A DNA stretch of 54,482 bases from Anaerolineae bacterium (lineage in GTDB: Bacteria; Chloroflexota; Anaerolineae; J102), in the NCBI GenBank assembly GCA_027002405.1, contig JALWZT010000212.1:1-54482 (forward strand), given 5' to 3'. This document shows positions 1 through 54,482 of the stretch, piece after piece. The translations under genes were made by a program, and so were the position numbers. A model generated the notes under the pieces. The model was given only the letters and a program-made list of their open reading frames with translations, did no database searches and was not told the origin of the DNA. Every line of letters starts with the position of its first letter. Within the stretch, counting starts at the first letter, position 1.

Positions 1-177
1 ACGGGCGCCATGGGCGTCTTACCCCTGGCCGTAGGGTTCCTGGTGGCCTTTGTTTCGGGGTTCCTGGCCATTCGCTACCTGCTGCGTTACCTGCAAAACC
101 ATACCCTTTACATTTTTGCCTATTACGTCTGGGCCGTGGCCCTGCTTTCCCTGGCCCGATTTTTCCTGGTAGGATAG
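1..177 (+). CDS. uppP: undecaprenyl-diphosphate phosphatase (UppP/BacA family), C-terminal fragment; the 5' part lies outside the window
   Basis: Frame 1 is open from base 1 to TAG 175-177. It reads TGAMGVLPLAVGFLVAFVSGFLAIRYLLRYLQNHTLYIFAYYVWAVALLSLARFFLVG. The hydrophobic tail resembles BacA/UppP C-termini as I recall them. It is absent from the ORF track because it has no start in the window. Confidence 0.5.
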   Translation, partial: TGAMGVLPLAVGFLVAFVSGFLAIRYLLRYLQNHTLYIFAYYVWAVALLSLARFFLVG

Positions 178-192
178 GGGGAAATACGACAA

Positions 193-221
193 ATGACACA
201 AACTCTCACTTGTGATATGAT
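193..221 (+). promoter_or_regulatory. candidate sigma-70-type promoter upstream of the ParA-family gene
   Basis: ATGACA (193-198), a 17-nt spacer, then TATGAT (216-221) preceded by TG (213-214). It lies about 50 nt upstream of the ATG at 272. This is a by-eye consensus match only. Confidence 0.3.
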
Positions 222-271
222 ATACTGAATTAGAACCTCTCCCCCATTCTACCACGAAGGAACGCATAACC

Positions 272-1111
272 ATGGCCCGAATTATTGCTGTGATCAACCA
301 AAAAGGTGGTGTAGGAAAAACAACGGCTGTGTACAATATCGGAGCCGCGGCCGCGGAATTGGGCTACAAGACCCTTTTGGTTGATCTGGACCCTCAGGCC
401 GCGCTCACAGCCTCGGTGGGGCTCCACCCCAGTCGCCTTCATAAATCCATCTACCACCTCCTCCTGGCCAAAGAACTGGACCCGCAACAAACCCTGATCA
501 AAGACATCCGACCGAATCTCGATATCATCCCCGCCAATCCCGAACTTGTCCAATCCGACATCGAAATCGCCCAGCAAATAGGTCGGGAATATCTGCTCCA
601 GGAAGCCCTTTACCCCCTTAAGCCCGACTATGACCTCATCCTCATCGACAATGGCCCCAGCCTTGGCGTCCTCACTATCAACGCCCTCACCGCAGCCGAT
701 GGCGTGATCATCCCTTTGATCTGTGAATATCTGGCCCTGAGAGGCATGGGGATGCTTATCGACATGATGCGTCGCGTGCGTGAACATACCAACCCGGACC
801 TCAAAATCCTGGGGGTGCTCATCACCATGTATGACCCCAAGTCCATCCACAGCCGGGAAGTCTACCAGGAAGCCAAAAACATCTTTGGCTCCTATGTTTT
901 CGAGCCCCCTATTCCCAAATCATCACGCTTTGCCGAAGCCGCAGCGGCACAACGTCCCATCATCGAATACGATCCCACGCATCCGGCAGCAGACATCTAC
1001 CGTAGCGTGGCCCAACGCATCATACAGTTCTCCAACCCCCAGGCCACCCTTCCCTCCCCAACCGTTCCCAGCCACTCTCAAGAAGAAGTCCTCTCCACCC
1101 CCTCAACCTGA
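272..1111 (+). CDS. ParA/Soj-family ATPase (no parB adjacent)
   Basis: 279 aa. It has the deviant Walker A MARIIAVINQKGGVGKTT and the LVDLDPQA motif, with ParA-like length and layout. Confidence 0.9.
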   Translation: MARIIAVINQKGGVGKTTAVYNIGAAAAELGYKTLLVDLDPQAALTASVGLHPSRLHKSIYHLLLAKELDPQQTLIKDIRPNLDIIPANPELVQSDIEIAQQIGREYLLQEALYPLKPDYDLILIDNGPSLGVLTINALTAADGVIIPLICEYLALRGMGMLIDMMRRVREHTNPDLKILGVLITMYDPKSIHSREVYQEAKNIFGSYVFEPPIPKSSRFAEAAAAQRPIIEYDPTHPAADIYRSVAQRIIQFSNPQATLPSPTVPSHSQEEVLSTPST

Positions 1112-1169
1112 CCCCAGTCTCTCATATCCAGTATCCAACACCTATCCTGTCCCTGAAATCGCCCGTTTC

Positions 1170-1913
1170 ATGAGGCTTTCTCAGCACCTCCGCCCCGTTC
1201 TGGACATGCTTTTCCCTCCCCGGTGTGTTTCGTGTGGGCGACTGGGAACTTTTTTGTGTGACACCTGTTTACAGGAAGCGCAAGCCATCGATGCCCGCGT
1301 CTGCATCCATTGCGGCGTGCCCATGACCCAACGAGGGCAATGCCCCCATTGCCGTATCGATCCCCCTACTCCCCTGCGAGCCATTCGCGGGGTTTTCTTT
1401 TTTCAGGGGCCTATCCGTCAGGGCATCCACAGCCTGAAATACGAAGGCAGGCATGAGCTTGCCCCCATCCTGGCCCGCCCCCTGGCCCAATACCTACACG
1501 ATCATCCCATCCCTTTGGACTTCATCGTCCCCGTCCCCCTTCATCCGGAAAGGCAAGCCCAACGGGGATACAACCAAAGCGCCCTCCTCGCCCGTGCCTT
1601 GGGGCGCTTACGTCATCTGCCCGTACACGAACACGCCCTGCAACGCATTCGCGCCACCCAATCGCAAACCCATCTATCCAGGCAGGAACGCCTGGCCAAC
1701 GTACGCGGTGCTTTCGCAGCCACGGAAAATCTGAAGAATGCCCGAGTGCTCCTCGTTGACGACGTGGCCACCACAGGCGCCACCTTGCGGGCCTGCGCTC
1801 AGGCCCTGCAACAAGCCGGTGCTACCCACATATGGGCCCTGACCGTAGCCCGGGCCCATCCGCCCTATCCGATCGAAGTGCAGATGGGGAACAATACACG
1901 GATACCCCCATAG
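1170..1913 (+). CDS. comF: ComF-family protein (zinc-ribbon plus phosphoribosyltransferase domain)
   Basis: The internal ATG at 1170 is in frame with ORF 780..1913 and gives MRLSQHLRPVLDMLFPPRCVSCG...CDTC...CIHCG...CPHC, followed by the PRTase motif VLLVDDVATTGATL. The Pro-rich 130-aa upstream extension overlaps parA and is unlikely to be coding. Confidence 0.85.
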   Translation: MRLSQHLRPVLDMLFPPRCVSCGRLGTFLCDTCLQEAQAIDARVCIHCGVPMTQRGQCPHCRIDPPTPLRAIRGVFFFQGPIRQGIHSLKYEGRHELAPILARPLAQYLHDHPIPLDFIVPVPLHPERQAQRGYNQSALLARALGRLRHLPVHEHALQRIRATQSQTHLSRQERLANVRGAFAATENLKNARVLLVDDVATTGATLRACAQALQQAGATHIWALTVARAHPPYPIEVQMGNNTRIPP

Positions 1914-1990
1914 CGAAACCAAAAAGCAGCTATTCAGGGCATGGTTCAAAATTTTGGCGTAGTTCATATTCCTCTCGAAGGCCTCCTCTT

Positions 1991-3400
1991 ATGTCCACCC
2001 GATGCATTCTTTTCAGCTTGAGCATTCTGATTATCGCCCTGGTATTGATTTTTGCCCTGGGAGGCGAGACGGACGTCGCCCGAGCTTATCCTCCACCACC
2101 CGCGGCCACCCCGGCCGACGCATCGCCAGCCTTCGCCAACTGGCTGCCCCTCACTTTGCTGCCGCAGTGGGCGTATTCAGGCCAACAAATCCCGTTCTGG
2201 CACCCCTACTCCCGCGCTCGCGAAGATGCCATGATGCGTATGGCGAATGAGTTCAACACGTCCAACGCCTGGCAGGTATCCATCGAACCTCAGTTTCAGG
2301 GCTCCTACGGAGAGATTTACCAAAAAATGTTGGCCGCTATTGCTTCGGGAGGATTGCCCGGCCTGGTGGTGGCCTATCAAAACCAGGCGGCCGCGTACCA
2401 GCTCTCCAACGCCCTGGTGGATATCAACACGTACGTCAACGATCCGGAGTGGGGCCTGAGCCAGGAGGCGTTGGACGATTACTTCCCCGCCATCCTGCAG
2501 GCGGATATCAGCCAGCAATTCGGGGGCATGAGGATGGGATTCCCCATGGGCCGCTCCATCGAAGTGCTGTATTACAATGCCGACTGGTTGCAAGAAATGG
2601 GCTACGACGGCCCGCCCACCACCTGGGATCAACTTCGCGAAATGGCCTGCAAGGCGGTGCAACAGTCCTTCTCGGGCGGGCCTGCGGGCGAACCTTCTCT
2701 CGGTTATGAGATTTCTACGGACGCTTCCCGTTTTGCGTCCATGGTTTTCAGCCGTGGCGGCGATCTCATCAATGCCGACATGAACGCCTACACTCTGAAC
2801 ACATCCCAGAGCCGCGAGGCCATGACTTTCATGCAGAAGCTCTATCAGGATGGCTGTGCAGGCATGATCACGGAAAGGTATGGGGACCAGATTGACTTTG
2901 GTCAAGGGAAGTTGCTCTTCACCATCGGCTCTTCGTCCGGCCTTCCCTATTATAAAACGGCTGTGGCTGTGGGTGCAGACTTCCATTGGTCTGTAGCGGC
3001 GTTGCCCCACACCACGCCCGATCCCGTGGTGAACATCTACGGCGCCAGCGTCAGCATGCCCAAGACCACGACCGAGGAACAATTGGCCGCCTGGACCTTC
3101 CTCAAATGGTTTACCCAACCGGAGCAGCAGGCTGCCTGGGCCAAAGCGACCAACTACTTTCCAGTGCGCAAATCCGCGGCTGATGAGTTGGGCGACTACT
3201 TTGCCGAAAATCCTGCCTATGCAACAGCCTTCGCACTTCTCCCCTACGGCAAGAGCGAGCCCCCCGTGGCCTGCTATGATCGGGTGCGGGCGATGATTTC
3301 CGCCACCTATGAAAGCATTCTGGGAGGAGCGGATGTCGAAAGCGCCCTGGCCCTGCTCGAAACGGACGCCAACGCTACGCTTGCGGATTGTCGGCAGTAA
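1991..3400 (+). CDS. ABC transporter extracellular solute-binding protein (family 1, sugar-type)
   Basis: Starting at ATG 1991 gives the signal/anchor MSTRCILFSLSILIIALVLIFALGG. The body has family-1 SBP character (FPMGRSIEVLYYNADWL, LFTIGSSSGLPYY). No permease or ATPase genes are adjacent. Confidence 0.8.
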   Translation: MSTRCILFSLSILIIALVLIFALGGETDVARAYPPPPAATPADASPAFANWLPLTLLPQWAYSGQQIPFWHPYSRAREDAMMRMANEFNTSNAWQVSIEPQFQGSYGEIYQKMLAAIASGGLPGLVVAYQNQAAAYQLSNALVDINTYVNDPEWGLSQEALDDYFPAILQADISQQFGGMRMGFPMGRSIEVLYYNADWLQEMGYDGPPTTWDQLREMACKAVQQSFSGGPAGEPSLGYEISTDASRFASMVFSRGGDLINADMNAYTLNTSQSREAMTFMQKLYQDGCAGMITERYGDQIDFGQGKLLFTIGSSSGLPYYKTAVAVGADFHWSVAALPHTTPDPVVNIYGASVSMPKTTTEEQLAAWTFLKWFTQPEQQAAWAKATNYFPVRKSAADELGDYFAENPAYATAFALLPYGKSEPPVACYDRVRAMISATYESILGGADVESALALLETDANATLADCRQ

Positions 3401-3483
3401 TCGTCGTTACTGCCAGGATGGCTCGCTTCGGCATTCAACATCAAGGCGACTGCTCACATAACCCGGTTTACACTCAACACGGA

Positions 3484-3557
3484 TGCGAAGAAACACGGAT
3501 AAAACTTTTTGAATGACTTTGCGTCTTCGTTTCCCTCCCACCTTCGTGGCAAAAAAG
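3484..3557. repeat. H-type CACGAAG/CTTCGTG low-complexity element (copy H1, weakest copy)
   Basis: gcgaagaaacacgg ... gcgtcttcgtttccctcccaccttcgtggcaaaaaag. It shares the CCTTCGTGGC-A/T-run word with H2 (25393-25533) and H3 (33899-34045). It lies between convergent gene ends. Confidence 0.4.
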
Positions 3558-3576
3558 CGATGGGATACCTGAGCAG

Positions 3577-5058
3577 TTACAAATTCCTCAAAAAGATATT
3601 TTGGGCTAAGTGATTGTCCAGAAATAACCTCCCTACATCTCTTCCATACAGCCGCACAGCCGCGGCAATGAGCCCCGCGTGCACCCAACTGGCCGCAAGC
3701 CAAATCCCATCGGTGGACTGATAAGCCAGACCTATGAGGGCGACATAACTTATCACCAACCCCAATAGCATCCCCCGCAGCATGCCATCCTCCTGGGCCC
3801 GGGCCACCTTAACCCCAGGCAGGATGAGAGCGACAACATAGCCACCAAACAGCAACAATCCCAGGAGTCCGGTTTCGTGCAGCAACCGTACGGTTAAATT
3901 GCTGATCCAGGCAGGGTGCGCTCGCAGCATGCCATGGATGGCGTAAAAAGCCCCAGGGCCCCACCCCGTCCATGGATGCTCCCGCCAATCTTGCATGGCC
4001 AATGTCCAATCGGCCAGCCGGGCAGAAAAGGTGGGATCATATTCCAGATTGAGAAAAGACTGCAAGCGATTCACAAAAGGCCAGGTCGAGGGGAGATAGG
4101 GCGTCACCGAAAGAATCACCAGAACAAGGAGGGGGGAGGCCATCAGCGCCAGCAACAACCGATTGATCTGGCTCCACGAGGAGCGATGTTCAAATACAAT
4201 GACCGCGGTCACCCCTACAGCCAACATGATCCACGCGGCCCGAGACATGCTAAGCAACACCGCGACCCAAAGAATCCCCAGACCCAAAATCCGTAGAGCC
4301 TGACGGCGCCGTGCGTCTCGGACCCGTCGGCCCGCCAGATAAATCATAAGCAAAGCAATGGCCCAGGAAGCCGAATGGCTGCCAAAGAGATTGCCCTCTT
4401 CGAAGGTGCCATAAGGCACGGGCTCTGTGAAATTCCAGGCCACCTGCACGCCCAAATTGATGCCCCAGGGGAACACAGCCCGGGCCAGGATGCCATAGGC
4501 CGCTTCGACCACACCGGCAGCCAGGAAAAAACTCACGGCCCGTCGCCAGCTCTGCATATCGGGGATGAGATTCAACACCAGGATAAAAGTGAGCACGGCC
4601 AGGCCTATCCGCAAGGTATTCTGCAGGCCCATCCGGGGGTCAGGATGCACCCAAAGCCCGGAAAGACCGTTCATGCCCACCCAGCCCAGGGCCAACCAGG
4701 CGGCCGCGGGCATATGCAATCTTCGACGCGCCAAGCCCAATTGCAAAAACCCTAAACCGGCCACCCCCACCGCGGCCACATGCTCCGGGCGCACCGTCAC
4801 CGGCCCTACATCCACCCGAAAATGAGTCAGCAAGGCCGCGGAAGCCAGCAAAACCACTCCGCTAAAAGGCCATCCCAACAACAATCCGGCCAAAATCACC
4901 ACGCCCCCCAACATGGCCAGGGCCGCCAAAGGATGAATGGGGACCAGCAACACCAGGCTCCCTGCCACCGCGCCCAATGCCGCGGCGGCAAACAGCCATG
5001 ACCGATCCTGATGAGAGGACGGTTGTTCCAGCCCCGTGGTGTTTCCTGATGCCGTCAT
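3577..5058 (-). CDS. O-antigen ligase/polymerase-like (Wzy_C-type) polytopic membrane protein
   Basis: 493 aa with at least 10 hydrophobic segments. A central loop region with LLSMSRAAWIMLAVGV is typical of O-antigen-ligase-family proteins. There is a 4-nt overlap with the upstream acyltransferase gene. Confidence 0.65.
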   Translation of the reverse strand: MTASGNTTGLEQPSSHQDRSWLFAAAALGAVAGSLVLLVPIHPLAALAMLGGVVILAGLLLGWPFSGVVLLASAALLTHFRVDVGPVTVRPEHVAAVGVAGLGFLQLGLARRRLHMPAAAWLALGWVGMNGLSGLWVHPDPRMGLQNTLRIGLAVLTFILVLNLIPDMQSWRRAVSFFLAAGVVEAAYGILARAVFPWGINLGVQVAWNFTEPVPYGTFEEGNLFGSHSASWAIALLMIYLAGRRVRDARRRQALRILGLGILWVAVLLSMSRAAWIMLAVGVTAVIVFEHRSSWSQINRLLLALMASPLLVLVILSVTPYLPSTWPFVNRLQSFLNLEYDPTFSARLADWTLAMQDWREHPWTGWGPGAFYAIHGMLRAHPAWISNLTVRLLHETGLLGLLLFGGYVVALILPGVKVARAQEDGMLRGMLLGLVISYVALIGLAYQSTDGIWLAASWVHAGLIAAAVRLYGRDVGRLFLDNHLAQNIFLRNL

Positions 5059-5774
5059 AGCTTATCCTCCCGGAATTTGATCACCCGGGCCGGGACCCCG
5101 CCCACCACCGCGAAGGGCGGCACATCCTTGGTCACCACACTCCCCGCGGCCACCACAGCCCCTCGCCCAATGGTCACTCCATCCAACACGATTACCCCTG
5201 ACCCTAACCACACATCATCCTCCACCACGATCCCCTGGTGCGTCACCCCTTGGGCCTTGATGGGGATATCGGTGCGCTCAAAACGATGATTCTCCGAATG
5301 GAATCGTACACCTTGACCAATGAGCACATGACTCCCAATGCGCACCCCTCCGGCTGCGCCTACAAAATTGTAATCCCCCAAATTGGAATTATCCCCAATC
5401 CAAAACCCCTCTCCCAGATGGGTGATCACCCCCGTGCACTCGATGACCGAAAATCGTCCGATGGACACATTATCCCCCATGTGGACCCCATGCCGACTCA
5501 ACGCGTCGATTTTAACGTCATCTTCCAGGGTGACACTCCGCCCCAGATAAATCAGATGCGTATGAAGCATCTGTACCCGTCGGCCAACGAACAAAGTCCC
5601 CTGACATGCCCCCAAAAAAGGCTTACGAAGCCACCCACGCATGTAGGCCAGCCCACGTTCCTTCAGCAAAGTAATCAGTGCAATCGTAGGAACCGCGGGA
5701 TCGATGGTATAATGAGGATCGTGTTTTAGCTTACGGATAAGTCGTTGAAGCATGGTTCGTATCATGCCTTTCAT
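5055..5774 (-). CDS. hexapeptide-repeat (left-handed beta-helix) acyl/acetyltransferase
   Basis: Hexapeptide repeats are IGDNSNLGDYNFVGAAGGVRIGSHVLIGQGV and VVEDDVWLGSGVIVLDGVTIGRGAVVAAGSVVTKDVPPFAVVGGVPARVI. The start is placed at ATG 5774 (MKGMIRTM) rather than 5903, to avoid overlap with the divergent gene. Confidence 0.85.
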   Translation of the reverse strand: MKGMIRTMLQRLIRKLKHDPHYTIDPAVPTIALITLLKERGLAYMRGWLRKPFLGACQGTLFVGRRVQMLHTHLIYLGRSVTLEDDVKIDALSRHGVHMGDNVSIGRFSVIECTGVITHLGEGFWIGDNSNLGDYNFVGAAGGVRIGSHVLIGQGVRFHSENHRFERTDIPIKAQGVTHQGIVVEDDVWLGSGVIVLDGVTIGRGAVVAAGSVVTKDVPPFAVVGGVPARVIKFREDKL

Positions 5775-5819
5775 TGTAAAAGCAACTTGCCGAATCGGCA
5801 ACGTTTTCAGGAGACCGCT

Positions 5820-6707
5820 ATGGTAGCAGAACCCTCCTACGAACTTCTGGTCATCATCCTGGATGACATTGACAAACTCCCAGCCATGTTGGATGCCCTG
5901 CACGAAGCCGGAGTCTCAGGGATGACGCTGCTCAGCAGCATCGGAGGATATCGTGCCCGAACCTGGCTGGATGAGATTGGGCTTTCGGGCTTGCATAAGA
6001 TGTTTGGAACCCCCGAATTGAGGCGACGAACCCTGCTAACTGTGATGAAAGCCGATCAAATTGACAGGGCAATTGCTGCGGCCGAGCTGGCTCTAGGGGG
6101 ATTTGATCGAGAAAACAGCGGGATTCTCTTCACCTTGCCTGTGCGTCGCGTGCTGGGGTTACACAAACGCTATCGTACCCCCGAATCAGAAACCCTGCCC
6201 GCGACCGACCTGACAGATATCGCCATCCGCCACACTCCCCTGACCCGGGTTCCACACATCACTAACCTTCAGCCCATCACCCTTCCTACCGATGCCACCT
6301 TGCAGCAAGCCGCCCAGGCATTCACTCAAAATCCTTCCATCCATGTGGCTTCGGTGATTAGCCAAACGGGCCATTTATTGGGCATAGTCCCCCTCCAGTT
6401 GCTTGCCAACTACTTTTTCTTCGGCATCATGCCCGAAATCTTCTACGGAAAGATTACAACCGATTACGAACAGAGTCTAGATTTCGGGAAAATGGCTAAT
6501 GTGCATAATGTGGCCGACCTCATGCTGGACCCGGTGAGTGTGCAGATGCAAGATACCGTAGGCCAGGCTTTTGCTCTCATGCATAAACATGATCTTTCGG
6601 GGCTGCCCCTTGTGGATGAAAACATGCATGTCATCGGCCTGGTCACTCTACAGCGTCTCATGAGCTTTGCCCTCACCCAACTTTCCCACCGCAAGGAGGG
6701 GGACTAA
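5820..6707 (+). CDS. P-II-like (GlnB-fold) N-terminal domain fused to a CBS-domain pair
   Basis: Starting at ATG 5820 gives MVAEPSYELLVIILDDIDKLPAMLDALHEAGVSGMTLLSSIGG, which is P-II-like. The C-terminal half has two CBS-like units (HVASVISQTGHLLGIVP; SGLPLVDENMHVIGLVTLQRL). The P-II assignment is from recall. Confidence 0.6.
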   Translation: MVAEPSYELLVIILDDIDKLPAMLDALHEAGVSGMTLLSSIGGYRARTWLDEIGLSGLHKMFGTPELRRRTLLTVMKADQIDRAIAAAELALGGFDRENSGILFTLPVRRVLGLHKRYRTPESETLPATDLTDIAIRHTPLTRVPHITNLQPITLPTDATLQQAAQAFTQNPSIHVASVISQTGHLLGIVPLQLLANYFFFGIMPEIFYGKITTDYEQSLDFGKMANVHNVADLMLDPVSVQMQDTVGQAFALMHKHDLSGLPLVDENMHVIGLVTLQRLMSFALTQLSHRKEGD

Positions 6708-6718
6708 GAGCATATCCC

Positions 6719-7990
6719 ATGAATGAAACCACCATTGCTCTCATCATTTTTATCCTGGTTTACGGCGCCATTGTCACCGAAAAAGTAGACCGGGCTGCCG
6801 TGGCTTTGGTAGGGGCCATGGCCGCCATCATGCTTATCGGCTCTTTCGATCAGGAACGAGCCTTTGACGCTATTGATCTCAACGTCCTTTTCTTGCTGAC
6901 GGGGATGATGGTCATTGCTCACGTTATGAGCGAAACCGGGGTCTTTCAGTGGCTGGGCGTGAAAGCCATCCAACTCGGACAAGGCAACCCCACCCGTATC
7001 ATGCAAATCCTGGTTGTGGTGACGGCCGTCACCTCCGCGCTTTTGGATAACGTGACTGTGGTGGTCTTGCTGGCGCCGGTGACCCTGGTCGCGGCCTCCA
7101 ATTTGGGCGTCGACCCCATCCCCTTTCTCATCGCGGAAGTGCTGGCTTCCAATATCGGCGGGGCCTCCACTCTCATCGGGGACCCACCGAACATCCTTAT
7201 CGGCAGTGCCGCGGGTATTGACTTCCTGACCTTTCTCATCAACATGGGGCCATACATTGCGGTCACACTCACCTTGTTCACCCTGGGGCTCCCCCTTCTC
7301 TTCCGTAAGCAATTGCGCATCGCCCGAGACCAACAGTCCCAGACCGTGAGCATGGATGCGTCGGGGCTTATCACAGACCCTGTGTTGTTGCGTAAATCCC
7401 TGATTGTGCTTGGGTTTGTGCTGGTCGGTTTCATGCTTCACGGCTTTTTGGGGTTGGAAAGTGCGACCATTGCCCTGGCCGGGGCCTCGGTGCTCATGCT
7501 CTGGACCCGGCAATCAGCCCACCAGGTCTTTCATCATGTGGAATGGGCCACCCTCATGTTTTTTGTGGGGCTTTTCATTCTGGTGGAAGCCCTGGTCCAT
7601 GTGGGAGTCATCGATGCCATTGCCAACTGGCTGTTCCAGGTCACCCATGGCAACGTGGCGGTGACCACCATCGCCCTGCTTTGGGGTTCTGCCATTCTCA
7701 GTGGATTGGTCGATAACATCCCCTACACAGCGACCATCATTCCCGTCATCCTCAAGCTGGCCGAAGATGGCATGCATGTCTGGCCCCTTTGGTGGGCTCT
7801 GGCTATGGGGGCGGATTTAGGTGGGAACATGACCATCATCGGCGCTTCGGCCAATGTGGTGGTCGCCAGTTTTGCCGAGCGCAGCGGGCATCGCATTTCC
7901 TTCGCCACCTTCGCCAAGTACGGCATGGTCACCACCTTAGGCTCCATGCTCCTTGCCACCCTCTACCTGAGCCTCTTCTATCTCCGATAA
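6719..7990 (+). CDS. ArsB/NhaD-superfamily (citrate-transporter-like) anion permease
   Basis: 423 aa, polytopic, with an internally duplicated layout. The N-terminus MNETTIALIIFILVYGAIVTEKVDRAAVALVGA and the LGGNMTIIGASANVV motif are typical of this permease superfamily. Confidence 0.8.
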   Translation: MNETTIALIIFILVYGAIVTEKVDRAAVALVGAMAAIMLIGSFDQERAFDAIDLNVLFLLTGMMVIAHVMSETGVFQWLGVKAIQLGQGNPTRIMQILVVVTAVTSALLDNVTVVVLLAPVTLVAASNLGVDPIPFLIAEVLASNIGGASTLIGDPPNILIGSAAGIDFLTFLINMGPYIAVTLTLFTLGLPLLFRKQLRIARDQQSQTVSMDASGLITDPVLLRKSLIVLGFVLVGFMLHGFLGLESATIALAGASVLMLWTRQSAHQVFHHVEWATLMFFVGLFILVEALVHVGVIDAIANWLFQVTHGNVAVTTIALLWGSAILSGLVDNIPYTATIIPVILKLAEDGMHVWPLWWALAMGADLGGNMTIIGASANVVVASFAERSGHRISFATFAKYGMVTTLGSMLLATLYLSLFYLR

Positions 7991-8017
7991 CACGCATACC
8001 CACATCCTACATGGATC

Positions 8018-8212
8018 ATGAATAAAGAAGCCCTCATCGCCCGCAAACACGAGGTCATCGCTCAGATGGCTCGCATACGTCGGGAGCTGGCGCGAGAACA
8101 ACGCGGGGCAGGGAAAGCCCATTCCCGTCAACGGGAACGCCTCGAACGCCAACTGGAACAGCTCATGGCCGAGGAATACCGGCTGCGCCTGCTCATTGAT
8201 CGCAGCCGGTAA
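8018..8212 (+). CDS. small basic coiled-coil protein (hypothetical)
   Basis: 64 aa, MNKEALIARKHEVIAQMARIRRELAREQRG...LMAEEYRLRLLIDRSR. It starts 27 nt after the permease stop and is followed by hairpin element G1. No family was recognised. Confidence 0.5.
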   Translation: MNKEALIARKHEVIAQMARIRRELAREQRGAGKAHSRQRERLERQLEQLMAEEYRLRLLIDRSR

Positions 8213-8228
8213 GTCGCTCCTATTCAGG

Positions 8229-8373
8229 GATGCACTGCAAAAAGGTTTTTCAACACGGAGACACGGAGGACACAGAGAAAAATAAGAGGGTTCGCGGAGA
8301 AAATCCTCTCCAAACCCTATCTTTTTCCTTCTCCGTGCTCTCTGTGTCTCCGTGGTTAAGTTTTTTTCAGGAC
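8229..8373. repeat. G-type long-hairpin element, copy G1 (probable bidirectional terminator)
   Basis: tgcactgcaaaaaggtttttcaacacggagacacggaggacacagagaa ... ttctccgtgctctctgtgtctccgtggttaagtttttttcagg. The arms are ACACGGAG-type tandem units, with an A-run on the left and a T-run on the right. It sits between convergent genes. A near-identical inverted copy is at 38689-38836. Confidence 0.85.
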
Positions 8374-8375
8374 AT

Positions 8376-9212
8376 TCATTCAGGCATGGCAAAGACACGT
8401 TCGGGGTGCCCAGGTAGGGAAAGCTCGGGCGCGTCGTATTCCTTGAGCGCGCCACTTTCCAGGTAAACACTGACCTTCCCCAACAAGACATTCAAATAGC
8501 GCACCACCCCTGGCCCGTCGGGCGTCAGCACCTTTTGCCCGACCTTGGGCAGATGTTTACGCGCGGCCAGGTACATGTCGTTTTCATAGGCCAGGCTGCA
8601 CATCAGCCGACCACACACGCCCGAGATATCGGCCGAGCTCAGAGGGATATTCTGATTTTTGGCCATCCGAATCGAGACGGAATGAAACTCTCGTAAAAAC
8701 GTTCTGCAACACAACCGCCGTCCGCAACGCCCGTAATCCCCCACGATCCTCGCCTGATCCCGGACGCCGATCTGACGCATCTCGATGCGGGTGCTGAAAT
8801 GCCGGGCCAAATCCCGCACCAGGGCTCGGAAATCCACCCGTTTCTCTGCCACGAATTCCACAGTCAAGCGCTCTCCATTGTAGCTGTACGAACAGCGTAC
8901 CACGCGCATATTGAGGCCATGCTCATTGGCTTTTTGCTGACATACAGGCATGGCCGCTTGGGCTTGCTTTTCCCAGTAGACCTTCTGGTCCAAATCGTAC
9001 TTGCTAGCCCGGCGCAAGATTCTCTTCAGCGGGCCTTCCAGCTCATCTTCGGCCAATTCCCTGGCGGGCACCACCACCTGGGCCAATTCCTTGCCGCGAG
9101 CCGTCTCGACCAGAACCCATTCCCCGGGCAACAAATCCGTGTAAGGGCCTGGATCGAAATCATAAAGTTTTGTAACAGGCTGAAATTGAACACTGACAGC
9201 TTGGGGCATCAC
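8376..9212 (-). CDS. ricT: PSP1-domain protein (RicT/YaaT-like)
   Basis: 278 aa with the Cys cluster YGRCGRRLCCRTFLREF. It lies immediately downstream of holB, as in the Bacillus holB-yaaT arrangement. Confidence 0.85.
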   Translation of the reverse strand: MMPQAVSVQFQPVTKLYDFDPGPYTDLLPGEWVLVETARGKELAQVVVPARELAEDELEGPLKRILRRASKYDLDQKVYWEKQAQAAMPVCQQKANEHGLNMRVVRCSYSYNGERLTVEFVAEKRVDFRALVRDLARHFSTRIEMRQIGVRDQARIVGDYGRCGRRLCCRTFLREFHSVSIRMAKNQNIPLSSADISGVCGRLMCSLAYENDMYLAARKHLPKVGQKVLTPDGPGVVRYLNVLLGKVSVYLESGALKEYDAPELSLPGHPERVFAMPE

Positions 9213-9220
9213 ATTCCTCG

Positions 9221-10210
9221 TTATGGTTTCTCTGGTACTTTCAGAAGCAAAGCCTCCAAAGCAAGACGACGGTTCACATTTTGGCGCAAATACTGGACGG
9301 TTTCTAAGATGGCCCGAATAAACCGACGCACCTGGGACGTCGGGACCGCCTGAGCCTGCTGGGCCAACAAGGCCTGGTGTTCTTGATTTAGAATCCGATC
9401 ATGGACATGATACTGCATCAGCAACACATCGCGCCACCATAGCAGCCATTCTTGCAGCGTCCGCTCCAACTGTTCATCCTTTTCCATGCGCTGGGCATAG
9501 GCCAAACGCTGGGCTGGCGAATACGTCAAGATCGCGTCCAGCTCCTGCACCCGTTGATCATAGCTCTGCCAGGAAGCGGGGTCCTGGGCCATGGTCAATG
9601 CCCGGCCTATCCGCCCATGGCTCAGGCGGGTCAGCCGTCGGGCGGATGGCGCATCCAATCCCGCGGTAGATTGCAAAACCTCCGCGATCTCGTGCTCGGG
9701 TAGAGGTCGCAACCGTAACTGCTGACAACGGGAGATGATGGTATCTAGCAAACCCGAAGGCTGATGACTGATGAGGATGATACGGGTCGTGGCGCTGGGT
9801 TCTTCCAGAGTTTTCAAAAGAGCGTTGGCAGCATACACATTGGCCCGTTCAAAGGCTGTGATAATGAAAACCTTGTATCGCGAGGAAACAGGAGACAAAG
9901 CTGCCTCGCGCACGACTTCGCGTATCTGCTCGATACGCAACTGCTGGCCCGCGGGCTCGAAAACGCGATGATCTGGGTGCATCCCCTCGTGGGCCAGACG
10001 ACAGGAACGGCAATGTCCGCATGCCCCCAGGCCCTCCTCGCGGGTGGGATTCTCGCAAGTCAGGGCCTGAGCAAAAGCTCGGGCCAGGGTGGTCTTACCG
10101 ATATGCTCCGGCCCGGTAAAGAGATAGGCGTGGCGGGTGGCCTGTTGTTGAACGGCCCGACGCAGAAGCCTTTGCGCCCACGCGTGCCCGAACACTTGAA
10201 TGGCAGTCAT
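9221..10210 (-). CDS. holB: DNA polymerase III delta-prime subunit
   Basis: Starting at ATG 10210 gives MTAIQVFGHAWAQRLLRRAV...AYLFTGPEHIGKTTLARAFAQALTCE and the zinc module CGHCRSCRL. The 50-aa Pro/Ser-rich extension up to 10360 is unlikely to be real. Confidence 0.9.
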   Translation of the reverse strand: MTAIQVFGHAWAQRLLRRAVQQQATRHAYLFTGPEHIGKTTLARAFAQALTCENPTREEGLGACGHCRSCRLAHEGMHPDHRVFEPAGQQLRIEQIREVVREAALSPVSSRYKVFIITAFERANVYAANALLKTLEEPSATTRIILISHQPSGLLDTIISRCQQLRLRPLPEHEIAEVLQSTAGLDAPSARRLTRLSHGRIGRALTMAQDPASWQSYDQRVQELDAILTYSPAQRLAYAQRMEKDEQLERTLQEWLLWWRDVLLMQYHVHDRILNQEHQALLAQQAQAVPTSQVRRFIRAILETVQYLRQNVNRRLALEALLLKVPEKP

Positions 10211-10416
10211 AACCTGATGGTACGCGTTCCCTGCGGCTTTGTCAACTCCTGAGCCCAGAGATGAGGTGCCCCAACTTGTTGGCAGGCACTCGTCGAGCCA
10301 GCGCTCCGGGACGGGCGGGGGAGAAAATAAAGATGCATATGGGGGTGGAAATGGAAGCATATGATGGGATCATTGACAACCGATGATGGATATGATAAAA
10401 ATCTAACCAATTGCTT

Positions 10417-11769
10417 ATGAGACAACACCGATCCCAGACCCTGCTCCTTTTTATCCTCCTTCTGGCCCGGTTGATGATCAATAAATTCGCGGAAGCCGGG
10501 CTGTTCGAGCACTTCCAGAATGTGGTCAAGCATCCTTTGGTGGGAGGGTGGCTTCCCGCGCAGGCCGTGGAAGCCTTTGGACCATGGTACGGCGACCCCA
10601 TCTTCCTTCTGCTGGCTGCTATCAGCCTGCTGGCCTTCCTAGGCTATGTCTTTATCGGCCTTTTCCAAGATAAGTTGGGAGAGCGGGCCACGTTTCGGAG
10701 CCAATACATCCTGATCTGGGTGATGATCCTGGCCCTGGTCATCCTCCCTTCCCTCAAACTGGCCTTGCTACGGCATGATAACCTGCCTCATTCATACAGT
10801 CATGATGGGGGTGTTATCCAAACCGAAATCGCCATCGACTATGCCCTTTCGGGCGAAAACCCTTATCACGAAGACTACATCCACACCCCCATGGCCGAAT
10901 GGGGTTTTCCCCAATTTCGCACCGCCCTGACCCATTACCCCTATCTGCCTGCCACCTTCTTGCTTTCTGCGCCCGTCAAATGGCTTTCCGACGTCCTTTT
11001 GGGATGGTATGACCAACGGTTTACTTATCTACTGCTTTTTCTCCTCACCCTCTTGCTGCTTCCAGGGCTCACGCACCGTGCCCCAGACCGAACTTTGGGG
11101 TTGACCATGGTCATCGGGCTGAATCCCATCATGGGCCTGGATATCATCTTCGGCCAGAACGATAGCTTTGTCCTGGCCTGGCTGGTGGTTGGCGCCTGGT
11201 TCTTGCAAAAACACCGATGGGGATGGGGAAGCCTCTTCATGGGGATTGCCGCGGCATCGAAACCCACGGCCTGGTTTATGATCCCCTTTTTCCTCCTCCT
11301 GGCTGCTGAAGATTCCCCCCTGGCATGGCGCACCCTTCTGCAAAAAACGACCCTGGTCAAAATCGCCCGCCGGGCCATTCCCGCGCTGGGGGTCTTCCTC
11401 CTGCTCGTTATCCCTTACCTCTTGTGGTCTCCGCAGGATTTCATCGACGATGTCTGGCGCTGGGCCGCGGGCACGGCCCAGGTCCACTATCAGATATGGG
11501 GCCTGGGCTTTGCCAACTTCGTCCTGGCCACGGGCACCTTGCCCGACCGTTTTGCGTATTGGCCCTTTTGGATCCCCGAACTCCTGGTCTCCGTGCCCGC
11601 CCTCGCGATCCTGGCATGGCAACAGATGCGGCGCAACACCCTGGGGAATGCCTTTTGGCTGGGCGCCATCCTGCTTTTCACCTTTGCCTTCTTTTCTCGA
11701 TTTCTGAATGAAAACTATCTGGGCTTTATCCTGGCCCTCATGGCGTTGGGCTACTACCTGGATACATAG
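10417..11769 (+). CDS. polytopic membrane protein, GT-C-fold glycosyltransferase-like (DUF2029/GT87-like)
   Basis: About 450 aa with more than 10 hydrophobic segments (GLNPIMGLDIIFGQNDSFVLAWLVVGAWF...IAAASKPTAWFMIPFFLLL). ATG 10417 follows TTG 10411. The family call is from recall. Confidence 0.55.
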   Translation: MRQHRSQTLLLFILLLARLMINKFAEAGLFEHFQNVVKHPLVGGWLPAQAVEAFGPWYGDPIFLLLAAISLLAFLGYVFIGLFQDKLGERATFRSQYILIWVMILALVILPSLKLALLRHDNLPHSYSHDGGVIQTEIAIDYALSGENPYHEDYIHTPMAEWGFPQFRTALTHYPYLPATFLLSAPVKWLSDVLLGWYDQRFTYLLLFLLTLLLLPGLTHRAPDRTLGLTMVIGLNPIMGLDIIFGQNDSFVLAWLVVGAWFLQKHRWGWGSLFMGIAAASKPTAWFMIPFFLLLAAEDSPLAWRTLLQKTTLVKIARRAIPALGVFLLLVIPYLLWSPQDFIDDVWRWAAGTAQVHYQIWGLGFANFVLATGTLPDRFAYWPFWIPELLVSVPALAILAWQQMRRNTLGNAFWLGAILLFTFAFFSRFLNENYLGFILALMALGYYLDT

Positions 11770-11797
11770 TCATTTCCCCCAACATCTATACACAACC

Positions 11798-12178
11798 TGT
11801 GGATAACTATGGGGAAAACCTGGATATAACCTTGTCTAAACCCTTGGGAAAAGTCAACATGCTCTGGGGATGATGCCAGGAAAAGTTGCGGAAAAACGAG
11901 GGCATGAGAAATCTCTGTCAAGTCAGACGATATGCCGCCATATAGTCCCCCCGCCAAAACGAGCCACTAAATAGCTCATGGCCTGTTTCTGCCCGGATTC
12001 CTGCTTCAAATCCTCGTCGATACAGGCCAAATAATCCCCAATTTCTTATAAACATATCCACATAAGTTTTCCCCAAAGGCGTGCTGCTATGCAACGGCTA
12101 TTTTGTAGGGATCGTCATCGATGCCCCCTACATATGCATCCCTCTCATCATCTATACGCTTTTTTCCACAAATCCACA
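11798..12178. promoter_or_regulatory. cluster of DnaA-box-like 9-mers in a 445-bp gene-free gap
   Basis: There is a perfect TTATCCACA on the minus strand (tgtggataa, 11798-11806). Near matches are ATATCCACA (12054-12062), TTTTCCACA (12162-12170) and AAATCCACA (12170-12178). An AT-rich stretch spans 12028-12070. Confidence 0.4.
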
Positions 12179-12214
12179 GCGCCTACGACGATAACGAGAT
12201 ACATTTTATCCTGA

Positions 12215-13075
12215 CTATATTTTCTCAACTCTATCCAGCACACGCCCCCTTTCATAGACACCCCAAGCCAACAGCGCCATCAGCAAACTCACCCCCAATA
12301 ACACAGGCGGATGGAAAATTACCCCCGAAACAAGTCCTGCGATGAGAAAATATCCGTGAAAGACTGCAGGGGTCCAACGTACCAAAGGCGATGCGGGCCT
12401 GCGAGATAATCGTGGGCGTTGCGCCATAACCAGGCCCAGAGCCGTGAACAGGGTCACGCCAATCGTCCAGCCATACCAGGCACGGGGAACGACAAAGACA
12501 ATAAACGCGTTGGTAGCCAGAACCCCCAGGACCCCCAAAATGACCGCAGTCACAGGCCCCAGCCAACGGCTCAGGGGATGCGGCTTTTGTGCAAATAACC
12601 ACATCCCGGCAGTGAAGGAACATACCACCCAAAACCAGGCCCAAAAATTTGCCCAGGGCACACCAAAGTATTGAAACGCCATCCCCTGTCCCCAATCCCA
12701 CATCCCTAATCGGATAGCGATGGCATCCATCGACAGGTCGATATTTAACGCCAACAAGCCCGCGGCCACGGGCCAGGCCCAACGAGGCAATGTGGTGGCC
12801 TCCACATACTGACGTGCAGCATAAATGATCACCCCCCAGCCCACACCGATGGCGAGGGGTACCTCGTCCGCGATCATGACCGCAAACCGTCCATATCGAT
12901 ACGCGTGCAATTGTTGAATGGTTGCCCATTCTAGCAGCACCCCAAAAATAACGCCGGCCAACACCTGCCAGACACCATGCCAGCCTTGTCGGTGGTGGAC
13001 GTCCCATAGATTCCACACCAGCAGGCCATACATCAACCCTTCGAATATCAGGAAATAGGGATGGATGTTACCCAT
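12215..13075 (-). CDS. DUF422/CruF-like 'carotenoid biosynthesis protein' family membrane protein
   Basis: Start at ATG 13075 (MGNIHPYFLIFEG); position 13093 is a TTG. The motif LSMDAIAIRLGMWDWGQGMAFQYFGVPWANFWAWF matches my recollection of Pfam Caroten_synth. Confidence 0.5.
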   Translation of the reverse strand: MGNIHPYFLIFEGLMYGLLVWNLWDVHHRQGWHGVWQVLAGVIFGVLLEWATIQQLHAYRYGRFAVMIADEVPLAIGVGWGVIIYAARQYVEATTLPRWAWPVAAGLLALNIDLSMDAIAIRLGMWDWGQGMAFQYFGVPWANFWAWFWVVCSFTAGMWLFAQKPHPLSRWLGPVTAVILGVLGVLATNAFIVFVVPRAWYGWTIGVTLFTALGLVMAQRPRLSRRPASPLVRWTPAVFHGYFLIAGLVSGVIFHPPVLLGVSLLMALLAWGVYERGRVLDRVEKI

Positions 13076-13679
13076 GGCTTTTGCGTTGCACAATCCACCC
13101 TGCCAGGAAGAGTGAGGCCAGGACCGCGGAAAAGAGAATGCCCGAATAGATGACCGGTAAAATGGGGCTGGTGGATTCTCCGATGGGATTTGCAGGATGG
13201 CGGATAAGCGAGGTGCTTCGCACCAGGAAAAGCAGCAGAAACGCGAATACGATAATCGCCACCGCGGTGAAGCGGGGTTGGTTCACCCACCAGATAATGA
13301 CCAGGAAAATGACGCCCACAGCCAGCACCCGAAGGGTCATTTGCGTTCGGGGTTCATGAAAATCCACGAAAACTCCCCAGGCCAATCGGGCCGGGATCAT
13401 GGAAAGCACGAATCCCAAAGCCCATAGAAGAAAAGCGATAAGGCCCACTGTCACCATCCAGGGATAGAGCTTCACATTGCCCAGAAGAAACCCGGCAGCC
13501 AACAGGGCCGCGGCCAAAAAGACGTAAACCGCGGCCTGAGTCAAAGAACCATGGGCGAAGACCCAGCGGATAAGGGTCCCCAGGGTGCGCTCGGGCGGGG
13601 TGAGGAAGATGAAAACAAGCCACAAAAAGCCGAACCCCAGCGCCAGGGGCAAGTATGGGAATGAGCGTCTTCCATGCAT
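13068..13679 (-). CDS. hypothetical integral membrane protein (about 6 TM)
   Basis: 203 aa, strongly hydrophobic. It is translationally packed between the mqn gene and the DUF422 gene. No family was recognised. Confidence 0.6.
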   Translation of the reverse strand: MHGRRSFPYLPLALGFGFLWLVFIFLTPPERTLGTLIRWVFAHGSLTQAAVYVFLAAALLAAGFLLGNVKLYPWMVTVGLIAFLLWALGFVLSMIPARLAWGVFVDFHEPRTQMTLRVLAVGVIFLVIIWWVNQPRFTAVAIIVFAFLLLFLVRSTSLIRHPANPIGESTSPILPVIYSGILFSAVLASLFLAGWIVQRKSHG

Positions 13680-13686
13680 GGTCGTG

Positions 13687-14883
13687 TTAGTTCAACTCGA
13701 TCCTGGTGACCTTTAATTGCCCGCGGCGGGTTTTGCGGCTGGGCGGCGCGTAGGCTTCCAGGGGGTGATCGTAGATTTCGATGATGTTATAGAGGGTGTC
13801 CCGTTCCACGGGCACTTTGCCCGCGGCTTTGATCAGGCGGAGAAGATCGAATTTATCCAGATATTCTTCGGTGGTGGCTCCGGCATCATGATAGATTTTC
13901 TCCTCCACCACGGTGCCGTCGATATCGTCTGCGCCGAAATGGAGGGAAAGCTGGGCAATCGGCGGGGTGAGCATGACCCAATAGGCCTTGATGTGCGGGA
14001 AGTTATCCAGTAACAGCCGACTAACCGCCATGGTTTTTAGGGTATCGTGGGCGCTGGTCCAGTCGAGCTGGCGGCCCAGGTTGTTGTTTTCAGGGTGATA
14101 GCGCAGGGGGATGAAGGTCTGGAACCCGCCCGTCTCATCCTGAAGCTCCCGCAATCGCAGCAAATGGTCCACGCGATGTTCGTACTGTTCGATGTGCCCG
14201 TAGAGCATGGTGGCGTTGGTGCGCAGGCCCAGCCGATGCGCGGTGCGATGGACCGCCAGCCAGGTTTCGGCGTCGGCCTTTTCGGGGCAGATGCGGCGAC
14301 GGATGTCAGGGTGGAAGATCTCGGCGCCGCCGCCGGGCATGGACCCCAGGCCCGCGTCTATCAGCCTGCGTAAGATGGTCTCATGGTCCAGGCCCGTCAT
14401 CTGGCTGAAGAAATCGATCTCCACCGCGGTAAAGGCTTTGAGATGGATGTGAGGGTATTCCCGCTTTAATGCCCGCAGCACCTCTTCGTAGTATTCAAAC
14501 CCCAGTTGGGGATGGAGTCCGCCCACGATGTGAAATTCGGTGACGCGAGGATGCACATCCCCGCGGATGCGGTCGAGAATCTGTTCGGGCGTCCAGGTGT
14601 AGGCGCCGGGGGCGTCATCGCTATGCCGGGCAAAGGAACAGAAGTTGCAGTGGAACGCACAGACGTTGGTGGGGTTGATGTGGCGGTTCTGATTGAAATA
14701 AACGTACTTGCCGCCGTTGATCCGTCGGTTGACCAGATCGGCCAATTGGCCGATGGTGAGCAGATCATAGCTTTGGAACAGGCGCATGCCATCGTCGAAA
14801 TCCAGGCGTTCGCCCGCGACGGTCTTTTCGACGATATCGTCCAGTTCGTGGGTGTGGGAGAGGGAAGTGAGGGTATCGAGCAT
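13687..14883 (-). CDS. mqnE: radical-SAM menaquinone (futalosine pathway) enzyme, MqnE/MqnC family, most like aminofutalosine synthase
   Basis: 398 aa with the radical-SAM CxxxCxxC motif in YFNQNRHINPTNVCAFHCNFCSFAR, plus VTEFHIVGGLHP and KAFTAVEI. The choice of MqnE over MqnC is from recall. Confidence 0.75.
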   Translation of the reverse strand: MLDTLTSLSHTHELDDIVEKTVAGERLDFDDGMRLFQSYDLLTIGQLADLVNRRINGGKYVYFNQNRHINPTNVCAFHCNFCSFARHSDDAPGAYTWTPEQILDRIRGDVHPRVTEFHIVGGLHPQLGFEYYEEVLRALKREYPHIHLKAFTAVEIDFFSQMTGLDHETILRRLIDAGLGSMPGGGAEIFHPDIRRRICPEKADAETWLAVHRTAHRLGLRTNATMLYGHIEQYEHRVDHLLRLRELQDETGGFQTFIPLRYHPENNNLGRQLDWTSAHDTLKTMAVSRLLLDNFPHIKAYWVMLTPPIAQLSLHFGADDIDGTVVEEKIYHDAGATTEEYLDKFDLLRLIKAAGKVPVERDTLYNIIEIYDHPLEAYAPPSRKTRRGQLKVTRIELN

Positions 14884-15301
14884 GAGGGAAGGGGTATTGG
14901 ATATTGGATACTGCTATGTAAATAGGATTCGGATCAGGATTAGGATTGAGGATCGCCAGGTCCACGTTGAGCGAGGCACCAACGGGCGTGATGCGTGAAA
15001 TGTAAAACGTGAGAGCCTTACGCATCACGCATTACGCATCACGTGCTCGGCTTCCCGCGCCAACGTGGCCGCGAGATGTTTTCATCCGTATCGGCGAGCT
15101 GCCGTTCGGGGTGACTGCTTTGTAGATAGAGTAATCAGTGATCAGTTATCAGTAATCAGTAGGAATCTGCGTTGCATCTGCGTTACATCTGCGCAGATCA
15201 GCGTTCTATTTTCATCGTTAGAGGGTGAGCTATAGTTCAGGGCGACTGGATACTGGATATTGGATACCAAATATCGAATACCCAATCCCCAATATCGCAT
15301 T
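14884..15301. repeat. modular intergenic repeat locus R1 (archetype; modules F, terminus, A, B/C, linker, D, E, F)
   Basis: F GGTATTGGATATTGGATAC 14893-14910. Terminus ctgctatgtaaatag 14911-14925. A hexamers AGGATT/CGGATC 14924-14951. B/C palindrome 14952-15078. Linker ttttcatccgtatcggcgagc...gactgctttgtagatag 15079-15129. D heptamers NATCAGT x4 15133-15160. E ATCTGCG 11-mers 15163-15206. F palindrome 15246-15297. Confidence 0.9.
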
Positions 15302-16642
15302 TTACCAGAAAGCTGGCCAAACCAGGAGAACGAGAACACTTAATCCCACACTGGCGGAAAGCGCTAGCACAGCAAGAACGCGGGGTGCAGTCCGAAGCTC
15401 ACGCGTGATGGGAAGCGCATCGAATCCGCCCGCCAAGCCCATACCAAACCACACACCGATGGCCGCGATGCTGGGCCACAACAGGCGGGCTTGGTCCGTG
15501 CCCAGGGCCAGCCGGGTGTAGTTGATAATGCCCGCCAGAGTGAGCAAAGGTGCACCTGCCAACAGGAGCAACAAGAAAACCTGGCAAGATCCCTCGCGCC
15601 ACCACCCCCGCAGGAGGTGAATAACGCCCATCAGCACGGCCAATGAGAAAACGCCCGCCAGCGCATAAGCCCAATGAGGGAGAAATATCTGGCCGATGGC
15701 GCCATAGCGTCCCCAGAAGTACGTGTACAGCCCTTTGGCCAACCATAGCAGCACTCCCAAGTCTATCGGGCCTTCCCGCACGTCTATGGTCTGGCGCACC
15801 AAGGCCCAGCCCAAAGGATCGCCATACAGTTGCCAGTTGCGCACCAGCCAGGGCGAAGCCACCAGCAGGCCCAAGCCCCAGGCCAGTGCCCCATGCCCTA
15901 CTACCTCCAACCAGGCCCGAGCCTGATCGCGGCGAGGCCAGAGATATGCGGCCAGGGGAAGCGCCAACAACGGCCACAGAGAAAAGGTCCCCACCTTGGA
16001 AAGCGCGCCCAGGCCGAAAATGACGCCCAGAGCCAAAGTGTATCGCCAGGACAGCGATTGCTGAATCATCCTCACCATGATCAAGATAGCCAGGGCCCCA
16101 AACGCGCCTGCTGCATTGTCATTGTTTATGGCCCCGCTGATGTACAAAAAGCCAGGCAGGCCCGCCAGAAACGCGGCAGCCATCAAGCCCACATCCTGAC
16201 GCTGCGGAAAGGATTCTTGCCCTATGCGCCAGGTGGCCCACAGGGTGATGCCACCCAACACCACCGAAAGAAAGCGCACCAGGTGGAAAGCCAGGGGACC
16301 TTCTCGCCAGGGGAAGGCCTCGGCATCGCCGTGGATGAAGAAATTGGCCGGGCCATCGGTGCGAATGGGGAACACATCGGGGTTGGGCTGCAGAAAGAGC
16401 CCCATGCCTGTCCATCCCCCCACCAAGGCTGCCATCCCATGATAGAGCGGAGGGTGCTTGCCCTGGGTGATCTCCGGCCCCTGGGGCAAATGCCGATGCC
16501 GGGCCAGGTAGCGGGCGTAGGCGTAGTGATCAGCCTCATCGGGCGCCTCCCCCAGGGGCACGATCACGGACACAGCCGTGGCCAGCACCAGGTAGACTGC
16601 CAGGATGATGAGAAAAAAACGGGGCTGCTTTGAAAATAGCAT
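15302..16642 (-). CDS. GT-C-fold membrane glycosyltransferase (ArnT/PMT_2-like)
   Basis: 446 aa, polytopic. The first periplasmic loop is PLGEAPDEADHYAYARYL, the acidic motif typical of ArnT/PMT-type GT-C enzymes. Its ATG and first 6 codons (MLFSKQ) lie inside the repeat terminus 16625-16642. Confidence 0.65.
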   Translation of the reverse strand: MLFSKQPRFFLIILAVYLVLATAVSVIVPLGEAPDEADHYAYARYLARHRHLPQGPEITQGKHPPLYHGMAALVGGWTGMGLFLQPNPDVFPIRTDGPANFFIHGDAEAFPWREGPLAFHLVRFLSVVLGGITLWATWRIGQESFPQRQDVGLMAAAFLAGLPGFLYISGAINNDNAAGAFGALAILIMVRMIQQSLSWRYTLALGVIFGLGALSKVGTFSLWPLLALPLAAYLWPRRDQARAWLEVVGHGALAWGLGLLVASPWLVRNWQLYGDPLGWALVRQTIDVREGPIDLGVLLWLAKGLYTYFWGRYGAIGQIFLPHWAYALAGVFSLAVLMGVIHLLRGWWREGSCQVFLLLLLAGAPLLTLAGIINYTRLALGTDQARLLWPSIAAIGVWFGMGLAGGFDALPITRELRTAPRVLAVLALSASVGLSVLVLLVWPAFW

Positions 16643-16971
16643 GATCGTCGGTTGCGGAAGGATCGCCAGGCCTACGTTGAGCGAGACGACAACGGGCGTG
16701 ATGCGTGAAAACGTGAAACGTGAGAACCTTACGCATCACGCATTACGCATTACGTGCTTGGCTTCCCGCGCCAACTTGGCCGCGAGATGTTTTCCTCGGT
16801 ATCGACGCGGGCGAGCCCGCCGTTGGACTGCTTTGAAAATAGAGGACGCAGATGAACGCTGATAGAGGCAGATTCACGCAGACAAAAAATCAAAATAAAA
16901 ATCATCTGCGCAAATCAGCGTTGCGAAGCATCTGTGCAAATCTGCGTTCCCTTTTCATCCGTATCGGTGAG
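16625..16971. repeat. modular intergenic repeat locus R2 (terminus, B/C, linker, E-type inverted array, linker)
   Basis: ctgctttgaaaatag 16625-16639. ggatcgccaggcctacgttgagcgag...cgtgaaaacgtgaaacgtgag/cttacgcatcacgcattacgcat...ccaacttggccgcgagatg. Linker 16790-16842. gcagatgaacgctgat ... atcagcgttgcgaagcatctg arrays run to 16950. The final linker runs into the stop of the next gene. Confidence 0.9.
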
Positions 16972-19830
16972 CTATCGCTCAGGGTGACTGATCACTGATG
17001 ATGTTTTTGGCAACAGGGGCAATGGAGTCAATTCCAAAGCGTCATCGAAGACAGGAAGCTCGCTGGTCACATGGAGACGTGCGCCTGTGTGGGGATCATA
17101 CATGCCCACGCGTAAGTCGTATCGACCTGGGGGAAGGTTGGAAGGAATAGAGAGGATGTGGACATCGCGAATGTATTCCTGGGGGAACCAGATGTCGGTG
17201 GGGAGTTGTCCTTGTGCGGGGATGCCGTCGTGCTGCGCGACAATGCGCCCCTCTGCATCGAGGAGATGAACAAAAACTTTGTACGAGATGTCGTCAGGGG
17301 CTTGCGCTCGCCAGAGGAGCTCGAGGGTGAGGGGCTGTCCGGGAACGCCCTTTTCGGGATGAAGCGCATACCCGGCCAACTCGGCAATGCTTCCTATCTG
17401 AGCTGAAACTGGTATGAAATCCGCAGGTGGGGACCAGAGATGTGGACGATCTTGGACGGTCAATGTTCCTATAGGGAATGGAAGAGGCGCTGGATGGTCC
17501 TCGAAAATCAAGCGAAGATCGACCAGGTAGCGGTGATCTCCCAGGGTAATGGGGGCCCGGACGTTATGCTGGGTATGAATGATAGCACCAGGCTTGAGTA
17601 ACTCAAAGGTGGAGGGGGTCATGAGCGGCTGATCTGGAGGCCGGGTGTGGCGAATGGCTTTCCCTCGGAATCGTATTCGTATGGAGGGGACACGGTGAAG
17701 GGGGCGTCGCACCTGCCAGTAGGTATCTACCCTTATGGGGTCACCCGGCCGAACTGGGCCCGGAGAAACGGCCCAGGCTTTTAGGGCCAGGGGGCCCATG
17801 CGAGGGGCAATAGGCGGAACAAAGCTCGGGGCAAGGTAGGCCCGGCGGAAGGTTGAGGTGGTCTCGACATGCACCTGGCCTAAGGGGATGGGATCGTATC
17901 TGGGAAAGCGATACAATTGGTCATCGTCCGAAAAATAGAACATGAGCAGCTCGGCTTGATAGTCGCCGGGCAGGGCTCCCAGCGGGAGCTGCAAGGGGAT
18001 AGCGGTCAAGCCTTCGGTGCCCTGAGGGATGACATCGCCAGGGTACCATTGAGAGGCCAGTAATGCATGAAATTCAATGGGGGGCTGATGCGGTTCTGGA
18101 GATGTGAGTCGGATGCCCAGGAAGGTGCGCTTGGGCAAGGCATCTTGGGCGTGCCAACAGACCGAAAGGGAAAGGGTTTCATAGGGGGGCAGGGTTCGGG
18201 GGAGTTGTCCAATCCCCAAGGCAATGGGGCCGTAAGACGCGAGGGGCAAGTCTAAGGTCTGGGAGCAGGAAAGTGTTTGTCCTTTGGGAAGCACACGCAC
18301 AAGATGTCCCCAGGGAATGAAGGCGTAATCCTCCGGCCACGAGGACATCTGGGATGGAGGAAGAGGCGCTGCTACATAAAGGGGAAGGCCGTGCTCCAGC
18401 CAGGGATCGATAACAGCTTTTGGGGCGGGAGGGAATAATCCCCACAGGTCCGTGCGCAGGTTTTGGATATGTTGCAGGTACCACAGGGGGGTGAAGTCAC
18501 TCCAGTTTCCCAATAACCCCGCCTGTTCTTCGATGGGCTGGGCCAGGATGGCTTCCCAGCCAGCGCGGATGTCGATTCGGCGACTGAAGTCCCGCTGGTC
18601 CCAGTTGGAGGTGAGTAGGATCAGGAACACGCTGAGCGCAAACACGCCTTGCAGAGCCCGTACGGTTCTTGTTTGCCTCGCTCCCGATGCAAGGCTGCTT
18701 GGGAGCAGGGGTGCGAAGGCAGCAAAGAAGGCGATAATGCCAAAGACGGGCATCAGATAGGCATCGTTTTTTCCCTGCCGGATGTAAGCGACCATGAGCG
18801 TGAGGAATAAGGCAAACCCAAAAATCAGAAGTGTAAACAAGGGCTCTCTGCGGAGAAGATAGATAAATCCTATGCCCGCCATGACCAGCAACCACCAGGG
18901 GGCATCCTGCTGGAAGAAGGGGATCAGGCCCGGCAAATTATGGACGGCCTGAATCCACCCACCCCCAAGGAATTGCCAGATATAGCCCTGCAACCCGGCG
19001 ATGTAATGGAAAATCAAAGCCCCATCACCATGGGGCACATACCAGACGTGAACCAGCCCCTTGTAGACGGCTGCGGAACGAGCAATCCCAGGCAATAGCG
19101 GCCAGGATGAAAAGGTTTTCCAGCGCCATGGCACGTAGAGATAGAACACCAGCGGAAGTCCCAAGGGGATCAGCCACCAAAGGGCGCGGCGGAGGCGTTG
19201 GTGGCCATGCGCCCCCGTGCCCGAAACCATCAGAATGAACCAAAAGGGGGCCATCAACGCGGCCGTGGGATGCAGCGTGAGGCTGATGCCCAACATGCCG
19301 CCAGCCAGGGCCAGGCGCCATCGCTTTTGGGACCATGAGGCGAAGCGTCGGGCCTCCCAGGCTGCCCACCAGGCTCCGATCATGAGGGCCAGGTTGAGCG
19401 TGTAGCGTTCGGCCACGATGCTGAATTGCCAAAAGGTGGGCATCAGGGCCAAGATCATGCCCGCAAGAAAGGCAGAGGTATGGTTGCGGGTCATGCGCCA
19501 AACCAGCGCGGCCAGGATCCCCGCGGCCAGAGCCCCAGCCAGGGCCGAGAGCAGGTTCATCTCCCATGCCGGCTCCCCCAGGGGGAGTTTTTGCCATAGC
19601 CAGCCCAACAGCATGTACGCAGGGAAGCCGTTGGGATGGGGGAGGCCCAGCAAAGAGGGGAGATATTGAAATTCAGCGAAATCCGAGACGAAAACGTCCG
19701 GGGCCAGGGTGCGCCAATAAATCAAAAAGGTGGAGCATGTTACGATCCCAGGGGTGATCCAGCCCTGGCGCCGCAATTTTTCGAAGGTCAAGGGATCGTT
19801 CATTGGGGGATGATGCTCTGCTGGACTCAA
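16972..19830 (-). CDS. DUF2723/TMEM260-like GT-C membrane glycosyltransferase with a large C-terminal repeat-domain region
   Basis: 952 aa. The N-terminus TLAPDVFVSDFAEFQYLPSLLGLPHPNGFPAYMLLGWLW is DUF2723-like. The C-terminal part carries about 3 copies of a ~100-aa module ending YKVFVHLLDAEGRIVAQHDGIPAQGQLPTDIWFPQEYIRD...LPPGRYDLRVGMYD. Confidence 0.7.
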   Translation of the reverse strand: MSPAEHHPPMNDPLTFEKLRRQGWITPGIVTCSTFLIYWRTLAPDVFVSDFAEFQYLPSLLGLPHPNGFPAYMLLGWLWQKLPLGEPAWEMNLLSALAGALAAGILAALVWRMTRNHTSAFLAGMILALMPTFWQFSIVAERYTLNLALMIGAWWAAWEARRFASWSQKRWRLALAGGMLGISLTLHPTAALMAPFWFILMVSGTGAHGHQRLRRALWWLIPLGLPLVFYLYVPWRWKTFSSWPLLPGIARSAAVYKGLVHVWYVPHGDGALIFHYIAGLQGYIWQFLGGGWIQAVHNLPGLIPFFQQDAPWWLLVMAGIGFIYLLRREPLFTLLIFGFALFLTLMVAYIRQGKNDAYLMPVFGIIAFFAAFAPLLPSSLASGARQTRTVRALQGVFALSVFLILLTSNWDQRDFSRRIDIRAGWEAILAQPIEEQAGLLGNWSDFTPLWYLQHIQNLRTDLWGLFPPAPKAVIDPWLEHGLPLYVAAPLPPSQMSSWPEDYAFIPWGHLVRVLPKGQTLSCSQTLDLPLASYGPIALGIGQLPRTLPPYETLSLSVCWHAQDALPKRTFLGIRLTSPEPHQPPIEFHALLASQWYPGDVIPQGTEGLTAIPLQLPLGALPGDYQAELLMFYFSDDDQLYRFPRYDPIPLGQVHVETTSTFRRAYLAPSFVPPIAPRMGPLALKAWAVSPGPVRPGDPIRVDTYWQVRRPLHRVPSIRIRFRGKAIRHTRPPDQPLMTPSTFELLKPGAIIHTQHNVRAPITLGDHRYLVDLRLIFEDHPAPLPFPIGTLTVQDRPHLWSPPADFIPVSAQIGSIAELAGYALHPEKGVPGQPLTLELLWRAQAPDDISYKVFVHLLDAEGRIVAQHDGIPAQGQLPTDIWFPQEYIRDVHILSIPSNLPPGRYDLRVGMYDPHTGARLHVTSELPVFDDALELTPLPLLPKTSSVISHPER

Positions 19831-19857
19831 TAGGTCACAGGCGAAGGCGCGAAGAGA

Positions 19858-19945
19858 GTCATCAGTAATCAGTCATCCGTCGGAATCAGCGTTGCGAAGC
19901 ATCTGTGTAAATCTGCGTTCCCATTTTTGTTCGCATTGGTAAGCC
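19858..19945. repeat. modular intergenic repeat locus R3 (short: D remnant, E, linker)
   Basis: gtcatcagtaatcagtcatccgtcggaatcagcgttgcgaagcatctgtgtaaatctgcgttcccatttttgttcgcattggtaagccgtt. It matches the E-plus-linker part of R2 (16915-16965). Confidence 0.8.
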
Positions 19946-19946
19946 G

Positions 19947-22199
19947 TTACTTGGTCCAACCGTTTGGAATCTCAAAATGTCCTAATTCGACGCGATCATC
20001 GGGCTGGGGGGGCGTGGTGGGGAGGTTGTGGATGACTTCGGCGAAAGCGTACATGCCCGCTTTCACGGTGTAGGTGCCGGGTAGCAAGTTGGAAGGGATC
20101 GGGATATGATAGACGTCCTGGATGATCTCCCCCGGGCGCCAGCGGGTGGTGGGGGTGAAGCCTCCCACGGGGAAGCCGTCGTGTTGAGCTACCACCTGGC
20201 CGGCGCCATCCAGCACATGCACAAAGACGTGATAATCGGTGGCGTTCTCCTTGAGCGCCAGCCAATAGATGGTGACATTGACGTAGCCTGGTACCAACGG
20301 AGACAAGGCGACATCTGCGGCGACGATCTGGGCTACGTCGCCCACCTGGACTTGCACGGGCGCGGGCGTGTGCGAGGCCCGTCCCACGCCGCCGCTGTTC
20401 AGCATGAGGATGGTCGTTAGTGCCACCATGCCCATCGCGGCCGGACGCAGCCATCGTCCGATTTTGCCCGTTCGCCAGGCCCAGGCCGACCACAACAAAG
20501 CGGCCAGGGCCGAAAGCCACGCGCCCAGCACCCGCTCCGGCGTGTAGCCAAACGCGAAGGCCACATCATGCTTCCCCTCGGGATACACATCCACGGTCAC
20601 CAGCCCCAGCTCACTCGAGGCACGCATGTCCGCGGGGGCGCCATCCACGGTCACGTTCCAGCCAGGGGCCTGGAACTGATGCAGTAGCACGGGCATCGTT
20701 GCAGGGGTGTCCAAGGTCAGGGTCAAGCCCAGATGCTGCACCGAGGTGAGAGCGACTCGCGGGGGGCCAGGTAGCGGCGGTGTGTCTGTGGCGCCCTCGC
20801 GCGGGCGGCCCAGGGCCCAACGTTGTTCTGTCACCGCCCGGGGCAAAAATTCCCCGGTCCAGGTCGCGCCTACCTGGCCCGCGTCCGCATCCTCCCGCCA
20901 CATGCGTTCGGGGAACCAGGTGTCGGCCGGGGTAAGAGGCAATGGTTCATAGGGCAGTTTGGGCAGGCTGGTGAGCATGGCCAGCACGAACACCATCCCC
21001 ACCATCCCCCACTGAACACGAAACCCTGAATCCTGATCGCCTCGCCTCATCTCGACCGCCAACGGAATCAACGCCCCACCACTCACCGCCACCCCCACCG
21101 CGGCCAGAGAAAGAAACCGCCAGGGATATTGCAGAAAGCCGAGCAGGGGCGTGAGGGGATGCCAGATGGGCAGGGAGAGGGTTGTGGTCATGAAGATGGC
21201 GCCCGCGGCCAGGATGAGGTGAAAGCTGAGGATGGCGGTGTGAGCGGGCGGGCGGCGCTGCCACCATCGCCACACCAGCAGCCCCATGATCAGCAGAAGG
21301 ATGGCGATGGTCAACCAGTTCTGGGGGTGGACGACCGGGCCCTGGTAATCGGAGCGATAATCATAGATGAATGTGCGGGCGATGACCTGGGATAGAGCCA
21401 GCATGTGATTTTCATACCCGCGCGAAGGACCTACCCCCAGTCCCATGGCCGGACTTTCCGACAACACAGGCAGCCAATAGACCGCAGTGAGGGCCAGGCT
21501 CAGAGCCAGCGATGCCCCCAGCCCCAACAAACGTCGCCAACGGCCCGTGCACCAGGCCAGCATCAGGGCGTAGGGGGTGATGACCAGGGTCATGAGCAAG
21601 GCCGAGAGGTTATGGGTGAGAACCAACCCTGTCCAGGCCAGGACGCTCCATAGCAGCGCCTGAGATGTTTCCCGCCTTATATCCGCTTGTATAGCGCGGG
21701 TGGTCTGCCACAGGATGAGGGGAGGGAAGATGAACGCGATCAGTTCGGGGATGGCCCCACGCACGTAAGCGTCGATGAGGTGATAGGGAAAGTAGGTGTA
21801 GAGGACCGCGGCCAGCACGCCCGCGGCCGTCCCCCACAGGTCTCGCACGAAGAAGAACATGGCCAGCGCGGCCAACAGCAATCCCAGGGCGATGGTGAAT
21901 TCGGCCGCGGTGGCGGGGTTTAGATGCAGGACCGCGAGCAGGGCGCCGGGCCAATAGCTGAGGGGCGCGTAAAAATTGAGCACGGCCTGCCCATAGCCGA
22001 AGCCGAATTCGGGGAAAAGACGGGGATGGAGCACGCCCGCCTGCCAGGCCCGGGCCAGAGCCGCGACACGATAGACATGGAAGCGGCCATCGTCGGAAAC
22101 GAAGAAGCCGGGGCGTGAGAGGATGTGAAGCGCGGGAAGCGTGAGCACGAGAGCTATGAAAGCCCCTCGCCAATGCCAAGATGTACCGGTGTTCTCCAT
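19947..22199 (-). CDS. large GT-C-like membrane protein (family often annotated '6-pyruvoyl-tetrahydropterin synthase-related')
   Basis: Starting at ATG 22199 (MENTGTSWHWRGAFIALVL) gives FFVSDDGRFHVYRVAALARAWQAGVLHPRLFPEFGFGYGQAVLNFYAPLSYW. The C-terminal module YHVFVHVLDGAGQVVAQHDGFPVGGFTPTTRWRPGEIIQD...LLPGTYTVKAGMY is paralogous to that of the 952-aa neighbour. The upstream 25 codons lie in repeat R4. Confidence 0.65.
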   Translation of the reverse strand: MENTGTSWHWRGAFIALVLTLPALHILSRPGFFVSDDGRFHVYRVAALARAWQAGVLHPRLFPEFGFGYGQAVLNFYAPLSYWPGALLAVLHLNPATAAEFTIALGLLLAALAMFFFVRDLWGTAAGVLAAVLYTYFPYHLIDAYVRGAIPELIAFIFPPLILWQTTRAIQADIRRETSQALLWSVLAWTGLVLTHNLSALLMTLVITPYALMLAWCTGRWRRLLGLGASLALSLALTAVYWLPVLSESPAMGLGVGPSRGYENHMLALSQVIARTFIYDYRSDYQGPVVHPQNWLTIAILLLIMGLLVWRWWQRRPPAHTAILSFHLILAAGAIFMTTTLSLPIWHPLTPLLGFLQYPWRFLSLAAVGVAVSGGALIPLAVEMRRGDQDSGFRVQWGMVGMVFVLAMLTSLPKLPYEPLPLTPADTWFPERMWREDADAGQVGATWTGEFLPRAVTEQRWALGRPREGATDTPPLPGPPRVALTSVQHLGLTLTLDTPATMPVLLHQFQAPGWNVTVDGAPADMRASSELGLVTVDVYPEGKHDVAFAFGYTPERVLGAWLSALAALLWSAWAWRTGKIGRWLRPAAMGMVALTTILMLNSGGVGRASHTPAPVQVQVGDVAQIVAADVALSPLVPGYVNVTIYWLALKENATDYHVFVHVLDGAGQVVAQHDGFPVGGFTPTTRWRPGEIIQDVYHIPIPSNLLPGTYTVKAGMYAFAEVIHNLPTTPPQPDDRVELGHFEIPNGWTK

Positions 22200-22206
22200 G
22201 CGAATG

Positions 22207-22619
22207 CTGCTTTGAAAATAGCATGATCGTCGGTTGCGGAAGGATCGCCAGGCCGACGTTGGGCGAGTCGGCAAAGGTTCGTATTGCGTATTCCGTATTC
22301 CGTCCAGTCGTTACGCAATACGCAATACGGAATACGAGTCACGCCGCCCTGGCCGCGAGGCATTTTCGTCGGTATCGGCGCGGGCGAGCCAGCCGTTGGA
22401 CTGCTATGAAAATAGGATTCGGAGCAGGATTAGGATCAGGATTAGGATCGTCAGGCCCACGTTGGGCGAGGCTGCAACGGGCGTGATGCGTGAAACGTGA
22501 AACGTGAGAATCTTACGCATTACGGCATCACGCATCACGTTTTACGGTCCGTCAGCCTGGCTGCGAGGCGTTTTCATTCGTATCGGTAAACCGCCGCTTG
22601 TGTGGCCTGCTTCGCAACC
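22207..22619. repeat. modular intergenic repeat locus R4 (two scaffold units with different cores)
   Basis: Terminus 22207-22221. Scaffold ggatcgccaggccgacgttgggcgag 22242-22267, with core cgtattgcgtattccgtattccg / cgcaatacgcaatacggaatacg (22280-22336). Linker 22363-22415. Hexamers 22414-22449. The second scaffold carries the cgtgaaacgtgaaacgtgag-type core (22450-22570). Confidence 0.9.
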
Positions 22620-23501
22620 TCACATCCACAGCCCTCCCATCACGGCCAGTAGGGTGATGATGCTGATGTACCCGTTCATGGTGAAGAAGGCGATATCCAC
22701 TTTGCTCAGATCATCGGGCTTGACCAGGCTGTGTTCGTAGATGAGCAGCCCGGCCACGATGATCAGGCCCAGCCAATAGAGCCAGCCCAGGCCCGCAACC
22801 AGCCCCACCGCGGCCAGCAGAAGCACCGTGAGCACGTGGAAGGCCTGGGCCAGGCGCAAGGCTGCGGGGATGCCGAAGCGGGCGGGGATGCTGTAGAGCC
22901 CCTCGCGACGGTCCACCTCCACATCCTGACAGGCGTAGATGAGGTCGAAGCCCGCGATCCACACGGCCACCGCGGCCCACAGCAGCCAGGGGATGGGGTG
23001 GCTCAGGCTGGCGGTCACCGCGGCCCAGGCACCGGCCGCGGCCGCGCCATCCACAATGCCCAACCAGAGGTGACAGAGCCAGGTGAAACGCTTGGTGTAG
23101 GCGTAGCCCACCAGCCCGATCATGGCAAGGGGCGCCAGCATGAGCACAAAGGTGTTCAGCATCCAGGCGGCAAATAGGAACACGCCCAGGCTGATGACCC
23201 CCGCCAGCCACACCGCGTTCTTGCTGATCTTGCCCGTCTGGATGGGGCGGCTGGCAGTGCGGGGATTGCGAGCGTCGATCTCTGCATCGATGGCTCGGTT
23301 AAAAGCCATGGCCGCGGTGCGGGCCGAAGCCATGGCCCCAGTGATCCACACGAACTGCCAGAAAAGCCTCCCCCAATCGATGGGCGTGGCCAGCATCCCG
23401 CTCTGCGCCCACGCCAGCACCATGCCGATGTACGCGAAGGGCAGCGCGAAAATCGTGTGCTCGAATTTGATCATGTCGAGGAAGACGCGCAGTTTATTCA
23501 C
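22620..23501 (-). CDS. UbiA-family aromatic prenyltransferase (possibly the futalosine-pathway MqnP-type enzyme)
   Basis: 293 aa, polytopic. It begins MNKLRVFLDMIKFEHTIFALPFAYIGMVLA and has the Asp-rich motif NRAIDAEIDARNPRTASRP. Confidence 0.85.
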   Translation of the reverse strand: MNKLRVFLDMIKFEHTIFALPFAYIGMVLAWAQSGMLATPIDWGRLFWQFVWITGAMASARTAAMAFNRAIDAEIDARNPRTASRPIQTGKISKNAVWLAGVISLGVFLFAAWMLNTFVLMLAPLAMIGLVGYAYTKRFTWLCHLWLGIVDGAAAAGAWAAVTASLSHPIPWLLWAAVAVWIAGFDLIYACQDVEVDRREGLYSIPARFGIPAALRLAQAFHVLTVLLLAAVGLVAGLGWLYWLGLIIVAGLLIYEHSLVKPDDLSKVDIAFFTMNGYISIITLLAVMGGLWM

Positions 23502-23504
23502 TGT

Positions 23505-23897
23505 TTATTCCCGCACCTCGATTTCGTTGAGCGGGCCGTTGAGAAACAGCCTGAGCTTATTCAAGACGTCTCTGCCTAGAACGATCTCTTGTCCCTGATC
23601 ATCTCCGATCACGGTGACGCCCGGCAGAGAGATTTCATTGATACGCAAATCAACGCGAAAGAGATGCACGCGCCGTCTTTCGCCCCAATGACTTCGCAAG
23701 AAGGCCTCGGCCACTGGATATGCCTGAACTGACCGGAGGTAAGAGATGGGAATCAGCGTGCCGTCGGCTCCGGTATCGACGAGGGCAACTAACGAAGATG
23801 TCCGCAGCTCCGCATCGCTATTGTATACGATAACAGGCAGTGCCGGGATTGGGGGATCGTACGTTTTATCGTAGGCAAAACGAGAGGAGGCCATCAT
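23505..23897 (-). CDS. retropepsin-like (clan AA) aspartic protease domain protein
   Basis: 130 aa with the active-site-like LVDTGADGTLIP (D-T-G-A) and a C-terminal IVLGRDVLNKLRL. It has a 4-nt ATGA overlap with the upstream small gene. Confidence 0.7.
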   Translation of the reverse strand: MMASSRFAYDKTYDPPIPALPVIVYNSDAELRTSSLVALVDTGADGTLIPISYLRSVQAYPVAEAFLRSHWGERRRVHLFRVDLRINEISLPGVTVIGDDQGQEIVLGRDVLNKLRLFLNGPLNEIEVRE

Positions 23898-24262
23898 TCG
23901 TACCGAAATCCAAGTCGGGTAAATGTGCGATGGGGTGTTTCTCTCACCCGAACGATCAACACAGGCGTGCGTCCATATCGCTCACGCACGCGTTGCCACA
24001 GAGCATCTTCATCGACATCATGATCCACCACTTTCCCCTGGTGCATAGCGATGTATCGCCCCAAATACTTCTGCTTCAATTCAGGATATTGTTGCCGAAA
24101 CAGCTCGCTTTCCTCGGATATTTTCTGACGTTCCAGCTCCCACAGGTATTGACGAGCCGCGTCTTCCAGCAATGCATCGGCGGTCGTTTCATGTTCTTCG
24201 GCCGCTTCTTTCAATCGTTTGTAGACGTTTTGATCAAGGGTGATTGTGGGCATAAGGCGCAC
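23894..24262 (-). CDS. small antitoxin-like protein (N-terminal RHH-like segment, C-terminal DUF5678-like segment)
   Basis: 122 aa. MPTITLDQNVYKRLKEAAEEHETTADALLEDAARQYL is ribbon-helix-helix-like. GRYIAMHQGKVVDHDVDEDALWQRVRERYGRTPVLIVRV resembles DUF5678. Both assignments are from recall. Confidence 0.55.
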   Translation of the reverse strand: MRLMPTITLDQNVYKRLKEAAEEHETTADALLEDAARQYLWELERQKISEESELFRQQYPELKQKYLGRYIAMHQGKVVDHDVDEDALWQRVRERYGRTPVLIVRVRETPHRTFTRLGFRYE

Positions 24263-24319
24263 CTTTGGAAACTTTGTGTTCAGAAAACGAACATGTCTAT
24301 TATACCGCTCACCGTCCTC

Positions 24320-24739
24320 TTATCCACGTTCCTCGAACCAGGCGCGGCATTGATGCAAGAGATTCTCGGCGGCGCGCAATGCCCGTTGTGCATCTTCGTC
24401 CGTGAAAATCTGCCCGGGCGTCAGGTCCGGCAGACCGTTTGGGTAGCGGGTGGGCACGTAAAATTGATCCAGGAGCCCAGCGTCTCTCATCCATCGATCC
24501 GAATCAGGAAGCTCGTCACGATAAGGGAAATCTTGCAGCAGTTTGAGAATGGAGTGTCCCCATGGATCGATATCTTCCAGATACCAGATGGCCTTGACTG
24601 CTTTTTCGCCACATTGTTCAGCATGAAAGCAGGCCGCGGCGAAGAGACCTTCCGCTGCCAGAACTCGGGCGGCTTGCAAGTCCTCGTGTGCTGTTGTCAG
24701 CCAGCGTTCAGCCTGCCAACGGTTCTTTTGCTGACTCAT
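24320..24739 (-). CDS. HEPN-domain protein (toxin of an MNT/HEPN type VII TA pair)
   Basis: 139 aa. AERWLTTAHEDLQAARVLAAEGLFAAACFHAEQCGEKAVKA ... VPTRYP is a HEPN-like helical bundle. It lies immediately downstream of the MNT gene and overlaps it. Confidence 0.8.
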   Translation of the reverse strand: MSQQKNRWQAERWLTTAHEDLQAARVLAAEGLFAAACFHAEQCGEKAVKAIWYLEDIDPWGHSILKLLQDFPYRDELPDSDRWMRDAGLLDQFYVPTRYPNGLPDLTPGQIFTDEDAQRALRAAENLLHQCRAWFEERG

Positions 24740-25061
24740 AAACGACGATTCCCTCCGCCAGGATGCGACGAATAAAGGCGCGATCTTTTATCGCTTCGAG
24801 TTCATCAGGAGTGTAAATGAGCAAATCAACGCTTCTTCCGGGAATAGCCAGGGTAATCTCTTGCAAAATCCCCTGGTAACGGTCGATAAAACGCTTGTTC
24901 GTCTCCATAATCAGCACAAGATCGACATCGCTACGCCGCGAAGCATCGCCGGTGGCCATAGAGCCAAACAAAATGGCTCGTTGAACCCGGTATTTTTGAA
25001 AAATCGGGCGCAAGAGATAAGCTGCCTCGGTCGCGAAATCCGCCATGCTCCCCTCTGTCAT
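24708..25061 (-). CDS. minimal nucleotidyltransferase (MNT), HEPN partner
   Basis: 117 aa with the pol-beta-type motif ILFGSMATGDASRRSDVDLVLI. Confidence 0.85.
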   Translation of the reverse strand: MTEGSMADFATEAAYLLRPIFQKYRVQRAILFGSMATGDASRRSDVDLVLIMETNKRFIDRYQGILQEITLAIPGRSVDLLIYTPDELEAIKDRAFIRRILAEGIVVYESAKEPLAG

Positions 25062-25282
25062 TTCGCTTGCTGGCGCAAGGCTCGAATATCATCATCAGTC
25101 ACATCGAACAACTGTTTATCTTGCCACAAACCTTCCAATTGCACATTCACTGGATTTTCCGGGGCGTGTTGTCTGAATCTAAGGAACTCAAGAAACCTGG
25201 AGAGTTCTTCCAGGCTTTCAGGCGGTAAGGCGTCGATGGCCTCGTGGGCTTTTTTTCGTGTGAAGTGACTTGAGTAGCTCAT
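25058..25282 (-). CDS. small acidic protein translationally coupled to the MNT gene (third component, antitoxin-like)
   Basis: 74 aa, AIDALPPESLEELSRFLEFLRFRQ. It has a 4-nt ATGA overlap with the MNT start (25058-25061). Confidence 0.55.
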   Translation of the reverse strand: MSYSSHFTRKKAHEAIDALPPESLEELSRFLEFLRFRQHAPENPVNVQLEGLWQDKQLFDVTDDDIRALRQQAK

Positions 25283-25392
25283 GTCTTTATTCTCATACAG
25301 ATGGCATCTGGGATCATTTTAGCACTGGCGACGGGGGCTGACAAAGGTGAAAACCAAATCAATCAGTAACTATACAGCTCCTTCTGCAAGAC

Positions 25393-25533
25393 GTTTTTAC
25401 CACGAAGGCACAAAGTCACAAAGATATTCTAAATTTTGTCAAGAGGTAATTTGAGGCGAGGATTCGCCGACAAAGACACGAAGAAATTTTTTATTTTTCC
25501 CTTTGTGCCTTAGTGTCCTTAGTGGTTTTTGCC
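25393..25533. repeat. H-type long imperfect palindrome (copy H2)
   Basis: gtttttaccacgaaggcacaaagtcacaaag (25393-25423) ... gacaaagacacgaagaaa ... ctttgtgccttagtgtccttagtggtttttgcc (25501-25533). The arms are CACGAAG/CACAAAG-type units. Confidence 0.75.
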
Positions 25534-25603
25534 TTGCTATGAGAGGGTACGTGTATAGTTACATCAATCAATGGTTTATTCCGCCACAAGACTGCATGGA
25601 CAT

Positions 25604-26749
25604 TCAGGGGATGGTCAGACCGACATCTGCTTCGACCTGATGGCCGGGCTGCACGACAACGGTTTGTGGTTCGGGCGCAGCATAGGTCTGGTCCCTGGTG
25701 GGGAGGATGGTTATCCTGTATTCGCCCGGAGGCACATCAATGAACGCATACCATCCATTCTGGTCGGTGACCACGGTCAAAAGCGCCTTGCCCTCGGCAT
25801 TTTGGAGCGCCACCCGTATCCCCGGGATGGGGGTTTCGTGGGCCTGAGGCTGGCCATCCTGGTTGGTATCCTGCCACACCAGGCCGAAAATGAGTCCCCG
25901 TTGGGCCGTGGGCGTGGGCCAGGAGGAGGCCGGAGGGAAGAGGGCGCGCGGTTCGGCAGAGGAAGGTGTTCCTGTCGATTCGGGGGTGAGGCCGGGCGTT
26001 GGGGAAGGGGTAGCCTCTGGAGTCGTCGTGGGGGGCTGATTCAAATGGCTGAGGACTTGAGCCAGGTCTTGGACAAAACGATGGAGAAAGTCCGCATCTT
26101 GCTGGAAGTTGTTAACTGCGTCTCGCGTTTCTTGAAGCTGGGTTTCCAAATCGTGCAGGGTGGTTTCCAGCTCATCCTGGCGGGCTTGGAGTTCTTGCAC
26201 GTCCTCCTGGGTTTGCGTCAGGGTTTCTTTTTGGTCTGCAAGGCGGCTGTTGATGGCTTCTTGGGCTTTTTGTTGCTGCGCCATCTCCTGCGCGAGGGTA
26301 TCCAATTGGTTTTGAAGGGTCTCCACACGGGCATTGAGCTCCTTCACCGCTTGGTTCTGATGTTCCGCTTGCTCCATTAGTTTTTGGATTTGTTCCTCCA
26401 CGCGCTCTTGGGCCAGGGCAAGCTGGATGGTTTTATCCCGATCATTGAGGAGCAACGTGCCATTCAGGGCAAAGAGCAGGAGGAACACGAACACGGTAGC
26501 CAATACCATGCTGAGCAACACAATGAGTACATCGCGCAAACAGCCCCAGGGTGTCCACAGCGGCCCTGGCGTCGGAGGCTGAAGCGGAGGCGGACCTGCT
26601 TCCTCTTCAGGTTTATCGGAGGATGGCTCGGGCGCTTCGGGATGGATTTCCTCCGGAGAGAGCGGGGCGAAGGTCGTGTTCACCGGTCCGACCGTTACTT
26701 CTACATCCTCGGTTGGGGATGAGGTGGGTGGGGTTGTTTTTTCGTCCAT
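25604..26749 (-). CDS. membrane-anchored coiled-coil protein with a C-terminal SdrD-B/Cna-B-like beta-sandwich domain
   Basis: 381 aa. It has a Pro-rich N-terminus, one TM (VLIVLLSMVLATVFVFLLLFAL), about 150 aa of Q/E-rich heptad coiled coil, a Pro/Thr linker, then GLVWQDTNQDGQPQAHETPIPGIRVALQNAEGKALLTVVTDQNGWYAFIDVPPGEYRI. Confidence 0.7.
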   Translation of the reverse strand: MDEKTTPPTSSPTEDVEVTVGPVNTTFAPLSPEEIHPEAPEPSSDKPEEEAGPPPLQPPTPGPLWTPWGCLRDVLIVLLSMVLATVFVFLLLFALNGTLLLNDRDKTIQLALAQERVEEQIQKLMEQAEHQNQAVKELNARVETLQNQLDTLAQEMAQQQKAQEAINSRLADQKETLTQTQEDVQELQARQDELETTLHDLETQLQETRDAVNNFQQDADFLHRFVQDLAQVLSHLNQPPTTTPEATPSPTPGLTPESTGTPSSAEPRALFPPASSWPTPTAQRGLIFGLVWQDTNQDGQPQAHETPIPGIRVALQNAEGKALLTVVTDQNGWYAFIDVPPGEYRITILPTRDQTYAAPEPQTVVVQPGHQVEADVGLTIP

Positions 26750-26753
26750 GGGA

Positions 26754-27035
26754 CTGCTTTGTAAATAGAGTAATCAGTGATCAGTTATCAGTAATCAGTA
26801 GAGCCTCGCGACGTCATTCCGAGGGAGCGAAGCGACCGAGGCATGTCCTGAGCGCAGCCGAAGGAAATCTAGCGAAGCGCAAGAACCACCGCATGGCGCT
26901 CGCTTCGTTCGCTAGATGCTTCGCTCCCTCCGGTCGCTCAGCATGACGAATATCTGCGAAAATCTGCACTGCGAAGCATCTGCGAAAATCTGCGTCCTCA
27001 TTTTCATCGGTATCAGCGAGCCATGGATCGTGGCG
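26754..27035. repeat. modular intergenic repeat locus R5 (terminus, D, third core type, E, linker)
   Basis: ctgctttgtaaatag 26754-26768. NATCAGT x4 26772-26799. The core palindrome is gtcattccgagggagcgaagcgaccgagg ... tctagcgaagcg/cgcttcgttcgctaga ... gcttcgctccctccggtcgctcagcatgac (26811-26947). ATCTGCG arrays 26952-26996. Linker ttttcatcggtatcagcgagc follows. Confidence 0.85.
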
Positions 27036-27040
27036 CCCGC

Positions 27041-27481
27041 TCAGATTTCGCGCTCATCCTCTTCATCCATAAGAAAGAAGATGCCCGCAAAGAAAATGAT
27101 GAGAAAGGCGGTGAGGGCCATGAAAGGAATGGTGATGAACCCTGCCAGGTTCACCCAGGTGGTGGTACAGGGGATGCCTGTGTCGCAGACCGCGCTGTGG
27201 GAAAAGAGAGGGGTTTTCTGGAGCAGATAATGGTAACTGGATACCAGTGTTCCCAGGATGGTGAAGGGCAAGACATAATGGAAAACACCCTGGTCTCTAC
27301 GTAGCAGCCCGATAAGCAGGATGAGCGCGAGGGGATACATGAGTATCCGTTGGTACCAGCACAGGCTACACGGGATAAAATGGAGTCCTTCGCTTAAATA
27401 AAGACTGCCCAGGGTGGCTGCCCAGGCTGCTGCCAGGGCGATCAGGATGGCGATGGTGCGGTGTGTGGAGAAACGGTGAAT
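27041..27481 (-). CDS. DsbB/BdbC-family disulfide bond formation protein; probable non-canonical ATT (or ATC) start
   Basis: The ATG ORF (27041..27340) starts at ...MYPLALILL. The in-frame upstream sequence reads IHRFSTHRTIAILIALAAAWAATLGSLYLSEGLHFIPCSLCWYQRIL, with no ATG, GTG or TTG back to the in-frame TGA. That stretch carries TM1 and the CxxC, and aligns with the Bacillus BdbC N-terminus as I recall it. AGGAGG (27488-27493) lies 6 nt upstream of ATT (27479-27481). Confidence 0.6.
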   Translation of the reverse strand: MHRFSTHRTIAILIALAAAWAATLGSLYLSEGLHFIPCSLCWYQRILMYPLALILLIGLLRRDQGVFHYVLPFTILGTLVSSYHYLLQKTPLFSHSAVCDTGIPCTTTWVNLAGFITIPFMALTAFLIIFFAGIFFLMDEEDEREI

Positions 27482-27491
27482 GATGGGCCTC

Positions 27492-27715
27492 CTGCTTTGT
27501 AAATAGGATTCGGATCAGGATTAGGATCGGGATTAGGATTCGGATTGAAGATCGTCAGGACTACGTTGGGCTGGAGAGCAACGGGCGTGATGCGTGAAAC
27601 GTGAAACGTGAGAACCTTACGCATCACGCATTACGCATCCCGGGCTCGGCTTCCCGCGCCAGCCTGGCCGCGAGGTGTTTTCCTCTGTATCGACGAACAG
27701 GCGTTCGTGGCAAAA
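27492..27715. repeat. modular intergenic repeat locus R6 (terminus, A, B/C, linker)
   Basis: ctgctttgtaaatag 27492-27506. Hexamers 27505-27547. Then gatcgtcaggactacgttgggctggagagcaacgggcgtgatgcgtgaaacgtgaaacgtgagaaccttacgcatcacgcattacgcat...ccagcctggccgcgaggtgttttcctctgtatcgacg. Confidence 0.9.
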
Positions 27716-27717
27716 GT

Positions 27718-28218
27718 TCAGGCTATCTCCTGCCGGGCGATGGGGGCCACCCGGGCCCCGGTGAGCTGGATGAAGTCTTGTGGGGCCAAGACAACCTGCA
27801 TGCCTCGTATGCCCGCGCTCATGGCAATCTGCTCAAATTCCAATGCGCTGGTATCCAGGATGACATGAAAGCCCTTGTTGAGCAAGGCCAGGGCGCTGAT
27901 ACCCCCTTTTTTGAGCCCGGTCATTTTTTCGGCTTCGGCCAAAGGGGCCATGCGCGCCTTTTTGGCTCCCACGGCCCGGGCCAGCGCTTTCAAATCGAGC
28001 TCTCTATCCGCGGGGAGCACGGCCAGGGTGGGTTTGGTTTTGTCGGGCAACGTAACCAGGGTCTTAAAAACCTGGTGCGCGGGCATGCCGATTCCTGCTG
28101 CCACCTCGGGCGCGGAGACGAAAACGTCGGGATCATACGTGTGATACGTATGGGGGATCTTTTTGCTTTCCAGCAGGCGTAAGACGAGGGGTTTGGCGGT
28201 TTTTTTCTTTTTGGCCAT
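27718..28218 (-). CDS. ybaK: YbaK/EbsC-type Cys-tRNA(Pro) deacylase
   Basis: 166 aa. MAKKKKTAKPLVLRLLESKKIPHTYHTYD ... VFKTLV ... GGISALAL has a YbaK-like layout. Confidence 0.8.
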   Translation of the reverse strand: MAKKKKTAKPLVLRLLESKKIPHTYHTYDPDVFVSAPEVAAGIGMPAHQVFKTLVTLPDKTKPTLAVLPADRELDLKALARAVGAKKARMAPLAEAEKMTGLKKGGISALALLNKGFHVILDTSALEFEQIAMSAGIRGMQVVLAPQDFIQLTGARVAPIARQEIA

Positions 28219-28358
28219 GGTCTCATTATAGCACAGACTCGGTAGCAGCTCCGCCAGCCTTGGACAGGGGATGATGGCATCCCAGAAATTTGGCGTTTGC
28301 CACGCCCTCCCTCCCCCATAATTTCTCCATGTTCCCGAGGTTAGGGTAAACTAAACTT

Positions 28359-28910
28359 ATGACTACCACTGCATTTGACACCCCCAAGCTCCCCGGGCTC
28401 AATATCAGCATCGGTTCCTTTCTTCCCCGCATACTATTGCCCAGTTCCGAAGGCATGGAACTGGCGCCGATTGACATGGTGGAGCCGGGCGCGTTGGGCG
28501 TTTGCATCTATAACCCGGCCCGGGTGAATCCTTTCCCCCTTCCCCCTCCGGGGATGGATTATCCAAGCCGGTTGGCCATGTTGGAGGATCGGGGCATCGA
28601 TCTTTTCGTGATCAGTGGGTTGCCCTTGCCCAAGTTAGCAAGTTGGACCGAGCTTCTTGGGCTCGAGATCCCCTATCTCAGCGATGCGCAAGGCCTCTTT
28701 AGCGCGGAGGTGGGGATTCCCATTAAGCAAGTTGCGGAACGTCGATTCCGCACCCACGCGGCCTTTATTCTTCATGAAGACCGGGTGCTCAGCATGCTCC
28801 TGGAAGCGGACCTGGCCCATCGGTTTGAGGATGTGTTGACGGCTTTGGATGTGGCGGAGGGGCGGGAGCCCGGCGTGTATCATCTGCCTGATCAACCTAC
28901 GTATCGCTAG
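28359..28910 (+). CDS. thioredoxin-fold, peroxiredoxin (AhpC/TSA/BCP)-like protein with a degenerate active site
   Basis: 183 aa. The layout L-x-D...GALGVCIY...GIDLFVISG...LASW...LEIPYLSDAQGLFSAEVGI...RTHAAFILHEDRVL follows BCP-type peroxiredoxins. I do not see the PxxxTxxC catalytic motif. Confidence 0.5.
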   Translation: MTTTAFDTPKLPGLNISIGSFLPRILLPSSEGMELAPIDMVEPGALGVCIYNPARVNPFPLPPPGMDYPSRLAMLEDRGIDLFVISGLPLPKLASWTELLGLEIPYLSDAQGLFSAEVGIPIKQVAERRFRTHAAFILHEDRVLSMLLEADLAHRFEDVLTALDVAEGREPGVYHLPDQPTYR

Positions 28911-28921
28911 TTTGGCAAACC

Positions 28922-29695
28922 ATGGCCCTTTCCTCGCTACCTCGTCTGGTGGGTTTGAGAACCTATGTGGACGATCTCGAGGTCGTTCATGCGTTTTGGC
29001 GACGCCATTTCCTTCTGGATTTTCAGGAAAAAGGGGATGTTTTACAAGCCCGCTTGGGGGATGTGGTTTGGGAGCAGATTGCGGGGGGGCGATTTTGTGG
29101 AGTGCGTGGGCCTCATGGTGCACTCCCTGCGTTGGCAATTGATGATTTCGGCCATGCGCGCGGGCATCTTATCGCTGCCGGGATCCCCATCGTGTTCGAA
29201 GAAATGGTGCCCGGGCTGAATCTCCTCATTTTTCTGGACCCTGCCCACAATCCTTTTGAATTGGCCCAGGAAACCGACCCTGATCAATGGGATATCCGTC
29301 AGCGTAAAGCTCTACGCACTCGAAGGCGTCAGGACGCGGCCAGGCCCGACCCTATCCCCTTGCATGGCGTGGCCGAACTGACCATTTACACCCACGAGGT
29401 CACCGCCAGCGTGCATTTTTATCGAGACCTCTTGGGCCTGCCGGTAGGGCTTTCTTATTTCGCTCACGTCCATTTGGCTGCGGAGAATGTGGCTGTGGTC
29501 CTGCGTACCACCCGTTGGCGCTGCAAGGCGCCCGCGCAGCGCCATGGCACCCTACCCATCTTCGCCTTGCCAGACCTTCCATCGGTCCTAAAACGCCTCC
29601 GCGAAGCGGGATTTCCCCCTCAGCGGGCCCAGCAAGGCTGGGAGGTGAGGGATCCGGCCGGGGTGCTTATCGGCTTAAGGGAGGATCAGGATTAG
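28922..29695 (+). CDS. two-domain VOC (glyoxalase/bleomycin-resistance/dioxygenase) family protein
   Basis: 257 aa with two beta-alpha-beta-beta-beta-like halves (LRTYVDDLEVVHAFWRRHFLLDF; ELTIYTHEVTASVHFYRDLLGLPV). The last codons and the stop lie in the hexamer module (gaggatcaggattag). Confidence 0.6.
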   Translation: MALSSLPRLVGLRTYVDDLEVVHAFWRRHFLLDFQEKGDVLQARLGDVVWEQIAGGRFCGVRGPHGALPALAIDDFGHARGHLIAAGIPIVFEEMVPGLNLLIFLDPAHNPFELAQETDPDQWDIRQRKALRTRRRQDAARPDPIPLHGVAELTIYTHEVTASVHFYRDLLGLPVGLSYFAHVHLAAENVAVVLRTTRWRCKAPAQRHGTLPIFALPDLPSVLKRLREAGFPPQRAQQGWEVRDPAGVLIGLREDQD

Positions 29696-29866
29696 GGGTA
29701 GGATTTAGGGCATGATGCATTTTCGACTCCAGGAAACTTGACAAATGCTGCCAGGTCTTTCGTAGCAAGATAGTCGATATTGGGTATTTGATATTGGGTA
29801 TTCAAATCATCCCAGAACAGGGAAAAATATCCAATATCCAGTATCCATGCCTCTAATTTGTCAAGC
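29681..29866. repeat. modular intergenic repeat locus R7 (A hexamers plus an F-type TGGATAT palindrome bounded by a perfect 10-nt IR)
   Basis: aggatcaggattaggggtaggatttaggg 29681-29710. IR cttgacaaat (29737-29746) pairs with atttgtcaag (29856-29865). It encloses gatattgggtatttgatattgggtattc ... atatccaatatccagtatcc. Confidence 0.8.
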
Positions 29867-29896
29867 TACAAAGCGTCCGTGTGAACCACGCCGGAT

Positions 29897-30631
29897 TTAG
29901 TGACTGCTGTCCAAATCAAAAGGATGGGGTTTGCCCTGGTAGATGTTATCCAGGATACGCGTCTCCCGATCCTGGATGGCATTGAGAAATTTATCCGCTT
30001 TGCCCATATGGCGGAACGCGTTATATCCTTCTTCCAGAAAATCTTGCAACTCTTTCCACCCTGCATGATAGGCTGGCCCTCGGGCCATGCGCAGTGTCCA
30101 GCCAATAAGCCGGTGTCGAACCAGTTTTTCCAAATCCCGTCCAATCTCAACCACCATCTCGATCTGTTTGACGCGTTCGTCGTAGTTGTCGCATAACCGA
30201 TAGGCCTCGGCATACTGTTCTTCGCTGATACTGTTGGTGATGCCGATTTGATGCACAAGCACATCCAACAACTTTGCGTCCAGTTCTTCGGTTAAATTAT
30301 TTAATTCGATGGCTTTGGTCAAGGTTCTTAGCGCCCGGGCTGGAATGAAACGCGACATAAACTCATGGACTCGTAAGATATCTTGATTGCGTTGAGAGAA
30401 ATCCTTGGGCGCGTAAATGTTTTCCAGGAAAAAGCGGCACGCAGGCGCATAGCGAGGATCGGCCAGAAAATCTGCGTATGTGCGGGCCAACCGCTGGGCC
30501 TGCCAGGCTCGCAGCAAGGCCAATTCAGGCGGCAGTTGGCCTCCTTCTACTCGTTGATGACTGAGTTCACGATGTTTGCGCAAGGCCGCGACCAGGCGAG
30601 CGGCATCGCGAGGCGAAAGGGCATCGGTCAT
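29897..30631 (-). CDS. conserved hypothetical protein
   Basis: 244 aa and helical. WQAQRLARTYADFLADPRYAPACRFFLENIYAPKDFSQRNQD resembles a conserved uncharacterised family that I cannot name. Confidence 0.6.
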   Translation of the reverse strand: MTDALSPRDAARLVAALRKHRELSHQRVEGGQLPPELALLRAWQAQRLARTYADFLADPRYAPACRFFLENIYAPKDFSQRNQDILRVHEFMSRFIPARALRTLTKAIELNNLTEELDAKLLDVLVHQIGITNSISEEQYAEAYRLCDNYDERVKQIEMVVEIGRDLEKLVRHRLIGWTLRMARGPAYHAGWKELQDFLEEGYNAFRHMGKADKFLNAIQDRETRILDNIYQGKPHPFDLDSSH

Positions 30632-30757
30632 GATATGATCTGTCTCATCACGTCTGTGTGGTTTTTTATCGCGGCTAACCTCCCTATTTCAGCATAGAAA
30701 GCGCTGATTGTACAATTTCGCTTGAGGTTTTGATCAAGAACGTCAGGATCCCTCATC

Positions 30758-31624
30758 ATGTCTCAAGCTTCTCCATCTTATATCCTTGTCACGGGGGCGG
30801 GCGGTAAGACCGGTCGGCATGTCATCGCTGCCCTCATCGCCCGCGGGGTACGGGTGCGGGCCTGGGTTCATAATCCCTCAAAGGCTCCCACCTGGCCCGC
30901 GCATCAGGTCGATATTTTTGCGGGGGACCTGATGGAACCCGAGCTCTGGGTTCGGGCCCTAGCTGGGGTGGACGCGGTTTACCATATCCCACCCAACATG
31001 TTCTCCCATGAAGAGGCTCTGGGCGAATTGGCTATAGCTTCAGCGGCACGCGCGGGGGTGAGCCGTTTTGTCTATCATTCGGTGCTTCACCCTCAAGCAG
31101 AGGCCATGCCCCACCATTGGCACAAAATGCGGGTGGAAGAGCGCCTCTTTGCCTCCAGACTGGCTTATACGATTCTCCAACCCACGGCTTACATGCAGAA
31201 TCTGGCCGCGGCCTGGCCCGCGATCCGGGATCAAGGGGTGCTGCGGCAGCCCTACTCGCCCGAATCTCGCATCAGCCTTGTCCACCTGGCTGATGTCGCG
31301 GAGGCCGCGGTCCGGGTGCTGCTGGAGCCAGGCCATGATTTCGCTATCTACGAGCTCGTGGGCACGCCGCCTCTTTCTCAGCATGACGTCGCGGCCGTGT
31401 TCGCCCGGGTGTTGGGGCGTCCTGTTCGCTCAGAACGATTAGACCTGGACACCTGGTCCCGACGAGCCCAAGGGTTAAGCCCTTATGCCCGGGAGACTTT
31501 GCTCAAAATGTTCCAGTATTACGATCAGTATGGTCTGACCGGCAATCCCAATGTGCTGCAATGGCTCTTGGGGCGCCCTCCCACTCCTCTGCAAGCTTAC
31601 ATTCGCACCTTGGCAAGCTCATAA
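30758..31624 (+). CDS. NmrA-like / atypical SDR NAD(P)-binding protein
   Basis: 288 aa with the Rossmann motif ILVTGAGGKTGRHVIAALIARG. Confidence 0.8.
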   Translation: MSQASPSYILVTGAGGKTGRHVIAALIARGVRVRAWVHNPSKAPTWPAHQVDIFAGDLMEPELWVRALAGVDAVYHIPPNMFSHEEALGELAIASAARAGVSRFVYHSVLHPQAEAMPHHWHKMRVEERLFASRLAYTILQPTAYMQNLAAAWPAIRDQGVLRQPYSPESRISLVHLADVAEAAVRVLLEPGHDFAIYELVGTPPLSQHDVAAVFARVLGRPVRSERLDLDTWSRRAQGLSPYARETLLKMFQYYDQYGLTGNPNVLQWLLGRPPTPLQAYIRTLASS

Positions 31625-31686
31625 TAACAAATGCTGCTGTTCCCTAGGCCCTGGATGCTGTCGAGGCCCAAGACCTGGAAATCCCC

Positions 31687-32355
31687 ATGTCATCTGTTCC
31701 CGTGCTCATTTTAGCCTCTGCTTCCCCTCGTCGCCGCCAACTTTTGGTTGCGCTGGGATTGCCCTTTCGCGTCGATGCGGTGGATATCGATGAGGGACAG
31801 CTTCCCGGCGAATCGCCCCTGGCCTATGTCTTACGTCTGGCTCGGGCCAAGGCGCAGGCCGCGGCTCGGAAACATCCCCATGCCATCATTCTGGCTGCGG
31901 ACACCATTGTGGTGCATCGCGGGGAGGTTTTGGGGAAGCCTTCCAGCTCTGAAGAGGCTCGGACCATGTTACGCCGTCTGCGCGGGGCGTCGCATCATGT
32001 GATGACCGCGGTGGCCGTGGCCCATGAGGGGGATTTGCACACAGGTTTGGAGCTTTCTCGCGTGGTGATGCGGTCGTACTCCGACAAAGAAATCAACGCG
32101 TATGTGGATTCTGGTGAGCCGATGGACAAGGCCGGGGCGTATGCCATTCAGGATCCTCGCTTTCGGCCAGTGGCCCGATGGGAGGGCTGTTTTGCCAGCA
32201 TCATGGGGCTCCCTTTGGGAGTTGCTGCGGATTTGCTCCGGCGAGTCGGCTTGGAGCCCGAGCCTTATTGGTCGCAGCGCTGTGCGGTCATCACCGGGCA
32301 TAACTGTCGGTGTCATCTCGGGCGTAGAGAGGGGCCGTTGGTTGACGGGGAATAA
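31687..32355 (+). CDS. maf: Maf-like nucleoside triphosphate pyrophosphatase
   Basis: 222 aa: VLILASASPRRRQLLVALGLPFRV ... ILAADTIV ... KAGAYAIQ. It has a C-terminal ~30-aa extension. Confidence 0.9.
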   Translation: MSSVPVLILASASPRRRQLLVALGLPFRVDAVDIDEGQLPGESPLAYVLRLARAKAQAAARKHPHAIILAADTIVVHRGEVLGKPSSSEEARTMLRRLRGASHHVMTAVAVAHEGDLHTGLELSRVVMRSYSDKEINAYVDSGEPMDKAGAYAIQDPRFRPVARWEGCFASIMGLPLGVAADLLRRVGLEPEPYWSQRCAVITGHNCRCHLGRREGPLVDGE

Positions 32356-32356
32356 G

Positions 32357-32525
32357 CTGCTATGTAAATAGGATTCGGATCAGGATTAGGATTGAGGTCG
32401 TCAGGCCGACGTTGAGCGAGGCGACAACGGGCGTGATGCGTGAAACATGAAACGTGAGAACCTCACGCATCACGCATTACGCATTACGTTTCGCGGCTCA
32501 CCAACCTGGCTGCGAGGCGTTGTTA
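32357..32525. repeat. modular intergenic repeat locus R8 (terminus, A, B/C)
   Basis: ctgctatgtaaatag 32357-32371 starts 1 nt after the maf stop. Hexamers 32370-32398. Then gtcgtcaggccgacgttgagcgaggcgacaacgggcgtgatgcgtgaaacatgaaacgtgagaacctcacgcatcacgcattacgcattacg...ccaacctggctgcgaggcg. Confidence 0.9.
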
Positions 32526-32572
32526 TTGGGGGTGAAAATTTGAAAAAAATTCATCTTTTTTCCAAAAAGGGG

Positions 32573-32601
32573 TTGTCAAATGGTGTTTTTTCTGCTACAA
32601 T
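32573..32601 (+). promoter_or_regulatory. candidate strong sigma-70-type promoter (extended -10)
   Basis: TTGTCA (32573-32578), a 17-nt spacer, then TGC-TACAAT (TACAAT 32596-32601). An A/T-rich UP-like tract lies upstream (gaaaatttgaaaaaaattcatcttttttccaaaaagg). Confidence 0.45.
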
Positions 32602-33606
32602 ATGTTAAGTTTCCGTTCCGGTGTCTCAAACTATGTTTCATGTGAAACATGGTTGAGTCGCTGGGGGGAGACAAATCTCTGTTTCCACGAGGTGCCATTG
32701 ACATCATCACCGCATCCTGTCAAAATTATCAGCTATGAAGGGAGTACATACAAAACCGATTTTTGGGAAGGACAAGGGCGAGAGTTCGAGGATCGTACGG
32801 AGCGTCTGGCTCTGCGTCAGTTGTTACCTGCCTCGGGCCACACCTTGATCGAGGTTGGAGCAGGTTTCGGGCGCCTGGCTGATCTTTATCAAGGTTATCA
32901 GCGGGTTATTTTGGTGGATTATTCCACCACATTGTTATCCGAGGCCCGGGAACATCTGGGCCATGATGCTCGTTATATGTATGTGGCCGCAAACGTGTAT
33001 CATTTGCCCTTTGTGGATCATGTGGCGGATGTTGTGGTGATGATTCGGGTGGCTCACCATTTGGCTGCTGTGGATTTGGCCTTGGCGGAGATTTACCGGG
33101 TGATGCAGGGCGGGCGCCCATTCATTATGGAGTTCGCCAACAAGCGTCATCTCAAAGCCATTGTTCGGTATGCCCTGGGTAAGCAGCCGTGGAGTCCCTT
33201 TGACCCCTTCCCTTATGAGTTTGTCCCCCTGAATTTTGATTTTCATCCCTCGTGGATGCGTCAGCAATTGATGGCGGCTGGATTCCGTGTGGAACGCGAG
33301 TTGGCCATCTCGCATTTTCGTCTGCCTGCTCTCAAGCGTCGTATTCCTCCCCAATGGCTGGCCCGTTTGGACAACGCTTTGGCTGGCCCTGGGGCGTGGT
33401 TGAAATTAAGCCCCAGTGTGTTGACCAAAAATGTGGCTCTGAAACCCCCGACAAGCCCGGCTGGTTTTCTGCGTTGCCCTGCTTGCGGCTCTCAAAGATT
33501 GGTCGCTGACGGCTCTCAGCACACATGTCAGGAATGCGGGCGGTCGTGGCCCATCCGTGATGGGATTTTTGATTTCCGCTATCCTCGACCGGAGGATGCC
33601 CCTTGA
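32602..33606 (+). CDS. class I SAM-dependent methyltransferase with a C-terminal Trm112-like zinc ribbon; true start uncertain
   Basis: SAM motif LIEVGAGFGRLADLY...VILVDYS. C-terminus RCPACGSQRLVADGSQHTCQECGRSWPIRDGIFDF. ATG 32602 abuts the candidate -10 box, so the real start may be an in-frame TTG or GTG at 32653, 32692 or 32698. Confidence 0.75.
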   Translation: MLSFRSGVSNYVSCETWLSRWGETNLCFHEVPLTSSPHPVKIISYEGSTYKTDFWEGQGREFEDRTERLALRQLLPASGHTLIEVGAGFGRLADLYQGYQRVILVDYSTTLLSEAREHLGHDARYMYVAANVYHLPFVDHVADVVVMIRVAHHLAAVDLALAEIYRVMQGGRPFIMEFANKRHLKAIVRYALGKQPWSPFDPFPYEFVPLNFDFHPSWMRQQLMAAGFRVERELAISHFRLPALKRRIPPQWLARLDNALAGPGAWLKLSPSVLTKNVALKPPTSPAGFLRCPACGSQRLVADGSQHTCQECGRSWPIRDGIFDFRYPRPEDAP

Positions 33607-33608
33607 GA

Positions 33609-33812
33609 AGTTTCACGTGAAACGGGCGCCGCGCACGGCAGCTCGCCGATGCCGAGGAAAAGGGAACGCAGATTTGCGCAGGTGCGACGCAGATTTCCAC
33701 TGATTACTGATCGCTGATCACTGATTACTCGTGCTTGCGCCAAACCTCGACCTGACAATCCTCAATCCTAATCCTAATCCTAATCCTAATCCTGATCCTA
33801 TTTACGGAAAAG
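33609..33812. repeat. modular intergenic repeat locus R9 (inverted orientation: linker, E, D, A, terminus)
   Basis: gtttcacgtgaaac palindrome. gctcgccgatgccgaggaaaagg. gaacgcagatttgcgcaggtgcgacgcagatttcc. ACTGATN x4 33699-33729. CCTAAT-type hexamers 33757-33797. ctatttacggaaaag 33798-33812. Confidence 0.85.
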
Positions 33813-33898
33813 AAACCTTTTTGCCTTTTTTGTCATCCTAAACGCAAGGCAGTGTTAAAGCCAAGGTTTGTAGCTATGCGCGTTCCCTCTCATGATAA

Positions 33899-34045
33899 GG
33901 CAAAAACCACGAGGGCACGACAACACGAAAGCACGAAGAGAAAAGTGGCAGATGAAAAACGCCGTCGCTAGAAGGACTTGCCGCTTGCGACTTGCAAACC
34001 TGTATTGTCTTCGTTTCTTCGAGCCTTCGTGGCAGAACGTTTTGT
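33899..34045. repeat. H-type long imperfect palindrome (copy H3) in the rpoD upstream region
   Basis: ggcaaaaaccacgagggcacgacaacacgaaagcacgaagagaaaag ... gtcttcgtttcttcgagccttcgtggcagaacgttttg. Confidence 0.7.
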
Positions 34046-34184
34046 AGAATGCCTGTATAGTGGCGTCTGAAAATGCCTTTGGCTTAGAACCGAAAATGCC
34101 AGTGTTCAGAAACGGGACCTGATTTTTAGATGGTTCCTAAGGGGGCTGTACCCCCAAAAACTCGAGACTCAAAATATGTGAAAT

Positions 34185-35468
34185 ATGTCCCCAAAAATGA
34201 TGATGAACGAGATGCAAATGCCTGAAATCAGCGCCAATCTTGTGAATGGGGCTGAAATGCCCGCCGAAGAAAAGCCTCTGGATCGGCTGCTACGAGCGGG
34301 TAAAGAAAATGGCTCCGTCACCTATGATGAAATCCTGGCCGCGATCCCTGAGGTTGAGTCCAATATGGAGCTCCTCGAGGATGTCTTCCTGACCCTCTTC
34401 GATCATGGGATCGAAGTGCGCGATGCACGCGATGAGAATAGTGGAACGCCAGAGGCTCTGGTAGAGCTGGATTTGGAAGGAGATGAAGGCGATGTCGAGG
34501 AAGAAGAGGTAGTGAAGGCCGAAGCTCCCGAAATCCCCCCCAGCATCGACCTCAGCCAAATCGAAATGGATGACTCCATCAGCCTTTATTTGAAGGAGAT
34601 CGGACGCGTCCCCCTGCTGACCGCAGAAGAAGAGGTCGAGCTGGCTAAACGCATGGAGCGCGGACATCTGGCCAAACAACGCCTGGAAGAGGGTGTGGAG
34701 GACCCCATCGAGCGAGAATATCTCCTCTGGGTGGTCAGAGACGGTGAACGTGCCCAGGAACACCTCATCAAGGCCAACTCCCGTCTCGTAGTGAGCGTGG
34801 CAAAGAAATATGTGGGCCGCGGCGTGCCTTTCCTGGACCTGATCCAGGAAGGAAACATCGGCTTGATCCGGGCCGTCAATAAGTTCGATTACCGCCGCGG
34901 TTACAAATTCAGCACGTACGCCACCTGGTGGATCCGCCAGGCCGTCACCCGGGCGATTGCAGACCAGGGCCGCACCATTCGTGTGCCTGTGCACATGTAC
35001 GAGCAGATCAATCGCCTGACCCGTACCAGCCGTCAATTGGTGCAGGAGCTGGGGCGTGAACCCACTACCGAAGAGATCGCGGAAGCCCTGGGGGTTTCTC
35101 CCAAGAAGGTGGAACAGGTCATCCGCGTCAGCCAACGCCCCCTCTCCTTGGAAATGCCCGTGGGCGAAGAGGAGGATAGCTATCTGGGCGACTTTATCCC
35201 CGATGAAGATGCCCAATCCCCCACCGACGAGGCCTCCCGCCAGCTCCTGCGTGAGGTTATTGATGAAATCTTCGCCTCCCTCTCCCCGCGTGAAGTACGC
35301 ATCCTGCAATTGCGATTCGGGTTGGTGGATGGCTACAACTACACCCTGGAAGAGGTCGGGCGCAAATTTGGCGTGACGCGTGAACGCATTCGCCAGATCG
35401 AGGCCCAAGCTCTGGGCCGTTTGCGCCATCCCAGCCGCAGCCGTAAACTGCGAGATTACCTCTCCTGA
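34185..35468 (+). CDS. rpoD: primary RNA polymerase sigma factor (sigma-70/SigA)
   Basis: 427 aa with an acidic region 1. Region 2 reads [53 protein letters not shown]. Region 4.2 reads [25 protein letters not shown]. Confidence 0.95.
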
Positions 35469-35483
35469 CTTCGGAGGATATAC

Positions 35484-35744
35484 ATGGCCAGTCCCGCTTC
35501 TTCTGCATTGAAATTCTTCGGTGGCGTCCTCCTGGGCGCAGCCGTGGGGGCAGGTATCTATTTTGTGGTAACTTCCGATGATGAACAGGGCGTTGTTCAC
35601 CACATCAAAGAACGAGTCCGCTTTGCTTTGGAGGAAGGACGTCGAGCCATGGAGGCTCGTCGCCAGGAATTAGAACAAGAATTGGGGTTCAGCCTGGAAG
35701 ACGAGCCTCCTTTGCCTTTACCCCCACCGCCCCCGGCGGAGTGA
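35484..35744 (+). CDS. YtxH-like small membrane-anchored protein
   Basis: 86 aa with the Gly-rich anchor FFGGVLLGAAVGAGIYFVV followed by an amphipathic helix. It starts 16 nt after rpoD. Confidence 0.55.
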   Translation: MASPASSALKFFGGVLLGAAVGAGIYFVVTSDDEQGVVHHIKERVRFALEEGRRAMEARRQELEQELGFSLEDEPPLPLPPPPPAE

Positions 35745-35816
35745 AAAAAAGACTCTCATGAGTACATTGCCCTCACATCCAGAGCAGGTGTTGTCTCCGG
35801 GCCAGGACCAGTTAAA

Positions 35817-36020
35817 GGAGTAGGAGCAGGATTAGGATTGGGATTGGGTGGGGGATGGACGGACGCGTCATCGCTGCCAAGGGCTGGCTCCACGGCAAAA
35901 AGGTTTTTCAACACGGAGACACGGAGGGCACAGAGAAGTTCATAGGTGGCAAGTTGCAGGTGACTGGTGAAGAGAACGCAGATTCCCACTGATTACTGAT
36001 CACTGATAACTGATTACTTT
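35817..36020. repeat. modular intergenic repeat locus R10 (A, half G element, E remnant, D inverted)
   Basis: ggagtaggagcaggattaggattgggattggg. aaaaggtttttcaacacggagacacggagggcacagagaag is the left arm of the G element only. gaacgcagattccc. ACTGATN x4 35988-36017. Confidence 0.8.
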
Positions 36021-36101
36021 CTCTGCACTTTTGGGTTCCGGCTTATCCGGGTTGGGGCTGGGATGAGGATCAGGCGGCATAAACGACGGCGCGACCTTTG
36101 A

Positions 36102-38660
36102 TTACGCCCACTTTATCAAGGCCATTTCAAATTTGTTGTTCAAGTGTGGGTGAACCGGGATCACGCGGATGGCGTAGCCGAATTTTCCATTGGTATCGAA
36201 GCAAAGATGGCCCGTGTATGTGAGCCCGCCGTCGGGCCGGACCCCGGTCTGTTTCATGGGCAGCACGTGAAGATCCCGGAGTTCATCCCCTTCGCCGTTG
36301 CGTTCGCCCCATATCATCTCCACAAGGATATCTTCGGGGGAGATCGCGCCTAAATACACGTGCGCGGTTAAGTCAAGGCAATCCCCCATGGTTAATCGGT
36401 CCACCCGAGGCGATTCGGCCATGATGTGAACCTGGCCCCATGAGCGATAAATGTGCTCCTTCCATGCGGCCAAGGCTTTCGCCGCGGCGAAATCGTCCGC
36501 CTGCATGCGCTCCCCTGCTTGAATAGCTGGCAAATAGAGCTTGGTCATGTACTCCTTCACCTGTCGGCTCATGGAAAAGCGCGGGGCGTCATGACGAATG
36601 GCGGCCTTCATGCGGCGCACCCATTCCCGCGGAACCCCTGCAGTGTCCCGGTTAAAGAAAGTGGGGATGATGTCTCGTTCCAGGGTATTGTATAGGGATT
36701 GGGCATCGGCCTCGTCTTGCACCTCGGGGCTCTTGTATTCCCGTGCTTCGCCAATGACCCAGCCATTTTCGCCCGTATACCCTTCGGCCCACCAGCCATC
36801 CAGTACGGAAAAATTGGGGATCGCGTTGAGCGCGGCCTTTTGCCCGCTGGTGCCACTGGCTTCATTGGGCCTTCGAGGATTGTTGAGCCATAGGTCCACG
36901 CTCTGCACCAAGTGGCGGGCGATGTTCATGTCATAGTTTTCAATGAAAATCACCTTGCCTTCAAAATCGGGATGGTTGGAAAGCTGGTGGATTTGCTTAA
37001 TGAGGGCTTTGCCTGGTTCATCAGCCGGATGCGCTTTGCCCGAAAAGATGATTTGGACCGGGCGTTCGGAATCGTTGAGGATGCGGCGAATGCGTTCCAG
37101 GTCGTGGAAGATGAGGGTAGCTCGTTTATACGTGGCAAAACGCCGGGCAAAACCGATGGTCAAGGCATCGGGGTTGAAAAGCTTATACGCAGCCTCCACC
37201 CGGGCCGGTGAATCGCCGTAACGCCGGCGTTGTTGAGCTACCCGGTCTCGCAAAAAGTCCAACGCGAGATGCCGCAGCTTTTGATGCTTCTTCCATAGAA
37301 CTTCATCCGGGATGTCCTCGATTTTATCCCAGGCATTGATCTGATCCGGCTCTTCCCGCCAGTTTTCGGCCCCAAGATATTCATCATAAAGCTCGGCCAG
37401 TTCCGGCGAGAGCCATGTCCCCGTATGCACGCCATTGGTGACGTGGGTAATGGGGACCTCTTCCACCGGCAGCCCCGGCCACAGGCCCGCCCACATCTTT
37501 CGCGCCACGTGCCCGTGTAACCTGCTGACGCCATTGGCATACGCCGCGAAACGCAGGGCCAGCACCGTCATGCTAAACATCTCGCCCCATGGAGTTTGCC
37601 AGCGGGCCAGGTTCATGAACCCAATGCGGTCCAACCCCATCTGCCCCCAATAGGTGCGGAAGTACTTGTCGACCAAATCAAAGGTGAACGCGTCGTTGCC
37701 CGCGGGCACCGGGGTATGGGTGGTAAACACCGAACTCGCCATGACCACTTGTTGGGCCTGGAAAAAACTTAAATGATGCTCCTGCACCAGCTCTCGCACC
37801 CGCTCCAGGCTCAGGAATGCGGAATGTCCTTCATTCATATGAAAAATCGCGGGCCGAATGCCCAAGGCCCTTAACGCACGCACCCCTCCGATGCCCAAGA
37901 CAATCTCTTGCGCGATACGGATTTCATGATCCCCACCATAGAGCCGGGCCGCCAATTCTCGATCCGGTTCAGCATTCATTTCCACATTGGTGTCCAGCAA
38001 GAAAAGGGGAATGCGCCCGACCTGAATGCGCCACACCCGGGCATACACATTGCGCCCGGGCAGCTCCACACTGATGATAACCTCCTTGCCCTGGGCATCG
38101 GTCGCGGCCTGCACCGGCGCGTCCGAAAAATCCAGGTGTTCATAGATCGCTTCCTGGGTGCCATCATCCTTGATATGTTGGGTGAAATACCCCTGGGGGT
38201 AGAGAAATCCGACCCCCACAAAGGGAAGCCCTAAATCACTGGCGGATTTGCAGTGATCTCCCGAAAGAATCCCTAACCCCCCTGAATAGATAGGCAACGA
38301 TTCATGCAGCCCGAATTCCGCGGAGAAATAGGCAATGGTTTTATCCTGAAATTGGGGATAAGTCCGGCTGAACCAGGTGCTTTGCGGATGCATATACCTA
38401 TCAAACGCATCCATGACATCCTGATACAATTCCAGAAAATCCCTATCGCGGGCCAAGGCCTCCAGGCGCTTTGACGAGACCATTCGCAACAATTTCACCG
38501 GGTTATGATTGACCTCCTCCCATAGTAGCGGGTCGATCGTCTCGAACATACGTAGCGCCTGAGGAGACCAGGACCACCATAAATTATAGACCAGCTCATT
38601 TAGCCGGGCTAAAGGCTGGGGAAGAGATGGGAAAACGGAAACAGAACCTAATAGCTTCAA
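36102..38660 (-). CDS. glgP: alpha-glucan (glycogen/maltodextrin) phosphorylase, GT35
   Basis: 852 aa. The PLP-lysine region is NEASGTSGQKAALNAIPNFSVLDGWW. The N-terminus has the alpha-glucan-phosphorylase layout (LARLNELVYNLWWSW). Confidence 0.9.
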   Translation of the reverse strand: MKLLGSVSVFPSLPQPLARLNELVYNLWWSWSPQALRMFETIDPLLWEEVNHNPVKLLRMVSSKRLEALARDRDFLELYQDVMDAFDRYMHPQSTWFSRTYPQFQDKTIAYFSAEFGLHESLPIYSGGLGILSGDHCKSASDLGLPFVGVGFLYPQGYFTQHIKDDGTQEAIYEHLDFSDAPVQAATDAQGKEVIISVELPGRNVYARVWRIQVGRIPLFLLDTNVEMNAEPDRELAARLYGGDHEIRIAQEIVLGIGGVRALRALGIRPAIFHMNEGHSAFLSLERVRELVQEHHLSFFQAQQVVMASSVFTTHTPVPAGNDAFTFDLVDKYFRTYWGQMGLDRIGFMNLARWQTPWGEMFSMTVLALRFAAYANGVSRLHGHVARKMWAGLWPGLPVEEVPITHVTNGVHTGTWLSPELAELYDEYLGAENWREEPDQINAWDKIEDIPDEVLWKKHQKLRHLALDFLRDRVAQQRRRYGDSPARVEAAYKLFNPDALTIGFARRFATYKRATLIFHDLERIRRILNDSERPVQIIFSGKAHPADEPGKALIKQIHQLSNHPDFEGKVIFIENYDMNIARHLVQSVDLWLNNPRRPNEASGTSGQKAALNAIPNFSVLDGWWAEGYTGENGWVIGEAREYKSPEVQDEADAQSLYNTLERDIIPTFFNRDTAGVPREWVRRMKAAIRHDAPRFSMSRQVKEYMTKLYLPAIQAGERMQADDFAAAKALAAWKEHIYRSWGQVHIMAESPRVDRLTMGDCLDLTAHVYLGAISPEDILVEMIWGERNGEGDELRDLHVLPMKQTGVRPDGGLTYTGHLCFDTNGKFGYAIRVIPVHPHLNNKFEMALIKWA

Positions 38661-38688
38661 TGGAACACCTCAATGAGAAAGAATGGAT

Positions 38689-38836
38689 GTCCTGAAAAAA
38701 CCTTAACCACGGAGACACAGAGAGCACGGAGAAGGTAAAAGATTAAGGTTTGGAGAGAATTTTCTCCGTGAACCCCCTTATTTTTTCTCTGTGTCCTCCG
38801 TGTCTCCGTGTTGAAAAACCTTTTTGCAGTGCATCC
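38689..38836. repeat. G-type long-hairpin element, copy G2 (inverted relative to G1)
   Basis: The reverse complement reads ggatgcactgcaaaaaggtttttcaacacggagacacggaggacacagagaaaaaataagg...ccgtggttaaggttttttcaggac. By eye this is almost identical to 8229-8373. It lies just downstream of the DUF59 gene on the minus strand. Confidence 0.85.
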
Positions 38837-38873
38837 AAGAATAGTTGCTGATTTTTACGAGAGCCAAGTAATC

Positions 38874-39203
38874 TTAAACAGTGGCTGGTGGCTCGGTTAC
38901 GTGTACAAACTCGGGATAAATGATCTCCATGGCCCCTAAAATGGCAGGGGGCTCCCACTTTTCTTGTAAAATCGTGGTGTGGACTTCTTCCACTTGGGGC
39001 AAAGCACCCTTGAGGGCATGCTCTACCTTGAGGGTGATCATAGGAGCCAAAGGACAAAAGGGAGTGGTGAGCACCAAATCCACTTCCACGCGCTTCCCCC
39101 GAATGCGGACGTCCTTGACCATGTTCAATGTGACAATATCCAGAGTGAATTCGGGATCATACACATGGGCCAAGGCTTTAAGGACTTGCGTTTGGGTGAT
39201 CAC
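38874..39203 (-). CDS. DUF59/MIP18-family Fe-S cluster assembly protein (SufT-like)
   Basis: A GTG start at 39203 is preceded by AAGGAGG with a 6-nt spacing, giving VITQTQVLKALAHVYDPEFTLDIVTLNMVKDV...TTPFCPLAPM. The longer ORF to 39341 has no supporting SD. Confidence 0.8.
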   Translation of the reverse strand: MITQTQVLKALAHVYDPEFTLDIVTLNMVKDVRIRGKRVEVDLVLTTPFCPLAPMITLKVEHALKGALPQVEEVHTTILQEKWEPPAILGAMEIIYPEFVHVTEPPATV

Positions 39204-39277
39204 AATGAACCTCCTTGAGAAAAAAGGGTGTGGATTTGTATGATAACTCGAAAACCTTAGCCTAAGCAAGCTAAAGC

Positions 39278-39307
39278 TTGGAATGCAATCAAGAGTATGG
39301 GTATAAT
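39278..39307 (+). promoter_or_regulatory. candidate promoter for the E1 dehydrogenase gene
   Basis: TTGGAA (39278-39283), an 18-nt spacer, then TATAAT (39302-39307). It lies about 45 nt upstream of the start at 39353. This is a by-eye match only. Confidence 0.35.
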
Positions 39308-39352
39308 GTACTCTCCACTGTTCCATACATCGCGTACTCATAGGACACGGTT

Positions 39353-41425
39353 TTGCTTATGACAACTCAAACTCCCTTGCATCCTGCTTTCGATTGGCAT
39401 CGAGTAGCCTATCTGGTGTTGCTCTCACGTGCGTTGGACGAATTGGAAGAGAAGGAACTGACGCCCAAAGGCCTGGTGAAATACCAGTTTTCGGCCCGGG
39501 GGCATGAACTGGGACAGGTACTTCTCAGCCAATTGGTGACCCATCCTCATGACGGGGCCAGTGTGTATTATCGCACGCGGCCTTTTATGCTGGGGGTGGG
39601 GCTGGATTTGGTAGATGCTTTGGCCGCAGGGATGACCCGGGCCGGGGGGCTGAGTGACGGCCGGGATGTGGGCGTCGTCTTCAATATGCCCTCTCAAGGC
39701 GGTGTCACCGTGCTGCCCAACGCCGCGGATGTGGGGTCCCAGTACACCCCAGGCGCGGGATGGGCTCAGGCCATTCGCTATTATGTCGAGGTTCTCAAGG
39801 ATGAAAGCTGGGAGGGGGCGATGGCTGTGATTTTCGGGGGGGATGGTTCGGTCGCGTCCAATGGCTTTTGGTCCGCGCTCACCATCACCACCACGCTGAA
39901 GTTACCCGCGCTCTTTGTGGTCGAAGATAATGAGCTGGCGATTTCGGTGCAAGGTGCCCTACAGACGCCCGGAGGCAACATCGCCCGCAACCTGACTTCG
40001 TTCCAAAACCTGCGGGTATGGGATGGCCGGGGCTACGTGCCCGAAGAGGCCGCAGCCATTCTGACCGAGGCTGTGCAGCATGTGCGCTCGGGCGCGGGGC
40101 CGGGACTGGTCCACCTGGTGGTCCCGCGAATTTCCGGGCATTCTTCGGTGGACAACCAGGCCTACAAAACCGCGGAGGACCTGGCCCGGGACGCAGAGCG
40201 AGACCCCATCCCCTGGCTCCGGGCGTATCTCGTGCCTGCATTCATGAGTCAGGAAGCCTGGGATCAATTGCAAGCCCAGGCCCAGCAAGCGGTGCAAGAC
40301 GCCTTGGCCGCGGCCCTGGCCCGTCCCGAACCGGAAGTGACCTCGGTCACCCGCCACGTCTGGCATGATCCCGCCCATCCCGCGCAGCAAGGGGGCCCCA
40401 CTCCCAGCGGACTCACTTTCCCTCCCGGCTCTTCCACGCCTCAACCGCCTGAGCCCACCCGCATCAACATGGTCGAGGCCATCCGCCGTACCCTGGATGT
40501 GGAACTGGCTGTGAATCCTCGGGCCCTGGTTTTTGGTGAGGATGTCGGACGCAAAGGTGGGGTGCACACAGCGACCCTGGGCCTGCAAGCCAAGTACGGC
40601 GAGGGCCGGGTTTTTGACACCAGTCTTTCCGAAGAAGGCATTATGGGGCGATCGGTGGGCATGGTCATTGCCGGACTCACACCGATCCCCGAAATCCAAT
40701 ATCGCAAATACGCGGATCCGGCCATGGAACAAATTCACAACTGTGGCACGGTCCGTTGGCGCACGGCCAATCGCTTTGCCGCGCCTGTGGTGGTCCGCAT
40801 GTCGGGCGGGTATCGCAAAATCGGCGACCCCTGGCACAGTGTGACTGAAGAGATCACCTACGTACATGCGGTGGGATGGAAGGTGGCGGTGCCCTCCAAC
40901 GCCGAAGATGCCGTAGGCCTGTTGCGCACCGCGCTGCGAGGGGATGATCCGGTGATTTTCTTCGAGCATCGGGCCATGTACGATGCCGCGTGGGCCCGAC
41001 GCCCTTACCCTGGGGATCACTACATGATTCCCTTTGGGCGGGCCCGGATTATCCGGCCAGGAGATGAACTGACCGTGGTCACCTGGGGAGCCATGGTAGA
41101 ACGTTGCGATTTCGCAGCCCAAGACCTGGATGGTGTCGAAATTATCGATCTGCGCACCTTGCAGCCCTGGGATCACGAAACCGTGTTGGCCTCCATCGCC
41201 AAAACCGGCAAATGCCTCATCGTGCACGAGGATGTGGTGTTCGGAGGCTTTGGCGCGGAAATCGCGGCCTTCATCGCAGAAGAAGCCTTTGAGTTCCTGG
41301 ATGGCCCCGTGATGCGCATTGGTGCCCCACAGGTCATGACCCCTTACAGTCAAAAACTGATGGAAGGGGTTGTGCCCAGCATCAGCCGCATCCGCGAGGG
41401 CATGCTCCAATTGTTGGCTTATTAG
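39353..41425 (+). CDS. fused 2-oxoacid dehydrogenase E1 component (alpha and beta subunits in one polypeptide, TPP-dependent)
   Basis: 690 aa. The N-terminal half is E1-alpha-like (GGDGSVASNGFWSALTITTTLKLPALFVVEDNELAIS). The C-terminal half is E1-beta/transketolase-like (INMVEAIRRTLDVELAVNPRALVFGEDVG...; PVIFFEHRAMY). Confidence 0.85.
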   Translation: MLMTTQTPLHPAFDWHRVAYLVLLSRALDELEEKELTPKGLVKYQFSARGHELGQVLLSQLVTHPHDGASVYYRTRPFMLGVGLDLVDALAAGMTRAGGLSDGRDVGVVFNMPSQGGVTVLPNAADVGSQYTPGAGWAQAIRYYVEVLKDESWEGAMAVIFGGDGSVASNGFWSALTITTTLKLPALFVVEDNELAISVQGALQTPGGNIARNLTSFQNLRVWDGRGYVPEEAAAILTEAVQHVRSGAGPGLVHLVVPRISGHSSVDNQAYKTAEDLARDAERDPIPWLRAYLVPAFMSQEAWDQLQAQAQQAVQDALAAALARPEPEVTSVTRHVWHDPAHPAQQGGPTPSGLTFPPGSSTPQPPEPTRINMVEAIRRTLDVELAVNPRALVFGEDVGRKGGVHTATLGLQAKYGEGRVFDTSLSEEGIMGRSVGMVIAGLTPIPEIQYRKYADPAMEQIHNCGTVRWRTANRFAAPVVVRMSGGYRKIGDPWHSVTEEITYVHAVGWKVAVPSNAEDAVGLLRTALRGDDPVIFFEHRAMYDAAWARRPYPGDHYMIPFGRARIIRPGDELTVVTWGAMVERCDFAAQDLDGVEIIDLRTLQPWDHETVLASIAKTGKCLIVHEDVVFGGFGAEIAAFIAEEAFEFLDGPVMRIGAPQVMTPYSQKLMEGVVPSISRIREGMLQLLAY

Positions 41426-41457
41426 ATTATTCTAAACGCGAAAGAGAAGCCGGGGGA

Positions 41458-42492
41458 TCAGGCCTCCCCCGGCTCTATTGTTTCCTGCTCGATTGGGGTG
41501 GGATTCTGTTGGCCCGCGGCCGTCGTAGGGGGAAGCGGAATGCGTTCCTGTAGGGCGAGGGCCCCATAATGCCAGCGCACCCAAACGAGTACCAGGATCG
41601 CGCCGATGAGCACGGCGAGAAGTCCTATCAGACCCGCTTCAGGCCCGAAGCGCCCCCCTGTCCACAGATCAGGGCCTTGCTGTTCGATGGCCAGAAAGGA
41701 AACACTGTTGGACGCGGTGCCACTGACAGGAAAACCAAACACATTCCCCTGGAAGAAATTCCAGGTGATATGCAGCCCAATGGGGATCGCCAGCTCGCCT
41801 GTGAGCACATACCCCAACCCCAGAAAAAGCCCGGCCACCACCAGGTTCGCCGTGCTTACCCAGGTCGCGTTGGGGTTCCCCAGATGTCCCAGGCCAAACA
41901 CCAGCGAAGAAAGTACCCAGGCCAGGACCAGGGCCACGGCAGGGGACCAGAAGGAAAAGTTGAGACCTTCGGCCAGGTTGTGGAGCAAATACCCCCGGGA
42001 AAGCAATTCTTCGAAGAGACCTACGGCCAGGAAAAGCACAGCCGCCCAGAAAATCCCGGCGCTAAAAGACATGCCCGTGGGTACCTGCTGGGTGCCAACC
42101 ACCTTCACCCAGCCCGCCAGATATTCGACGCTGAAAATCCCGGTCATCAACACCGCGCCTAAAAGCAGGCCAAACAGGAAATCCACCCACCAGGCCCTAT
42201 CCAGGGCAAATCCATAATCCCTGAACGGGCGACGGTCCACCCAGCGGGCCACCAACACCAGTGTGATGAACAGGGCGATGAGCTGCAACCATTCGCTTAA
42301 AGCCCAACCTTTGATGAATTGCGCCCCCTCATTGGTTTTCAATGCCTGGATAAGACCCGGAGCTAGCACATAAAGAAGGGTTTGCGTCCCCGCCATGATG
42401 GGGACAAAAATCAGAACGAACACGAGAAATCGCCACAGGAAACGTAATCGACGCTCCTCGCGATTCCAGAACAACCATACAAGCGTATCCAT
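41458..42492 (-). CDS. CPBP-family (CAAX/Abi) intramembrane glutamic endopeptidase
   Basis: 344 aa, polytopic, with motifs FEELLSRGYLLHNL and FGLGHLGNPN. It starts 12 nt downstream of the helicase gene stop, on the same strand. Confidence 0.8.
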   Translation of the reverse strand: MDTLVWLFWNREERRLRFLWRFLVFVLIFVPIMAGTQTLLYVLAPGLIQALKTNEGAQFIKGWALSEWLQLIALFITLVLVARWVDRRPFRDYGFALDRAWWVDFLFGLLLGAVLMTGIFSVEYLAGWVKVVGTQQVPTGMSFSAGIFWAAVLFLAVGLFEELLSRGYLLHNLAEGLNFSFWSPAVALVLAWVLSSLVFGLGHLGNPNATWVSTANLVVAGLFLGLGYVLTGELAIPIGLHITWNFFQGNVFGFPVSGTASNSVSFLAIEQQGPDLWTGGRFGPEAGLIGLLAVLIGAILVLVWVRWHYGALALQERIPLPPTTAAGQQNPTPIEQETIEPGEA

Positions 42493-42504
42493 GGGAAAAC
42501 CTCC

Positions 42505-45500
42505 TCAAAATAAACTCAGTTGCTCGGGGGTATCTTTGGGTTTTCGTTTCTTTTTTATTGCTTGCATGCGTTTGGCTTCCAAAAGCGCGCTTTCGATATC
42601 GTCTACAAAATGCGATCGGGAGTTGGTCATTTCCCGGCCCAGGAGGAAGCGTTTGCGCGCGTGGGTGAGGATGAGTTTGCGTTGGGCCCGGGTCATCCCC
42701 ACGTAGAAAAGCCGTCGTTCCTCCTCCACATCCACCTCTTCCCTCCCCCCATACCAGGGCAATAGGCCCTCCTCGCAGCCCACAATGAACACCACGGGGA
42801 ACTCCAGGCCCTTGGCCGCGTGCAGGGTCATCAACGCCACCCGATCCGCCCGAGGATCGTAGATATCGGTCTCCGTTTGCAAAGCCATATGGGCGAGGAA
42901 TCCCTGGAGGTCCGAGCCAAAGGGACGGGCCAGGCGTCGTAATTTGGAAGCATCCTCTTCCTTCTCCAGGGGCAACACCTGGGTCAACCTGTCCAGCAAT
43001 TGGACCACAGGCACATCGCCCACGTGATGATGCCAGGTCTCGATCTCCAGGGGAACCTGCTTAAGCTGTTGGCGGTGGAGCTGGCTGGAGGGATTGAGGA
43101 TGAGGTGCAGGCCCGCCAACAGGAGGCGTACGGTGGGGCGAGCCGTGAAAGGCCGCTGGCCTACGGTCTGATAGGGGATCCCCAGGCGCTGAAAGGCCTC
43201 GACTAAAACGCTGCTTTGGGCATTCAAGCGGTAAAGGACTGCGAAGTCGCCAAAAGAAAGCTCACTCTCTCGGGTTTCATCCTCCACCCGGCCCGAATCC
43301 AGGGAAAAGTAACTGACACCCCCCATCATGGATTCGATTTGCTGCACCACATACTCGGCCTCGGCTTTATCGGTGGGCGCCTCGTGGATATCGATTTTGA
43401 CTTGTTCCGCGAAATGCGCGATAAGGCGCAGGGCCTCCCGGTCTGGATTTTTCGCGATCACCTGTTGCGCGGCTTCCAGGATGCTGGCCGCGGAACGATA
43501 GTTCATCTGAAGCGCGATTTTGCGGGCGTTGGGGAAATCATCCTGGAAGTGGAGGAAAAAGCGATAATCCGCACCACGGAAGCCATAGATGGCCTGGTCG
43601 GGGTCCCCGATCACGCACACATTGGCGCCACCATCCGCCAACAAGCGCAACAAGCGGTACTGGCCCAGGTTCACATCCTGATATTCGTCCACCGAAATCC
43701 AGCGATAGCGGGCCTGTAATTGGTTCAGGATGTCGGGGCGCGTTTCCAGCAGGCGCACGGTGCGGAAGATGAGGTCATCGAAATCCAGCAAATGGTCCCG
43801 GGCCAGTGCGTCCTGATAGGCTTGATAACGGATGGGAAAGTCGGGGTCGTTGGGGAAGAGCTCGGCCAGGCCCGGGGAGTCGGGGGTAAGAAGATGCTGC
43901 TTGGCCCGAGAAAGATGGTTGAGAAAGCGACGTAAGTCCCTCTTACCGGGGCTTAAGAAGATGCTGCGGACCAGTTGTTCGCGCGAGGTCTCATCCAGGA
44001 TGGCCAGGTTTGCGTCCCCATGTTCCCGTAGGATCTGAGCACCCAAGGCATGAAAGGTGCGGATGGTGATCCGGGACGCGATGGCGTCGCCCACCAGGGC
44101 TTGCAAGCGTTCGCGCATTTCCTCCGCGGCTTTGTTGGTGAAGGTGATGGCCAGGATGGATTCCGGTGGGACGTGGCGATGGAGGATGAGGTAGGCGATG
44201 CGGGTGGTGAGGGTGCGGGTTTTGCCCGCGCCGGGACCGGCGACAATGATCAATGGGCGGTCCACGGTGAGAACGGCTTCCCTTTGGGCGGGGTTGAGAC
44301 CGGCCAGGAGAGAGGGAGCGGCAGGGCTGGGGGATGGCGTGGGGGCAGGTGTGGGAGCCACGGTCATGGCGGGCACCGGGGTTGGTGCTTGCTGGACCAC
44401 GGGTTCGGGCTCCAGGATATCGAACAGGGTGGGTTCGGGCGCAGCTTGAGAAGGCGTTTCAAACAAAGCGGCCTGTTCGTGGGCCTGCTCCTCGGGAGGG
44501 AAGACTCGAATCACCCCATATTCGCCATCGTAGCCCGGCTGAGCGATGATGTCCCTCCGCCGCATGCGGTCGATGCCCTCTGCCAAACGTGCGCCTCCAA
44601 CTCGGGCAATGTCTTCCAGGGGGAGGTCGAATAAAATCTGGAGCTCGGGCCCCAGGACCCCCAGTATCCGGTCGTATTCCCTTTTCACTCGCTTGCTGTG
44701 GGGGCCTACTCCCTGGATTTCTGAAAGGATCTCGGGCAGGGGGATGAGGCTGTAGTAAGGGGCCGCGTTGGGTTTGGGTTCCCCCGCGGGCCTATCGGCC
44801 AGGGATTCGACCCGATGCATGACCCCCACCGTGACCGGTTTGCCACACACCGGACAAATCCCCTGGTGGGCCAGGGTGGTTTGAGGGTCCCAGACCACCC
44901 CGCATTTGCGGTGCCCGTCGTAATGATATTTCCCTTCCTCGGGGAAGAATTCCAGGGTGCCCAGATAGCGGTTCGGGTCGTGGGTACGCAGGGCGTCGAA
45001 GAGGGGATCGTATCCAAGTTCGATATCGAAGAGGGTGGCTTCTCGGGCCAGTTTGGCCGGGGAATGGGCATCGGAGCTGGAAATGAGCGCGTAGCGGTCC
45101 AGGCTGGACACCCGCCAATTCATGGGCGGATCGGAAGAAAGCCCGGTTTCCAGGGCAAAGATGTGGGGAGTCAGGTCCGCAAAGGCTTCTTCCACGCTAT
45201 CAAAGCCCGATTTAGAGCCCAAAAGGGCAAACCAGGGGGTCCAGATATGGGCGGGGATCAGGTGGTTGCGAGGGCTGATTTCGAGGATGATCTCCAGAAG
45301 GTCTCGGGAATCCAGGCCTAGGATGGGCCGGCCATCAGAGCGGATGTTGCCGATTTTTTCCAGCTCAGCCTGGATGCGGGCCACGGTTTCGAAATCGGGC
45401 GCGAAAATGACATTGTGGATTTTGCGCACCTTTCCCCCGCGTTTGTAGATGTTGCTGATCTCCCCGGCCAGGAGAAAACGCACAGGGTGGTCTTGACATG

Positions 45501-45741
45501 CGGGCGGCACCTGGTCCCGAATGGCCTTTTCGACCTCGGGCTTGAGTTGATAGAGCCCCTCTTCGGCGGGTTCCAGGCTTTCTTGCATTTCGGCCAGCCA
45601 GCCAGGATGTGCGATATCCCCGGTGCCCACAATGTGGATGCCTTTGCGGCGGGCCCAGATGGCCAGGTGGGGGATATCCAACGTTTTGCTGGTGGCCCGG
45701 GAAAAGTGGGAATGAATGTGGAGGTCGGCGATGAGTTTCAT
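42505..45741 (-). CDS. EndoQ-like PHP-domain nuclease fused to a UvrD/PcrA-type SF1 helicase
   Basis: Starting at ATG 45741 gives MKLIADLHIHSHFSRATSKTLD (PHP/EndoQ-type) with the zinc finger GICPVCGKPVTVGVMHRVE. A Pro/Ala linker follows. Helicase motifs are AGPGAGKTRTL (I), VDEYQDVN (II), MNYRS, TLHAAKGLEFPVVFIVG and FYVGMTRAQRKL (VI). Confidence 0.8.
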   Translation of the reverse strand: MKLIADLHIHSHFSRATSKTLDIPHLAIWARRKGIHIVGTGDIAHPGWLAEMQESLEPAEEGLYQLKPEVEKAIRDQVPPACQDHPVRFLLAGEISNIYKRGGKVRKIHNVIFAPDFETVARIQAELEKIGNIRSDGRPILGLDSRDLLEIILEISPRNHLIPAHIWTPWFALLGSKSGFDSVEEAFADLTPHIFALETGLSSDPPMNWRVSSLDRYALISSSDAHSPAKLAREATLFDIELGYDPLFDALRTHDPNRYLGTLEFFPEEGKYHYDGHRKCGVVWDPQTTLAHQGICPVCGKPVTVGVMHRVESLADRPAGEPKPNAAPYYSLIPLPEILSEIQGVGPHSKRVKREYDRILGVLGPELQILFDLPLEDIARVGGARLAEGIDRMRRRDIIAQPGYDGEYGVIRVFPPEEQAHEQAALFETPSQAAPEPTLFDILEPEPVVQQAPTPVPAMTVAPTPAPTPSPSPAAPSLLAGLNPAQREAVLTVDRPLIIVAGPGAGKTRTLTTRIAYLILHRHVPPESILAITFTNKAAEEMRERLQALVGDAIASRITIRTFHALGAQILREHGDANLAILDETSREQLVRSIFLSPGKRDLRRFLNHLSRAKQHLLTPDSPGLAELFPNDPDFPIRYQAYQDALARDHLLDFDDLIFRTVRLLETRPDILNQLQARYRWISVDEYQDVNLGQYRLLRLLADGGANVCVIGDPDQAIYGFRGADYRFFLHFQDDFPNARKIALQMNYRSAASILEAAQQVIAKNPDREALRLIAHFAEQVKIDIHEAPTDKAEAEYVVQQIESMMGGVSYFSLDSGRVEDETRESELSFGDFAVLYRLNAQSSVLVEAFQRLGIPYQTVGQRPFTARPTVRLLLAGLHLILNPSSQLHRQQLKQVPLEIETWHHHVGDVPVVQLLDRLTQVLPLEKEEDASKLRRLARPFGSDLQGFLAHMALQTETDIYDPRADRVALMTLHAAKGLEFPVVFIVGCEEGLLPWYGGREEVDVEEERRLFYVGMTRAQRKLILTHARKRFLLGREMTNSRSHFVDDIESALLEAKRMQAIKKKRKPKDTPEQLSLF

Positions 45742-45870
45742 AGTTTGGGATTGTAGCCGTATCTGCGGGCCAGAGCAAATATCCGGGTTTGCATGAGCCC
45801 CGGGCAATGAGGTGTGGAGAGACCTTTTTCTCGCAAGCTCGAAAAGCGTGTATAATCCATGGGGAACGTC

Positions 45871-46107
45871 TCTGCTTTCAAAACAGTCTTCACGAACGGC
45901 AGTTCGCCGATACGAATGAAAACGTCTCGCGGCCAGGCTGGCGCGGGAAGCCGAGTTCGTGATGCGTAATACGTAATGCGTAATGAGCTCACGTTTTACG
46001 TTTCACGCATCACGCCCGTTGGTGCCTCGCCCAACGTGGGCCTGGCGATCTTAATCCTAATCCTAATCCTAATCCTAATCCTGATCCGAATCCTATTTTC
46101 AAAACAG
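45871..46107. repeat. modular intergenic repeat locus R11 (inverted orientation: linker, B/C, A, terminus)
   Basis: ctgctttcaaaacag...gttcgccgatacgaatgaaaac...ctcgcggccaggctggcgcgggaagccgag...gatgcgtaatacgtaatgcgtaatgagctcacgttttacgtttcacgcatcacgcccgttg...cccaacgtgggcctggcgatc. CCTAAT hexamers 46051-46093. ctattttcaaaacag 46093-46107. Confidence 0.9.
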
Positions 46108-46118
46108 GAGTCCCTTCC

Positions 46119-46880
46119 ATGCCATTCATTGATCTTTCCGCCCCCATTGCTCCCAGCCCGGAGGGCACGCCTCCCTTCCTGCGCGTCGAGATCGCATATC
46201 ATGATCACGCCCAAGGCGCGGCTCAGGCCCAGGCCCTGCTCAAGGTCCCTCCCCAGGTCTTCCGCCGGGGGGAAGGCTGGGCCACGGAAACCATCACCCG
46301 TCTGGGTACTCACGACACCACCCATGTGGATGCCCCCTGGCATTACAATCGGGAGATCCAGGGCCAGCCTGCCCCTACCATCGACCAGCTCCCGTTGGAA
46401 TGGTTCTTCTCCGATGGCGTGGTCTTTGACTTCACCCACAAAGCGGACGGTGATGCCATTACCGTGGAGGAAATCCAGGCCCAGCTCCAAGCCATGGATT
46501 ACACGCTGAAACCCCTGGATATTGTGCTGATGCACACGGGACGGGATCAATTCTACAACCAGCCCGATTATCTTTTCCGCGGCCCGGGCGTCACCCCCGA
46601 AGCCACCCGTTGGCTCTATGAGCAGGGTGTGCGGGTCATGGGGATTGATGCCTGGGGCTGGGATCAGCCGCTCAATATCCAGGCCCAACGCGCGTTAGAA
46701 GCGGGCGGCAAGCCGGGCATCTTCTGGGCTGCCCATCAGGTGGACCTCCCTTACGCTCAGATCGAACGCCTGGTCAACCTCCACCAACTTCCCCCTTTGG
46801 GGTTCAAGGTTGCCTGTTTCCCGTTAAAAATTCGCGGAGGCAGTGCGGGCCCGGCCCGGGTGGTGGCTATCTTGCCGTAG
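46119..46880 (+). CDS. cyclase-family protein (kynurenine formamidase-like metal hydrolase)
   Basis: 253 aa with the HxGTHxDxPxH-like motif LGTHDTTHVDAPWHY. SD GGAG (46107-46110) overlaps the repeat terminus. Confidence 0.75.
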   Translation: MPFIDLSAPIAPSPEGTPPFLRVEIAYHDHAQGAAQAQALLKVPPQVFRRGEGWATETITRLGTHDTTHVDAPWHYNREIQGQPAPTIDQLPLEWFFSDGVVFDFTHKADGDAITVEEIQAQLQAMDYTLKPLDIVLMHTGRDQFYNQPDYLFRGPGVTPEATRWLYEQGVRVMGIDAWGWDQPLNIQAQRALEAGGKPGIFWAAHQVDLPYAQIERLVNLHQLPPLGFKVACFPLKIRGGSAGPARVVAILP

Positions 46881-48045
46881 GGGGTTGGCCGGCATACGCG
46901 TGCAGATGGGCCTCGGCAATCGCGTCCCATTGGAATTTGCGGGCCAGGGCCTTGGCCCGGGCGCCCAATCGATGTCGCAGGGGGGCATCCTTTAGGAGCC
47001 GTTCGACCGCACCTGCCATGGCCTGGGCGTCCTGGGCTGGGGCCAGAAGCAGGGTCTCGCCATCTACCAGGTCCGGGTAGGGAACCGCGGGTGGGGTGGT
47101 GACAATGGCCATGCCGTGTTCCAGCGCGGCCATAAAACTCCCACGGCGATAGGATGCCCCATCCTGATAGGGCAGCAGGCACACATCCGCGCTATGAAAC
47201 GCGGCCGAAACCTGCTCCTTCGGCATATGCCCGGTCCAATGCACCCGGGCTCCCAATTGCGCTTCGGCGATCCGGGCTTCTACTTTTTGCAAATACGCGT
47301 GATTGGTGGCATCCGAGGCCCCCACCCGGCCCCCGATCATCAGCAAATGTGCGTTCAAACCTCGGGCTACCAATTGGGCCAATACCTCCACTAGCTTTTC
47401 TCCCCCTTTGCTGGCGTTGAGAAAACCAAAATAACAGACCACCACCGCCTCGGGGGGGATCCCCCAGCGGGTTCGCCAGGCAGCTCTTTCAAAATCTGCG
47501 GGAGGCGCGTCGGGAATGTTGCTGCCAATGGGGATCTCGATCCCATCCGGTCGGATGGATCGAAGTTGGAGGGTATCTTCGGGATTGGTGGTGATGGCCA
47601 GATCCAGGGTTCGGGCCAGGGTGTATGTCACCCATCGCCTGAGCCCAAACCAATGGGCCTTGGGGAAAAGATACGGCACCAGAAGATCGTGGAATGTCAC
47701 CGCGGTGAGGGCCCGGGGCCGTTGAGACCAGGGGCGCCAGGCCCATAAATTGATGGCAGGATGCATGGCAAAGGCCGCGGTCTGGTATTGGATATGCACC
47801 ACGTCGGGCTGCCAGTCGGCGGTGAATGCATCCAACACATCCCACAGGCCCCATCCCCAACCTTCTACCCAAGGGAACACCTGAATCCCTTCGTCCACAG
47901 GGGCCTGGGCCGCGTGGATGGATGTTAAAATCCCGACCTCTTGATTCAAATCGACCAGGGCCCGCGCCAGGGCCCGGGTGTAATCCGCCACGCCCCCTTG
48001 CATGGGGGGATACTCGCCGGTTACCAGGAGGATCCGTCGGGTCAT
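46867..48045 (-). CDS. GT-B glycosyltransferase, family 4 type
   Basis: 392 aa. MTRRILLVTGEYPPMQGGVADYTRALARAL is a GT4 N-terminal domain. The C-terminal domain has a Glycos_transf_1-like layout. Confidence 0.8.
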   Translation of the reverse strand: MTRRILLVTGEYPPMQGGVADYTRALARALVDLNQEVGILTSIHAAQAPVDEGIQVFPWVEGWGWGLWDVLDAFTADWQPDVVHIQYQTAAFAMHPAINLWAWRPWSQRPRALTAVTFHDLLVPYLFPKAHWFGLRRWVTYTLARTLDLAITTNPEDTLQLRSIRPDGIEIPIGSNIPDAPPADFERAAWRTRWGIPPEAVVVCYFGFLNASKGGEKLVEVLAQLVARGLNAHLLMIGGRVGASDATNHAYLQKVEARIAEAQLGARVHWTGHMPKEQVSAAFHSADVCLLPYQDGASYRRGSFMAALEHGMAIVTTPPAVPYPDLVDGETLLLAPAQDAQAMAGAVERLLKDAPLRHRLGARAKALARKFQWDAIAEAHLHAYAGQPPTAR

Positions 48046-48872
48046 AGGGAAACTTCTGTCGCGGCAGCCAGTTGCAAAGCCTGGCGCAGTTCTGGGGTCG
48101 GTGAGGCCGGGATGGGAAGGACCCAGGTGCGTTCCAGTGGATGACGGGCCGCCAGCTCTTGACGTAAGGCCTGGATTTTGTCCCAGGGGATGGGCGGCGG
48201 GGTGAAAACCACAAAGAATGAGGTGGCGGTTAGAGTTTGACGAAACCCATAGCGTTGCACCCAGTCTGCCACCGAGATTTGTCCGGGCGCGGAAGCCTGG
48301 TCCAGGGAAGCAAAGGTGAGGAAAGCGCGGCCAAAGCGGGGCGCGAGCAAACGAGTTGCCACCCCGGCTTCGCCCATGGCAATGGCAATGGCCGGACCTT
48401 GGGCCTGATGCAACCAGGTCAAGGGCGGCAAAACATCCCGAACTTCATGGGCCATCCCCACCAGTTTGGCCACTCCTGCGCCCAGGTGGCGCATGCGCCT
48501 TTCCCAACCGGGCCAATCCCTCAACATGCCTTGAAAATCGTGTTTAGAAAGGATGATCCGGGCCCTTGCATCCCTGAGCGAGGGGTGTTTTTCCCAGGTT
48601 GTCAACTCGATATCCACCCAATGGGACGTTTGCAAGGCCTGACGCAAAATCTCCAGCCGCTCCCTTTCGGAACCTTGAAAATGGCCTCCTTCCCAGGAGG
48701 GGCGGCATGTGAAAATGGCAGGGATGGGGGTTTCCCGGGCCAGGCGCGGCACATCCACCCGCGTCATCCAATCCAAACGAAATTCCGCCAGAGTCACCTC
48801 TGACGGAAGATCACGAGCTTTATCCAGGGCTTCGGCGGGATCGGAAGCAACGATCGCAACCGCAAGGTGCAC
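48042..48872 (-). CDS. aroD: type I 3-dehydroquinate dehydratase with a C-terminal ~40-50-aa extension
   Basis: A GTG start at 48872, 4 nt after the tatA stop, gives VHLAVAIVASDPAEALDKARDL...LAEFRLDWM...IILSKHDF...VAKLVGMA (Schiff-base Lys context). The upstream part of ORF 48042..49025 overlaps tatA. Confidence 0.7.
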   Translation of the reverse strand: MHLAVAIVASDPAEALDKARDLPSEVTLAEFRLDWMTRVDVPRLARETPIPAIFTCRPSWEGGHFQGSERERLEILRQALQTSHWVDIELTTWEKHPSLRDARARIILSKHDFQGMLRDWPGWERRMRHLGAGVAKLVGMAHEVRDVLPPLTWLHQAQGPAIAIAMGEAGVATRLLAPRFGRAFLTFASLDQASAPGQISVADWVQRYGFRQTLTATSFFVVFTPPPIPWDKIQALRQELAARHPLERTWVLPIPASPTPELRQALQLAAATEVSL

Positions 48873-48876
48873 CGAA

Positions 48877-49065
48877 TTAGCTGGCTTGCGGGGTGTTGGT
48901 GGAATCTTTGGGGGTTTTCTCCTTGGCATCATCCGTGCTGGCGGCCTCGCGAAATTCGCGAATGCCTTCGCCCATGGAACGGAACACCTCGGGGAGTTTC
49001 CCCGCGCCAAAGATGAGCAAGACAATAACCAGAATCAAACCGAGTTCAAGGGGTCCGAGTTGCAT
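48877..49065 (-). CDS. tatA: twin-arginine translocase TatA/E subunit
   Basis: 62 aa: MQLGPLELGLILVIVLLIFGAGKLPEVFRSMGEGIREFREA. Confidence 0.9.
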   Translation of the reverse strand: MQLGPLELGLILVIVLLIFGAGKLPEVFRSMGEGIREFREAASTDDAKEKTPKDSTNTPQAS

Positions 49066-49579
49066 GAGAATCGCCTCCAGGAGGGATAGAAGGAAAGGTT
49101 GTTGCGAGTATTATAACATCTTCTTCCTGGAAGGCCAATCTAGAATCCGTTATGAACTTATCGCCAATTTGACGCGATTTTGTGGATGACGAGCATTTCA
49201 ATTCCATATCCACCTTATGGCCCGCTATTCGAAGCACCTCCACGGCTGTCTCCAAATCCCTCTCCCTCACCAACAGATAGTCTGTCTCGTATGTGGACAC
49301 GACAAAGATGCTTACCCCCGCCCTTGCCAGAGGCTCTGCCAGCGACAAAAGCACCCCCGTCTCTTCAAAGTCCAAAGGTCCCTCCACCTTCAAACCTCGC
49401 CATCCCCTCTCTGCACGCACCTCCCTCGGTATACACGCGGCAGAACATACGATAGACAACTCCTCTGGCGTCCTCGTAATAGAGAAAAAGTCACTTTCTT
49501 TCGCCCAAGCTGGGATCCCAGCGGAGCTCTCGAGACGACATATGCCGAGCTTTTCTTGAAGAACCGATAACGTCAACAT
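49046..49579 (-). CDS. ACT-domain (ACT_7/CASTOR-like) protein
   Basis: 177 aa: LGICRLESSAGIPAWAKESDFFSITRTPEELSIVC...WRGLKVEGPLDFEETGVLLSLAEPLARAGVSIFVVSTYETDYLLV. Confidence 0.65.
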   Translation of the reverse strand: MLTLSVLQEKLGICRLESSAGIPAWAKESDFFSITRTPEELSIVCSAACIPREVRAERGWRGLKVEGPLDFEETGVLLSLAEPLARAGVSIFVVSTYETDYLLVRERDLETAVEVLRIAGHKVDMELKCSSSTKSRQIGDKFITDSRLAFQEEDVIILATTFPSIPPGGDSHATRTP

Positions 49580-49613
49580 CGACCTTTACCACTTCTTTAA
49601 TCATGCATGCATT

Positions 49614-49700
49614 TTACAGAACTTCCAAGGCCTGACAGGCTTCTGCGATGCCCCGGGCCACATCAATCAGAATATCGGTATCTACCAGCAGCTCGGCCAT
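49614..49700 (-). pseudogene. 28-codon PIN-domain N-terminal fragment
   Basis: MAELLVDTDILIDVARGIAEACQALEVL then stop. It has the LxDT-x-I-x-I PIN N-terminal signature only. Confidence 0.45.
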
Positions 49701-49896
49701 TATCCTTGCCACTCTCTATGACGCAAGTGGGCCCGAGGCTGAACTTCCATGCCCCGTAGTAAAGTTCACCAATAGCCATGCAGGGGATAAAAATTTCGCT
49801 TGCTTGCTCCAGCTTTTCCATCACCGCAGCGTCAGCGGCGAACAGAGCAATAATGACACGGGTGTCTAACAGATATCTACCATTCATTGACATCAA
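49663..49896 (-). pseudogene. truncated VapC-like PIN-domain toxin
   Basis: 77 aa. RYLLDTRVIIALF...IFIPCMAIGELYYGAWKF is a good PIN N-terminal half. PIN similarity is then lost and the ORF stops, whereas PIN toxins are usually about 130 aa. Confidence 0.6.
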
Positions 49897-50104
49897 TCTG
49901 TTCGCATCCCTGCTCTATCGCTTGGCGCATCTGTTTCACATCCTCTAAAGGGATGGCACCCGCAAAGCGCAAAAGTTGACGCCCCGGAACACCATGGGGC
50001 GCAGACAGCCCTAAAGTACGAGTGAACTCCAGTACCCGCCACCGCGACTCATGGGGCAAGGCTCTGAGCCGTTCAATTATCTCGTCGATCACCGTTGTGC
50101 TCAT
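49877..50104 (-). CDS. VapB-type antitoxin-like small protein
   Basis: Start at ATG 50104 (SD AGAGGA). MSTTVIDEIIERLRALPHESRWRVLEFTRTL...IEQGCEQIDVNEW. It overlaps the PIN gene start by 20 nt. Confidence 0.6.
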   Translation of the reverse strand: MSTTVIDEIIERLRALPHESRWRVLEFTRTLGLSAPHGVPGRQLLRFAGAIPLEDVKQMRQAIEQGCEQIDVNEW

Positions 50105-50250
50105 TGTACATTCCTCTTTGGCAGGGATTTGCCGAGCCAGCATCGGGGGATTAAGTTTCCGGATTAGAAACAGCACTCCTGCGGAGGGTGCGGGAATCAT
50201 CCAGTGCCGTTCTGGTGCCCGGCGACTTCATCGCTGGGCGGCCTTCCTGA

Positions 50251-50366
50251 ATTTTACCACGCTGCCAGCGAGTCCGCCACCGCCCGCCGGGCCAACGGCG
50301 CCTCAGACCTTCAAGGTCTCCCACACCCGCCCGATACGAACAACCCGCGGCCACGGGCCGACGCTG
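50251..50366. repeat. GC-rich TA-island repeat, copy A (Y then X segment)
   Basis: attttaccacgctgc...caccgcccgccgggcc is followed by cagaccttcaaggtctcccacacccgcccgatacgaacaacccgcggccacgggccgacgc. Related copies are at 51427-51575, 51757-51794 and 52865-52900. Confidence 0.7.
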
Positions 50367-50504
50367 GGAGTCGCGAGGCCTTTTGCCAACCGCAATTGGC
50401 CTTGCCGGGGTTGGAAGAACATCGGTGGGAAGAGTATAACGTCAGAAATACCGGTCTTCGAACTGAGCTGCAAATGCTACAAGTCATGAGCCCAAAATCT
50501 TCAT

Positions 50505-50714
50505 CTACCCGGCCTTTTGCTCTCTCAATTGCATAGCCTTACGGCTGATTTCTTCCAGAGTGAACGCCTCATCCAAGTCCTGATGCTGTCGCCAACGCGT
50601 ATAATCAAACCGTTCTCGTTGAATGAGAGAGATAAAACGCTCCGCTTCCACCTCACCAAGGTAGCGTGTAAGAATTTGCAGACCCTTTATCTTGATTTCC
50701 GTATCGGTAATCAT
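50505..50714 (-). CDS. small partner protein of the PIN gene (antitoxin-like, downstream position)
   Basis: 69 aa: MITDTEIKIKGLQILTRYLGEVEAERFISLIQRERFDYTRWRQ. It has a 4-nt ATGA overlap with the PIN gene stop. Confidence 0.6.
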   Translation of the reverse strand: MITDTEIKIKGLQILTRYLGEVEAERFISLIQRERFDYTRWRQHQDLDEAFTLEEISRKAMQLREQKAG

Positions 50715-51151
50715 GACAAAACCTCTTTGATAAATCCAATAGGATCCGTAATCCGGATCTCTGAAATCAATTCTCTCCTCTTCAAAATACCGTCATCCGT
50801 GGTCAAAAAGTAATCAGCCTTTGAAACGATCGCACTGGCAATATGAAGCGCGTCCATTTTCTTAAGGCCGAGTTTCCGTATCTTTTCGGCAATGGCGAGT
50901 AGTTCTTCTCCTTCCACCACGTCTTCCTGAGCATACATTCGCCATGCTCGGATTTGTATCCTTCTCTCACGAAACGGATTCTTGTCGTTTTCATAATCCA
51001 GAATGTATGACCACACGAGTTGAATGGCGCCATTTCGGATCTCTTCCTGGATCATCAGTTTCGCTTCCGCTTCCAGCCGAATGCGTAGTTGGCTCTGATC
51101 ATCAAATGGACGATTGAAACAACAATTGTCGAGATATACTTTACATCCCAT
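50711..51151 (-). CDS. PIN-domain protein
   Basis: Starting at ATG 51151 gives MGCKVYLDNCCFNRPFDDQSQLRIRLEAEA...MDALHIASAIVSKADYFLTTDDGILKR. GC content is visibly lower than in the flanks. Confidence 0.7.
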   Translation of the reverse strand: MGCKVYLDNCCFNRPFDDQSQLRIRLEAEAKLMIQEEIRNGAIQLVWSYILDYENDKNPFRERRIQIRAWRMYAQEDVVEGEELLAIAEKIRKLGLKKMDALHIASAIVSKADYFLTTDDGILKRRELISEIRITDPIGFIKEVLS

Positions 51152-51426
51152 ATCATCTACAATGAAATGTGCATTGGGGCGCCTTGCATCACACTTGCCA
51201 ATGGGTTGCTTATCGCATTCTACCATACTTTTCCACCACACAAAAACCATCCTTGCACACCACTCACAGGAAGCATCTTGTCTCTCTGTCCATTCACAAG
51301 CGCCCTATCCGAAAAGGCGCGCTAACGACTGGCGTCAGGGGCGGGCGGCGTGTCCCTGCTTCCGTCCGAGGCCCGAGCCGCCGCCATATCCGAAATCGCG
51401 GGCTAGAACCGCGGGCGGGAGCCCGT

Positions 51427-51575
51427 CCAGACCTTGAAGCGTCTCCCAGACCTTCAAGGTCTCCCACGCCCGCCCGACACGAGCAGCCTGAGGCCAACGG
51501 GCCGACGCCGGGCCTGTACTTCCACGGCATTCTACCACGCTGCGGACCAACGCACCACCGCCCGCCGGGCCTGCG
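51427..51575. repeat. GC-rich TA-island repeat, copy B1 (X then Y segment)
   Basis: ccagaccttgaagcgtctcccagaccttcaaggtctcccacgcccgcccgacacgagcagcctgaggccaacgggccgacgcc ... attctaccacgctgcggaccaacgcaccaccgcccgccgggcc. Confidence 0.7.
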
Positions 51576-51756
51576 TCCATGTCCTCTTTGCGCCCTTGGC
51601 GACTTTGCGTGCGTTCTTCGTGCGGCCCGCCCTGGAGGGCCCGAGGCTGAACCCTCGGGCTACGCGTACAAAGCCCCTGCGGGGCTCCCAGGGCCAGCCC
51701 GGAGGGCTTCGCATTTGTAGCTCGGAGGTTGTGCTCCGAGCTTCCAGTCGGCGGGC

Positions 51757-51794
51757 TCCCGACACGAACAACCCGCGGCCACGGGCCGACGCTT
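51757..51794. repeat. GC-rich TA-island repeat, partial copy B2 (X segment 3' half)
   Basis: cccgacacgaacaacccgcggccacgggccgacgc closely matches 50329-50363. Confidence 0.65.
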
Positions 51795-52099
51795 AGTAAC
51801 CGTCTAAAAATTAGTTTCCGTTTTTGTGCTCATCGACTGAAGTCGAACACTTAAGGCCTACGGCCAGACCCCCTCTTCATCTCCCCCGCAAGCGGGGGAG
51901 AACAGCGGAAGGGGATCAGATGACGGCCTCCGCCGTCCAAAACGGCGACAAAAGGGGTCGCCGAAGGGCGACCATTGGCGCGAAGCGCCTCCATAGGCAC
52001 GAGTTTACTCGGCAAGTGTTGCGGCAAAAAAGGGAAGTTATTTCTGGACGATCACTTAGGGTTGTGAGGCCCCCGCCGACCGCAATTGGGCGGCCCTCG

Positions 52100-52408
52100 T
52101 TATTCCAATTCTTCCAGCAATCGTTCCAAATCGCCGTAATCGTATGGCGGACGCTTGCGCACAGCCAGCACATCGACGTACAACTCCGTTTCTGTAATCG
52201 CATAAACGATCCGCCATCGCTCTATCCGCAGCCGTCTCAACTCCACACCTGTCTCCGGCAACCCTGATGTGTCCAATTCTATGCTTCTCGGCGGCCGCGG
52301 ATTGTTTCCCAACCCATCTATTGCTCGTTTTACCCGCTGACGCACATTCCCCGGCAATCGCTTGATCTCCTTCCACGCTTGCGGAAGAACATAAACCTTG
52401 TATTTCAC
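52100..52408 (-). CDS. RelE/ParE-family toxin
   Basis: The GTG start at 52408 overlaps the antitoxin stop (GTGA). VKYKVYVLPQAWKEIKRLPGNVRQRVKRAIDGLGNNPRPPRSIEL...LRRLRIERWRIVYAITETELYVDVLAVRKRPPYDY. Confidence 0.8.
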   Translation of the reverse strand: MKYKVYVLPQAWKEIKRLPGNVRQRVKRAIDGLGNNPRPPRSIELDTSGLPETGVELRRLRIERWRIVYAITETELYVDVLAVRKRPPYDYGDLERLLEELE

Positions 52409-52629
52409 TCCAACTCTCCCCTGATTTCTTCCCACCGCAGCCATCCTGCCTTTTCTCGATCTCCATCTGCTTTCCGAAGCACCGCAAGCGCCTGCCTGGC
52501 GATGTCCAGATCTTCCAGTGTCTCCAACCACTCAATCAACGTCTCCCAATCTTCCGCATCAAGAACTGCGAAACGTTTACCTTTGACCGTCACATATTGG
52601 ACGGATTGCAGGGCTTCTAGTGCTGGCAT
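52405..52629 (-). CDS. antitoxin of the RelE/ParE pair
   Basis: 74 aa: MPALEALQSVQYVTVKGKRFAVLDAEDWETLIEWLETLEDLDIARQAL. It has a Phd/YefM-like or RelB-like layout. Confidence 0.7.
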   Translation of the reverse strand: MPALEALQSVQYVTVKGKRFAVLDAEDWETLIEWLETLEDLDIARQALAVLRKADGDREKAGWLRWEEIRGELE

Positions 52630-52761
52630 TTTATTTTCTCCAGACTACGGAATCTTCCTGTATCAGGGTCTCAGTTTACATTATCACGGGGCAAAATGCA
52701 AGCCCCCTATGCAAGCCATGGCTCCCTGAAATCCCTTCTATCGGCCATTTCATTACGCTAA

Positions 52762-52793
<32 letters not shown>

Positions 52794-52864
52794 CGCCTGG
52801 ACGCCGCTGTTAGCTATGCCGGGGTGAAAAGACAACGGTGGCCAGCAGGGCCAACGCCCGCTCC

Positions 52865-52900
52865 TGACCTTGAAGCGTCTCCCAGACCTTCAAGGTCTCG
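52865..52900. repeat. GC-rich TA-island repeat, partial copy C (X segment 5' half)
   Basis: tgaccttgaagcgtctcccagaccttcaaggtctc is nearly identical to 51429-51463. Confidence 0.65.
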
Positions 52901-52977
52901 GTCTGCAGCCTGCCCCCCGAGAGGACGCCTATGCCTGTCCTGAGCGCAGCCGAAGGAACAAAGGCTCATCGTACGAA

Positions 52978-54356
52978 GCTGGCTCTGACGGATTATGTGG
53001 ATCGAGGCAAAATGAGGCAAAATTGGCAGAAAATCACCAGGACCAAACCAGGAGGACTGCCAGTCATGCCTCAACGAAATCATAGCACAGAACGCCATCA
53101 GGTCATGAAAATCAATAAGCGGGTTATTTTGCCTATCCCTTTGGATGAATACAAGCAGCTCATCTCAGATAGCAAGCGTTTCCGAGAGAAACTGGATGAT
53201 ATGATAGCGAGCCACCCCGAGTTGTTTCCGGAATGCATCACGGGGGGCTATGTACTCCATGACATCTTGCCTGCATCCACCAAAATGCCGGAGGTGCGCT
53301 TCCGTCGCATCAAGTTGAAGGAGAAGGATGCGGAAGGCAACAACATCATTCTCACCATTGCATCCAGTGATGTGATCCCTTACATGAGAGGCTTGACTGA
53401 TGAGGTGGAGAAAGCTTTATTTCTCCGTCGATTCGGCGTGCCTTTCTGGGCCCTGGCACATGTGTTTGGTCGAGATGAAAACTATTGGTATCGTCTGGTC
53501 GGCAGCCTAGGACGTTACAGCATCGTGGGCACGACCATCAAAGATAAGGAGAAGCTACCTGAGCATCTCCTGGCCGATGAGAAGCATACAGGACTCAATG
53601 GCGAAAAAGTTTATATCGCCACCACCGTCGGTGAGGATTGCGTTCTCGGCGCTTCGTTGGCTTTGAATGCTGATGAGGAGACCTTGACTACGGCTTATGG
53701 TGTTTTCCAGGCCGAGACCAAGCCGTTACAAGCAGATTATCAGCCTAAAACTGTCAATACAGATGGGTGGGCCGCCACGCAGAAGGCGTGGCGCAACCTC
53801 TTTCCCATGATTGTTATCATTCATTGCTTCTTGCATGCCTTTTTGAAAATCCGCAATCGCACCAAGCGATTCAAAGAGCTCTATCCTCAAATCGTCCAAC
53901 AGGTTTGGGCCATCTACCATGCCGAAACGCCGGATTTATTCCGCCAGCGAGCGACCGACTTCTGGACTTGGTCCCAACAACACCTGACGGGAGATGCTTT
54001 GGCTGCGGTGCAAAAGCTCTATGCCAAAACAGACCTCTTCCTCCTGGCCTTTGATTTCCCTGACGCCTATCGCACGAGTAACATGATCGATCGTCATATG
54101 GAACCGATGGCTCGCTGGGTTGCCAGCACGCGATTCTTTCATGGCCATTGGGCCGCAGCCGAGTTACAGATCCGCGCATGGGCCATCCTCCATAACTTCG
54201 GCCCTTATTCTCCGCGAGCACGACGCCAGCAGGAAGCATCTTCGCCTGCTCACAAACTCAATGGCTTTGTCTATCATGAAAATTGGCTACATAACCTCCT
54301 CATTTCGACTTCCTGTGCAGGGATGACCCCCCTCCACAGAATCCGTCAGAACTAGC
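52978..54356 (+). mobile_element. insertion sequence (1379 bp) with 24-bp imperfect terminal inverted repeats
   Basis: IRL is gctggctctgacggattatgtgga (52978-53001). The reverse complement of IRR (54333-54356) is gctagttctgacggattctgtgga, matching at 21 of 24 positions. The transposase stop lies inside IRR. No clear target-site duplication was seen. Confidence 0.7.
53012..54355 (+). CDS. DDE-type transposase (motif order resembles the IS66/ISKra4-like groups; family not confirmed)
   Basis: Start at the first ATG inside IRL (53012, SD GAGG); alternatives are 53066 and 53105. Candidate catalytic positions are LLADEKHT, VNTDGWAATQKAW and RTSNMIDRHME, with HCFLHAFLKIRNR between them. Confidence 0.6.
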   Translation: MRQNWQKITRTKPGGLPVMPQRNHSTERHQVMKINKRVILPIPLDEYKQLISDSKRFREKLDDMIASHPELFPECITGGYVLHDILPASTKMPEVRFRRIKLKEKDAEGNNIILTIASSDVIPYMRGLTDEVEKALFLRRFGVPFWALAHVFGRDENYWYRLVGSLGRYSIVGTTIKDKEKLPEHLLADEKHTGLNGEKVYIATTVGEDCVLGASLALNADEETLTTAYGVFQAETKPLQADYQPKTVNTDGWAATQKAWRNLFPMIVIIHCFLHAFLKIRNRTKRFKELYPQIVQQVWAIYHAETPDLFRQRATDFWTWSQQHLTGDALAAVQKLYAKTDLFLLAFDFPDAYRTSNMIDRHMEPMARWVASTRFFHGHWAAAELQIRAWAILHNFGPYSPRARRQQEASSPAHKLNGFVYHENWLHNLLISTSCAGMTPLHRIRQN

Positions 54357-54482
54357 AAGGTTCCATGCCGCTTGTACTCGAACTCGCGCAATTCCACCTG
54401 GCCGGGTTTGAGAGGACGTGTCGGGTGCTTTCGTTCCAGGGCCTGGATACCCGTTTTTTCGTCCATACTGACCAGGTGAGTG
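54357..54482 (-). pseudogene. IS630-family (DDE_3) transposase fragment, cut off at the IS junction and at the window edge
   Basis: The minus strand reads THLVSMDEKTGIQALERKHPTRPLKPGQVELREFEYKRHGTL. This is the DEK-x-IQAL-x-R ... RHGT region typical of IS630-family transposases. The reading frame ends where IRR of the neighbouring IS begins. Confidence 0.6.

Follow-up and report, generated by a model that had tools for sequence, protein, structure and literature searches.

Several described systems of bacterial repeats bear some likeness to the loci reported here. REP sequences are GC-rich palindromes of 20-40 nt with a GTAG or CGTC tag at one end, stand in alternating orientation between defined linker motifs in BIMEs and are tied to RAYT transposases. 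MITEs have terminal inverted repeats matching those of a parent IS and a target-site duplication of fixed length. Palindrome-associated elements derived from IS200/IS605 have a subterminal hairpin at each end, the two being alike, and insert on the 3' side of a conserved word of four or five nucleotides. In integrons, the attC crossover takes place at G/TT between the R''/R' core sites RYYYAAC ... GTTRRRY. CRISPRs combine cas genes with long arrays in which unique spacers separate identical repeats of 28-37 nt, and the STRR heptamers of heterocystous cyanobacteria form free direct-repeat arrays. TAACTGA direct repeats have been described in Beggiatoaceae, cyanobacteria and Bacteroidetes, and not reported in Chloroflexi, as free arrays with no constant flanking ends; the sets are mostly forward and immediately upstream of start codons, with one inverted set noted (PMC4679880).

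A family of intergenic repeat loci

The loci to be compared with these systems lie in a 54,482-nt stretch of DNA from an uncultured Anaerolineae bacterium (GCA_027002405.1 JALWZT010000212.1:1-54482), hereafter the window. The original prediction named eleven modular intergenic loci, R1 to R11, and all 11 were present. TRF found the 6-, 7- and 11-nt tandem arrays where they had been predicted, for example hexamers at 14923-14953, 22414-22449, 27504-27546, 33757-33800 and 46048-46095, ATCAGTN heptamers at 15130-15161 and 26769-26800, an 11-mer array at 15165-15193, and TGGATAT-type heptamers at 15245-15294 and 29776-29847. Hexamer copies ranged from 4 to 8 rather than the predicted 4-7. Together the loci cover 2,772 nt, or about 5.1% of the window, against the figure of about 6% first given. 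In the window the linker word TTTTCNTCNGTATCG occurred nine times against 0.05 expected and the terminus CTGCTWTGNAAATAG ten times against 0.01, and every match fell within the R loci.

The same elements were found at 99.5-100% identity in other assemblies of the same population (L001, and L040-L043, from ENA samples and two NCBI MAGs), and near-identical multi-part units with identical ends occurred at more than 100 unrelated loci. The family is genuine and abundant. The palindrome 19-mer was present at 30 loci at least (26 of those listed were in one MAG) and the linker...terminus junction pattern in 71 metagenome stretches of one project, an enrichment elsewhere that had been anticipated. 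By extrapolation, a genome would very roughly hold hundreds of copies. The family does not extend beyond a narrow clade of Anaerolineae. No Rfam family matched the elements at the gathering threshold, and only chance-level microRNA hairpins appeared at E <= 1; plasmid records, phage records and viral contigs gave no match.

It is hardly credible that the loci arose by local replication slippage and palindrome formation, or as low-complexity assembly artefacts, with no movement between loci. Contigs often break at the elements (L040, for example, begins at the R8 T-box), and hexamer and octamer copy numbers vary between strains, both of which speak for such an origin. However, it sits badly with multi-part units that recur with identical ends at so many places, with a 32-nt heptamer block whose variant units stand in the same order in R1 and R5, and with a nested insertion in R1 whose removal restores the phase exactly. 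Assembly artefacts are excluded by the identity between independent assemblies from different samples.

Units with constant ends

In the R loci, discrete units of about 100-210 nt, here called T-K units, are lined up head to tail; they have constant ends and follow one grammar. The 5' end is a 15-nt T-box, CTG[CT]T..G[AT]AAATAG, after which there may be a hexamer or linker stretch. Near the 3' end stands a 16-nt K-box, TTTTCATCGGTATCGG; a 5-bp GC hairpin comes next, and a short tail closes the unit with CT(G). The core between these ends is variable and nearly always an imperfect hairpin, the arms of which are tandem 6-11-nt units. From K-box to next T-box the spacing was 20 nt in 62 and 22 nt in 40 of 106 unit junctions, and no conservation was seen over the 15 nt that precede the T-box. 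The 137 distinct units fell into at least nine core clusters with the same ends around all of them. Arrays contained 1-4 units, uniform in orientation within an array. No exact CTG was found at 37 of 71 terminal K-box ends, several of which had CTA, CTC, CTT or CCG there. The sequence past the terminal CTG was weakly T-box-like (p = 4e-5), which fits either a target preference or decayed neighbouring units.

This grammar replaces the free module order and the absence of fixed ends that had been proposed, because the loci resolve into units joined at regular spacing, with a T-box on the 5' side and the K-box, short hairpin and CT(G) on the 3' side. The three linkers had been placed correctly (15079-15129, 16790-16842 and 22363-22415), but the linker is no joiner of modules; it is the place where one unit finishes and the following unit begins, 3' end against 5' end. 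The modules appear shuffled because unit types are concatenated, because one insertion is nested (R1) and because arrays lie in either orientation.

All loci are on the plus strand except R9 and R11, which are inverted as claimed. In R1, an outer element, a TATTGGA/TACTGGA heptamer hairpin ('module F'), is split by an insertion into the left part of its left arm (14884-14910) and the remaining left arm, loop and right arm (15246-15301). Unit 1 of the insertion (14911-15114) is H-type, with a T-box at 14911-14925, AGGATT hexamers, long hairpin arms of CGTGAAA and TNACGCA heptamers, a K-box at 15079-15094 and a short hairpin. Unit 2 (15115-15248) is D/E-type and consists of a T-box at 15115-15129, four ATCAGTN heptamers at 15130-15161, ATCTGCG 11-mers at 15165-15193, a degenerate K-box at 15209-15224, a short hairpin and an end CTG at 15246-15248. 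R2 also has two units: an H-type one at 16625-16827 (T-box 16625-16639, linker CATGATCGTCGGTTGCGGAA, K-box 16790-16805) and one at 16828-16990 with a hairpin core of ATCTGCG-type 11-mers (T-box 16828-16842, K-box 16952-16967, short hairpin, terminal CTG 16988-16990), which overlaps the stop end of a minus-strand gene at 16972-19830. Unit 1 of R4 (22207-22400; T-box 22207-22221, K-box 22363-22378) has the same linker as R2 and a hairpin of different heptamers, CGTATTC and GAATACG, a variant also seen in L044; unit 2 (22401-22609; T-box 22401-22415, K-box 22571-22586, CTG 22607-22609) is H-type with hexamers.

The other loci with both constant ends are single units. R5 (26754-27042) is D/E-type, with a T-box at 26754-26768 that is 4 nt from the ATG of the gene at 25604-26749, heptamers at 26769-26800 and a K-box at 27001-27016; its core is split by an unrelated palindromic element of about 140 nt, and the 11-mers come after it. 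R6 (27492-27715) is a solo H-type unit with seven hexamers (T-box 27492-27506, K-box 27678-27693). R9 is one inverted unit at 33623-33812 with hexamers, heptamers and 11-mers (T-box 33798-33812, K-box 33646-33661). R11, an inverted H-type unit at 45871-46107, has eight hexamers, a K-box at 45907-45922, a T-like remnant at 45872-45886 and a T-box at 46093-46107, which lies 11 nt from the ATG at 46119 and makes CAGGAG with its flank.

In R3, R7, R8 and R10 at least one of the two constant ends is missing, and these four are partial elements or elements of another kind. R3 (19858-19945) is a partial D/E-type element with heptamers, 11-mers and a decayed K-box and without a T-box; the sibling species has a different D-type element at this site. 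R7 (29681-29866) consists of a hexamer remnant and an F-type heptamer hairpin (GATATTGGGTATTT / AATATCC), and since it has neither T-box nor K-box it is a related design, not a T-K unit. R8 (32357-32525) is H-type with a T-box at 32357-32371 and a decayed K-box, and starts 2 nt past the Maf stop codon. R10 (35817-36020) is a composite remnant of hexamers, ACACGGAG octamers and inverted ACTGATN heptamers, also without T-box and K-box.

Hairpin structure

The predicted palindrome of tandem units is a real and general design. The folding z-score was below -2 in 100 of 129 cores (median -3.6) and the T-to-K strand folded better than its complement in 89 of the 129, units that have common ancestry and so are not 129 independent observations. 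Folded as RNA, unit 1 of R2 reached -83.7 kcal/mol (z -3.0) on the plus strand and -73 kcal/mol on the minus strand. The asymmetry hints at a single-stranded functional form, which mobile cassettes as such do not explain. The short hairpin, CGAGC-TATC-GCTCG or GCGGGC..GCCCGC, is flanked by GTATCGG and GTCGCC/GTCGGA and is conserved about 6-9 nt from the unit 3' end. Its structure is selected: pair 23-32 was paired in 53 of 58 sequences against 28 expected after shuffling, and showed compensatory covariation (AT in 27, CG in 18, GC in 5). The only complementarity between the ends is the subterminal 7-nt TTTTCAT/ATGAAAA, without covariation.

A subterminal hairpin of conserved structure and unequally folding strands could suggest derivatives of single-strand (HUH/Y1) transposons, either IS200/IS605 palindrome-associated or REP/RAYT-like, which would be recognised through the 3' hairpin and inserted beside CTG with no terminal inverted repeats or true duplication. 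The absence of terminal inverted repeats and the same short word at left flank and right end agree with this. However, no matching hairpin occurs near the 5' end, and the K-box/hairpin listing has no GTAG or CGTC tag beside the hairpin. Insertion biased by the replication strand predicts a common orientation, whereas neighbouring arrays had the same orientation in 17 cases and different ones in 14. No tnpA- or RAYT-like ORF was noticed among the few ORFs from about 0.7 Mb of sampled loci. We consider such a descent distinctly improbable.

Gain and loss between relatives

The element R9 is missing, with precise boundaries, at the orthologous site of L033 (RpoD 96% identical) and of the outgroups L034 and L036. 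In L033 the sequence of the empty site is GGTTT-CTG-TTTCACGTGAAAC, and L034 and L036 keep the same CTGTTTCACGTGAAAC intact without the element; all three relatives have one CTG directly ahead of the conserved TTTCACGTGAAAC. At the filled site both CTG copies are mutated, to CTT and CCG. The two units of R1 sit as an array within another heptamer hairpin: when 14911-15245 is removed, so that 14884-14910 joins 15246-15301, five in-phase heptamers and a hairpin of -27.7 kcal/mol are restored. Units can also land within other repeat hairpins. Whole units or arrays were inserted at CTG, a rule defined by three informative sites only, which have CTG at both borders and a single CTG when empty. This pattern may be either a 3-bp target duplication or a shared crossover core.

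Other sites changed as well. The R1 spacer has 49 nt in the sibling species against 418 here, and the R2 spacer 36 against 347. In the Maf-methyltransferase spacer, the two species have different arrays in opposite orientation, the sibling having three inverted units. One 225-nt unit distinguishes two strains that are 99.4% identical. In the L011/L090 pair, one of the three sites behind the CTG rule, the T-box beside the indel also differs, and instead of an insertion there may have been a deletion or a gene conversion between T-boxes. Hexamer copy number was off by one between strains 99.5% identical, and octamer number also varied. The expected polymorphism, in presence as well as in unit number, was therefore found; because the elements come and go between close relatives, they behave as mobile repeats.

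The arrays are dispersed among housekeeping genes in both orientations, and their orientation classes relative to the flanking genes (17 / 17 / 17 / 11) are random, so that the elements act at the DNA level. This bears on the view that the units are cis-regulatory or structural elements serving the host, like REP/BIME, BOX or TAACTGA repeats, and spread by recombination rather than dedicated transposition. They might act as hairpins that stabilise or terminate mRNA, as enhancers of translation or as protein-binding repeat arrays in untranslated regions. A T-box often stands against a start codon and forms the ribosome-binding CAGGAG with its flank, TTTTC follows the long hairpin on the better-folding plus strand, and the AGGATT hexamers present a GGA motif every 6 nt. 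TNACTGA heptamers are forward just upstream of the ATG at R5 and L090, as in Beggiatoaceae (PMC4679880); module D heptamers are placed likewise at R1 and not at R10, and unit orientation is random overall.

With random orientation, though, a sense-strand RNA role is possible for only a subset of units. A consensus scan gave no terminator-like site at the long hairpin and TTTTC in any unit, and one promoter-like match within units, at the degenerate K-box of R1. For the methyltransferase gene, a native promoter stands beyond the limits of R8, and its sequence is conserved in the sibling species. Operon spacers that carry elements here have none in sibling species, and strains 99.5% identical swap elements. 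A host role of this kind seems unlikely to us.

Discussion

We suggest that the R loci are probably arrays of small mobile cassettes, non-coding and non-autonomous, with CTG as their point of insertion. New units often stand head to tail with a resident unit, with one CTG in common, and this gives the 'linker'. Short repeats inside the units change copy number by slippage. The elements are most simply seen as selfish; as side effects, units supply stop codons and abut directly on ribosome-binding sites. An enzyme acting in trans, with its gene at some other place in the genome, might recognise the contiguous K-box / hairpin / CTG / T-box junction. Strand exchange at CTG would then be conservative through a circular intermediate, or use a single-strand mechanism, and the hairpin cargo may evolve by slippage and arm-to-arm template switching. 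In the sampled DNA, no ORF was framed by both unit ends, and two long T-box...K-box intervals hold ordinary genes. No multicopy protein was found near arrays at the sampled loci, nor, among a few ORFs examined out of about 0.7 Mb, any transposase or recombinase linked to the units.

The T-K units apparently form an undescribed mobile repeat family. BIME/REP of enterobacteria and pseudomonads are likewise high-copy, strictly extragenic, strain-variable hairpin mosaics with few linker motifs. In contrast, T-K units are 100-210 nt long and always head to tail, with non-palindromic constant ends and tandem-repeat arms. The short hairpin in our listings has no adjacent GTAG or CGTC tag, orientation is uniform within arrays, not alternating, and a small screen of ORFs from about 0.7 Mb of loci brought up no RAYT gene; the units are no simple REP/BIME, as first proposed. 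Nor are they classical MITEs, which was also foreseen. MITEs (including Correia/CREE and Nezha) share their small size, non-autonomy, intergenic abundance, presence/absence polymorphism and capacity for long hairpins. However, the left end CTGCTATGAAAATAG and right end ...GGCCGCCTG (reverse complement CAGGCGGCCCGAGC) are not inverted repeats, and in the sampled DNA no parent IS was found and no T-box...K-box pair frames a transposase-type ORF. IS200/IS605-derived palindrome-associated elements do not fit either, because the conserved hairpin is at the 3' end only and the left flank is unconserved beyond CTG. CRISPR was rejected on the 1-4 units per array and on 'spacers' in recurrent families; no cas genes were among the looked-up families of window ORFs and sibling-contig genes.

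Integron attC cassettes are alike in their head-to-tail units and in a crossover that splits a structured, imperfectly palindromic site conserved in structure and variable in sequence, so that the closing part of the site opens each unit and its opening part stands at the unit's end. T-K units differ in being gene-less, in short (1-4), dispersed arrays of both orientations and with no intI/attI platform adjacent. The junction words are TTTTCAT ... CTG-CTATGAAAATAG (TTTTCAT/ATGAAAA), not RYYYAAC/GTTRRRY, and no integrase was identified with units at the sampled loci. The BOX element of Streptococcus pneumoniae (boxA-boxB(n)-boxC) is also modular and non-coding, with a variable module number between fixed outer modules, and is probably mobile with no transposase known. 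There is no sequence similarity, and BOX has one inner module type, whereas T-K cargo comprises at least nine unrelated clusters with only the tandem-unit hairpin design in common. The analogy with STRR was apt, since module D also consists of tandem direct heptamers in intergenic DNA. The TAACTGA heptamer (PMC4679880) is the closer match, because (ATCAGTN)4 reads TNACTGA on the other strand (ACTGATT, ACTGATA, ACTGATC), and the hosts are filamentous throughout. Unlike those repeats, the heptamers here are one cargo type inside framed units.

Results

The window was assembled from a metagenome, belongs to an uncultured member of the Anaerolineae (Chloroflexota) and carries the housekeeping genes for MqnE, MqnP, Maf, RpoD, GlgP and a UvrD-type helicase. 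Its eleven intergenic repeat loci, R1 to R11, add up to 2,772 nt, or about 5.1% of its length. The tandem arrays of 6-, 7- and 11-nt units that had been predicted were found by TRF at the same positions, and reading of all 11 loci confirmed the proposed modules as well as the inversion of R9 and R11. In the window, the linker word TTTTCNTCNGTATCG occurred 9 times against 0.05 expected and the terminus word CTGCTWTGNAAATAG 10 times against 0.01 expected, all within these loci. The loci are not assembly artefacts, because the region was reproduced at 99.5-100% identity in independent contigs from other samples and in two NCBI MAGs.

When copies from the window and from other loci were aligned, the loci proved to be arrays of discrete units instead of the free mixtures of modules described in the original prediction, and its 'conserved linker' is the junction between the K-box of one unit and the T-box of the next. 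Each of these gene-less repeats (T-K units) starts with a T-box (CTG[CT]T..G[AT]AAATAG), which can be followed by AGGATT-type hexamers or by one of two fixed linkers; then come a variable core, the K-box (TTTTCATCGGTATCGG) and a 3' end made up of a 5-bp GC hairpin, a 6-nt tail and CT(G). The spacing from a K-box to the next T-box was exactly 20 nt in 62 of 106 junctions and 22 nt in another 40, and these values match two subtypes of the short hairpin. No conservation was found in the 15 nt that precede the first T-box of an array, so that CTG is the left border of the unit. The T-box and K-box of 137 distinct units were separated by 90-443 nt, mostly 100-200, and their cores fell into at least nine clusters. 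Among the core types were hairpins of CGTGAAA/TNACGCA heptamers, CGTATTC/GAATACG heptamers, ATCTGCG 11-mers, CACGGAT words, AGACCGG heptamers and GCGCAAAG octamers, runs of ATCAGTN heptamers (module D) and a palindrome of the AGCGAAGCGACCGA type. A palindrome of the GTCATTCCGAGGGAGCGAAGCGACCGAGG type, ~140 nt long (window ~26805-26946), breaks the core of R5, and a similar palindrome is the cargo of T-K units at two loci (L046 and L075) of the JALXCB01/Ga0256832 population.

The cores folded better than shuffled sequences (median z of -3.6, with z < -2 in 100 of 129 cores). The short 3' hairpin is under selection for its structure, as it displayed compensatory covariation: its pair 23-32 was AT in 27, CG in 18 and GC in 5 sequences and was paired in 53 of 58 against 28 expected, and in the second subtype a GC pair was changed to TA. 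For 33 long hairpins with CGTGAAA/TNACGCA arms (H-type), RNAalifold predicted 16 pairs, one of them with a compensatory change; the copies were too alike and their arms varied in length. Pairing of K-box with T-box (TTTTCAT/ATGAAAA) was part of the predicted MFE fold of R2 (two plus-strand units, 16625..16990), but covariation was absent and this pairing is unsupported. The T-to-K strand folded better than its complement in 89 of 129 units (p = 5e-9, for units that share ancestry and are not independent) and contained 556 G-U pairs, compared to 407 on the complement. This could mean that a single-stranded intermediate is involved.

A 19-mer of the long palindrome was present at no fewer than 30 loci in a set of species-representative genomes; among the matches listed, 26 were in one MAG, JALXCB01, and the others in three further MAGs, one of Anaerolineae and two of other Chloroflexi. 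A search of 241 million metagenome records for the K-box...T-box pattern gave 71 stretches, and a single project (Ga0256831-35) accounts for all of them; its population is that of the JALXCB01 MAG at 99.4-99.95% identity. The pattern had no match in viral contigs, the two-unit locus R2 had none among plasmids or phages, and the T-K units had none in Rfam. Two outgroup contigs with RpoD about 90% identical (L034 and L036) contained no T-box or K-box in ~20 kb each. Carriers of the units include the window MAGs GCA_027032035.1 and GCA_027013725.1 as well as GCA_054037575.1, JALXCB01 and DRQW01, and GCA_054045925.1 and GCA_054017395.1 are relatives listed as lacking them. This distribution of matches and the relatives without boxes indicate that the family is abundant but confined to a narrow lineage. 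There is about one array per 6 kb in the window; extrapolation from this local density, which is not a count, would very roughly put the number of arrays in a genome in the hundreds. None of the first 30 loci was found to be syntenic with the window.

Presence or absence in relatives and polymorphism in unit number were both observed. R9 (a minus-strand unit, 33623..33812) is present in the window and absent from the sibling species L033, which has ~87% nucleotide identity in the flanking genes, and from the two outgroups, and CTGTTTCACGTGAAAC is preserved intact at this position in all three relatives. In the sibling species, the unoccupied sequence is GGTTT-CTG-TTTCAC, and the filled site of the window reads GGTTT-CTT-[unit]-GGCGCC-CG-TTTCAC. 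Removal of 14911-15245 from R1, with one CTG kept, brings TATTGGA TATTGGA TACTGGA TACTGGA TATTGGA back in phase and restores a hairpin of -27.7 kcal/mol, the left arm of which is split at present; R1 thus consists of a two-unit array that sits inside a heptamer hairpin of module F. Two strains with 99.4% identity (L011 and L090) differ by one 225-nt unit, with an empty allele that reads ACCA-CTG. The T-box beside this indel also differs, and deletion or gene conversion is possible there. The spacers of R1 and R2 are 418 and 347 nt in the window and only 49 and 36 nt in the sibling species, and the Maf-methyltransferase spacer, occupied by a single plus-strand unit in the window, has three units in inverted orientation in the sibling. 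In the R9 hexamer array, strains that are 99.5% identical differ by a single repeat.

R9 was inserted directly beside a perfect 14-nt palindrome, GTTTCACGTGAAAC, just past the methyltransferase stop codon (window 33609-33623). Four species share this palindrome (besides the window, L033 ~3126-3140, L034 ~7755-7770, L036 ~9805-9820) in spacers that cannot be aligned otherwise, and it may therefore be a protein-binding site.

Other repeats of similar design were found as well. Hairpins with arms of tandem octamers (ACACGGAG, CACGAAGG or CACAAAGG) constitute a second design family, at 38690-38872, 33900-34035, 25401-25524, 8253-8278 and 35900-35930 of the window, where they lack T-box and K-box. 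Words of the AAAAACCTT type border two of them, the hairpin at 38690-38872 and the copy at R10, and AAACCTTTTTG also occurs just after R9. Strains that share 99.5-99.7% identity with the window differ from it at ~38.7 kb both in the octamer hairpin and in the spacer. In two assemblies that are ~99.6-99.8% identical, the space between a T-box and an ATG start codon holds an octamer array of the CGACCGCA type immediately before the ATG; this stretch measures ~50 nt more, or roughly six octamers, in L081 (~4265-4370) than in L019 (~1170-1210). CGTGATG/CGTGAAA heptamers without T-box or K-box form plain tandem arrays in a Chloroflexaceae MAG (L016, 1-60) and a Chloroflexi MAG (L032, ~1140-1180), and in L034 (~12190-12240), the contig of a related Anaerolineae bacterium, they make up a short hairpin. 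The heptamer words have a wider distribution than the framed units.

Relative to the flanking genes, the four orientation classes of the arrays were random (17, 17, 17 and 11; 12, 10, 7 and 7 in an earlier, smaller sample), which argues against a general role of sense-strand RNA as terminator, leader or promoter. A promoter in the T-box with TATTTT as its -10 box was rejected, because gene starts and stops are faced about equally, a consensus scan gave no promoter in the T-box, and a conserved native promoter lies outside R8 (H-type, 32357..32525). The latter is strong and sigma-70-like (TTGTCA-17-TACAAT with an upstream TG, window 32573-32601, just downstream of R8); its conservation in the sibling species places native promoters outside the elements. 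The long hairpin followed by TTTTC was likewise rejected as a general terminator, since there was no orientation bias and the scan gave no terminator-like site there. Insertion biased by replication strand was not supported either, with neighbouring arrays in the same orientation in 17 cases and in different orientations in 14.

The T-box side of the arrays was found at very short distances from gene ends. Among 25 T-boxes faced by a gene stop, 7 provide the TGA at which the ORF ends (offset -9), and in 5 more the ORF ends at an offset of 0 to +3. Just one of the three T-box frames, the one starting at CTG, has a stop codon, and the excess of this frame in the insertions that have survived is consistent with selection against long extensions at the C-terminus. 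Truncated ORFs continued in frame into the right flank at chance level only. The last codons of a minus-strand gene (16972-19830) lie within the 3' hairpin tail of R2 (16972-16990), and about 20 long ORFs at other loci have their stop codon, usually TGA, inside a T-box. In about one array in 8 to one in 5, a start codon lies within ~8-15 nt of the T-box, and in some cases CAGGAG is formed by the T-box, which provides CAG, together with its flank. Between R4 and R5 (window 23500-25300), gene calls on a contig of the same population (L001) revealed a nucleotidyltransferase/HEPN pair and small ORFs typical of toxin-antitoxin modules.

Discussion

The T-K units have defined ends, are gained and lost at precise borders, insert into other repeats, change in length by slippage and follow no strand logic. 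Most likely, they are non-autonomous mobile cassettes that insert at CTG. A putative trans-acting enzyme would recognise the contiguous K-box, hairpin, CTG and T-box junction and would exchange strands at the CTG. Such an exchange would lead to head-to-tail arrays with one common CTG, to a single CTG at empty sites and to a weak likeness to the T-box after terminal units, where the sequence is weakly T-box-like (p = 4e-5). The CTG rule rests on three informative sites; both CTG copies are mutated at R9, and an exact CTG was present at 34 of 71 terminal ends. At the sampled loci, the search for an autonomous copy or an associated gene was negative: no pair of T-box and K-box framed an ORF, and no paralogue recurred near the arrays.

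A more specific reading is that gene-less cassettes are moved by a dedicated site-specific recombination, integron- or bridge-recombinase-like, that acts on the folded K-box/hairpin/CTG/T-box junction, while the cargo evolves by slippage and arm-to-arm template switching. We regard this as rather unlikely at present, and there is a minority chance that the family marks a new mobilisation system. If dedicated recombination were confirmed, the units would be a new class of mobile element, in which the sole conserved and selected part is a recombination site of ~55 nt.

The units break metagenome assemblies, extend or terminate ORFs via the TGA of the T-box and adjoin ribosome-binding sites. Through them, operon spacers grow from 36-49 nt to structured inserts of 350-420 nt, and they therefore matter for genome annotation and for models of gene expression. 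If our interpretation is correct, a lineage of uncultured filamentous Chloroflexota would carry tiny mobile units in numbers that the density extrapolation puts very roughly at hundreds, and these would combine fixed ends that are not inverted repeats, an end hairpin selected for its structure and hairpin cargo that evolves freely. This would point to a putative enzyme acting at a CTG core and would tie the puzzling intergenic STRR and TAACTGA heptamers of other filamentous bacteria to a framed mobile context, so that their origin and spread become testable.

The T-K units are a real, abundant, lineage-restricted and intergenic family of small non-autonomous dispersed repeats with an unusual architecture, most likely mobile and apparently undescribed. 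In the literature on Chloroflexi and Anaerolineae, of which our coverage was incomplete, only general work on REP and tandem repeats and the TAACTGA paper were found, without a description of the family, and this is absence of evidence only. The units lack terminal inverted repeats and an ORF framed by their ends, which is against a classical MITE or an autonomous element, and each testable defining feature of REP/BIME, MITE, attC, IS200/IS605 derivatives and CRISPR is missing from them, apart from the target-site duplication of MITEs, since the CTG at both borders may be either a 3-bp duplication or a shared crossover core. If the mobile-cassette reading holds, the architecture would join REP/BIME, BOX, Correia and STRR among the small dispersed repeats of bacteria. 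By behaviour, the nearest families are BIME/REP, BOX and MITEs, and by array logic the integron cassette with its attC site. By content, STRR and TAACTGA repeats are the nearest; Chloroflexi are not among the taxa in which TAACTGA repeats were reported (PMC4679880), and module D of the T-K units, which falls within the definition of heptamer repeats, is the same heptamer word (PMC4679880).

Follow-up and report, generated by a model that had tools for sequence, protein, structure and literature searches.

What does a short repeat word do at the beginning of genes? In an uncultured Chloroflexota bacterium, a 15-base, AT-rich word ending in CAG forms the 3' end, or tail, of intergenic repeat units of 120-230 nt. 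In the window, i.e., the whole stretch of 54,482 nucleotides analyzed here (contig JALWZT010000212.1), this word, CTATTTWCAWAGCAG, has 11 matches at ≤2 mismatches, compared with 0.13 expected by chance. The initial annotation had pointed out that six of the eight outward-facing copies lie beside start codons and had proposed that the units may act as portable 5' UTR or translation-initiation cassettes, the repeat supplying the SD or even the ATG, or may insert preferentially at translation start regions. The positions and distances behind this proposal are all borne out, the six copies being found at -18 to +27 nt from a start. The question is whether the tail is dedicated to starts or reaches them in another way.

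Architecture of the Repeat Units

Units open with a 5' hairpin and the CCGATACCGATGAAAA head, continue with a hairpin body that varies and with a tract of hexamers or heptamers, and close with the tail; this modular order is seen in 29 aligned units and more than 90 heads, over 90 distinct heads being present in ~480 kb of loci. The body is a long imperfect hairpin carrying heptamer repeats at its cap, and the microsatellite module is (AATCCT)n or (TNACTGA)n, among others. The positions of the hairpins are constant and the stem sequences vary, in both head stems as well as in the C1 apex. Units are stacked head-to-tail and fill entire spacers, so that a word stands at both ends of each unit, and arrays combine different unit types with single words between them. 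In the window, the following copies are present:

Array A, 14884..15301, minus strand: tail word 14911-14925, 27 nt from the mqnE ATG at 14883; type I unit 14911-15129 (head 15079-15094, word 15115-15129); type II unit 15130-15245 with (TNACTGA)3 heptamers at ~15135-15162; TGGATAY heptamer tracts at the flanks
Array B, 16625..16990, minus strand: type I unit 16625-16842, with its head motif at 16790-16805 and an upstream word at 16828-16842; second unit 16843-16990, GCAGAT-type (head 16952-16967); the array reaches into the stop codon (16972-16974) of the TMEM260-like gene
Tail word plus CAT, 16625..16642 (word 16625-16639), minus strand: ATG of the GT-C/PMT_2 gene 15302..16642 and its codons 2-6, together MLFSKQ
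Unit remnant, 19866..19946, minus strand: GCAGAT/heptamer type, between the PTPS_related stop and the TMEM260-like start; intact tail word absent
Array C, 22207..22617, minus strand: two type I units, 22207-22415 (substituted heptamer hairpin) and 22401-22617; tail 22207-22221, 7 nt from ATG 22199 of the PTPS_related gene; out-of-frame tail-borne ATG at 22224
Unit D (type II), 26754..27039, minus strand: head 27001-27016, GCAGAT body, (TNACTGA)3; a nested palindromic element interrupts the GCAGAT repeats at ~26801-26950; tail 26754-26768, 4 nt from ATG 26749 of the SdrD_B-like gene, without SD
Unit E (type I), 27479..27716, minus strand: head 27678-27693, (AATCCT)n tract, tail 27492-27506, whose AG forms AGGAGG with the native GAGG; DsbB start at ATC 27484-27482 or ATT 27481-27479
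Unit F (type I, without head), 32357..32530, minus strand: tail 32357-32371, 1 nt from the stop of maf (31687..32355, plus strand); stop-facing class
Unit H, 33640..33812, plus strand: head at 33646-33661; GCAGAT repeats, (AATCCT)n, and heptamers resembling TNACTGA; tail degenerate (CTATTTACGGAAAAG, 33798-33812) and separated by 372 nt from rpoD downstream
Unit G (type I), 45872..46118, plus strand, in a divergent spacer: 5' flank word 45872-45886, head 45907-45922, (AATCCT)5, tail 46093-46107; CAG/GAG makes up the SD of the cyclase gene, whose ATG 46119 follows after 8 nt; the 11-mer TTTCAAAACAG is identical at both unit ends

Roughly 5% of the contig is covered by units. In the metagenome assemblies many contigs end inside such units, which break the assembly. 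No near-identical copies were found, the maximum identity being 94%. Tracts of (T-N-ACTGA)2-3 occur 21 times in the window and related loci, including TTACTGATAACTGATCACTGA at window positions 26774 and 15135; at least 13 of the 21 are in forward orientation and ≤40 nt from a start, and in many copies the 15-nt word and GGAG stand between the heptamer tract and the start.

The sense strand of the tail contains zero stop codons in any frame, is AU-rich and ends in AG, and its reverse complement contains TGA, TAA or TAG. In folding predictions the tail has less structure than the body, with unpaired probabilities of 0.56 and 0.36, respectively. Folding is not decisive as to the strand of function, because both strands of the units fold (z about -2), the antisense strand being more stable by ~11 kcal/mol. 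No matches to Rfam were obtained for the window at the gathering threshold, and at a permissive threshold the region 14850-17020 gave chance-level matches only (E ≥0.4). Scans for tRNAs revealed nothing relevant, and those for sigma-70 promoters and intrinsic terminators found no motif recurring among units; TTGAAA in the antisense of the word gave one 9/12 promoter-like match, which is at chance level. A mini-ORF starting from ATG-AAA of the head was ruled out, several head variants having ACG, AGG or AAG instead. Units do not behave as an integron cassette or attC array either, as the order of the flanking housekeeping genes is conserved in unit-free relatives. No head-to-tail pair enclosing an ORF was seen in the ~480 kb of loci.

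Junctions of Tails with Genes in the Window

Orthologues of the GT-C gene begin M[TS][DE][KN]R.FL and the window protein begins MLFSKQPRFFL, so that the residues encoded by word plus CAT are non-native; further downstream, the first canonical start in frame is a GTG within TM1. Comparison with the orthologues shows that the native N-terminus (M-T-E-K-R) was lost, the tail having donated the start codon and six codons. Likewise, the SdrD-like gene has lost the TGGAGG carried by its orthologues, where the tail stands instead, and the N-terminus of its product is the same as in the orthologues, which in L046 and L047 have spacers of 24 and 21 nt and read TGGAGG-N5-ATG. The orthologue N-terminus is also retained in mqnE, and in the PTPS_related gene homology to the orthologue from L003 starts about eight residues past ATG 22199.

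At two further sites the contribution of the repeat is smaller than had been thought. The word of unit E does overlap the AGGAGG of the DsbB gene, but its GGAG is native and is extended only by the AG of the tail. As neither ATG, GTG nor TTG exists 3' of this AGGAGG, the start must be ATC (27484) or ATT (27481); DsbB orthologues likewise read GGAGG-N5-ATC, at the end of unit-free spacers of 72-100 nt. Gene callers are misled by the units, as seen in a truncated 99-aa DsbB call and in long false N-terminal extensions. In unit G, the junction is present as described, but the GGAG is gene-derived and only the terminal AG comes from the repeat. Thus, the repeat does supply an ATG, at the GT-C gene, whereas the GGAG belongs to the gene and not to the repeat. 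The two copies that had been set apart as exceptions, those of units F and H, are indeed such. The genes downstream of units are functionally unrelated.

Orthologous Sites in Relatives and Strains

Relatives possess the same gene order (TMEM260-like/GT-C/mqnE and YbaK/DsbB/SdrD-like), with housekeeping genes flanking short, unit-free spacers of 21-100 nt at the orthologous sites and with SDs of their own. Such empty sites were found in L001, L046, L047, and L042-L045, the spacers of L001 measuring 36 nt at the position of Array B and 49 nt at that of Array A. The conserved gene order around unit-free spacers argues that units are lineage-specific insertions, and it is the comparison between genomes that points to their mobility. 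Units are present in all strain-level contigs, where (AATCCT)n ranges from 3 to 5 copies; no within-species empty site or presence-absence polymorphism was found among them, since all carry units E, G, and D, and look-ups with mqnE and UbiA for such sites gave no matches.

The exact word together with the same head is present at other sites in assemblies JALXCB01, DRQW01, and GCA_054024535.1, and the window and the JALXCB01 loci have no orthologous genes in common. Word and head are identical between genomes whose orthologous proteins share only ~73-76% identity, which implies constraint on both motifs, either by a host function or by the transposition machinery.

Starts, Stops, and the Position of the Tail

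A census was made of 121 de-duplicated tails from several assemblies, with genes called by a crude codon-score ORF finder. Another unit follows in 41 of them and a start in 36, 27 are directed at the 3' end of a gene on the opposite strand, and 17 could not be classified. Stop-facing copies thus make up 27 of 63 (43%) classifiable terminal tails, and the division between starts and stops does not differ significantly from 50:50 (binomial p = 0.31). The association is hence not specific for start codons, as had been supposed. What exceeds chance is the tight apposition of the tail to whichever gene boundary is present, and not a preference for starts. Among start-facing tails, the start follows at 1-11 nt in 23 of 36, and 15 of the 27 stop-facing copies have the stop codon within the word itself. 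Therefore, although the tail repeatedly forms part of initiation regions, both in other assemblies and in the window, it is a repeat that hugs gene boundaries rather than a dedicated start cassette, as it often supplies the stop codon of the opposite strand.

Could any unit inserted into an operon spacer of 20-100 nt come to lie beside a start merely by crowding? The short unit-free spacers of the relatives and the lack of a significant orientation bias would fit such a reading, and heads also abut genes, overlapping upstream stop codons, with the C-terminus of the TMEM260-like protein running into a unit head. However, GAG directly follows the CAG of the tail in 14 of 36 start-facing copies, against a chance of 1/64 per site, and in none of the 27 stop-facing and none of the 41 internal copies. 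Start-facing fusions read CAG + GAG(G)-N5-8-ATG, and the SD is never found at another distance. The same fusion exists in divergent spacers (window unit G, L008, L020, and L025), which must also hold promoters and where crowding cannot explain the position of the tail. Moreover, the tail side sits much tighter to the gene boundary than the head side, and crowding does not account for the stops within the word. We regard pure crowding as very unlikely.

Because GAG follows the tail only where a start follows, the SD belongs to the gene, and a GGAG carried by the unit is ruled out. It is also ruled out that native RBSs of this lineage generally read CAGGAG, CA preceding GGAG in 7 of 124 element-free sites (~6%). 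Nor does the start-facing junction appear to be the remnant of the head of a next unit, alignment scores matching those of shuffled controls, with the exception of GATGAAAACCGCC in L030.

A strand-specific mobilization machinery, for example single-strand transposition of the IS200/IS605 type or site-specific recombination at a CAG/G core, might instead choose the junctions. Units would then integrate 3' of word-like targets ending in CAG, which would account for the word at either end of a unit, for arrays that mix unit types head-to-tail, and for the frequency with which units land in A-rich RBSs of the type CAG/GAGG. Consistent with this, head and tail (CTATTTTCAWAGCAG) are unrelated in either orientation, the inverted repeat of the units is internal to the body rather than terminal, and a subterminal hairpin with compensatory stem variants exists at the 5' end. 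CAG is located 5' of most heads, and the 5' flank of most first-in-array heads is word-like and ends in CAG, even right after a stop codon (L004, position 7281). Flanks are direct repeats, though of always the same motif (CAG or word-like) instead of a duplication particular to each copy, and unit G has its 11-mer at both ends. The single words within mixed arrays agree with such a mechanism, and the unit-free DsbB site of L046 natively reads CAGGAGG. Against it, CA is rare before element-free GGAG, stop-facing junctions revealed no common 3' sequence, and no hairpin adjoins the tail. Unit E lacks CAG in its 5' flank and the native spacer is wholly gone, and therefore this event was not a clean insertion. 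No autonomous partner, transposase or recombinase, was identified for the units in the loci examined, and a scan of viral contigs for the head gave 0 matches. Such target choice seems quite improbable to us as the origin of the junctions.

There is also the possibility that units are portable translation-initiation or 5'-UTR cassettes with a function for the host. The structured body would insulate or stabilize the mRNA, and the unstructured tract with the AU-rich tail would form a ribosome standby site or a binding site for proteins of the S1/Csp type, driving SD-assisted or SD-independent initiation, perhaps within a post-transcriptional regulon, as proposed for TAACTGA repeats. The exact placement of the tail on GGAG, at no other SD distance and also in divergent spacers, speaks in its favor, as do the tail-borne start codon of the GT-C gene, the SdrD-like gene, to which only heptamers, tail, and 4 nt remain in place of the SD of its orthologues, and the forward TNACTGA tracts near starts, in agreement with PMC4679880. 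The predicted lack of structure in the tail, the conservation of word and head in divergent genomes, and a tract length that differs between strains right beside the RBS are further points for it. In contrast, the stop-facing tails, nearly as numerous as the start-facing ones, and the internal copies count against such a function, orthologous genes of relatives work without units, and the downstream genes share no function. We consider a host cassette an unlikely reading.

By a modest balance of probability, we favor the view that the association with start codons is a by-product of insertion or erosion followed by the survival of junctions, with occasional co-option. In this view, the intergenic units form a superfamily of modular repeats, non-coding and non-autonomous, whose conserved 3' tail is the word. 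Within an Anaerolineae/Caldilineae-like lineage, they would have spread to sites that differ from genome to genome and would have come to fill whole spacers between genes, and hence they would be co-transcribed with them. Very short spacers would have been invaded or eroded, and compatible junctions would have survived. Without stops in the sense strand, AU-rich, less structured, and ending in AG, the tail would be tolerable when fused to a gene start, and could therefore sit on the SD (CAG/GAGG), stand in for it, or be read through from a tail-borne ATG. A gene on the opposite strand that has lost its own stop would terminate within 15 nt, by the stops in the reverse complement of the tail. 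In some cases, as comparison with orthologues shows, genes have genuinely co-opted the tail. Some observations weigh against this by-product model. Crowding by itself does not account for tails lying exactly against GGAG, and neither does insertion 3' of a native CAG, given its rarity. The tighter fit of the tail side hints at a tail-specific process or function, and the identity of word and head in divergent genomes implies a constraint.

Comparison with Known Repeats

In Streptococcus pneumoniae, the modular BOX elements (boxA-boxB(n)-boxC) are likewise short, non-coding, intergenic, and present in many copies, with predicted stable hairpins, and lie close to genes with which they are co-transcribed. 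Both systems have a fixed order of modules and a variable number of internal sub-repeats, but they have no sequence relationship, and BOX elements are not known for heterogeneous head-to-tail arrays with a common terminal word, nor for a fixed SD junction. Cyanobacterial STRRs are long simple tandem heptanucleotide arrays, intergenic and with strain-variable copy number, of filamentous bacteria; tandem heptanucleotide tracts between genes that vary between strains are found here as well, although STRRs are not known as parts of a larger unit with conserved ends.

Small MITE-type repeats (Correia/NEMIS, ERIC, RPE, Chunjie, and Nezha) are non-autonomous, lie in or between gene ends while leaving operons intact, and at times contribute a promoter, a start or stop codon, or an in-frame stretch of peptide, and classical MITEs possess terminal inverted repeats and variable target-site duplications. 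The present units resemble them in being small, non-coding, and multi-copy, with empty orthologous sites in relatives, but are asymmetric, the head differing from the tail, and have a fixed word or CAG at both flanks. PATEs derived from IS200/IS605 have neither terminal inverted repeats nor target-site duplications, subterminal hairpins at both ends, and a constant target of 4-5 nt on the 5' side of the left end. REPs and REPINs consist of a 20-40-nt palindrome with a GTAG or CGTC tag and have an associated RAYT. With both, the units share the lack of terminal inverted repeats, a subterminal hairpin, a fixed short 5' sequence, and strand asymmetry. Unlike in PATEs, the flank motif is longer than 4-5 nt and the tail end has no hairpin, and neither TnpA, TnpB nor RAYT was found as a partner in the ~480 kb of loci. 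REP tags are among the features described in PMC3733652; the units are much longer than REPs and their head sequences have no GTAG or CGTC tag.

The closest precedent is found in marine Beggiatoaceae, Cyanobacteria, and some Bacteroidetes, in the form of direct TAACTGA heptamer repeats (MacGregor, 2015; PMC4679880), a study that makes no mention of Chloroflexota. Those repeats occur in forward orientation a few nucleotides upstream of the starts of unrelated genes, often without a canonical RBS; some extend into the end of the preceding ORF and a minority point toward stop codons, 147 of 170 (about 87%) being directed toward starts (PMC4679880). Tandem T-N-ACTGA heptamers are forward and near starts here too, and unit D lacks the SD of the orthologues. 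In our case, however, the heptamers make up just one of the exchangeable modules of a 120-230-nt unit, which adds a conserved hairpin head as well as a 15-nt tail between tract and start, other units carry (AATCCT)n or other tracts, and the orientation toward starts is much weaker (57%). A bolder reading, which we hold to be rather improbable, is that units are mobile ribosome-landing cassettes in which a hairpin insulator, an unstructured tract, and the AU-rich word replace the SD and are recognized by an RNA-binding factor of their own. Filamentous bacteria from four phyla (Beggiatoaceae, Cyanobacteria, Bacteroidetes, and Chloroflexota) would then have the TNACTGA module in common, possibly through horizontal transfer, and strain-variable tract length would tune translation.

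Significance

Our literature searches retrieved no description of these units in Chloroflexi. If the by-product explanation is correct, an undescribed, abundant repeat superfamily exists in uncultured Anaerolineae/Caldilineae-like Chloroflexota. A practical consequence is that units break metagenome assemblies and mislead gene callers. The units would be a concrete case of how selfish or neutral repeats remodel gene boundaries, the remodeling seen comprising the donation of a start codon and N-terminus, displacement of an SD, donation of stops to the other strand, and extension of C-termini. Finally, the unexplained phenomenon of TAACTGA heptamers before starts would reach a fourth phylum, and the placement of the heptamers inside a larger bounded unit would provide a handle on their origin and spread.

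Results

The AT-rich 15-nt word CTATTTWCAWAGCAG occurs 11 times at no more than two mismatches in the 54.5-kb window, where 0.13 matches are expected from shuffled sequence. The plus strand has a single match, at 46093; the other ten, all minus-strand, fall within 14.9-45.9 kb. Pairs with about 200 nt between the members are formed at 14911/15115, 16625/16828, 22207/22401, and 45872/46093. Gene identities are backed by Pfam, and all distances between words and gene boundaries reported in the initial annotation proved correct when the coordinates were rechecked (a slash within a motif marks the end of the word):

14911, minus strand, word 27 nt from the mqnE ATG 14883
16625, minus strand, word that with CAT forms ATG 16642 and codons 2-6 of the PMT_2/GT-C gene
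26749, minus strand, ATG with a word 4 nt away
22207, minus strand, word 7 nt from ATG 22199
27492, minus strand, word end spanned by AGGAGG
32357, minus strand, word 1 nt after the maf stop
33798, degenerate word copy 372 nt from rpoD
46093, plus strand, word upstream of ATG 46119, which is preceded at 8 nt by CAG/GAG

Repeat analysis, inspection, and an alignment of 29 copies identify the word as the 3' tail of a modular unit consisting, in the sense of the adjacent gene, of a short hairpin, a head, a variable body, a microsatellite tract, and the tail. The position of the 5' hairpin is kept while its stem varies (CGAGC with GCTCG, GCGGG with CCCGC, CGCGC with GCGCG, or CGAAC with GTTCG), and the head, CCGATACCGATGAAAA, is near-invariant. 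The body of type I units is a long, imperfect palindrome with complementary heptamer repeats (CGTAATG or CGTGATG ... CACGTTT) as its cap; unit C1 employs other heptamers and retains the hairpin, and a further body type is rich in GCAGAT. The tract consists of (AATCCT)n, (TNACTGA)n, or other repeats. Copies share 67-94% pairwise identity (mean 79%). Folding is predicted on both strands (z about -2), with an unpaired probability of 0.56 for the last 45 nt, i.e., tract and tail, versus 0.36 for the remainder. Units, also of differing types, stack head-to-tail with one word between neighbors, so that each unit has a word at both ends. The first head of an array is also usually preceded by CAG, in a flank that often resembles the word, and in unit G, upstream of the cyclase gene, the 11-mer TTTCAAAACAG is the same at both ends. 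The units have no match in Rfam, a tRNA scan found none, and promoter and terminator scans gave no recurrent motif in them. Between its GCAGAT body and heptamer tract, unit D contains a nested palindromic element, about 150 nt long (GTCATTCCGAGGGAGCGAAGC ... GCTTCGCTCCCTCCGGTCGCTCAGCATGAC, 26801-26950). TGGATAT and TGGATAC heptamer tracts, with their complements, flank the mqnE array as an inverted pair (14884-14910 and 15245-15300), recur near 29.8 kb (29785-29850), and are another microsatellite-type module.

The observation is real and extends to further assemblies, in which word and head recur. Homologs of GT-C place the contig among uncultured Chloroflexota labeled Caldilineae, Caldilineales, or Anaerolineae. 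A scan of a genome collection located the type I core at 27 or more loci, the majority of the matches listed belonging to the metagenome-assembled genome JALXCB01 and others to DRQW01 and VGOG01, and a metagenome scan located the head at 23 loci of a single JGI sample; these partly represent the same population as the first data set and were de-duplicated by junction sequence. The exact word and head lie upstream of RtcB in GCA_054024535.1 (L003), again with a CAG/GAGG-N5-ATG junction, and GCA_054037575.1 (L001) has a heptamer-plus-tail version. A scan of viral contigs found no copy, and literature searches found no earlier description of this repeat family. Some tails adjoin tRNA-like sequences recognized by eye, CCGTAGCTCAATTGGCAGAGCAGCCGGCTGTTAACCGGC in L027 (~1600-1750) and GGGATTCGAACCCGTGACG in L022 (~1065-1140). 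Many public contigs of the window's species, among them L033, L035, L036, L037, L040, and L041, stop inside units, 39-120 nt upstream of the cyclase gene or within unit E, before the DsbB gene; short-read assemblies are fragmented by the repeats.

Tails were tallied in the window and in L001, L003, L004-L030, and L048-L070, with junctions de-duplicated and genes in the loci called by a crude codon-score ORF finder. Among 121 tails, 41 precede another head, 36 face the start of a gene on the same strand, 27 face the 3' end of a gene on the opposite strand, and 17 were left unassigned. A semi-manual tally of co-directional contexts in the first data set had given about 22 sense versus 10 antisense tails; a strong orientation bias was not sustained in the larger automated set (57:43, p = 0.31). 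A start-specific tail is not supported by these counts; it hugs gene boundaries of both kinds. Its apposition is strikingly tight: 23 of the 36 start-facing tails have the start at a distance of 1-11 nt, and of the 27 stop-facing tails, 15 contain the stop within the word (read on the other strand as CTG-CTA-TGA or CTG-TTC-CGA-AAA-TAG) and 8 more have it at 0-6 nt. The head side of the units is looser. Of the 36 start-facing tails, 14 have GAG right after the terminal CAG, as does window unit E, but none of the stop-facing (0/27) or internal (0/41) tails does, and no start-facing copy has a Shine-Dalgarno (SD) sequence at any other distance. CA precedes GGAG at only 7 of 124 element-free GGAG-ATG sites. 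Since GAG follows the tail only where a start follows, the GGAG is part of the gene, and the tail abuts it exactly at the 5' edge. The exact CAG/GAG junction also occurs in divergent spacers (window unit G, L008, L020, and L025), where crowding cannot be its cause. All genomes are metagenome-assembled genomes or metagenome contigs in which repeats are prone to mis-assembly; units E, G, and D were recovered in independent assemblies. The rival reading of the units as dedicated translation cassettes retains some likelihood, as the SD junction is exact and word and head are conserved in divergent genomes, but 43% of the classifiable terminal tails face stops and 41 tails are internal.

That the repeat supplies the ATG holds for one gene, GT-C. 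Thirty orthologs begin with M-[TS]-[DE]-[KN]-R-x-F-L, the window protein begins with MLFSKQPRFFL, and homology resumes at the codon right after the word; therefore the ATG and codons 2-6 (MLFSKQ) are repeat-derived. The next canonical in-frame start falls inside TM1. In JALXCB01 copies the tail-b sequence reads ATCATTC, and the repeat-derived ATG of GT-C is apparently a variant of it. The proposal that the repeat also supplies the SD stands for the AG only, the GGAG being native in orthologs without a unit; at the SdrD-like gene the tail replaces the SD altogether. There, orthologs with the same N-terminus have TGGAGG-N5-ATG, whereas the window has heptamers, tail, TCCC, and ATG, a loss of the SD that favors translation cassettes. 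Unit-free DsbB orthologs have (C/A)AGG(G)AGG-N5-ATC-AAC-CGN-TTC and the window has CAG/GAGG-CCC-ATC-ATT-CAC-CGT-TTC, so that this SD is native and only its AG stems from the repeat. Cyclase orthologs carry TGGAG, AAGGAGG, or GCGAGG upstream, and the cyclase GGAG is thus native too.

Ahead of TM1 and the CxxC motif, the DsbB gene offers none of the start codons ATG, GTG, and TTG (27479-27491; L046 ~1575-1600; L047 ~1600-1625). In the window and two unit-free orthologs, a conserved ATC (Ile) codon stands 3-6 nt after GGAGG and opens I-[HN]-[RP]-F...; it is apparently a non-canonical yet conserved AUC/AUU initiation codon. Gene callers cut the protein to 99 residues from an internal ATG, without TM1 and CxxC, or extend it far upstream. 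A sister clade starts at ATG with MTSTQRI. Judged from these orthologs, the non-ATG start is a conserved trait of this DsbB clade and not damage by the unit. The C-terminus of the TMEM260-like protein (...PKTSSVISHPER*) runs into a unit head, and that of its ortholog does not. In L030 (~3270-3299, minus strand), after the tail CCATTTTCGGAACAA, a gene opens with ATCCTT-GATGAAAACCGCC, which matches all 12 bases of the head motif GATGAAAACGCC once a single-base insertion is allowed; a truncated head may be the source of its start codon, a pattern that is not general. In an A/T-rich stretch replacing the head of unit F (maf), a good sigma-70-like match, TTGTCA-17-TACAAT with a TG preceding the second hexamer (32573-32601), ends 1 base before the methyltransferase ATG 32602, which implies that the mRNA is leaderless or the start mis-set.

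Orthologous sites in relatives are empty. L001 has the gene order TMEM260-like, GT-C, mqnE with spacers of 36 and 49 nt, at positions where units take up 329 and 418 nt in the window. In L046 and L047, YbaK, DsbB, and the SdrD_B-like gene are separated by 100/72 nt and 24/21 nt, where the window has units E and D, and cyclase orthologs (83-91% identity) have no unit upstream. The units are therefore lineage-specific additions at these sites, and the empty sites argue against dedicated cassettes; the family as such is common to several genomes. Mobility is suggested indirectly, by filled and empty sites in different genomes. Units E, G, and D are present in all strain-level contigs of the window's own species, which differ only in (AATCCT)n copies and swapped head or tail segments. 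Before the cyclase ribosome-binding site (46053-46092), n is 5 in the window and L034, 4 in L038, L039, and L041, and 3 in L035. In some assemblies, units G and E have head or tail segments exchanged for those of other copies, which could reflect gene conversion or assembly chimerism. In L042 (~925-962), a unit-free cyclase ortholog (91% identical) is preceded by GGTTTTCGAGTCACCACTATTCCCGAATATGGAG-CTTCCT-ATG, resembling the final ~35 nt of the d variant of the tail (GGCTTCGAGTT...CTATCTTCGGAACAGGAG); either this leader is a unit in decay, or it is native and word-like and could be a target.

Discussion

BOX elements resemble the units in their modular organization, MITEs such as Correia, Chunjie, and RPE in gene-end remodeling, and IS200/IS605-derived elements in asymmetry and a fixed 5' flank; where testable, the defining features of these families were not found in the units. 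Another repeat of the window, about 165 nt long (8220-8381 and 38681-38844, mutually inverted and 95-97% complementary; partial copy at 35885-35945), bears inverted repeats at its termini (GCACTGCAAAAAGGTTTTTCAACACGGAGACACGGAGG...) and resembles a conventional MITE. The closest precedent of the units is the TAACTGA direct heptamer repeats of Beggiatoaceae, Cyanobacteria, and a few Bacteroidetes, which are mostly forward, a few nt from starts, usually without a ribosome-binding site, and with no known mechanism of spread (MacGregor, 2015; PMC4679880); Chloroflexi are not mentioned in that paper. Similarly, at least 13 of 21 (TNACTGA)2-3 tracts in the window and related loci are forward and within 40 nt of a start, a parallel that again favors translation cassettes. 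In contrast to the TAACTGA repeats, the tracts described here are one module of a larger bounded unit.

The simplest account of all these findings has the units as a superfamily of modular, non-autonomous repeats that would invade or replace short spacers and would survive only where their junctions suit the flanking genes. Exact junctions might arise by loss of neutral DNA until a functional element (SD, ATG, or stop) is reached or, alternatively, by insertion at word-like ...CAG targets. Read in sense, the tail is AU-rich, ends in AG, is predicted to have little structure, and is open in all three frames; its antisense strand contains stop codons. It is thus unusually compatible with gene boundaries in both orientations. 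Any quantitative effect of the units on translation would be hypothetical, but comparison with orthologs demonstrates, at the level of sequence, co-option of the tail at the GT-C start and in the ribosome-binding region of the SdrD-like gene.

Follow-up and report, generated by a model that had tools for sequence, protein, structure and literature searches.

The stretch of DNA considered here (the window) is the complete 54,482-nt contig JALWZT010000212.1 of an Anaerolineae bacterium. Its 40 open reading frames, compared with Pfam, belong to housekeeping families or have no match, together with proteins carrying HEPN and PIN domains. The feature under study is one member of a non-coding, hairpin-shaped repeat family of about 200 nt that is dense in the intergenic gaps of a thermophilic Chloroflexota bacterium, a member of the Anaerolineae that probably belongs to the Caldilineales. 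It forms a complete unit on the forward strand (unit 1, 22207-22403), composed of a cap, a linker, a scaffold hairpin of type B, a tail and a terminal CTG held in common with the next cap. The cap module, CTGCTTTGAAAATAG (22207-22221), contains a TGAAAAT complementary to the ATTTTCA of the tail, and the linker is a degenerate half-copy of the left scaffold frame. This frame, GGATCGCCAGGCCGACGTTGGGCGAG (22242-22267), was located by frame scan and alignment. The left arm of the core (22280-22303) consists of the heptamers CGTATTG, CGTATTC and CGTATTC and a final CGT; the right arm (22313-22336) reads ACG followed by CAATACG, CAATACG and GAATACG. The right scaffold frame, GGCCGCGAGGCATTTTCGTCGGTATCGG, spans 22351-22378, with the tail motif starting at 22363, and is followed by a small tail hairpin of version iii (GCGGGC..GCCAGCC) and GTTGGA (22379-22400). 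Unit 2 stands in tandem on the same strand (22401-22609) and comprises a cap, an (AGGATT)n array, a type A scaffold hairpin, a tail and CTG, after which a cap-like CTTCG is found.

Further scaffold units, all with a type A core, lie at 14911-15117, at 16625-16830 (with the linker CATGATCGTCGGTTGCGGA) and at 27492-27716 on the forward strand. Another, with a truncated tail, is located just 3' of the maf stop codon and before a promoter-like site (32357-32530, forward), and one has the opposite orientation (45872-46107, reverse). In other forward-strand units the same cap and tail surround different interiors: an AGTAATC array with an ATCTGCG array that does not form a hairpin (15115-15248), a CGCAGAT/ATCTGCG hairpin (16828-16990; DNA fold z = -3.5), and again the AGTAATC plus ATCTGCG type, here carrying the nested element R5 (26754-27040). 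A chimeric unit on the reverse strand (33612-33815) joins a cap-like segment, an AGGATT array and the left frame to AGTAATC and ATCTGCG arrays and a tail, and is the one copy in which the left frame was seen joined to non-palindromic sequence. Five of seven window units share the same orientation relative to transcription, which could hint at function.

The initial annotation of this locus described a conserved outer frame enclosing unrelated, interchangeable palindromic cores. The outer frame is real, with seven copies in the window and none expected from shuffles. The left frame, GGATCGCCAGGCCNACGTTGRGCGAG, occurs six times with at most 3 mismatches, against 0.00 expected in shuffles, and a looser regular-expression scan of the window added a seventh copy at 27548. 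The frames thus lie at 14949, 16659, 22241, 22444, 27548 and 32394 on the forward strand and at 45900-46052 on the reverse strand. A right frame, GGCYGCGAGRNNTTTTC..GTATCG, follows each left frame in the window 100-125 nt downstream; the literal right-frame string first proposed has no matches because its spacing was written too rigidly, and a regular expression was used instead. The cap has 11 matches in the 54 kb of the window, where 0.68 are expected.

This scaffold lies inside a larger unit made of a cap (CTGCTWTGWAAATAG), a hairpin and a tail, where it forms the outer stem of one of the interior types. A full unit of about 200 nt (130-300 nt across the family) starts with the cap, YTG-CTWTGWAAATAG, and a simple array or linker, continues with a long, imperfect hairpin that has arms built of tandem heptamers, and ends with the tail, TTTTCATCSGTATCGG, a small covarying hairpin and GNCGC-CTG. 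Since the TGAAAAT of the cap pairs with the ATTTTCA of the tail, the whole unit can fold as a single hairpin. Besides the scaffold hairpin, at least five unrelated interiors are found between one and the same cap and tail; the interior types are the scaffold hairpin, CACGGAT/ATCCGTG, GGTAGAC.., CACGAAG+GACTAAA+ATCTGCG, CGCAGAT/ATCTGCG and AGTAATC+ATCTGCG. The idea of unrelated interiors in a common frame holds at the larger scale of cap and tail but fails within the scaffold. Interiors of 118, 125, 132 and 146 nt differ solely in the number of GACTAAA units, as in slippage. Three versions of the tail hairpin recombine with caps, linkers, arrays and scaffolds into a mosaic of recurrent modules.

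Unit boundaries are sharp, and clusters run head to tail in a single orientation. Every unit is preceded by YTG, and CTG stands at both ends of units and clusters, an arrangement that a 3-bp duplication, an unduplicated target or a common recombination core could each produce. In 36 of 54 tails a cap follows directly on the 3' side; among the 18 cap-less cases, CTWTG follows the terminal CTG in four (3% background). An 8-base recombination core, CTGCTWTG, was considered and found only partial support: the cluster at 14911 is flanked by CTG and GATAC, so that only CTG is constant. Terminal inverted repeats were not found, as the left end CTGCTWTG does not match the reverse complement of the right end (CAGGCGNC); the sole inverted pair near the ends is the subterminal TGAAAAT/ATTTTCA. 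At the right end, a covarying hairpin lies 6 nt before the terminal CTG; at its pair 19-28, 35 tails have A-T, 12 have C-G and four have C.T. A left-end hairpin was looked for in the units and none was found. Where tail and cap meet, the junction forms a dyad, ATTTTCAT ... ATGAAAAT.

Both cores named at the outset could be located, each with complementary arms. Core B, cgtattgcgtattccgtattccg / cgcaatacgcaatacggaatacg, occupies 22280-22336 with arms that are 88-94% complementary, and among the seven window frames the CGTATTG/CGTATTC core is confined to the copy at 22241-22385. Core A, cgtgatgcgtgaaacgtgaaacgtgag / cttacgcatcacgcattacgcatcacg (CGTGATG/CGTGAAA), is present in the other six, with arms that are 70-84% complementary. 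Local scores of arm complementarity are 12-17, compared with 5 +/- 1.3 in shuffles. A rate of about one mismatch per unit, as first described, applies to core B, whereas in core A each heptamer has about two positions without Watson-Crick pairing. The two cores are diverged versions of one hairpin and homologous throughout, contrary to the description of unrelated cores. All cores are arrays of CGTNNNN heptamers with intermediate subtypes and a common loop, TCGTTACGCA, and their gap-free identity to one another is 63-75% (z = 6.9-9.3 against shuffles). Core B and the CGTAATC subtype (the A2 core) align without gaps at 75% identity (z = 9.3), and between these two each left unit carries the same A>T change and each right unit its complement, T>A, a change that is both concerted and compensatory. 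The left arm of B pairs best with its own right arm (17.3, against 11.3 with the right arm of A1), and the left arm of A1 with the right arm of B scores 6.9. Two alignment pairs (44-110 and 67-95) have changed from A-U to U-A in the 6 sequences of type B. That arm and anti-arm change together is supported; the bulk of the covariation traces to a single inherited event, the B subfamily. Covariation was assessed by mapping the minimum-energy fold of one sequence onto the alignment, in addition to arm comparisons for each element. RNAalifold on a MAFFT alignment gave a nearly empty consensus structure because shifts of the heptamer register misalign the arms.

A copy-and-diversify mechanism had also been suggested. 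A dedicated generator, similar to a diversity-generating retroelement or to cassette exchange, would swap unrelated palindromic cores into a fixed scaffold; it could account for an architecture that is kept while the sequence changes and for the unrelated interiors between cap and tail. However, the cores are homologous and linked by intermediate subtypes, their differences are not adenine-specific, and the window is devoid of reverse transcriptase and integrase. Moreover, R5 is a separate nested element, and the units are dispersed rather than gathered in one array beside a recombinase. The gap-free identity of the B and A2 cores already largely refutes such a generator, which is regarded as extremely unlikely. 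What holds of the proposal that structure is conserved without sequence is the hairpin architecture, with arms that change together; no dedicated diversifying machine was seen, and the data call for no more than heptamer slippage combined with selection or with correction of one arm by the other.

Given the regular heptamer period, in which conserved CGT/ACG positions recur, the arrays could also be read as protein-binding sites, with heptamers as the recognition units of nucleoid-associated, gyrase/IHF-like or repeat-reading proteins. BIMEs bind IHF and gyrase, and the dyad at the tail-cap junction would suit such a role. Yet at least six unrelated heptamer types occur in one frame, which would require many different proteins, the heptamer sequences drift and get replaced, and no candidate protein was identified. 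This explanation is considered very unlikely.

The element R5, to which the initial annotation assigned a third core (26811-26947), proved to be of another nature. It is an independent palindromic element at 26800-26948 on the forward strand (GTCATTCCGAGGGAGCGAAGC ... GCTTCGCTCCCTCCGG..CATGAC), inserted into the unit that starts at 26754. It lies outside the frame, with an AGTAATC array on one side and an ATCTGCG array on the other, and is not itself built of heptamers. Its absence from the otherwise near-identical unit at 15113-15248 identifies it as a nested insertion, and a 31-nt piece of it recurs at 52928-52958. R5 is thus a repeat of independent origin that came to lie at this place. Nesting is found elsewhere too: a GTAAC..GTTAC element with an 8-bp duplication is nested in the loops of CGCAGAT units, and the cluster at 14911-15248 sits at a CTG within a GGATATT/CCAATAT hairpin.

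With redundant copies removed, the window and the metagenome-assembled genomes JALXCB01 (whose contigs are those of metagenome Ga0256832) and DRQW01 together yielded at least about 53 scaffold units and 35 further units with cap and tail, among the matches listed. Scaffold units are known from three Anaerolineae/Caldilineales-like genome lineages, again among the matches listed. In the genome scan with a degenerate left frame, most listed matches were chance hits in coding DNA of unrelated phyla, and real ones came only from JALXCB01 and DRQW01 loci; L009, L014, L021, L029, L032, L038 and L039 were inspected and rejected as chance. The viral contigs searched contained no frame match, and their single tail match was a chance hit in AT-rich DNA. 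One contig, L001, terminates in a unit. A literature search found no paper joining Anaerolineae with intergenic hairpin repeats.

Related genomes differ in the presence of units. In relatives whose UbiA is 86-92% identical, the order CofH-UbiA-PTPS_related-PMT_2-CofH is kept, the gaps measure -4 to 85 nt and units are absent, whereas the window carries 2, 2 and 2 units at the corresponding gaps. Likewise, a unit present in L099 is missing from the corresponding place in L072, its 78-85% identical counterpart. The empty site of L130 reads CAAAG-AG, compared with CGAAGCAG and CAAAGCAG flanking the window insert, and the intergenic flanks of L130 are themselves diverged. A perfectly clean empty site was not found in a closely related genome, the flanks of L072 being diverged as well. 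Sequence conservation varies widely among copies. The A-type units inside the window have a mean identity of 79% to one another. Unit 1, with its B core, is 97.2% identical to L076 and 95.8% identical to L056 over 177-190 nt. A further comparison gives 99.3% identity between the window's B unit and L056, against 72-74% identity in coding DNA between the window and L056 or L100. Judging from these identities, the B copy of the window is probably a very recent arrival of a subfamily that dominates another genome lineage; a near-identical copy across genomes (99.3%) could in principle also reflect chimeric metagenome assembly of repeats. At the other extreme, an old orthologous copy (L091 versus L124) is far more diverged than the flanking genes, which indicates that single loci are not under strong sequence constraint.

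These observations bear on whether transposition is needed at all. Arrays and hairpins might be born locally, by slippage and fold-back synthesis, with the frames carried between intergenic regions only through gene conversion or homologous recombination. In the relative L133, the same gap downstream of UbiA does hold a plain heptamer array, (GGTCCGA)n, unit-number variation is common, and the chimeric unit demonstrates that recombination between modules does occur. An excess of intergenic heptamer repeats is also known from some bacteria, where such simple repeats are over-represented, possibly through polymerase slippage (PMC4692102). Nevertheless, unique frames of 25-50 nt are found again, with identities of about 80-99%, at dozens of loci that are otherwise unrelated, in three lineages, the units have sharp boundaries, and nested insertions have defined edges. 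The 99.3% identical copy in genomes with about 73% coding identity is equally difficult to reconcile with local birth, and this explanation is thought distinctly unlikely.

The units could instead act as functional structured RNA modules, such as bidirectional terminators, insulators, or hairpins for mRNA stabilisation or processing, the hairpin being kept by selection on the RNA; some REP/BIME elements are known to have such roles. The long GC-rich hairpin with GAAAAT on its 5' side and (A)TTTTCAT on its 3' side would suit this function, and both core and tail hairpin carry compensatory changes. From crude ORF calls, there is a mild excess at gene ends (51, versus 34 at gene starts) and of convergent contexts (11, versus 5 divergent). 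In the window operon all units are antisense to the T-tract orientation, and the unit at 32357, the only one that stands between a gene end and a promoter, has the sense orientation. However, orientation between co-directional genes is mixed (14 versus 10), both strands of the units fold about equally well, and the counts of G.U and A.C in the tail hairpin (14 versus 8) reveal no strand preference. The stem is followed only by TTTTC, a tract of four Us, whereas an intrinsic terminator needs a U-tract of at least 5-7 nt, and a consensus terminator scan flagged no unit. Searches against Rfam 15 returned no match at gathering score; one hit was a chance miRNA hairpin (27 bits versus a threshold of 90). 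No tRNA was found in the units, nor any coding capacity, the open reading frames across them being spurious (e.g., an NPNPDP repeat peptide). In 6 of 7 window units the reverse complement of the cap, CTATTTTCAAAGCAG, precedes a start codon by 4-30 nt. A promoter role was nevertheless rejected, as there is no -35 element and the association is lost in other genomes (19 'away', 23 'into'). Since the relatives keep the same operon without units and the old orthologous copy has decayed, an RNA-level function is judged unlikely.

The favoured reading, considered fairly probable, is that of mobile mosaic repeats similar to MITE, REP and BIME elements, with spread, CTG insertion and heptamer turnover as follows. 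The family would consist of non-coding mosaic intergenic repeats that behave like these elements. Units appear to have been inserted into intergenic gaps, including those of an operon that is compact in relatives, to stack head to tail with a CTG in common, and to nest in the loops and arrays of other such hairpins. Copying would take place in trans, by an enzyme that would recognise the conserved ends, cap and tail, and insert the copies at CTG; a plausible candidate is a transposase or recombinase that acts on single strands and recognises hairpins. No transposase, RAYT, recombinase, integrase or reverse transcriptase was found among the 40 window open reading frames compared with Pfam. A tblastn search of 1.07 Mb (about 0.5 Mb of it from the host lineages, a small part of any host genome), with an IS200 TnpA sequence as query, found no IS200-like TnpA, and self-comparison of host loci for repeats of insertion-sequence size returned only orthologous genes and the units themselves. 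Within the hairpin, the heptamer arrays may turn over by replication slippage, as the observed variation in unit number suggests. Variants would then be homogenised along one arm, and the opposite arm would follow through selection for pairing or through template switching between arms. The outcome would be subfamilies A1, A2, A3, A4 and B, which, seen in one window, resemble interchangeable cores.

A more far-reaching version is that the Caldilineales harbour an undescribed mobilisation system, hairpin-recognising and CTG-targeting, that reads the ends while the interior is rebuilt by slippage and arm-to-arm copying. It might be a single-strand HUH-like system or an unrecognised recombinase. 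If true, this would be a mobile hairpin that diversifies itself and also moves between distant genomes, as the 99.3% identical B copies would suggest, but it is rated a long shot. If the reading as mobile mosaic repeats is right, the units take up a few percent of the genome in a thermophilic clade of Chloroflexota that has been little studied, break metagenome assemblies and pad operons that are compact in relatives. They would also show clearly, in nature, how the two arms of a repeat hairpin evolve in concert and with compensation. With their conserved ends, the CTG at their junctions and an end hairpin that covaries, they would be a defined substrate for finding the enzyme that moves them. 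The excess of heptamer repeats in some bacteria, long without an explanation, would gain a case from outside the cyanobacteria.

The finding alone reveals no new kind of biological system, its kind being the known one of selfish bacterial repeats, and several such systems offer a comparison. Like MITEs, the units are small (about 130-300 nt), non-coding, intergenic and of high copy number, with long hairpins, conserved ends around variable interiors, presence/absence polymorphism and nested insertions. Unlike MITEs, they have no inverted repeats at the very termini (the TGAAAAT/ATTTTCA pair is subterminal), no clear target-site duplication was seen beyond the common CTG, no parent insertion sequence was found, and the arms are built of tandem heptamers.

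With single-strand transposition, the palindrome-associated elements derived from IS200/IS605 provide a second model. Elements of this type have subterminal hairpins at both ends and insert 3' of a fixed short motif with no duplication. They share with the units the lack of terminal inverted repeats and a subterminal right-end hairpin, here 6 nt before CTG. Head-to-tail stacking would follow if the units inserted next to a CTG, the motif with which they also end. In contrast to these elements, no matching left-end hairpin was found in the units, TnpA was not found in the DNA searched, and the cleavage sites of the units are inferred.

REP and REPIN sequences associated with RAYT (a Y1 HUH protein) are palindromes of 20-40 bp with a GTAG or CGTC tag at one end (PMC3733652). 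The units resemble REP, BIME and REPIN elements as extragenic palindromes that form module mosaics, often in tandem clusters (PMC3733652, PMC3116915, PMC6006769). Structure is kept through compensatory change, a small hairpin lies beside a fixed short end motif, and other elements nest in the units much as insertion sequences are reported to target REPs. However, the units are 5-10 times longer than REPs, with a hairpin of about 135 nt, and have no conserved GTAG or CGTC (the loop of the tail hairpin is CGTC in only 4 of 56 tails). The alternating REP orientation of BIMEs is absent from their head-to-tail clusters, and no RAYT gene was found in the DNA examined.

Integron attC sites are likewise imperfect palindromes in which structure rather than sequence is conserved and mismatched bases are kept, but they flank gene cassettes in a single array beside an integrase, while the units are dispersed and cassette-less, with no integrase nearby. 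Diversity-generating retroelements, in which template and variable repeats differ at adenines, are set apart by the paired A>T/T>A changes in both arms of the units and by a window without reverse transcriptase.

Cyanobacterial STRR sequences, which are heptanucleotide tandem repeats, and small dispersed repeats were reportedly described by Mazel in 1990 and Elhai in 2008. Together with the heptamer repeats of Xanthomonas and Nostoc (PMC4692102), they share with the units intergenic heptamer arrays, some of them inverted pairs able to form stem-loops. Their unit number and sequence vary widely between relatives, and small elements nest in such hairpins. The units described here occur in Chloroflexota, and their arrays, rather than being free-standing, are embedded in a cap/tail unit with conserved unique frames.

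The frame described in the initial annotation is mostly real. At ≤3 mismatches, six copies of the left frame, GGATCGCCAGGCCNACGTTGRGCGAG, are present in the window (0.00 expected from shuffles), joined by a seventh, more diverged one at 27548, and in every copy the right frame, GGCYGCGAGRNNTTTTC..GTATCG, lies 100-125 nt downstream. Six window copies are A-type, with a CGTGATG/CGTGAAA core and a CATCACG/CATTACG anti-arm (starts 14949, 16659, 22444, 27548 and 32394 on the plus strand; 45900-46052 on the minus strand), while the sole B-type copy (22241-22385) has CGTATTG/CGTATTC and CAATACG/GAATACG. Arm complementarity scores are 12-17 versus 5 ± 1.3 for shuffled arms. Predicted DNA folds of the whole hairpins reach −28 to −39 kcal/mol (z −1.6 to −4.8) on either strand.

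The cores had been considered unrelated, which was not borne out. All of them are arrays of CGTNNNN heptamers, two to five per arm, in at least five subtypes: A1 (CGTGATG/CGTGAAA), A2 (CGTAATC/CGTAATG), A3 (anti-arm CGTTTCAC), A4 (CGTCATG/CGTCACG) and B (CGTATTG/CGTATTC). A gap-free alignment of core B with an A2 core has 44 identities in 59 positions (z = 9.3 relative to shuffles), and identity to A1 is 63%; the frames around B and A cores are 86-92% identical. From A2 to B, the left arm shows one recurrent A>T per unit (CGTAATC to CGTATTC) and the right arm the complementary T>A (CATTACG to CAATACG), with the position-7 mismatch of A2 kept unaltered. A dedicated machine swapping or diversifying cores would be another source of variable contents; beside this gap-free kinship, we give it next to no credence.

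Compensatory change between the arms is confirmed by cross-pairing scores: 17.3 for B-left with B-right, 11.3 for B-left with A1-right and 6.9 for A1-left with B-right. The arms have co-evolved. In a 55-sequence alignment, 83.5% of the cells of the mapped hairpin are paired, versus 32-53% with slid partners, and compensatory pairs are found at 44-110, 67-95 and 66-96. Most of this compensatory signal is supplied by the B lineage and therefore reflects few independent events. The subfamily cores probably arose by heptamer slippage and homogenization along one arm, the other arm changing to match through pairing selection or arm-to-arm template switching.

Extended outward, the copies reach sharp common edges that place the scaffold inside a larger non-coding unit of about 200 nt. 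The modules of this unit follow a fixed order: first the cap, CTGCTWTGWAAATAG (11 window copies versus 0.7 expected); next a GATTCGGATCAGGATTAGGATT array or the linker CATGATCGTCGGTTGCGGA, in which half of the left frame is repeated in degenerate form; then the scaffold hairpin and the tail, TTTTCATCSGTATCGGCG; and finally a small tail hairpin, GNCGC or GTCGGA, and CTG. Three versions of the small hairpin occur (CGAGC..GCTCG, CGCGC..GCGCG and GCGGGC..GCCCGC), with Watson-Crick pairs in 86% of cells; at pair 19-28, 35 tails have A-T, 12 have C-G and four have C.T. Its G.T versus A.C counts (14 vs 8) gave no strand call. Since the cap TGAAAAT is complementary to the tail ATTTTCA, the entire unit can form a single long hairpin. 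In 36 of 54 tails, the next cap follows directly, with the CTG in common.

Unrelated interiors also occur between this cap and tail (in the window, 15115-15248 and 16828-16990). Some are hairpins, of CACGGAT/ATCCGTG, GGTAGAC/CCGGGAAA-type or CGCAGAT/ATCTGCG; the others are AGTAATC + ATCTGCG and a non-palindromic CACGAAG + (GACTAAA)n + ATCTGCG of 118, 125, 132 or 146 nt, in steps of seven. Thus, the idea of one frame with differing contents applies at the outer, cap/tail level, and is less true of the scaffold for which it was proposed. As a side note, the B-core hairpin (22274-22341) gives a chance, sub-threshold Rfam match to mir-2574 (27 bits versus a gathering score of 90) that automated annotation could falsely pick up.

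The supposed third core, R5 (26811-26947), is instead a separate palindromic element, GTCATTCCGAGGGAGCGAAGC...CATGAC, nested in unit 26752. The first 50 nt of units 15113 and 26752 are alike but for one difference; after AGTAATCAGTAG, unit 26752 has about 148 extra bases (26800-26948), and then picks up at GAAT(AT)CTGCG. A 31-nt piece of R5 recurs at 52928-52958. A GGATATT/CCAATAT heptamer hairpin is interrupted at a CTG by a two-unit cluster (14911-15248), which separates the hairpin halves (GGATATT/GGATACT and CCAATAT-type) at 14893-14910 and 15249-15295. In the loops of three CGCAGAT units, a GTAAC...GTTAC element is nested, with an 8-bp duplication, AAAAAATC, on its flanks.

Other repeats share the window. 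A CACGAAG/CTTCGTG heptamer hairpin lies upstream of rpoD (33830-34100); in other loci (L132 6890-7170, L093, L097 and L033), it forms the body of an element with GTAAC..GTTAC inverted ends, also seen nested with the 8-bp duplication AAAAAATC. A different family surrounds a PIN-domain gene (50250-50365, 51426-51571, 51758-51793 and 52862-52899) and includes a palindrome, CCAGACCTTCAAGGTCTC, and a block, CCCGAYACGAACAACCCGCGGCCACGGGCCGACGCT, which recur in two to three copies at spacings of about 1.1-1.4 kb. Identity between 51792-51981 and L053 4991-5183 is 88.6%. A 52-nt repeat, GGCAAAAAGGTTTTTCAACACGGAGACACGGAGG.CACAGAGAA, found at 8228-8279 and 35886-35937 (92% identical), includes a short CACGGAG-type array.

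The order CofH-UbiA-PTPS_related-PMT_2-CofH is kept in five relatives (L130, L131, L134, L133 and L129; UbiA 86-92% identical), whose intergenic gaps of -4 to 85 nt contain no units. In the window, the same operon carries units in pairs: one pair follows UbiA (22207-22609), another lies around 16625-16990, and a third, accompanied by arrays, is at 14884-15301. At its empty site, L130 has TGA gtttgCAAAGAGggagg...ATG; the occupied site in the window is TGA ggttgCGAAGCAG[units]CAAAGCAG cattcgc ATG. Likewise, a unit present in L099 is missing from L072, its 78-85% identical counterpart, where other sequence stands. Old copies decay: the orthologous unit of L091 and L124 is far more diverged than its coding flanks (~93% identical). 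Local slippage and recombination without transposition is an improbable account of the units. In L133, whose UbiA is 92% identical to that of the window, the UbiA-downstream gap (4040-4127) holds six GGTCMGA heptamers as a plain array without cap, tail or hairpin, so heptamer arrays arise at this site independently of units.

Some neighbouring genes show peculiarities. A 952-aa TMEM260-like O-mannosyltransferase gene (16972-19830) lies between the PTPS_related and PMT_2 genes, which directly overlap in L130. Repeat pieces bracket it (full units at 16625-16990; an AGTAATC/ATCTGCG/tail-like fragment at 19862-19930) and may have mediated its gain or loss. A membrane-protein frame on the minus strand (27041-27487) is open upstream of the listed ATG (27340) to AGGAGGCCC-ATC-ATT, directly after a cap; the upstream stretch has no ATG, GTG or TTG start, pointing to ATC or ATT as start codon, to a frameshift, or to a repeat-disturbed 5' end. 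A promoter-like near-consensus site (32573-32601; TTGTCA and, after 17 nt, TACAAT with a TG before it) is located directly 3' of a truncated scaffold unit, upstream of a methyltransferase gene (32602).

Homologues of the window proteins carry the labels Caldilineales, Anaerolineae or Chloroflexi, and an ENA hot-spring-type metagenome contig (L001), whose end falls inside a repeat, is 99.96% identical to 7866-14964. Among the matches listed, pattern scans yielded about 53 non-redundant scaffold units and genuine frame copies in two further lineages, MAG JALXCB01 (its contigs are those of metagenome Ga0256832) and MAG DRQW01 (HyVt-591). The frame matches inspected in other phyla were chance matches in coding DNA, and viral contigs yielded no unit copies. 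Each of the four scaffold units found in DRQW01 carries a B core, which makes the lone B copy of the window look recently arrived. This unit (22241-22385) shares 99.3% identity with DRQW01 locus L056 (16-160) and 96-98% with L076 and L115; in coding DNA, the window is only 72-74% identical to L056 or L100, and window A-type units average 79% among themselves. The near-identity of the B units indicates either that they spread horizontally in recent times or that metagenome assembly produced an artefact (chimeric repeats).

The units match no Rfam family, no tRNA was found and a consensus terminator scan flags none of them. By crude ORF calls, units between co-directional genes lie 14 in one orientation versus 10 in the other, and convergent contexts (11) exceed divergent ones (5). 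Tolerated selfish repeats typically show such a pattern, which at best weakly favours an RNA role tied to one strand. Structured RNA modules are an unlikely reading of the units, and protein-binding arrays, which the heptamers might also represent, are very improbable. A Pfam scan of 40 window ORFs gave housekeeping families or no match, with no transposase, recombinase or reverse transcriptase, plus HEPN-domain and PIN-domain proteins (24320-24739 and 50711-51250) that look like toxin-antitoxin-type small genes amid housekeeping genes. A tblastn search of 1.07 Mb with an approximate query found no IS200-like TnpA.

The units are probably mosaic hairpin repeats, mobile but non-autonomous, that make up one family: their ends are conserved and their interiors variable, they stack through shared CTGs, nest, differ in presence between related loci, and decay when old. 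We infer their mode of movement. A putative enzyme would recognize the unit ends and the tail hairpin, and the unit would insert at CTG, possibly as single-stranded DNA.

In behaviour, the closest known systems are MITEs and REP/BIME/REPIN elements; in composition, they are the heptamer tandem repeats of cyanobacteria and Xanthomonas (PMC4692102). Unlike MITEs, however, the units have no terminal inverted repeats; compared with REPs (PMC3733652), they lack the GTAG or CGTC tag and are of the wrong size; they do not alternate in orientation as BIMEs do; and they differ from IS200/IS605 derivatives in having no left-end hairpin and no TnpA found. Given this resemblance without the defining features, and with no description of such elements found in the literature on Anaerolineae, we rate the family as a variant, itself new, of a known kind of repeat.
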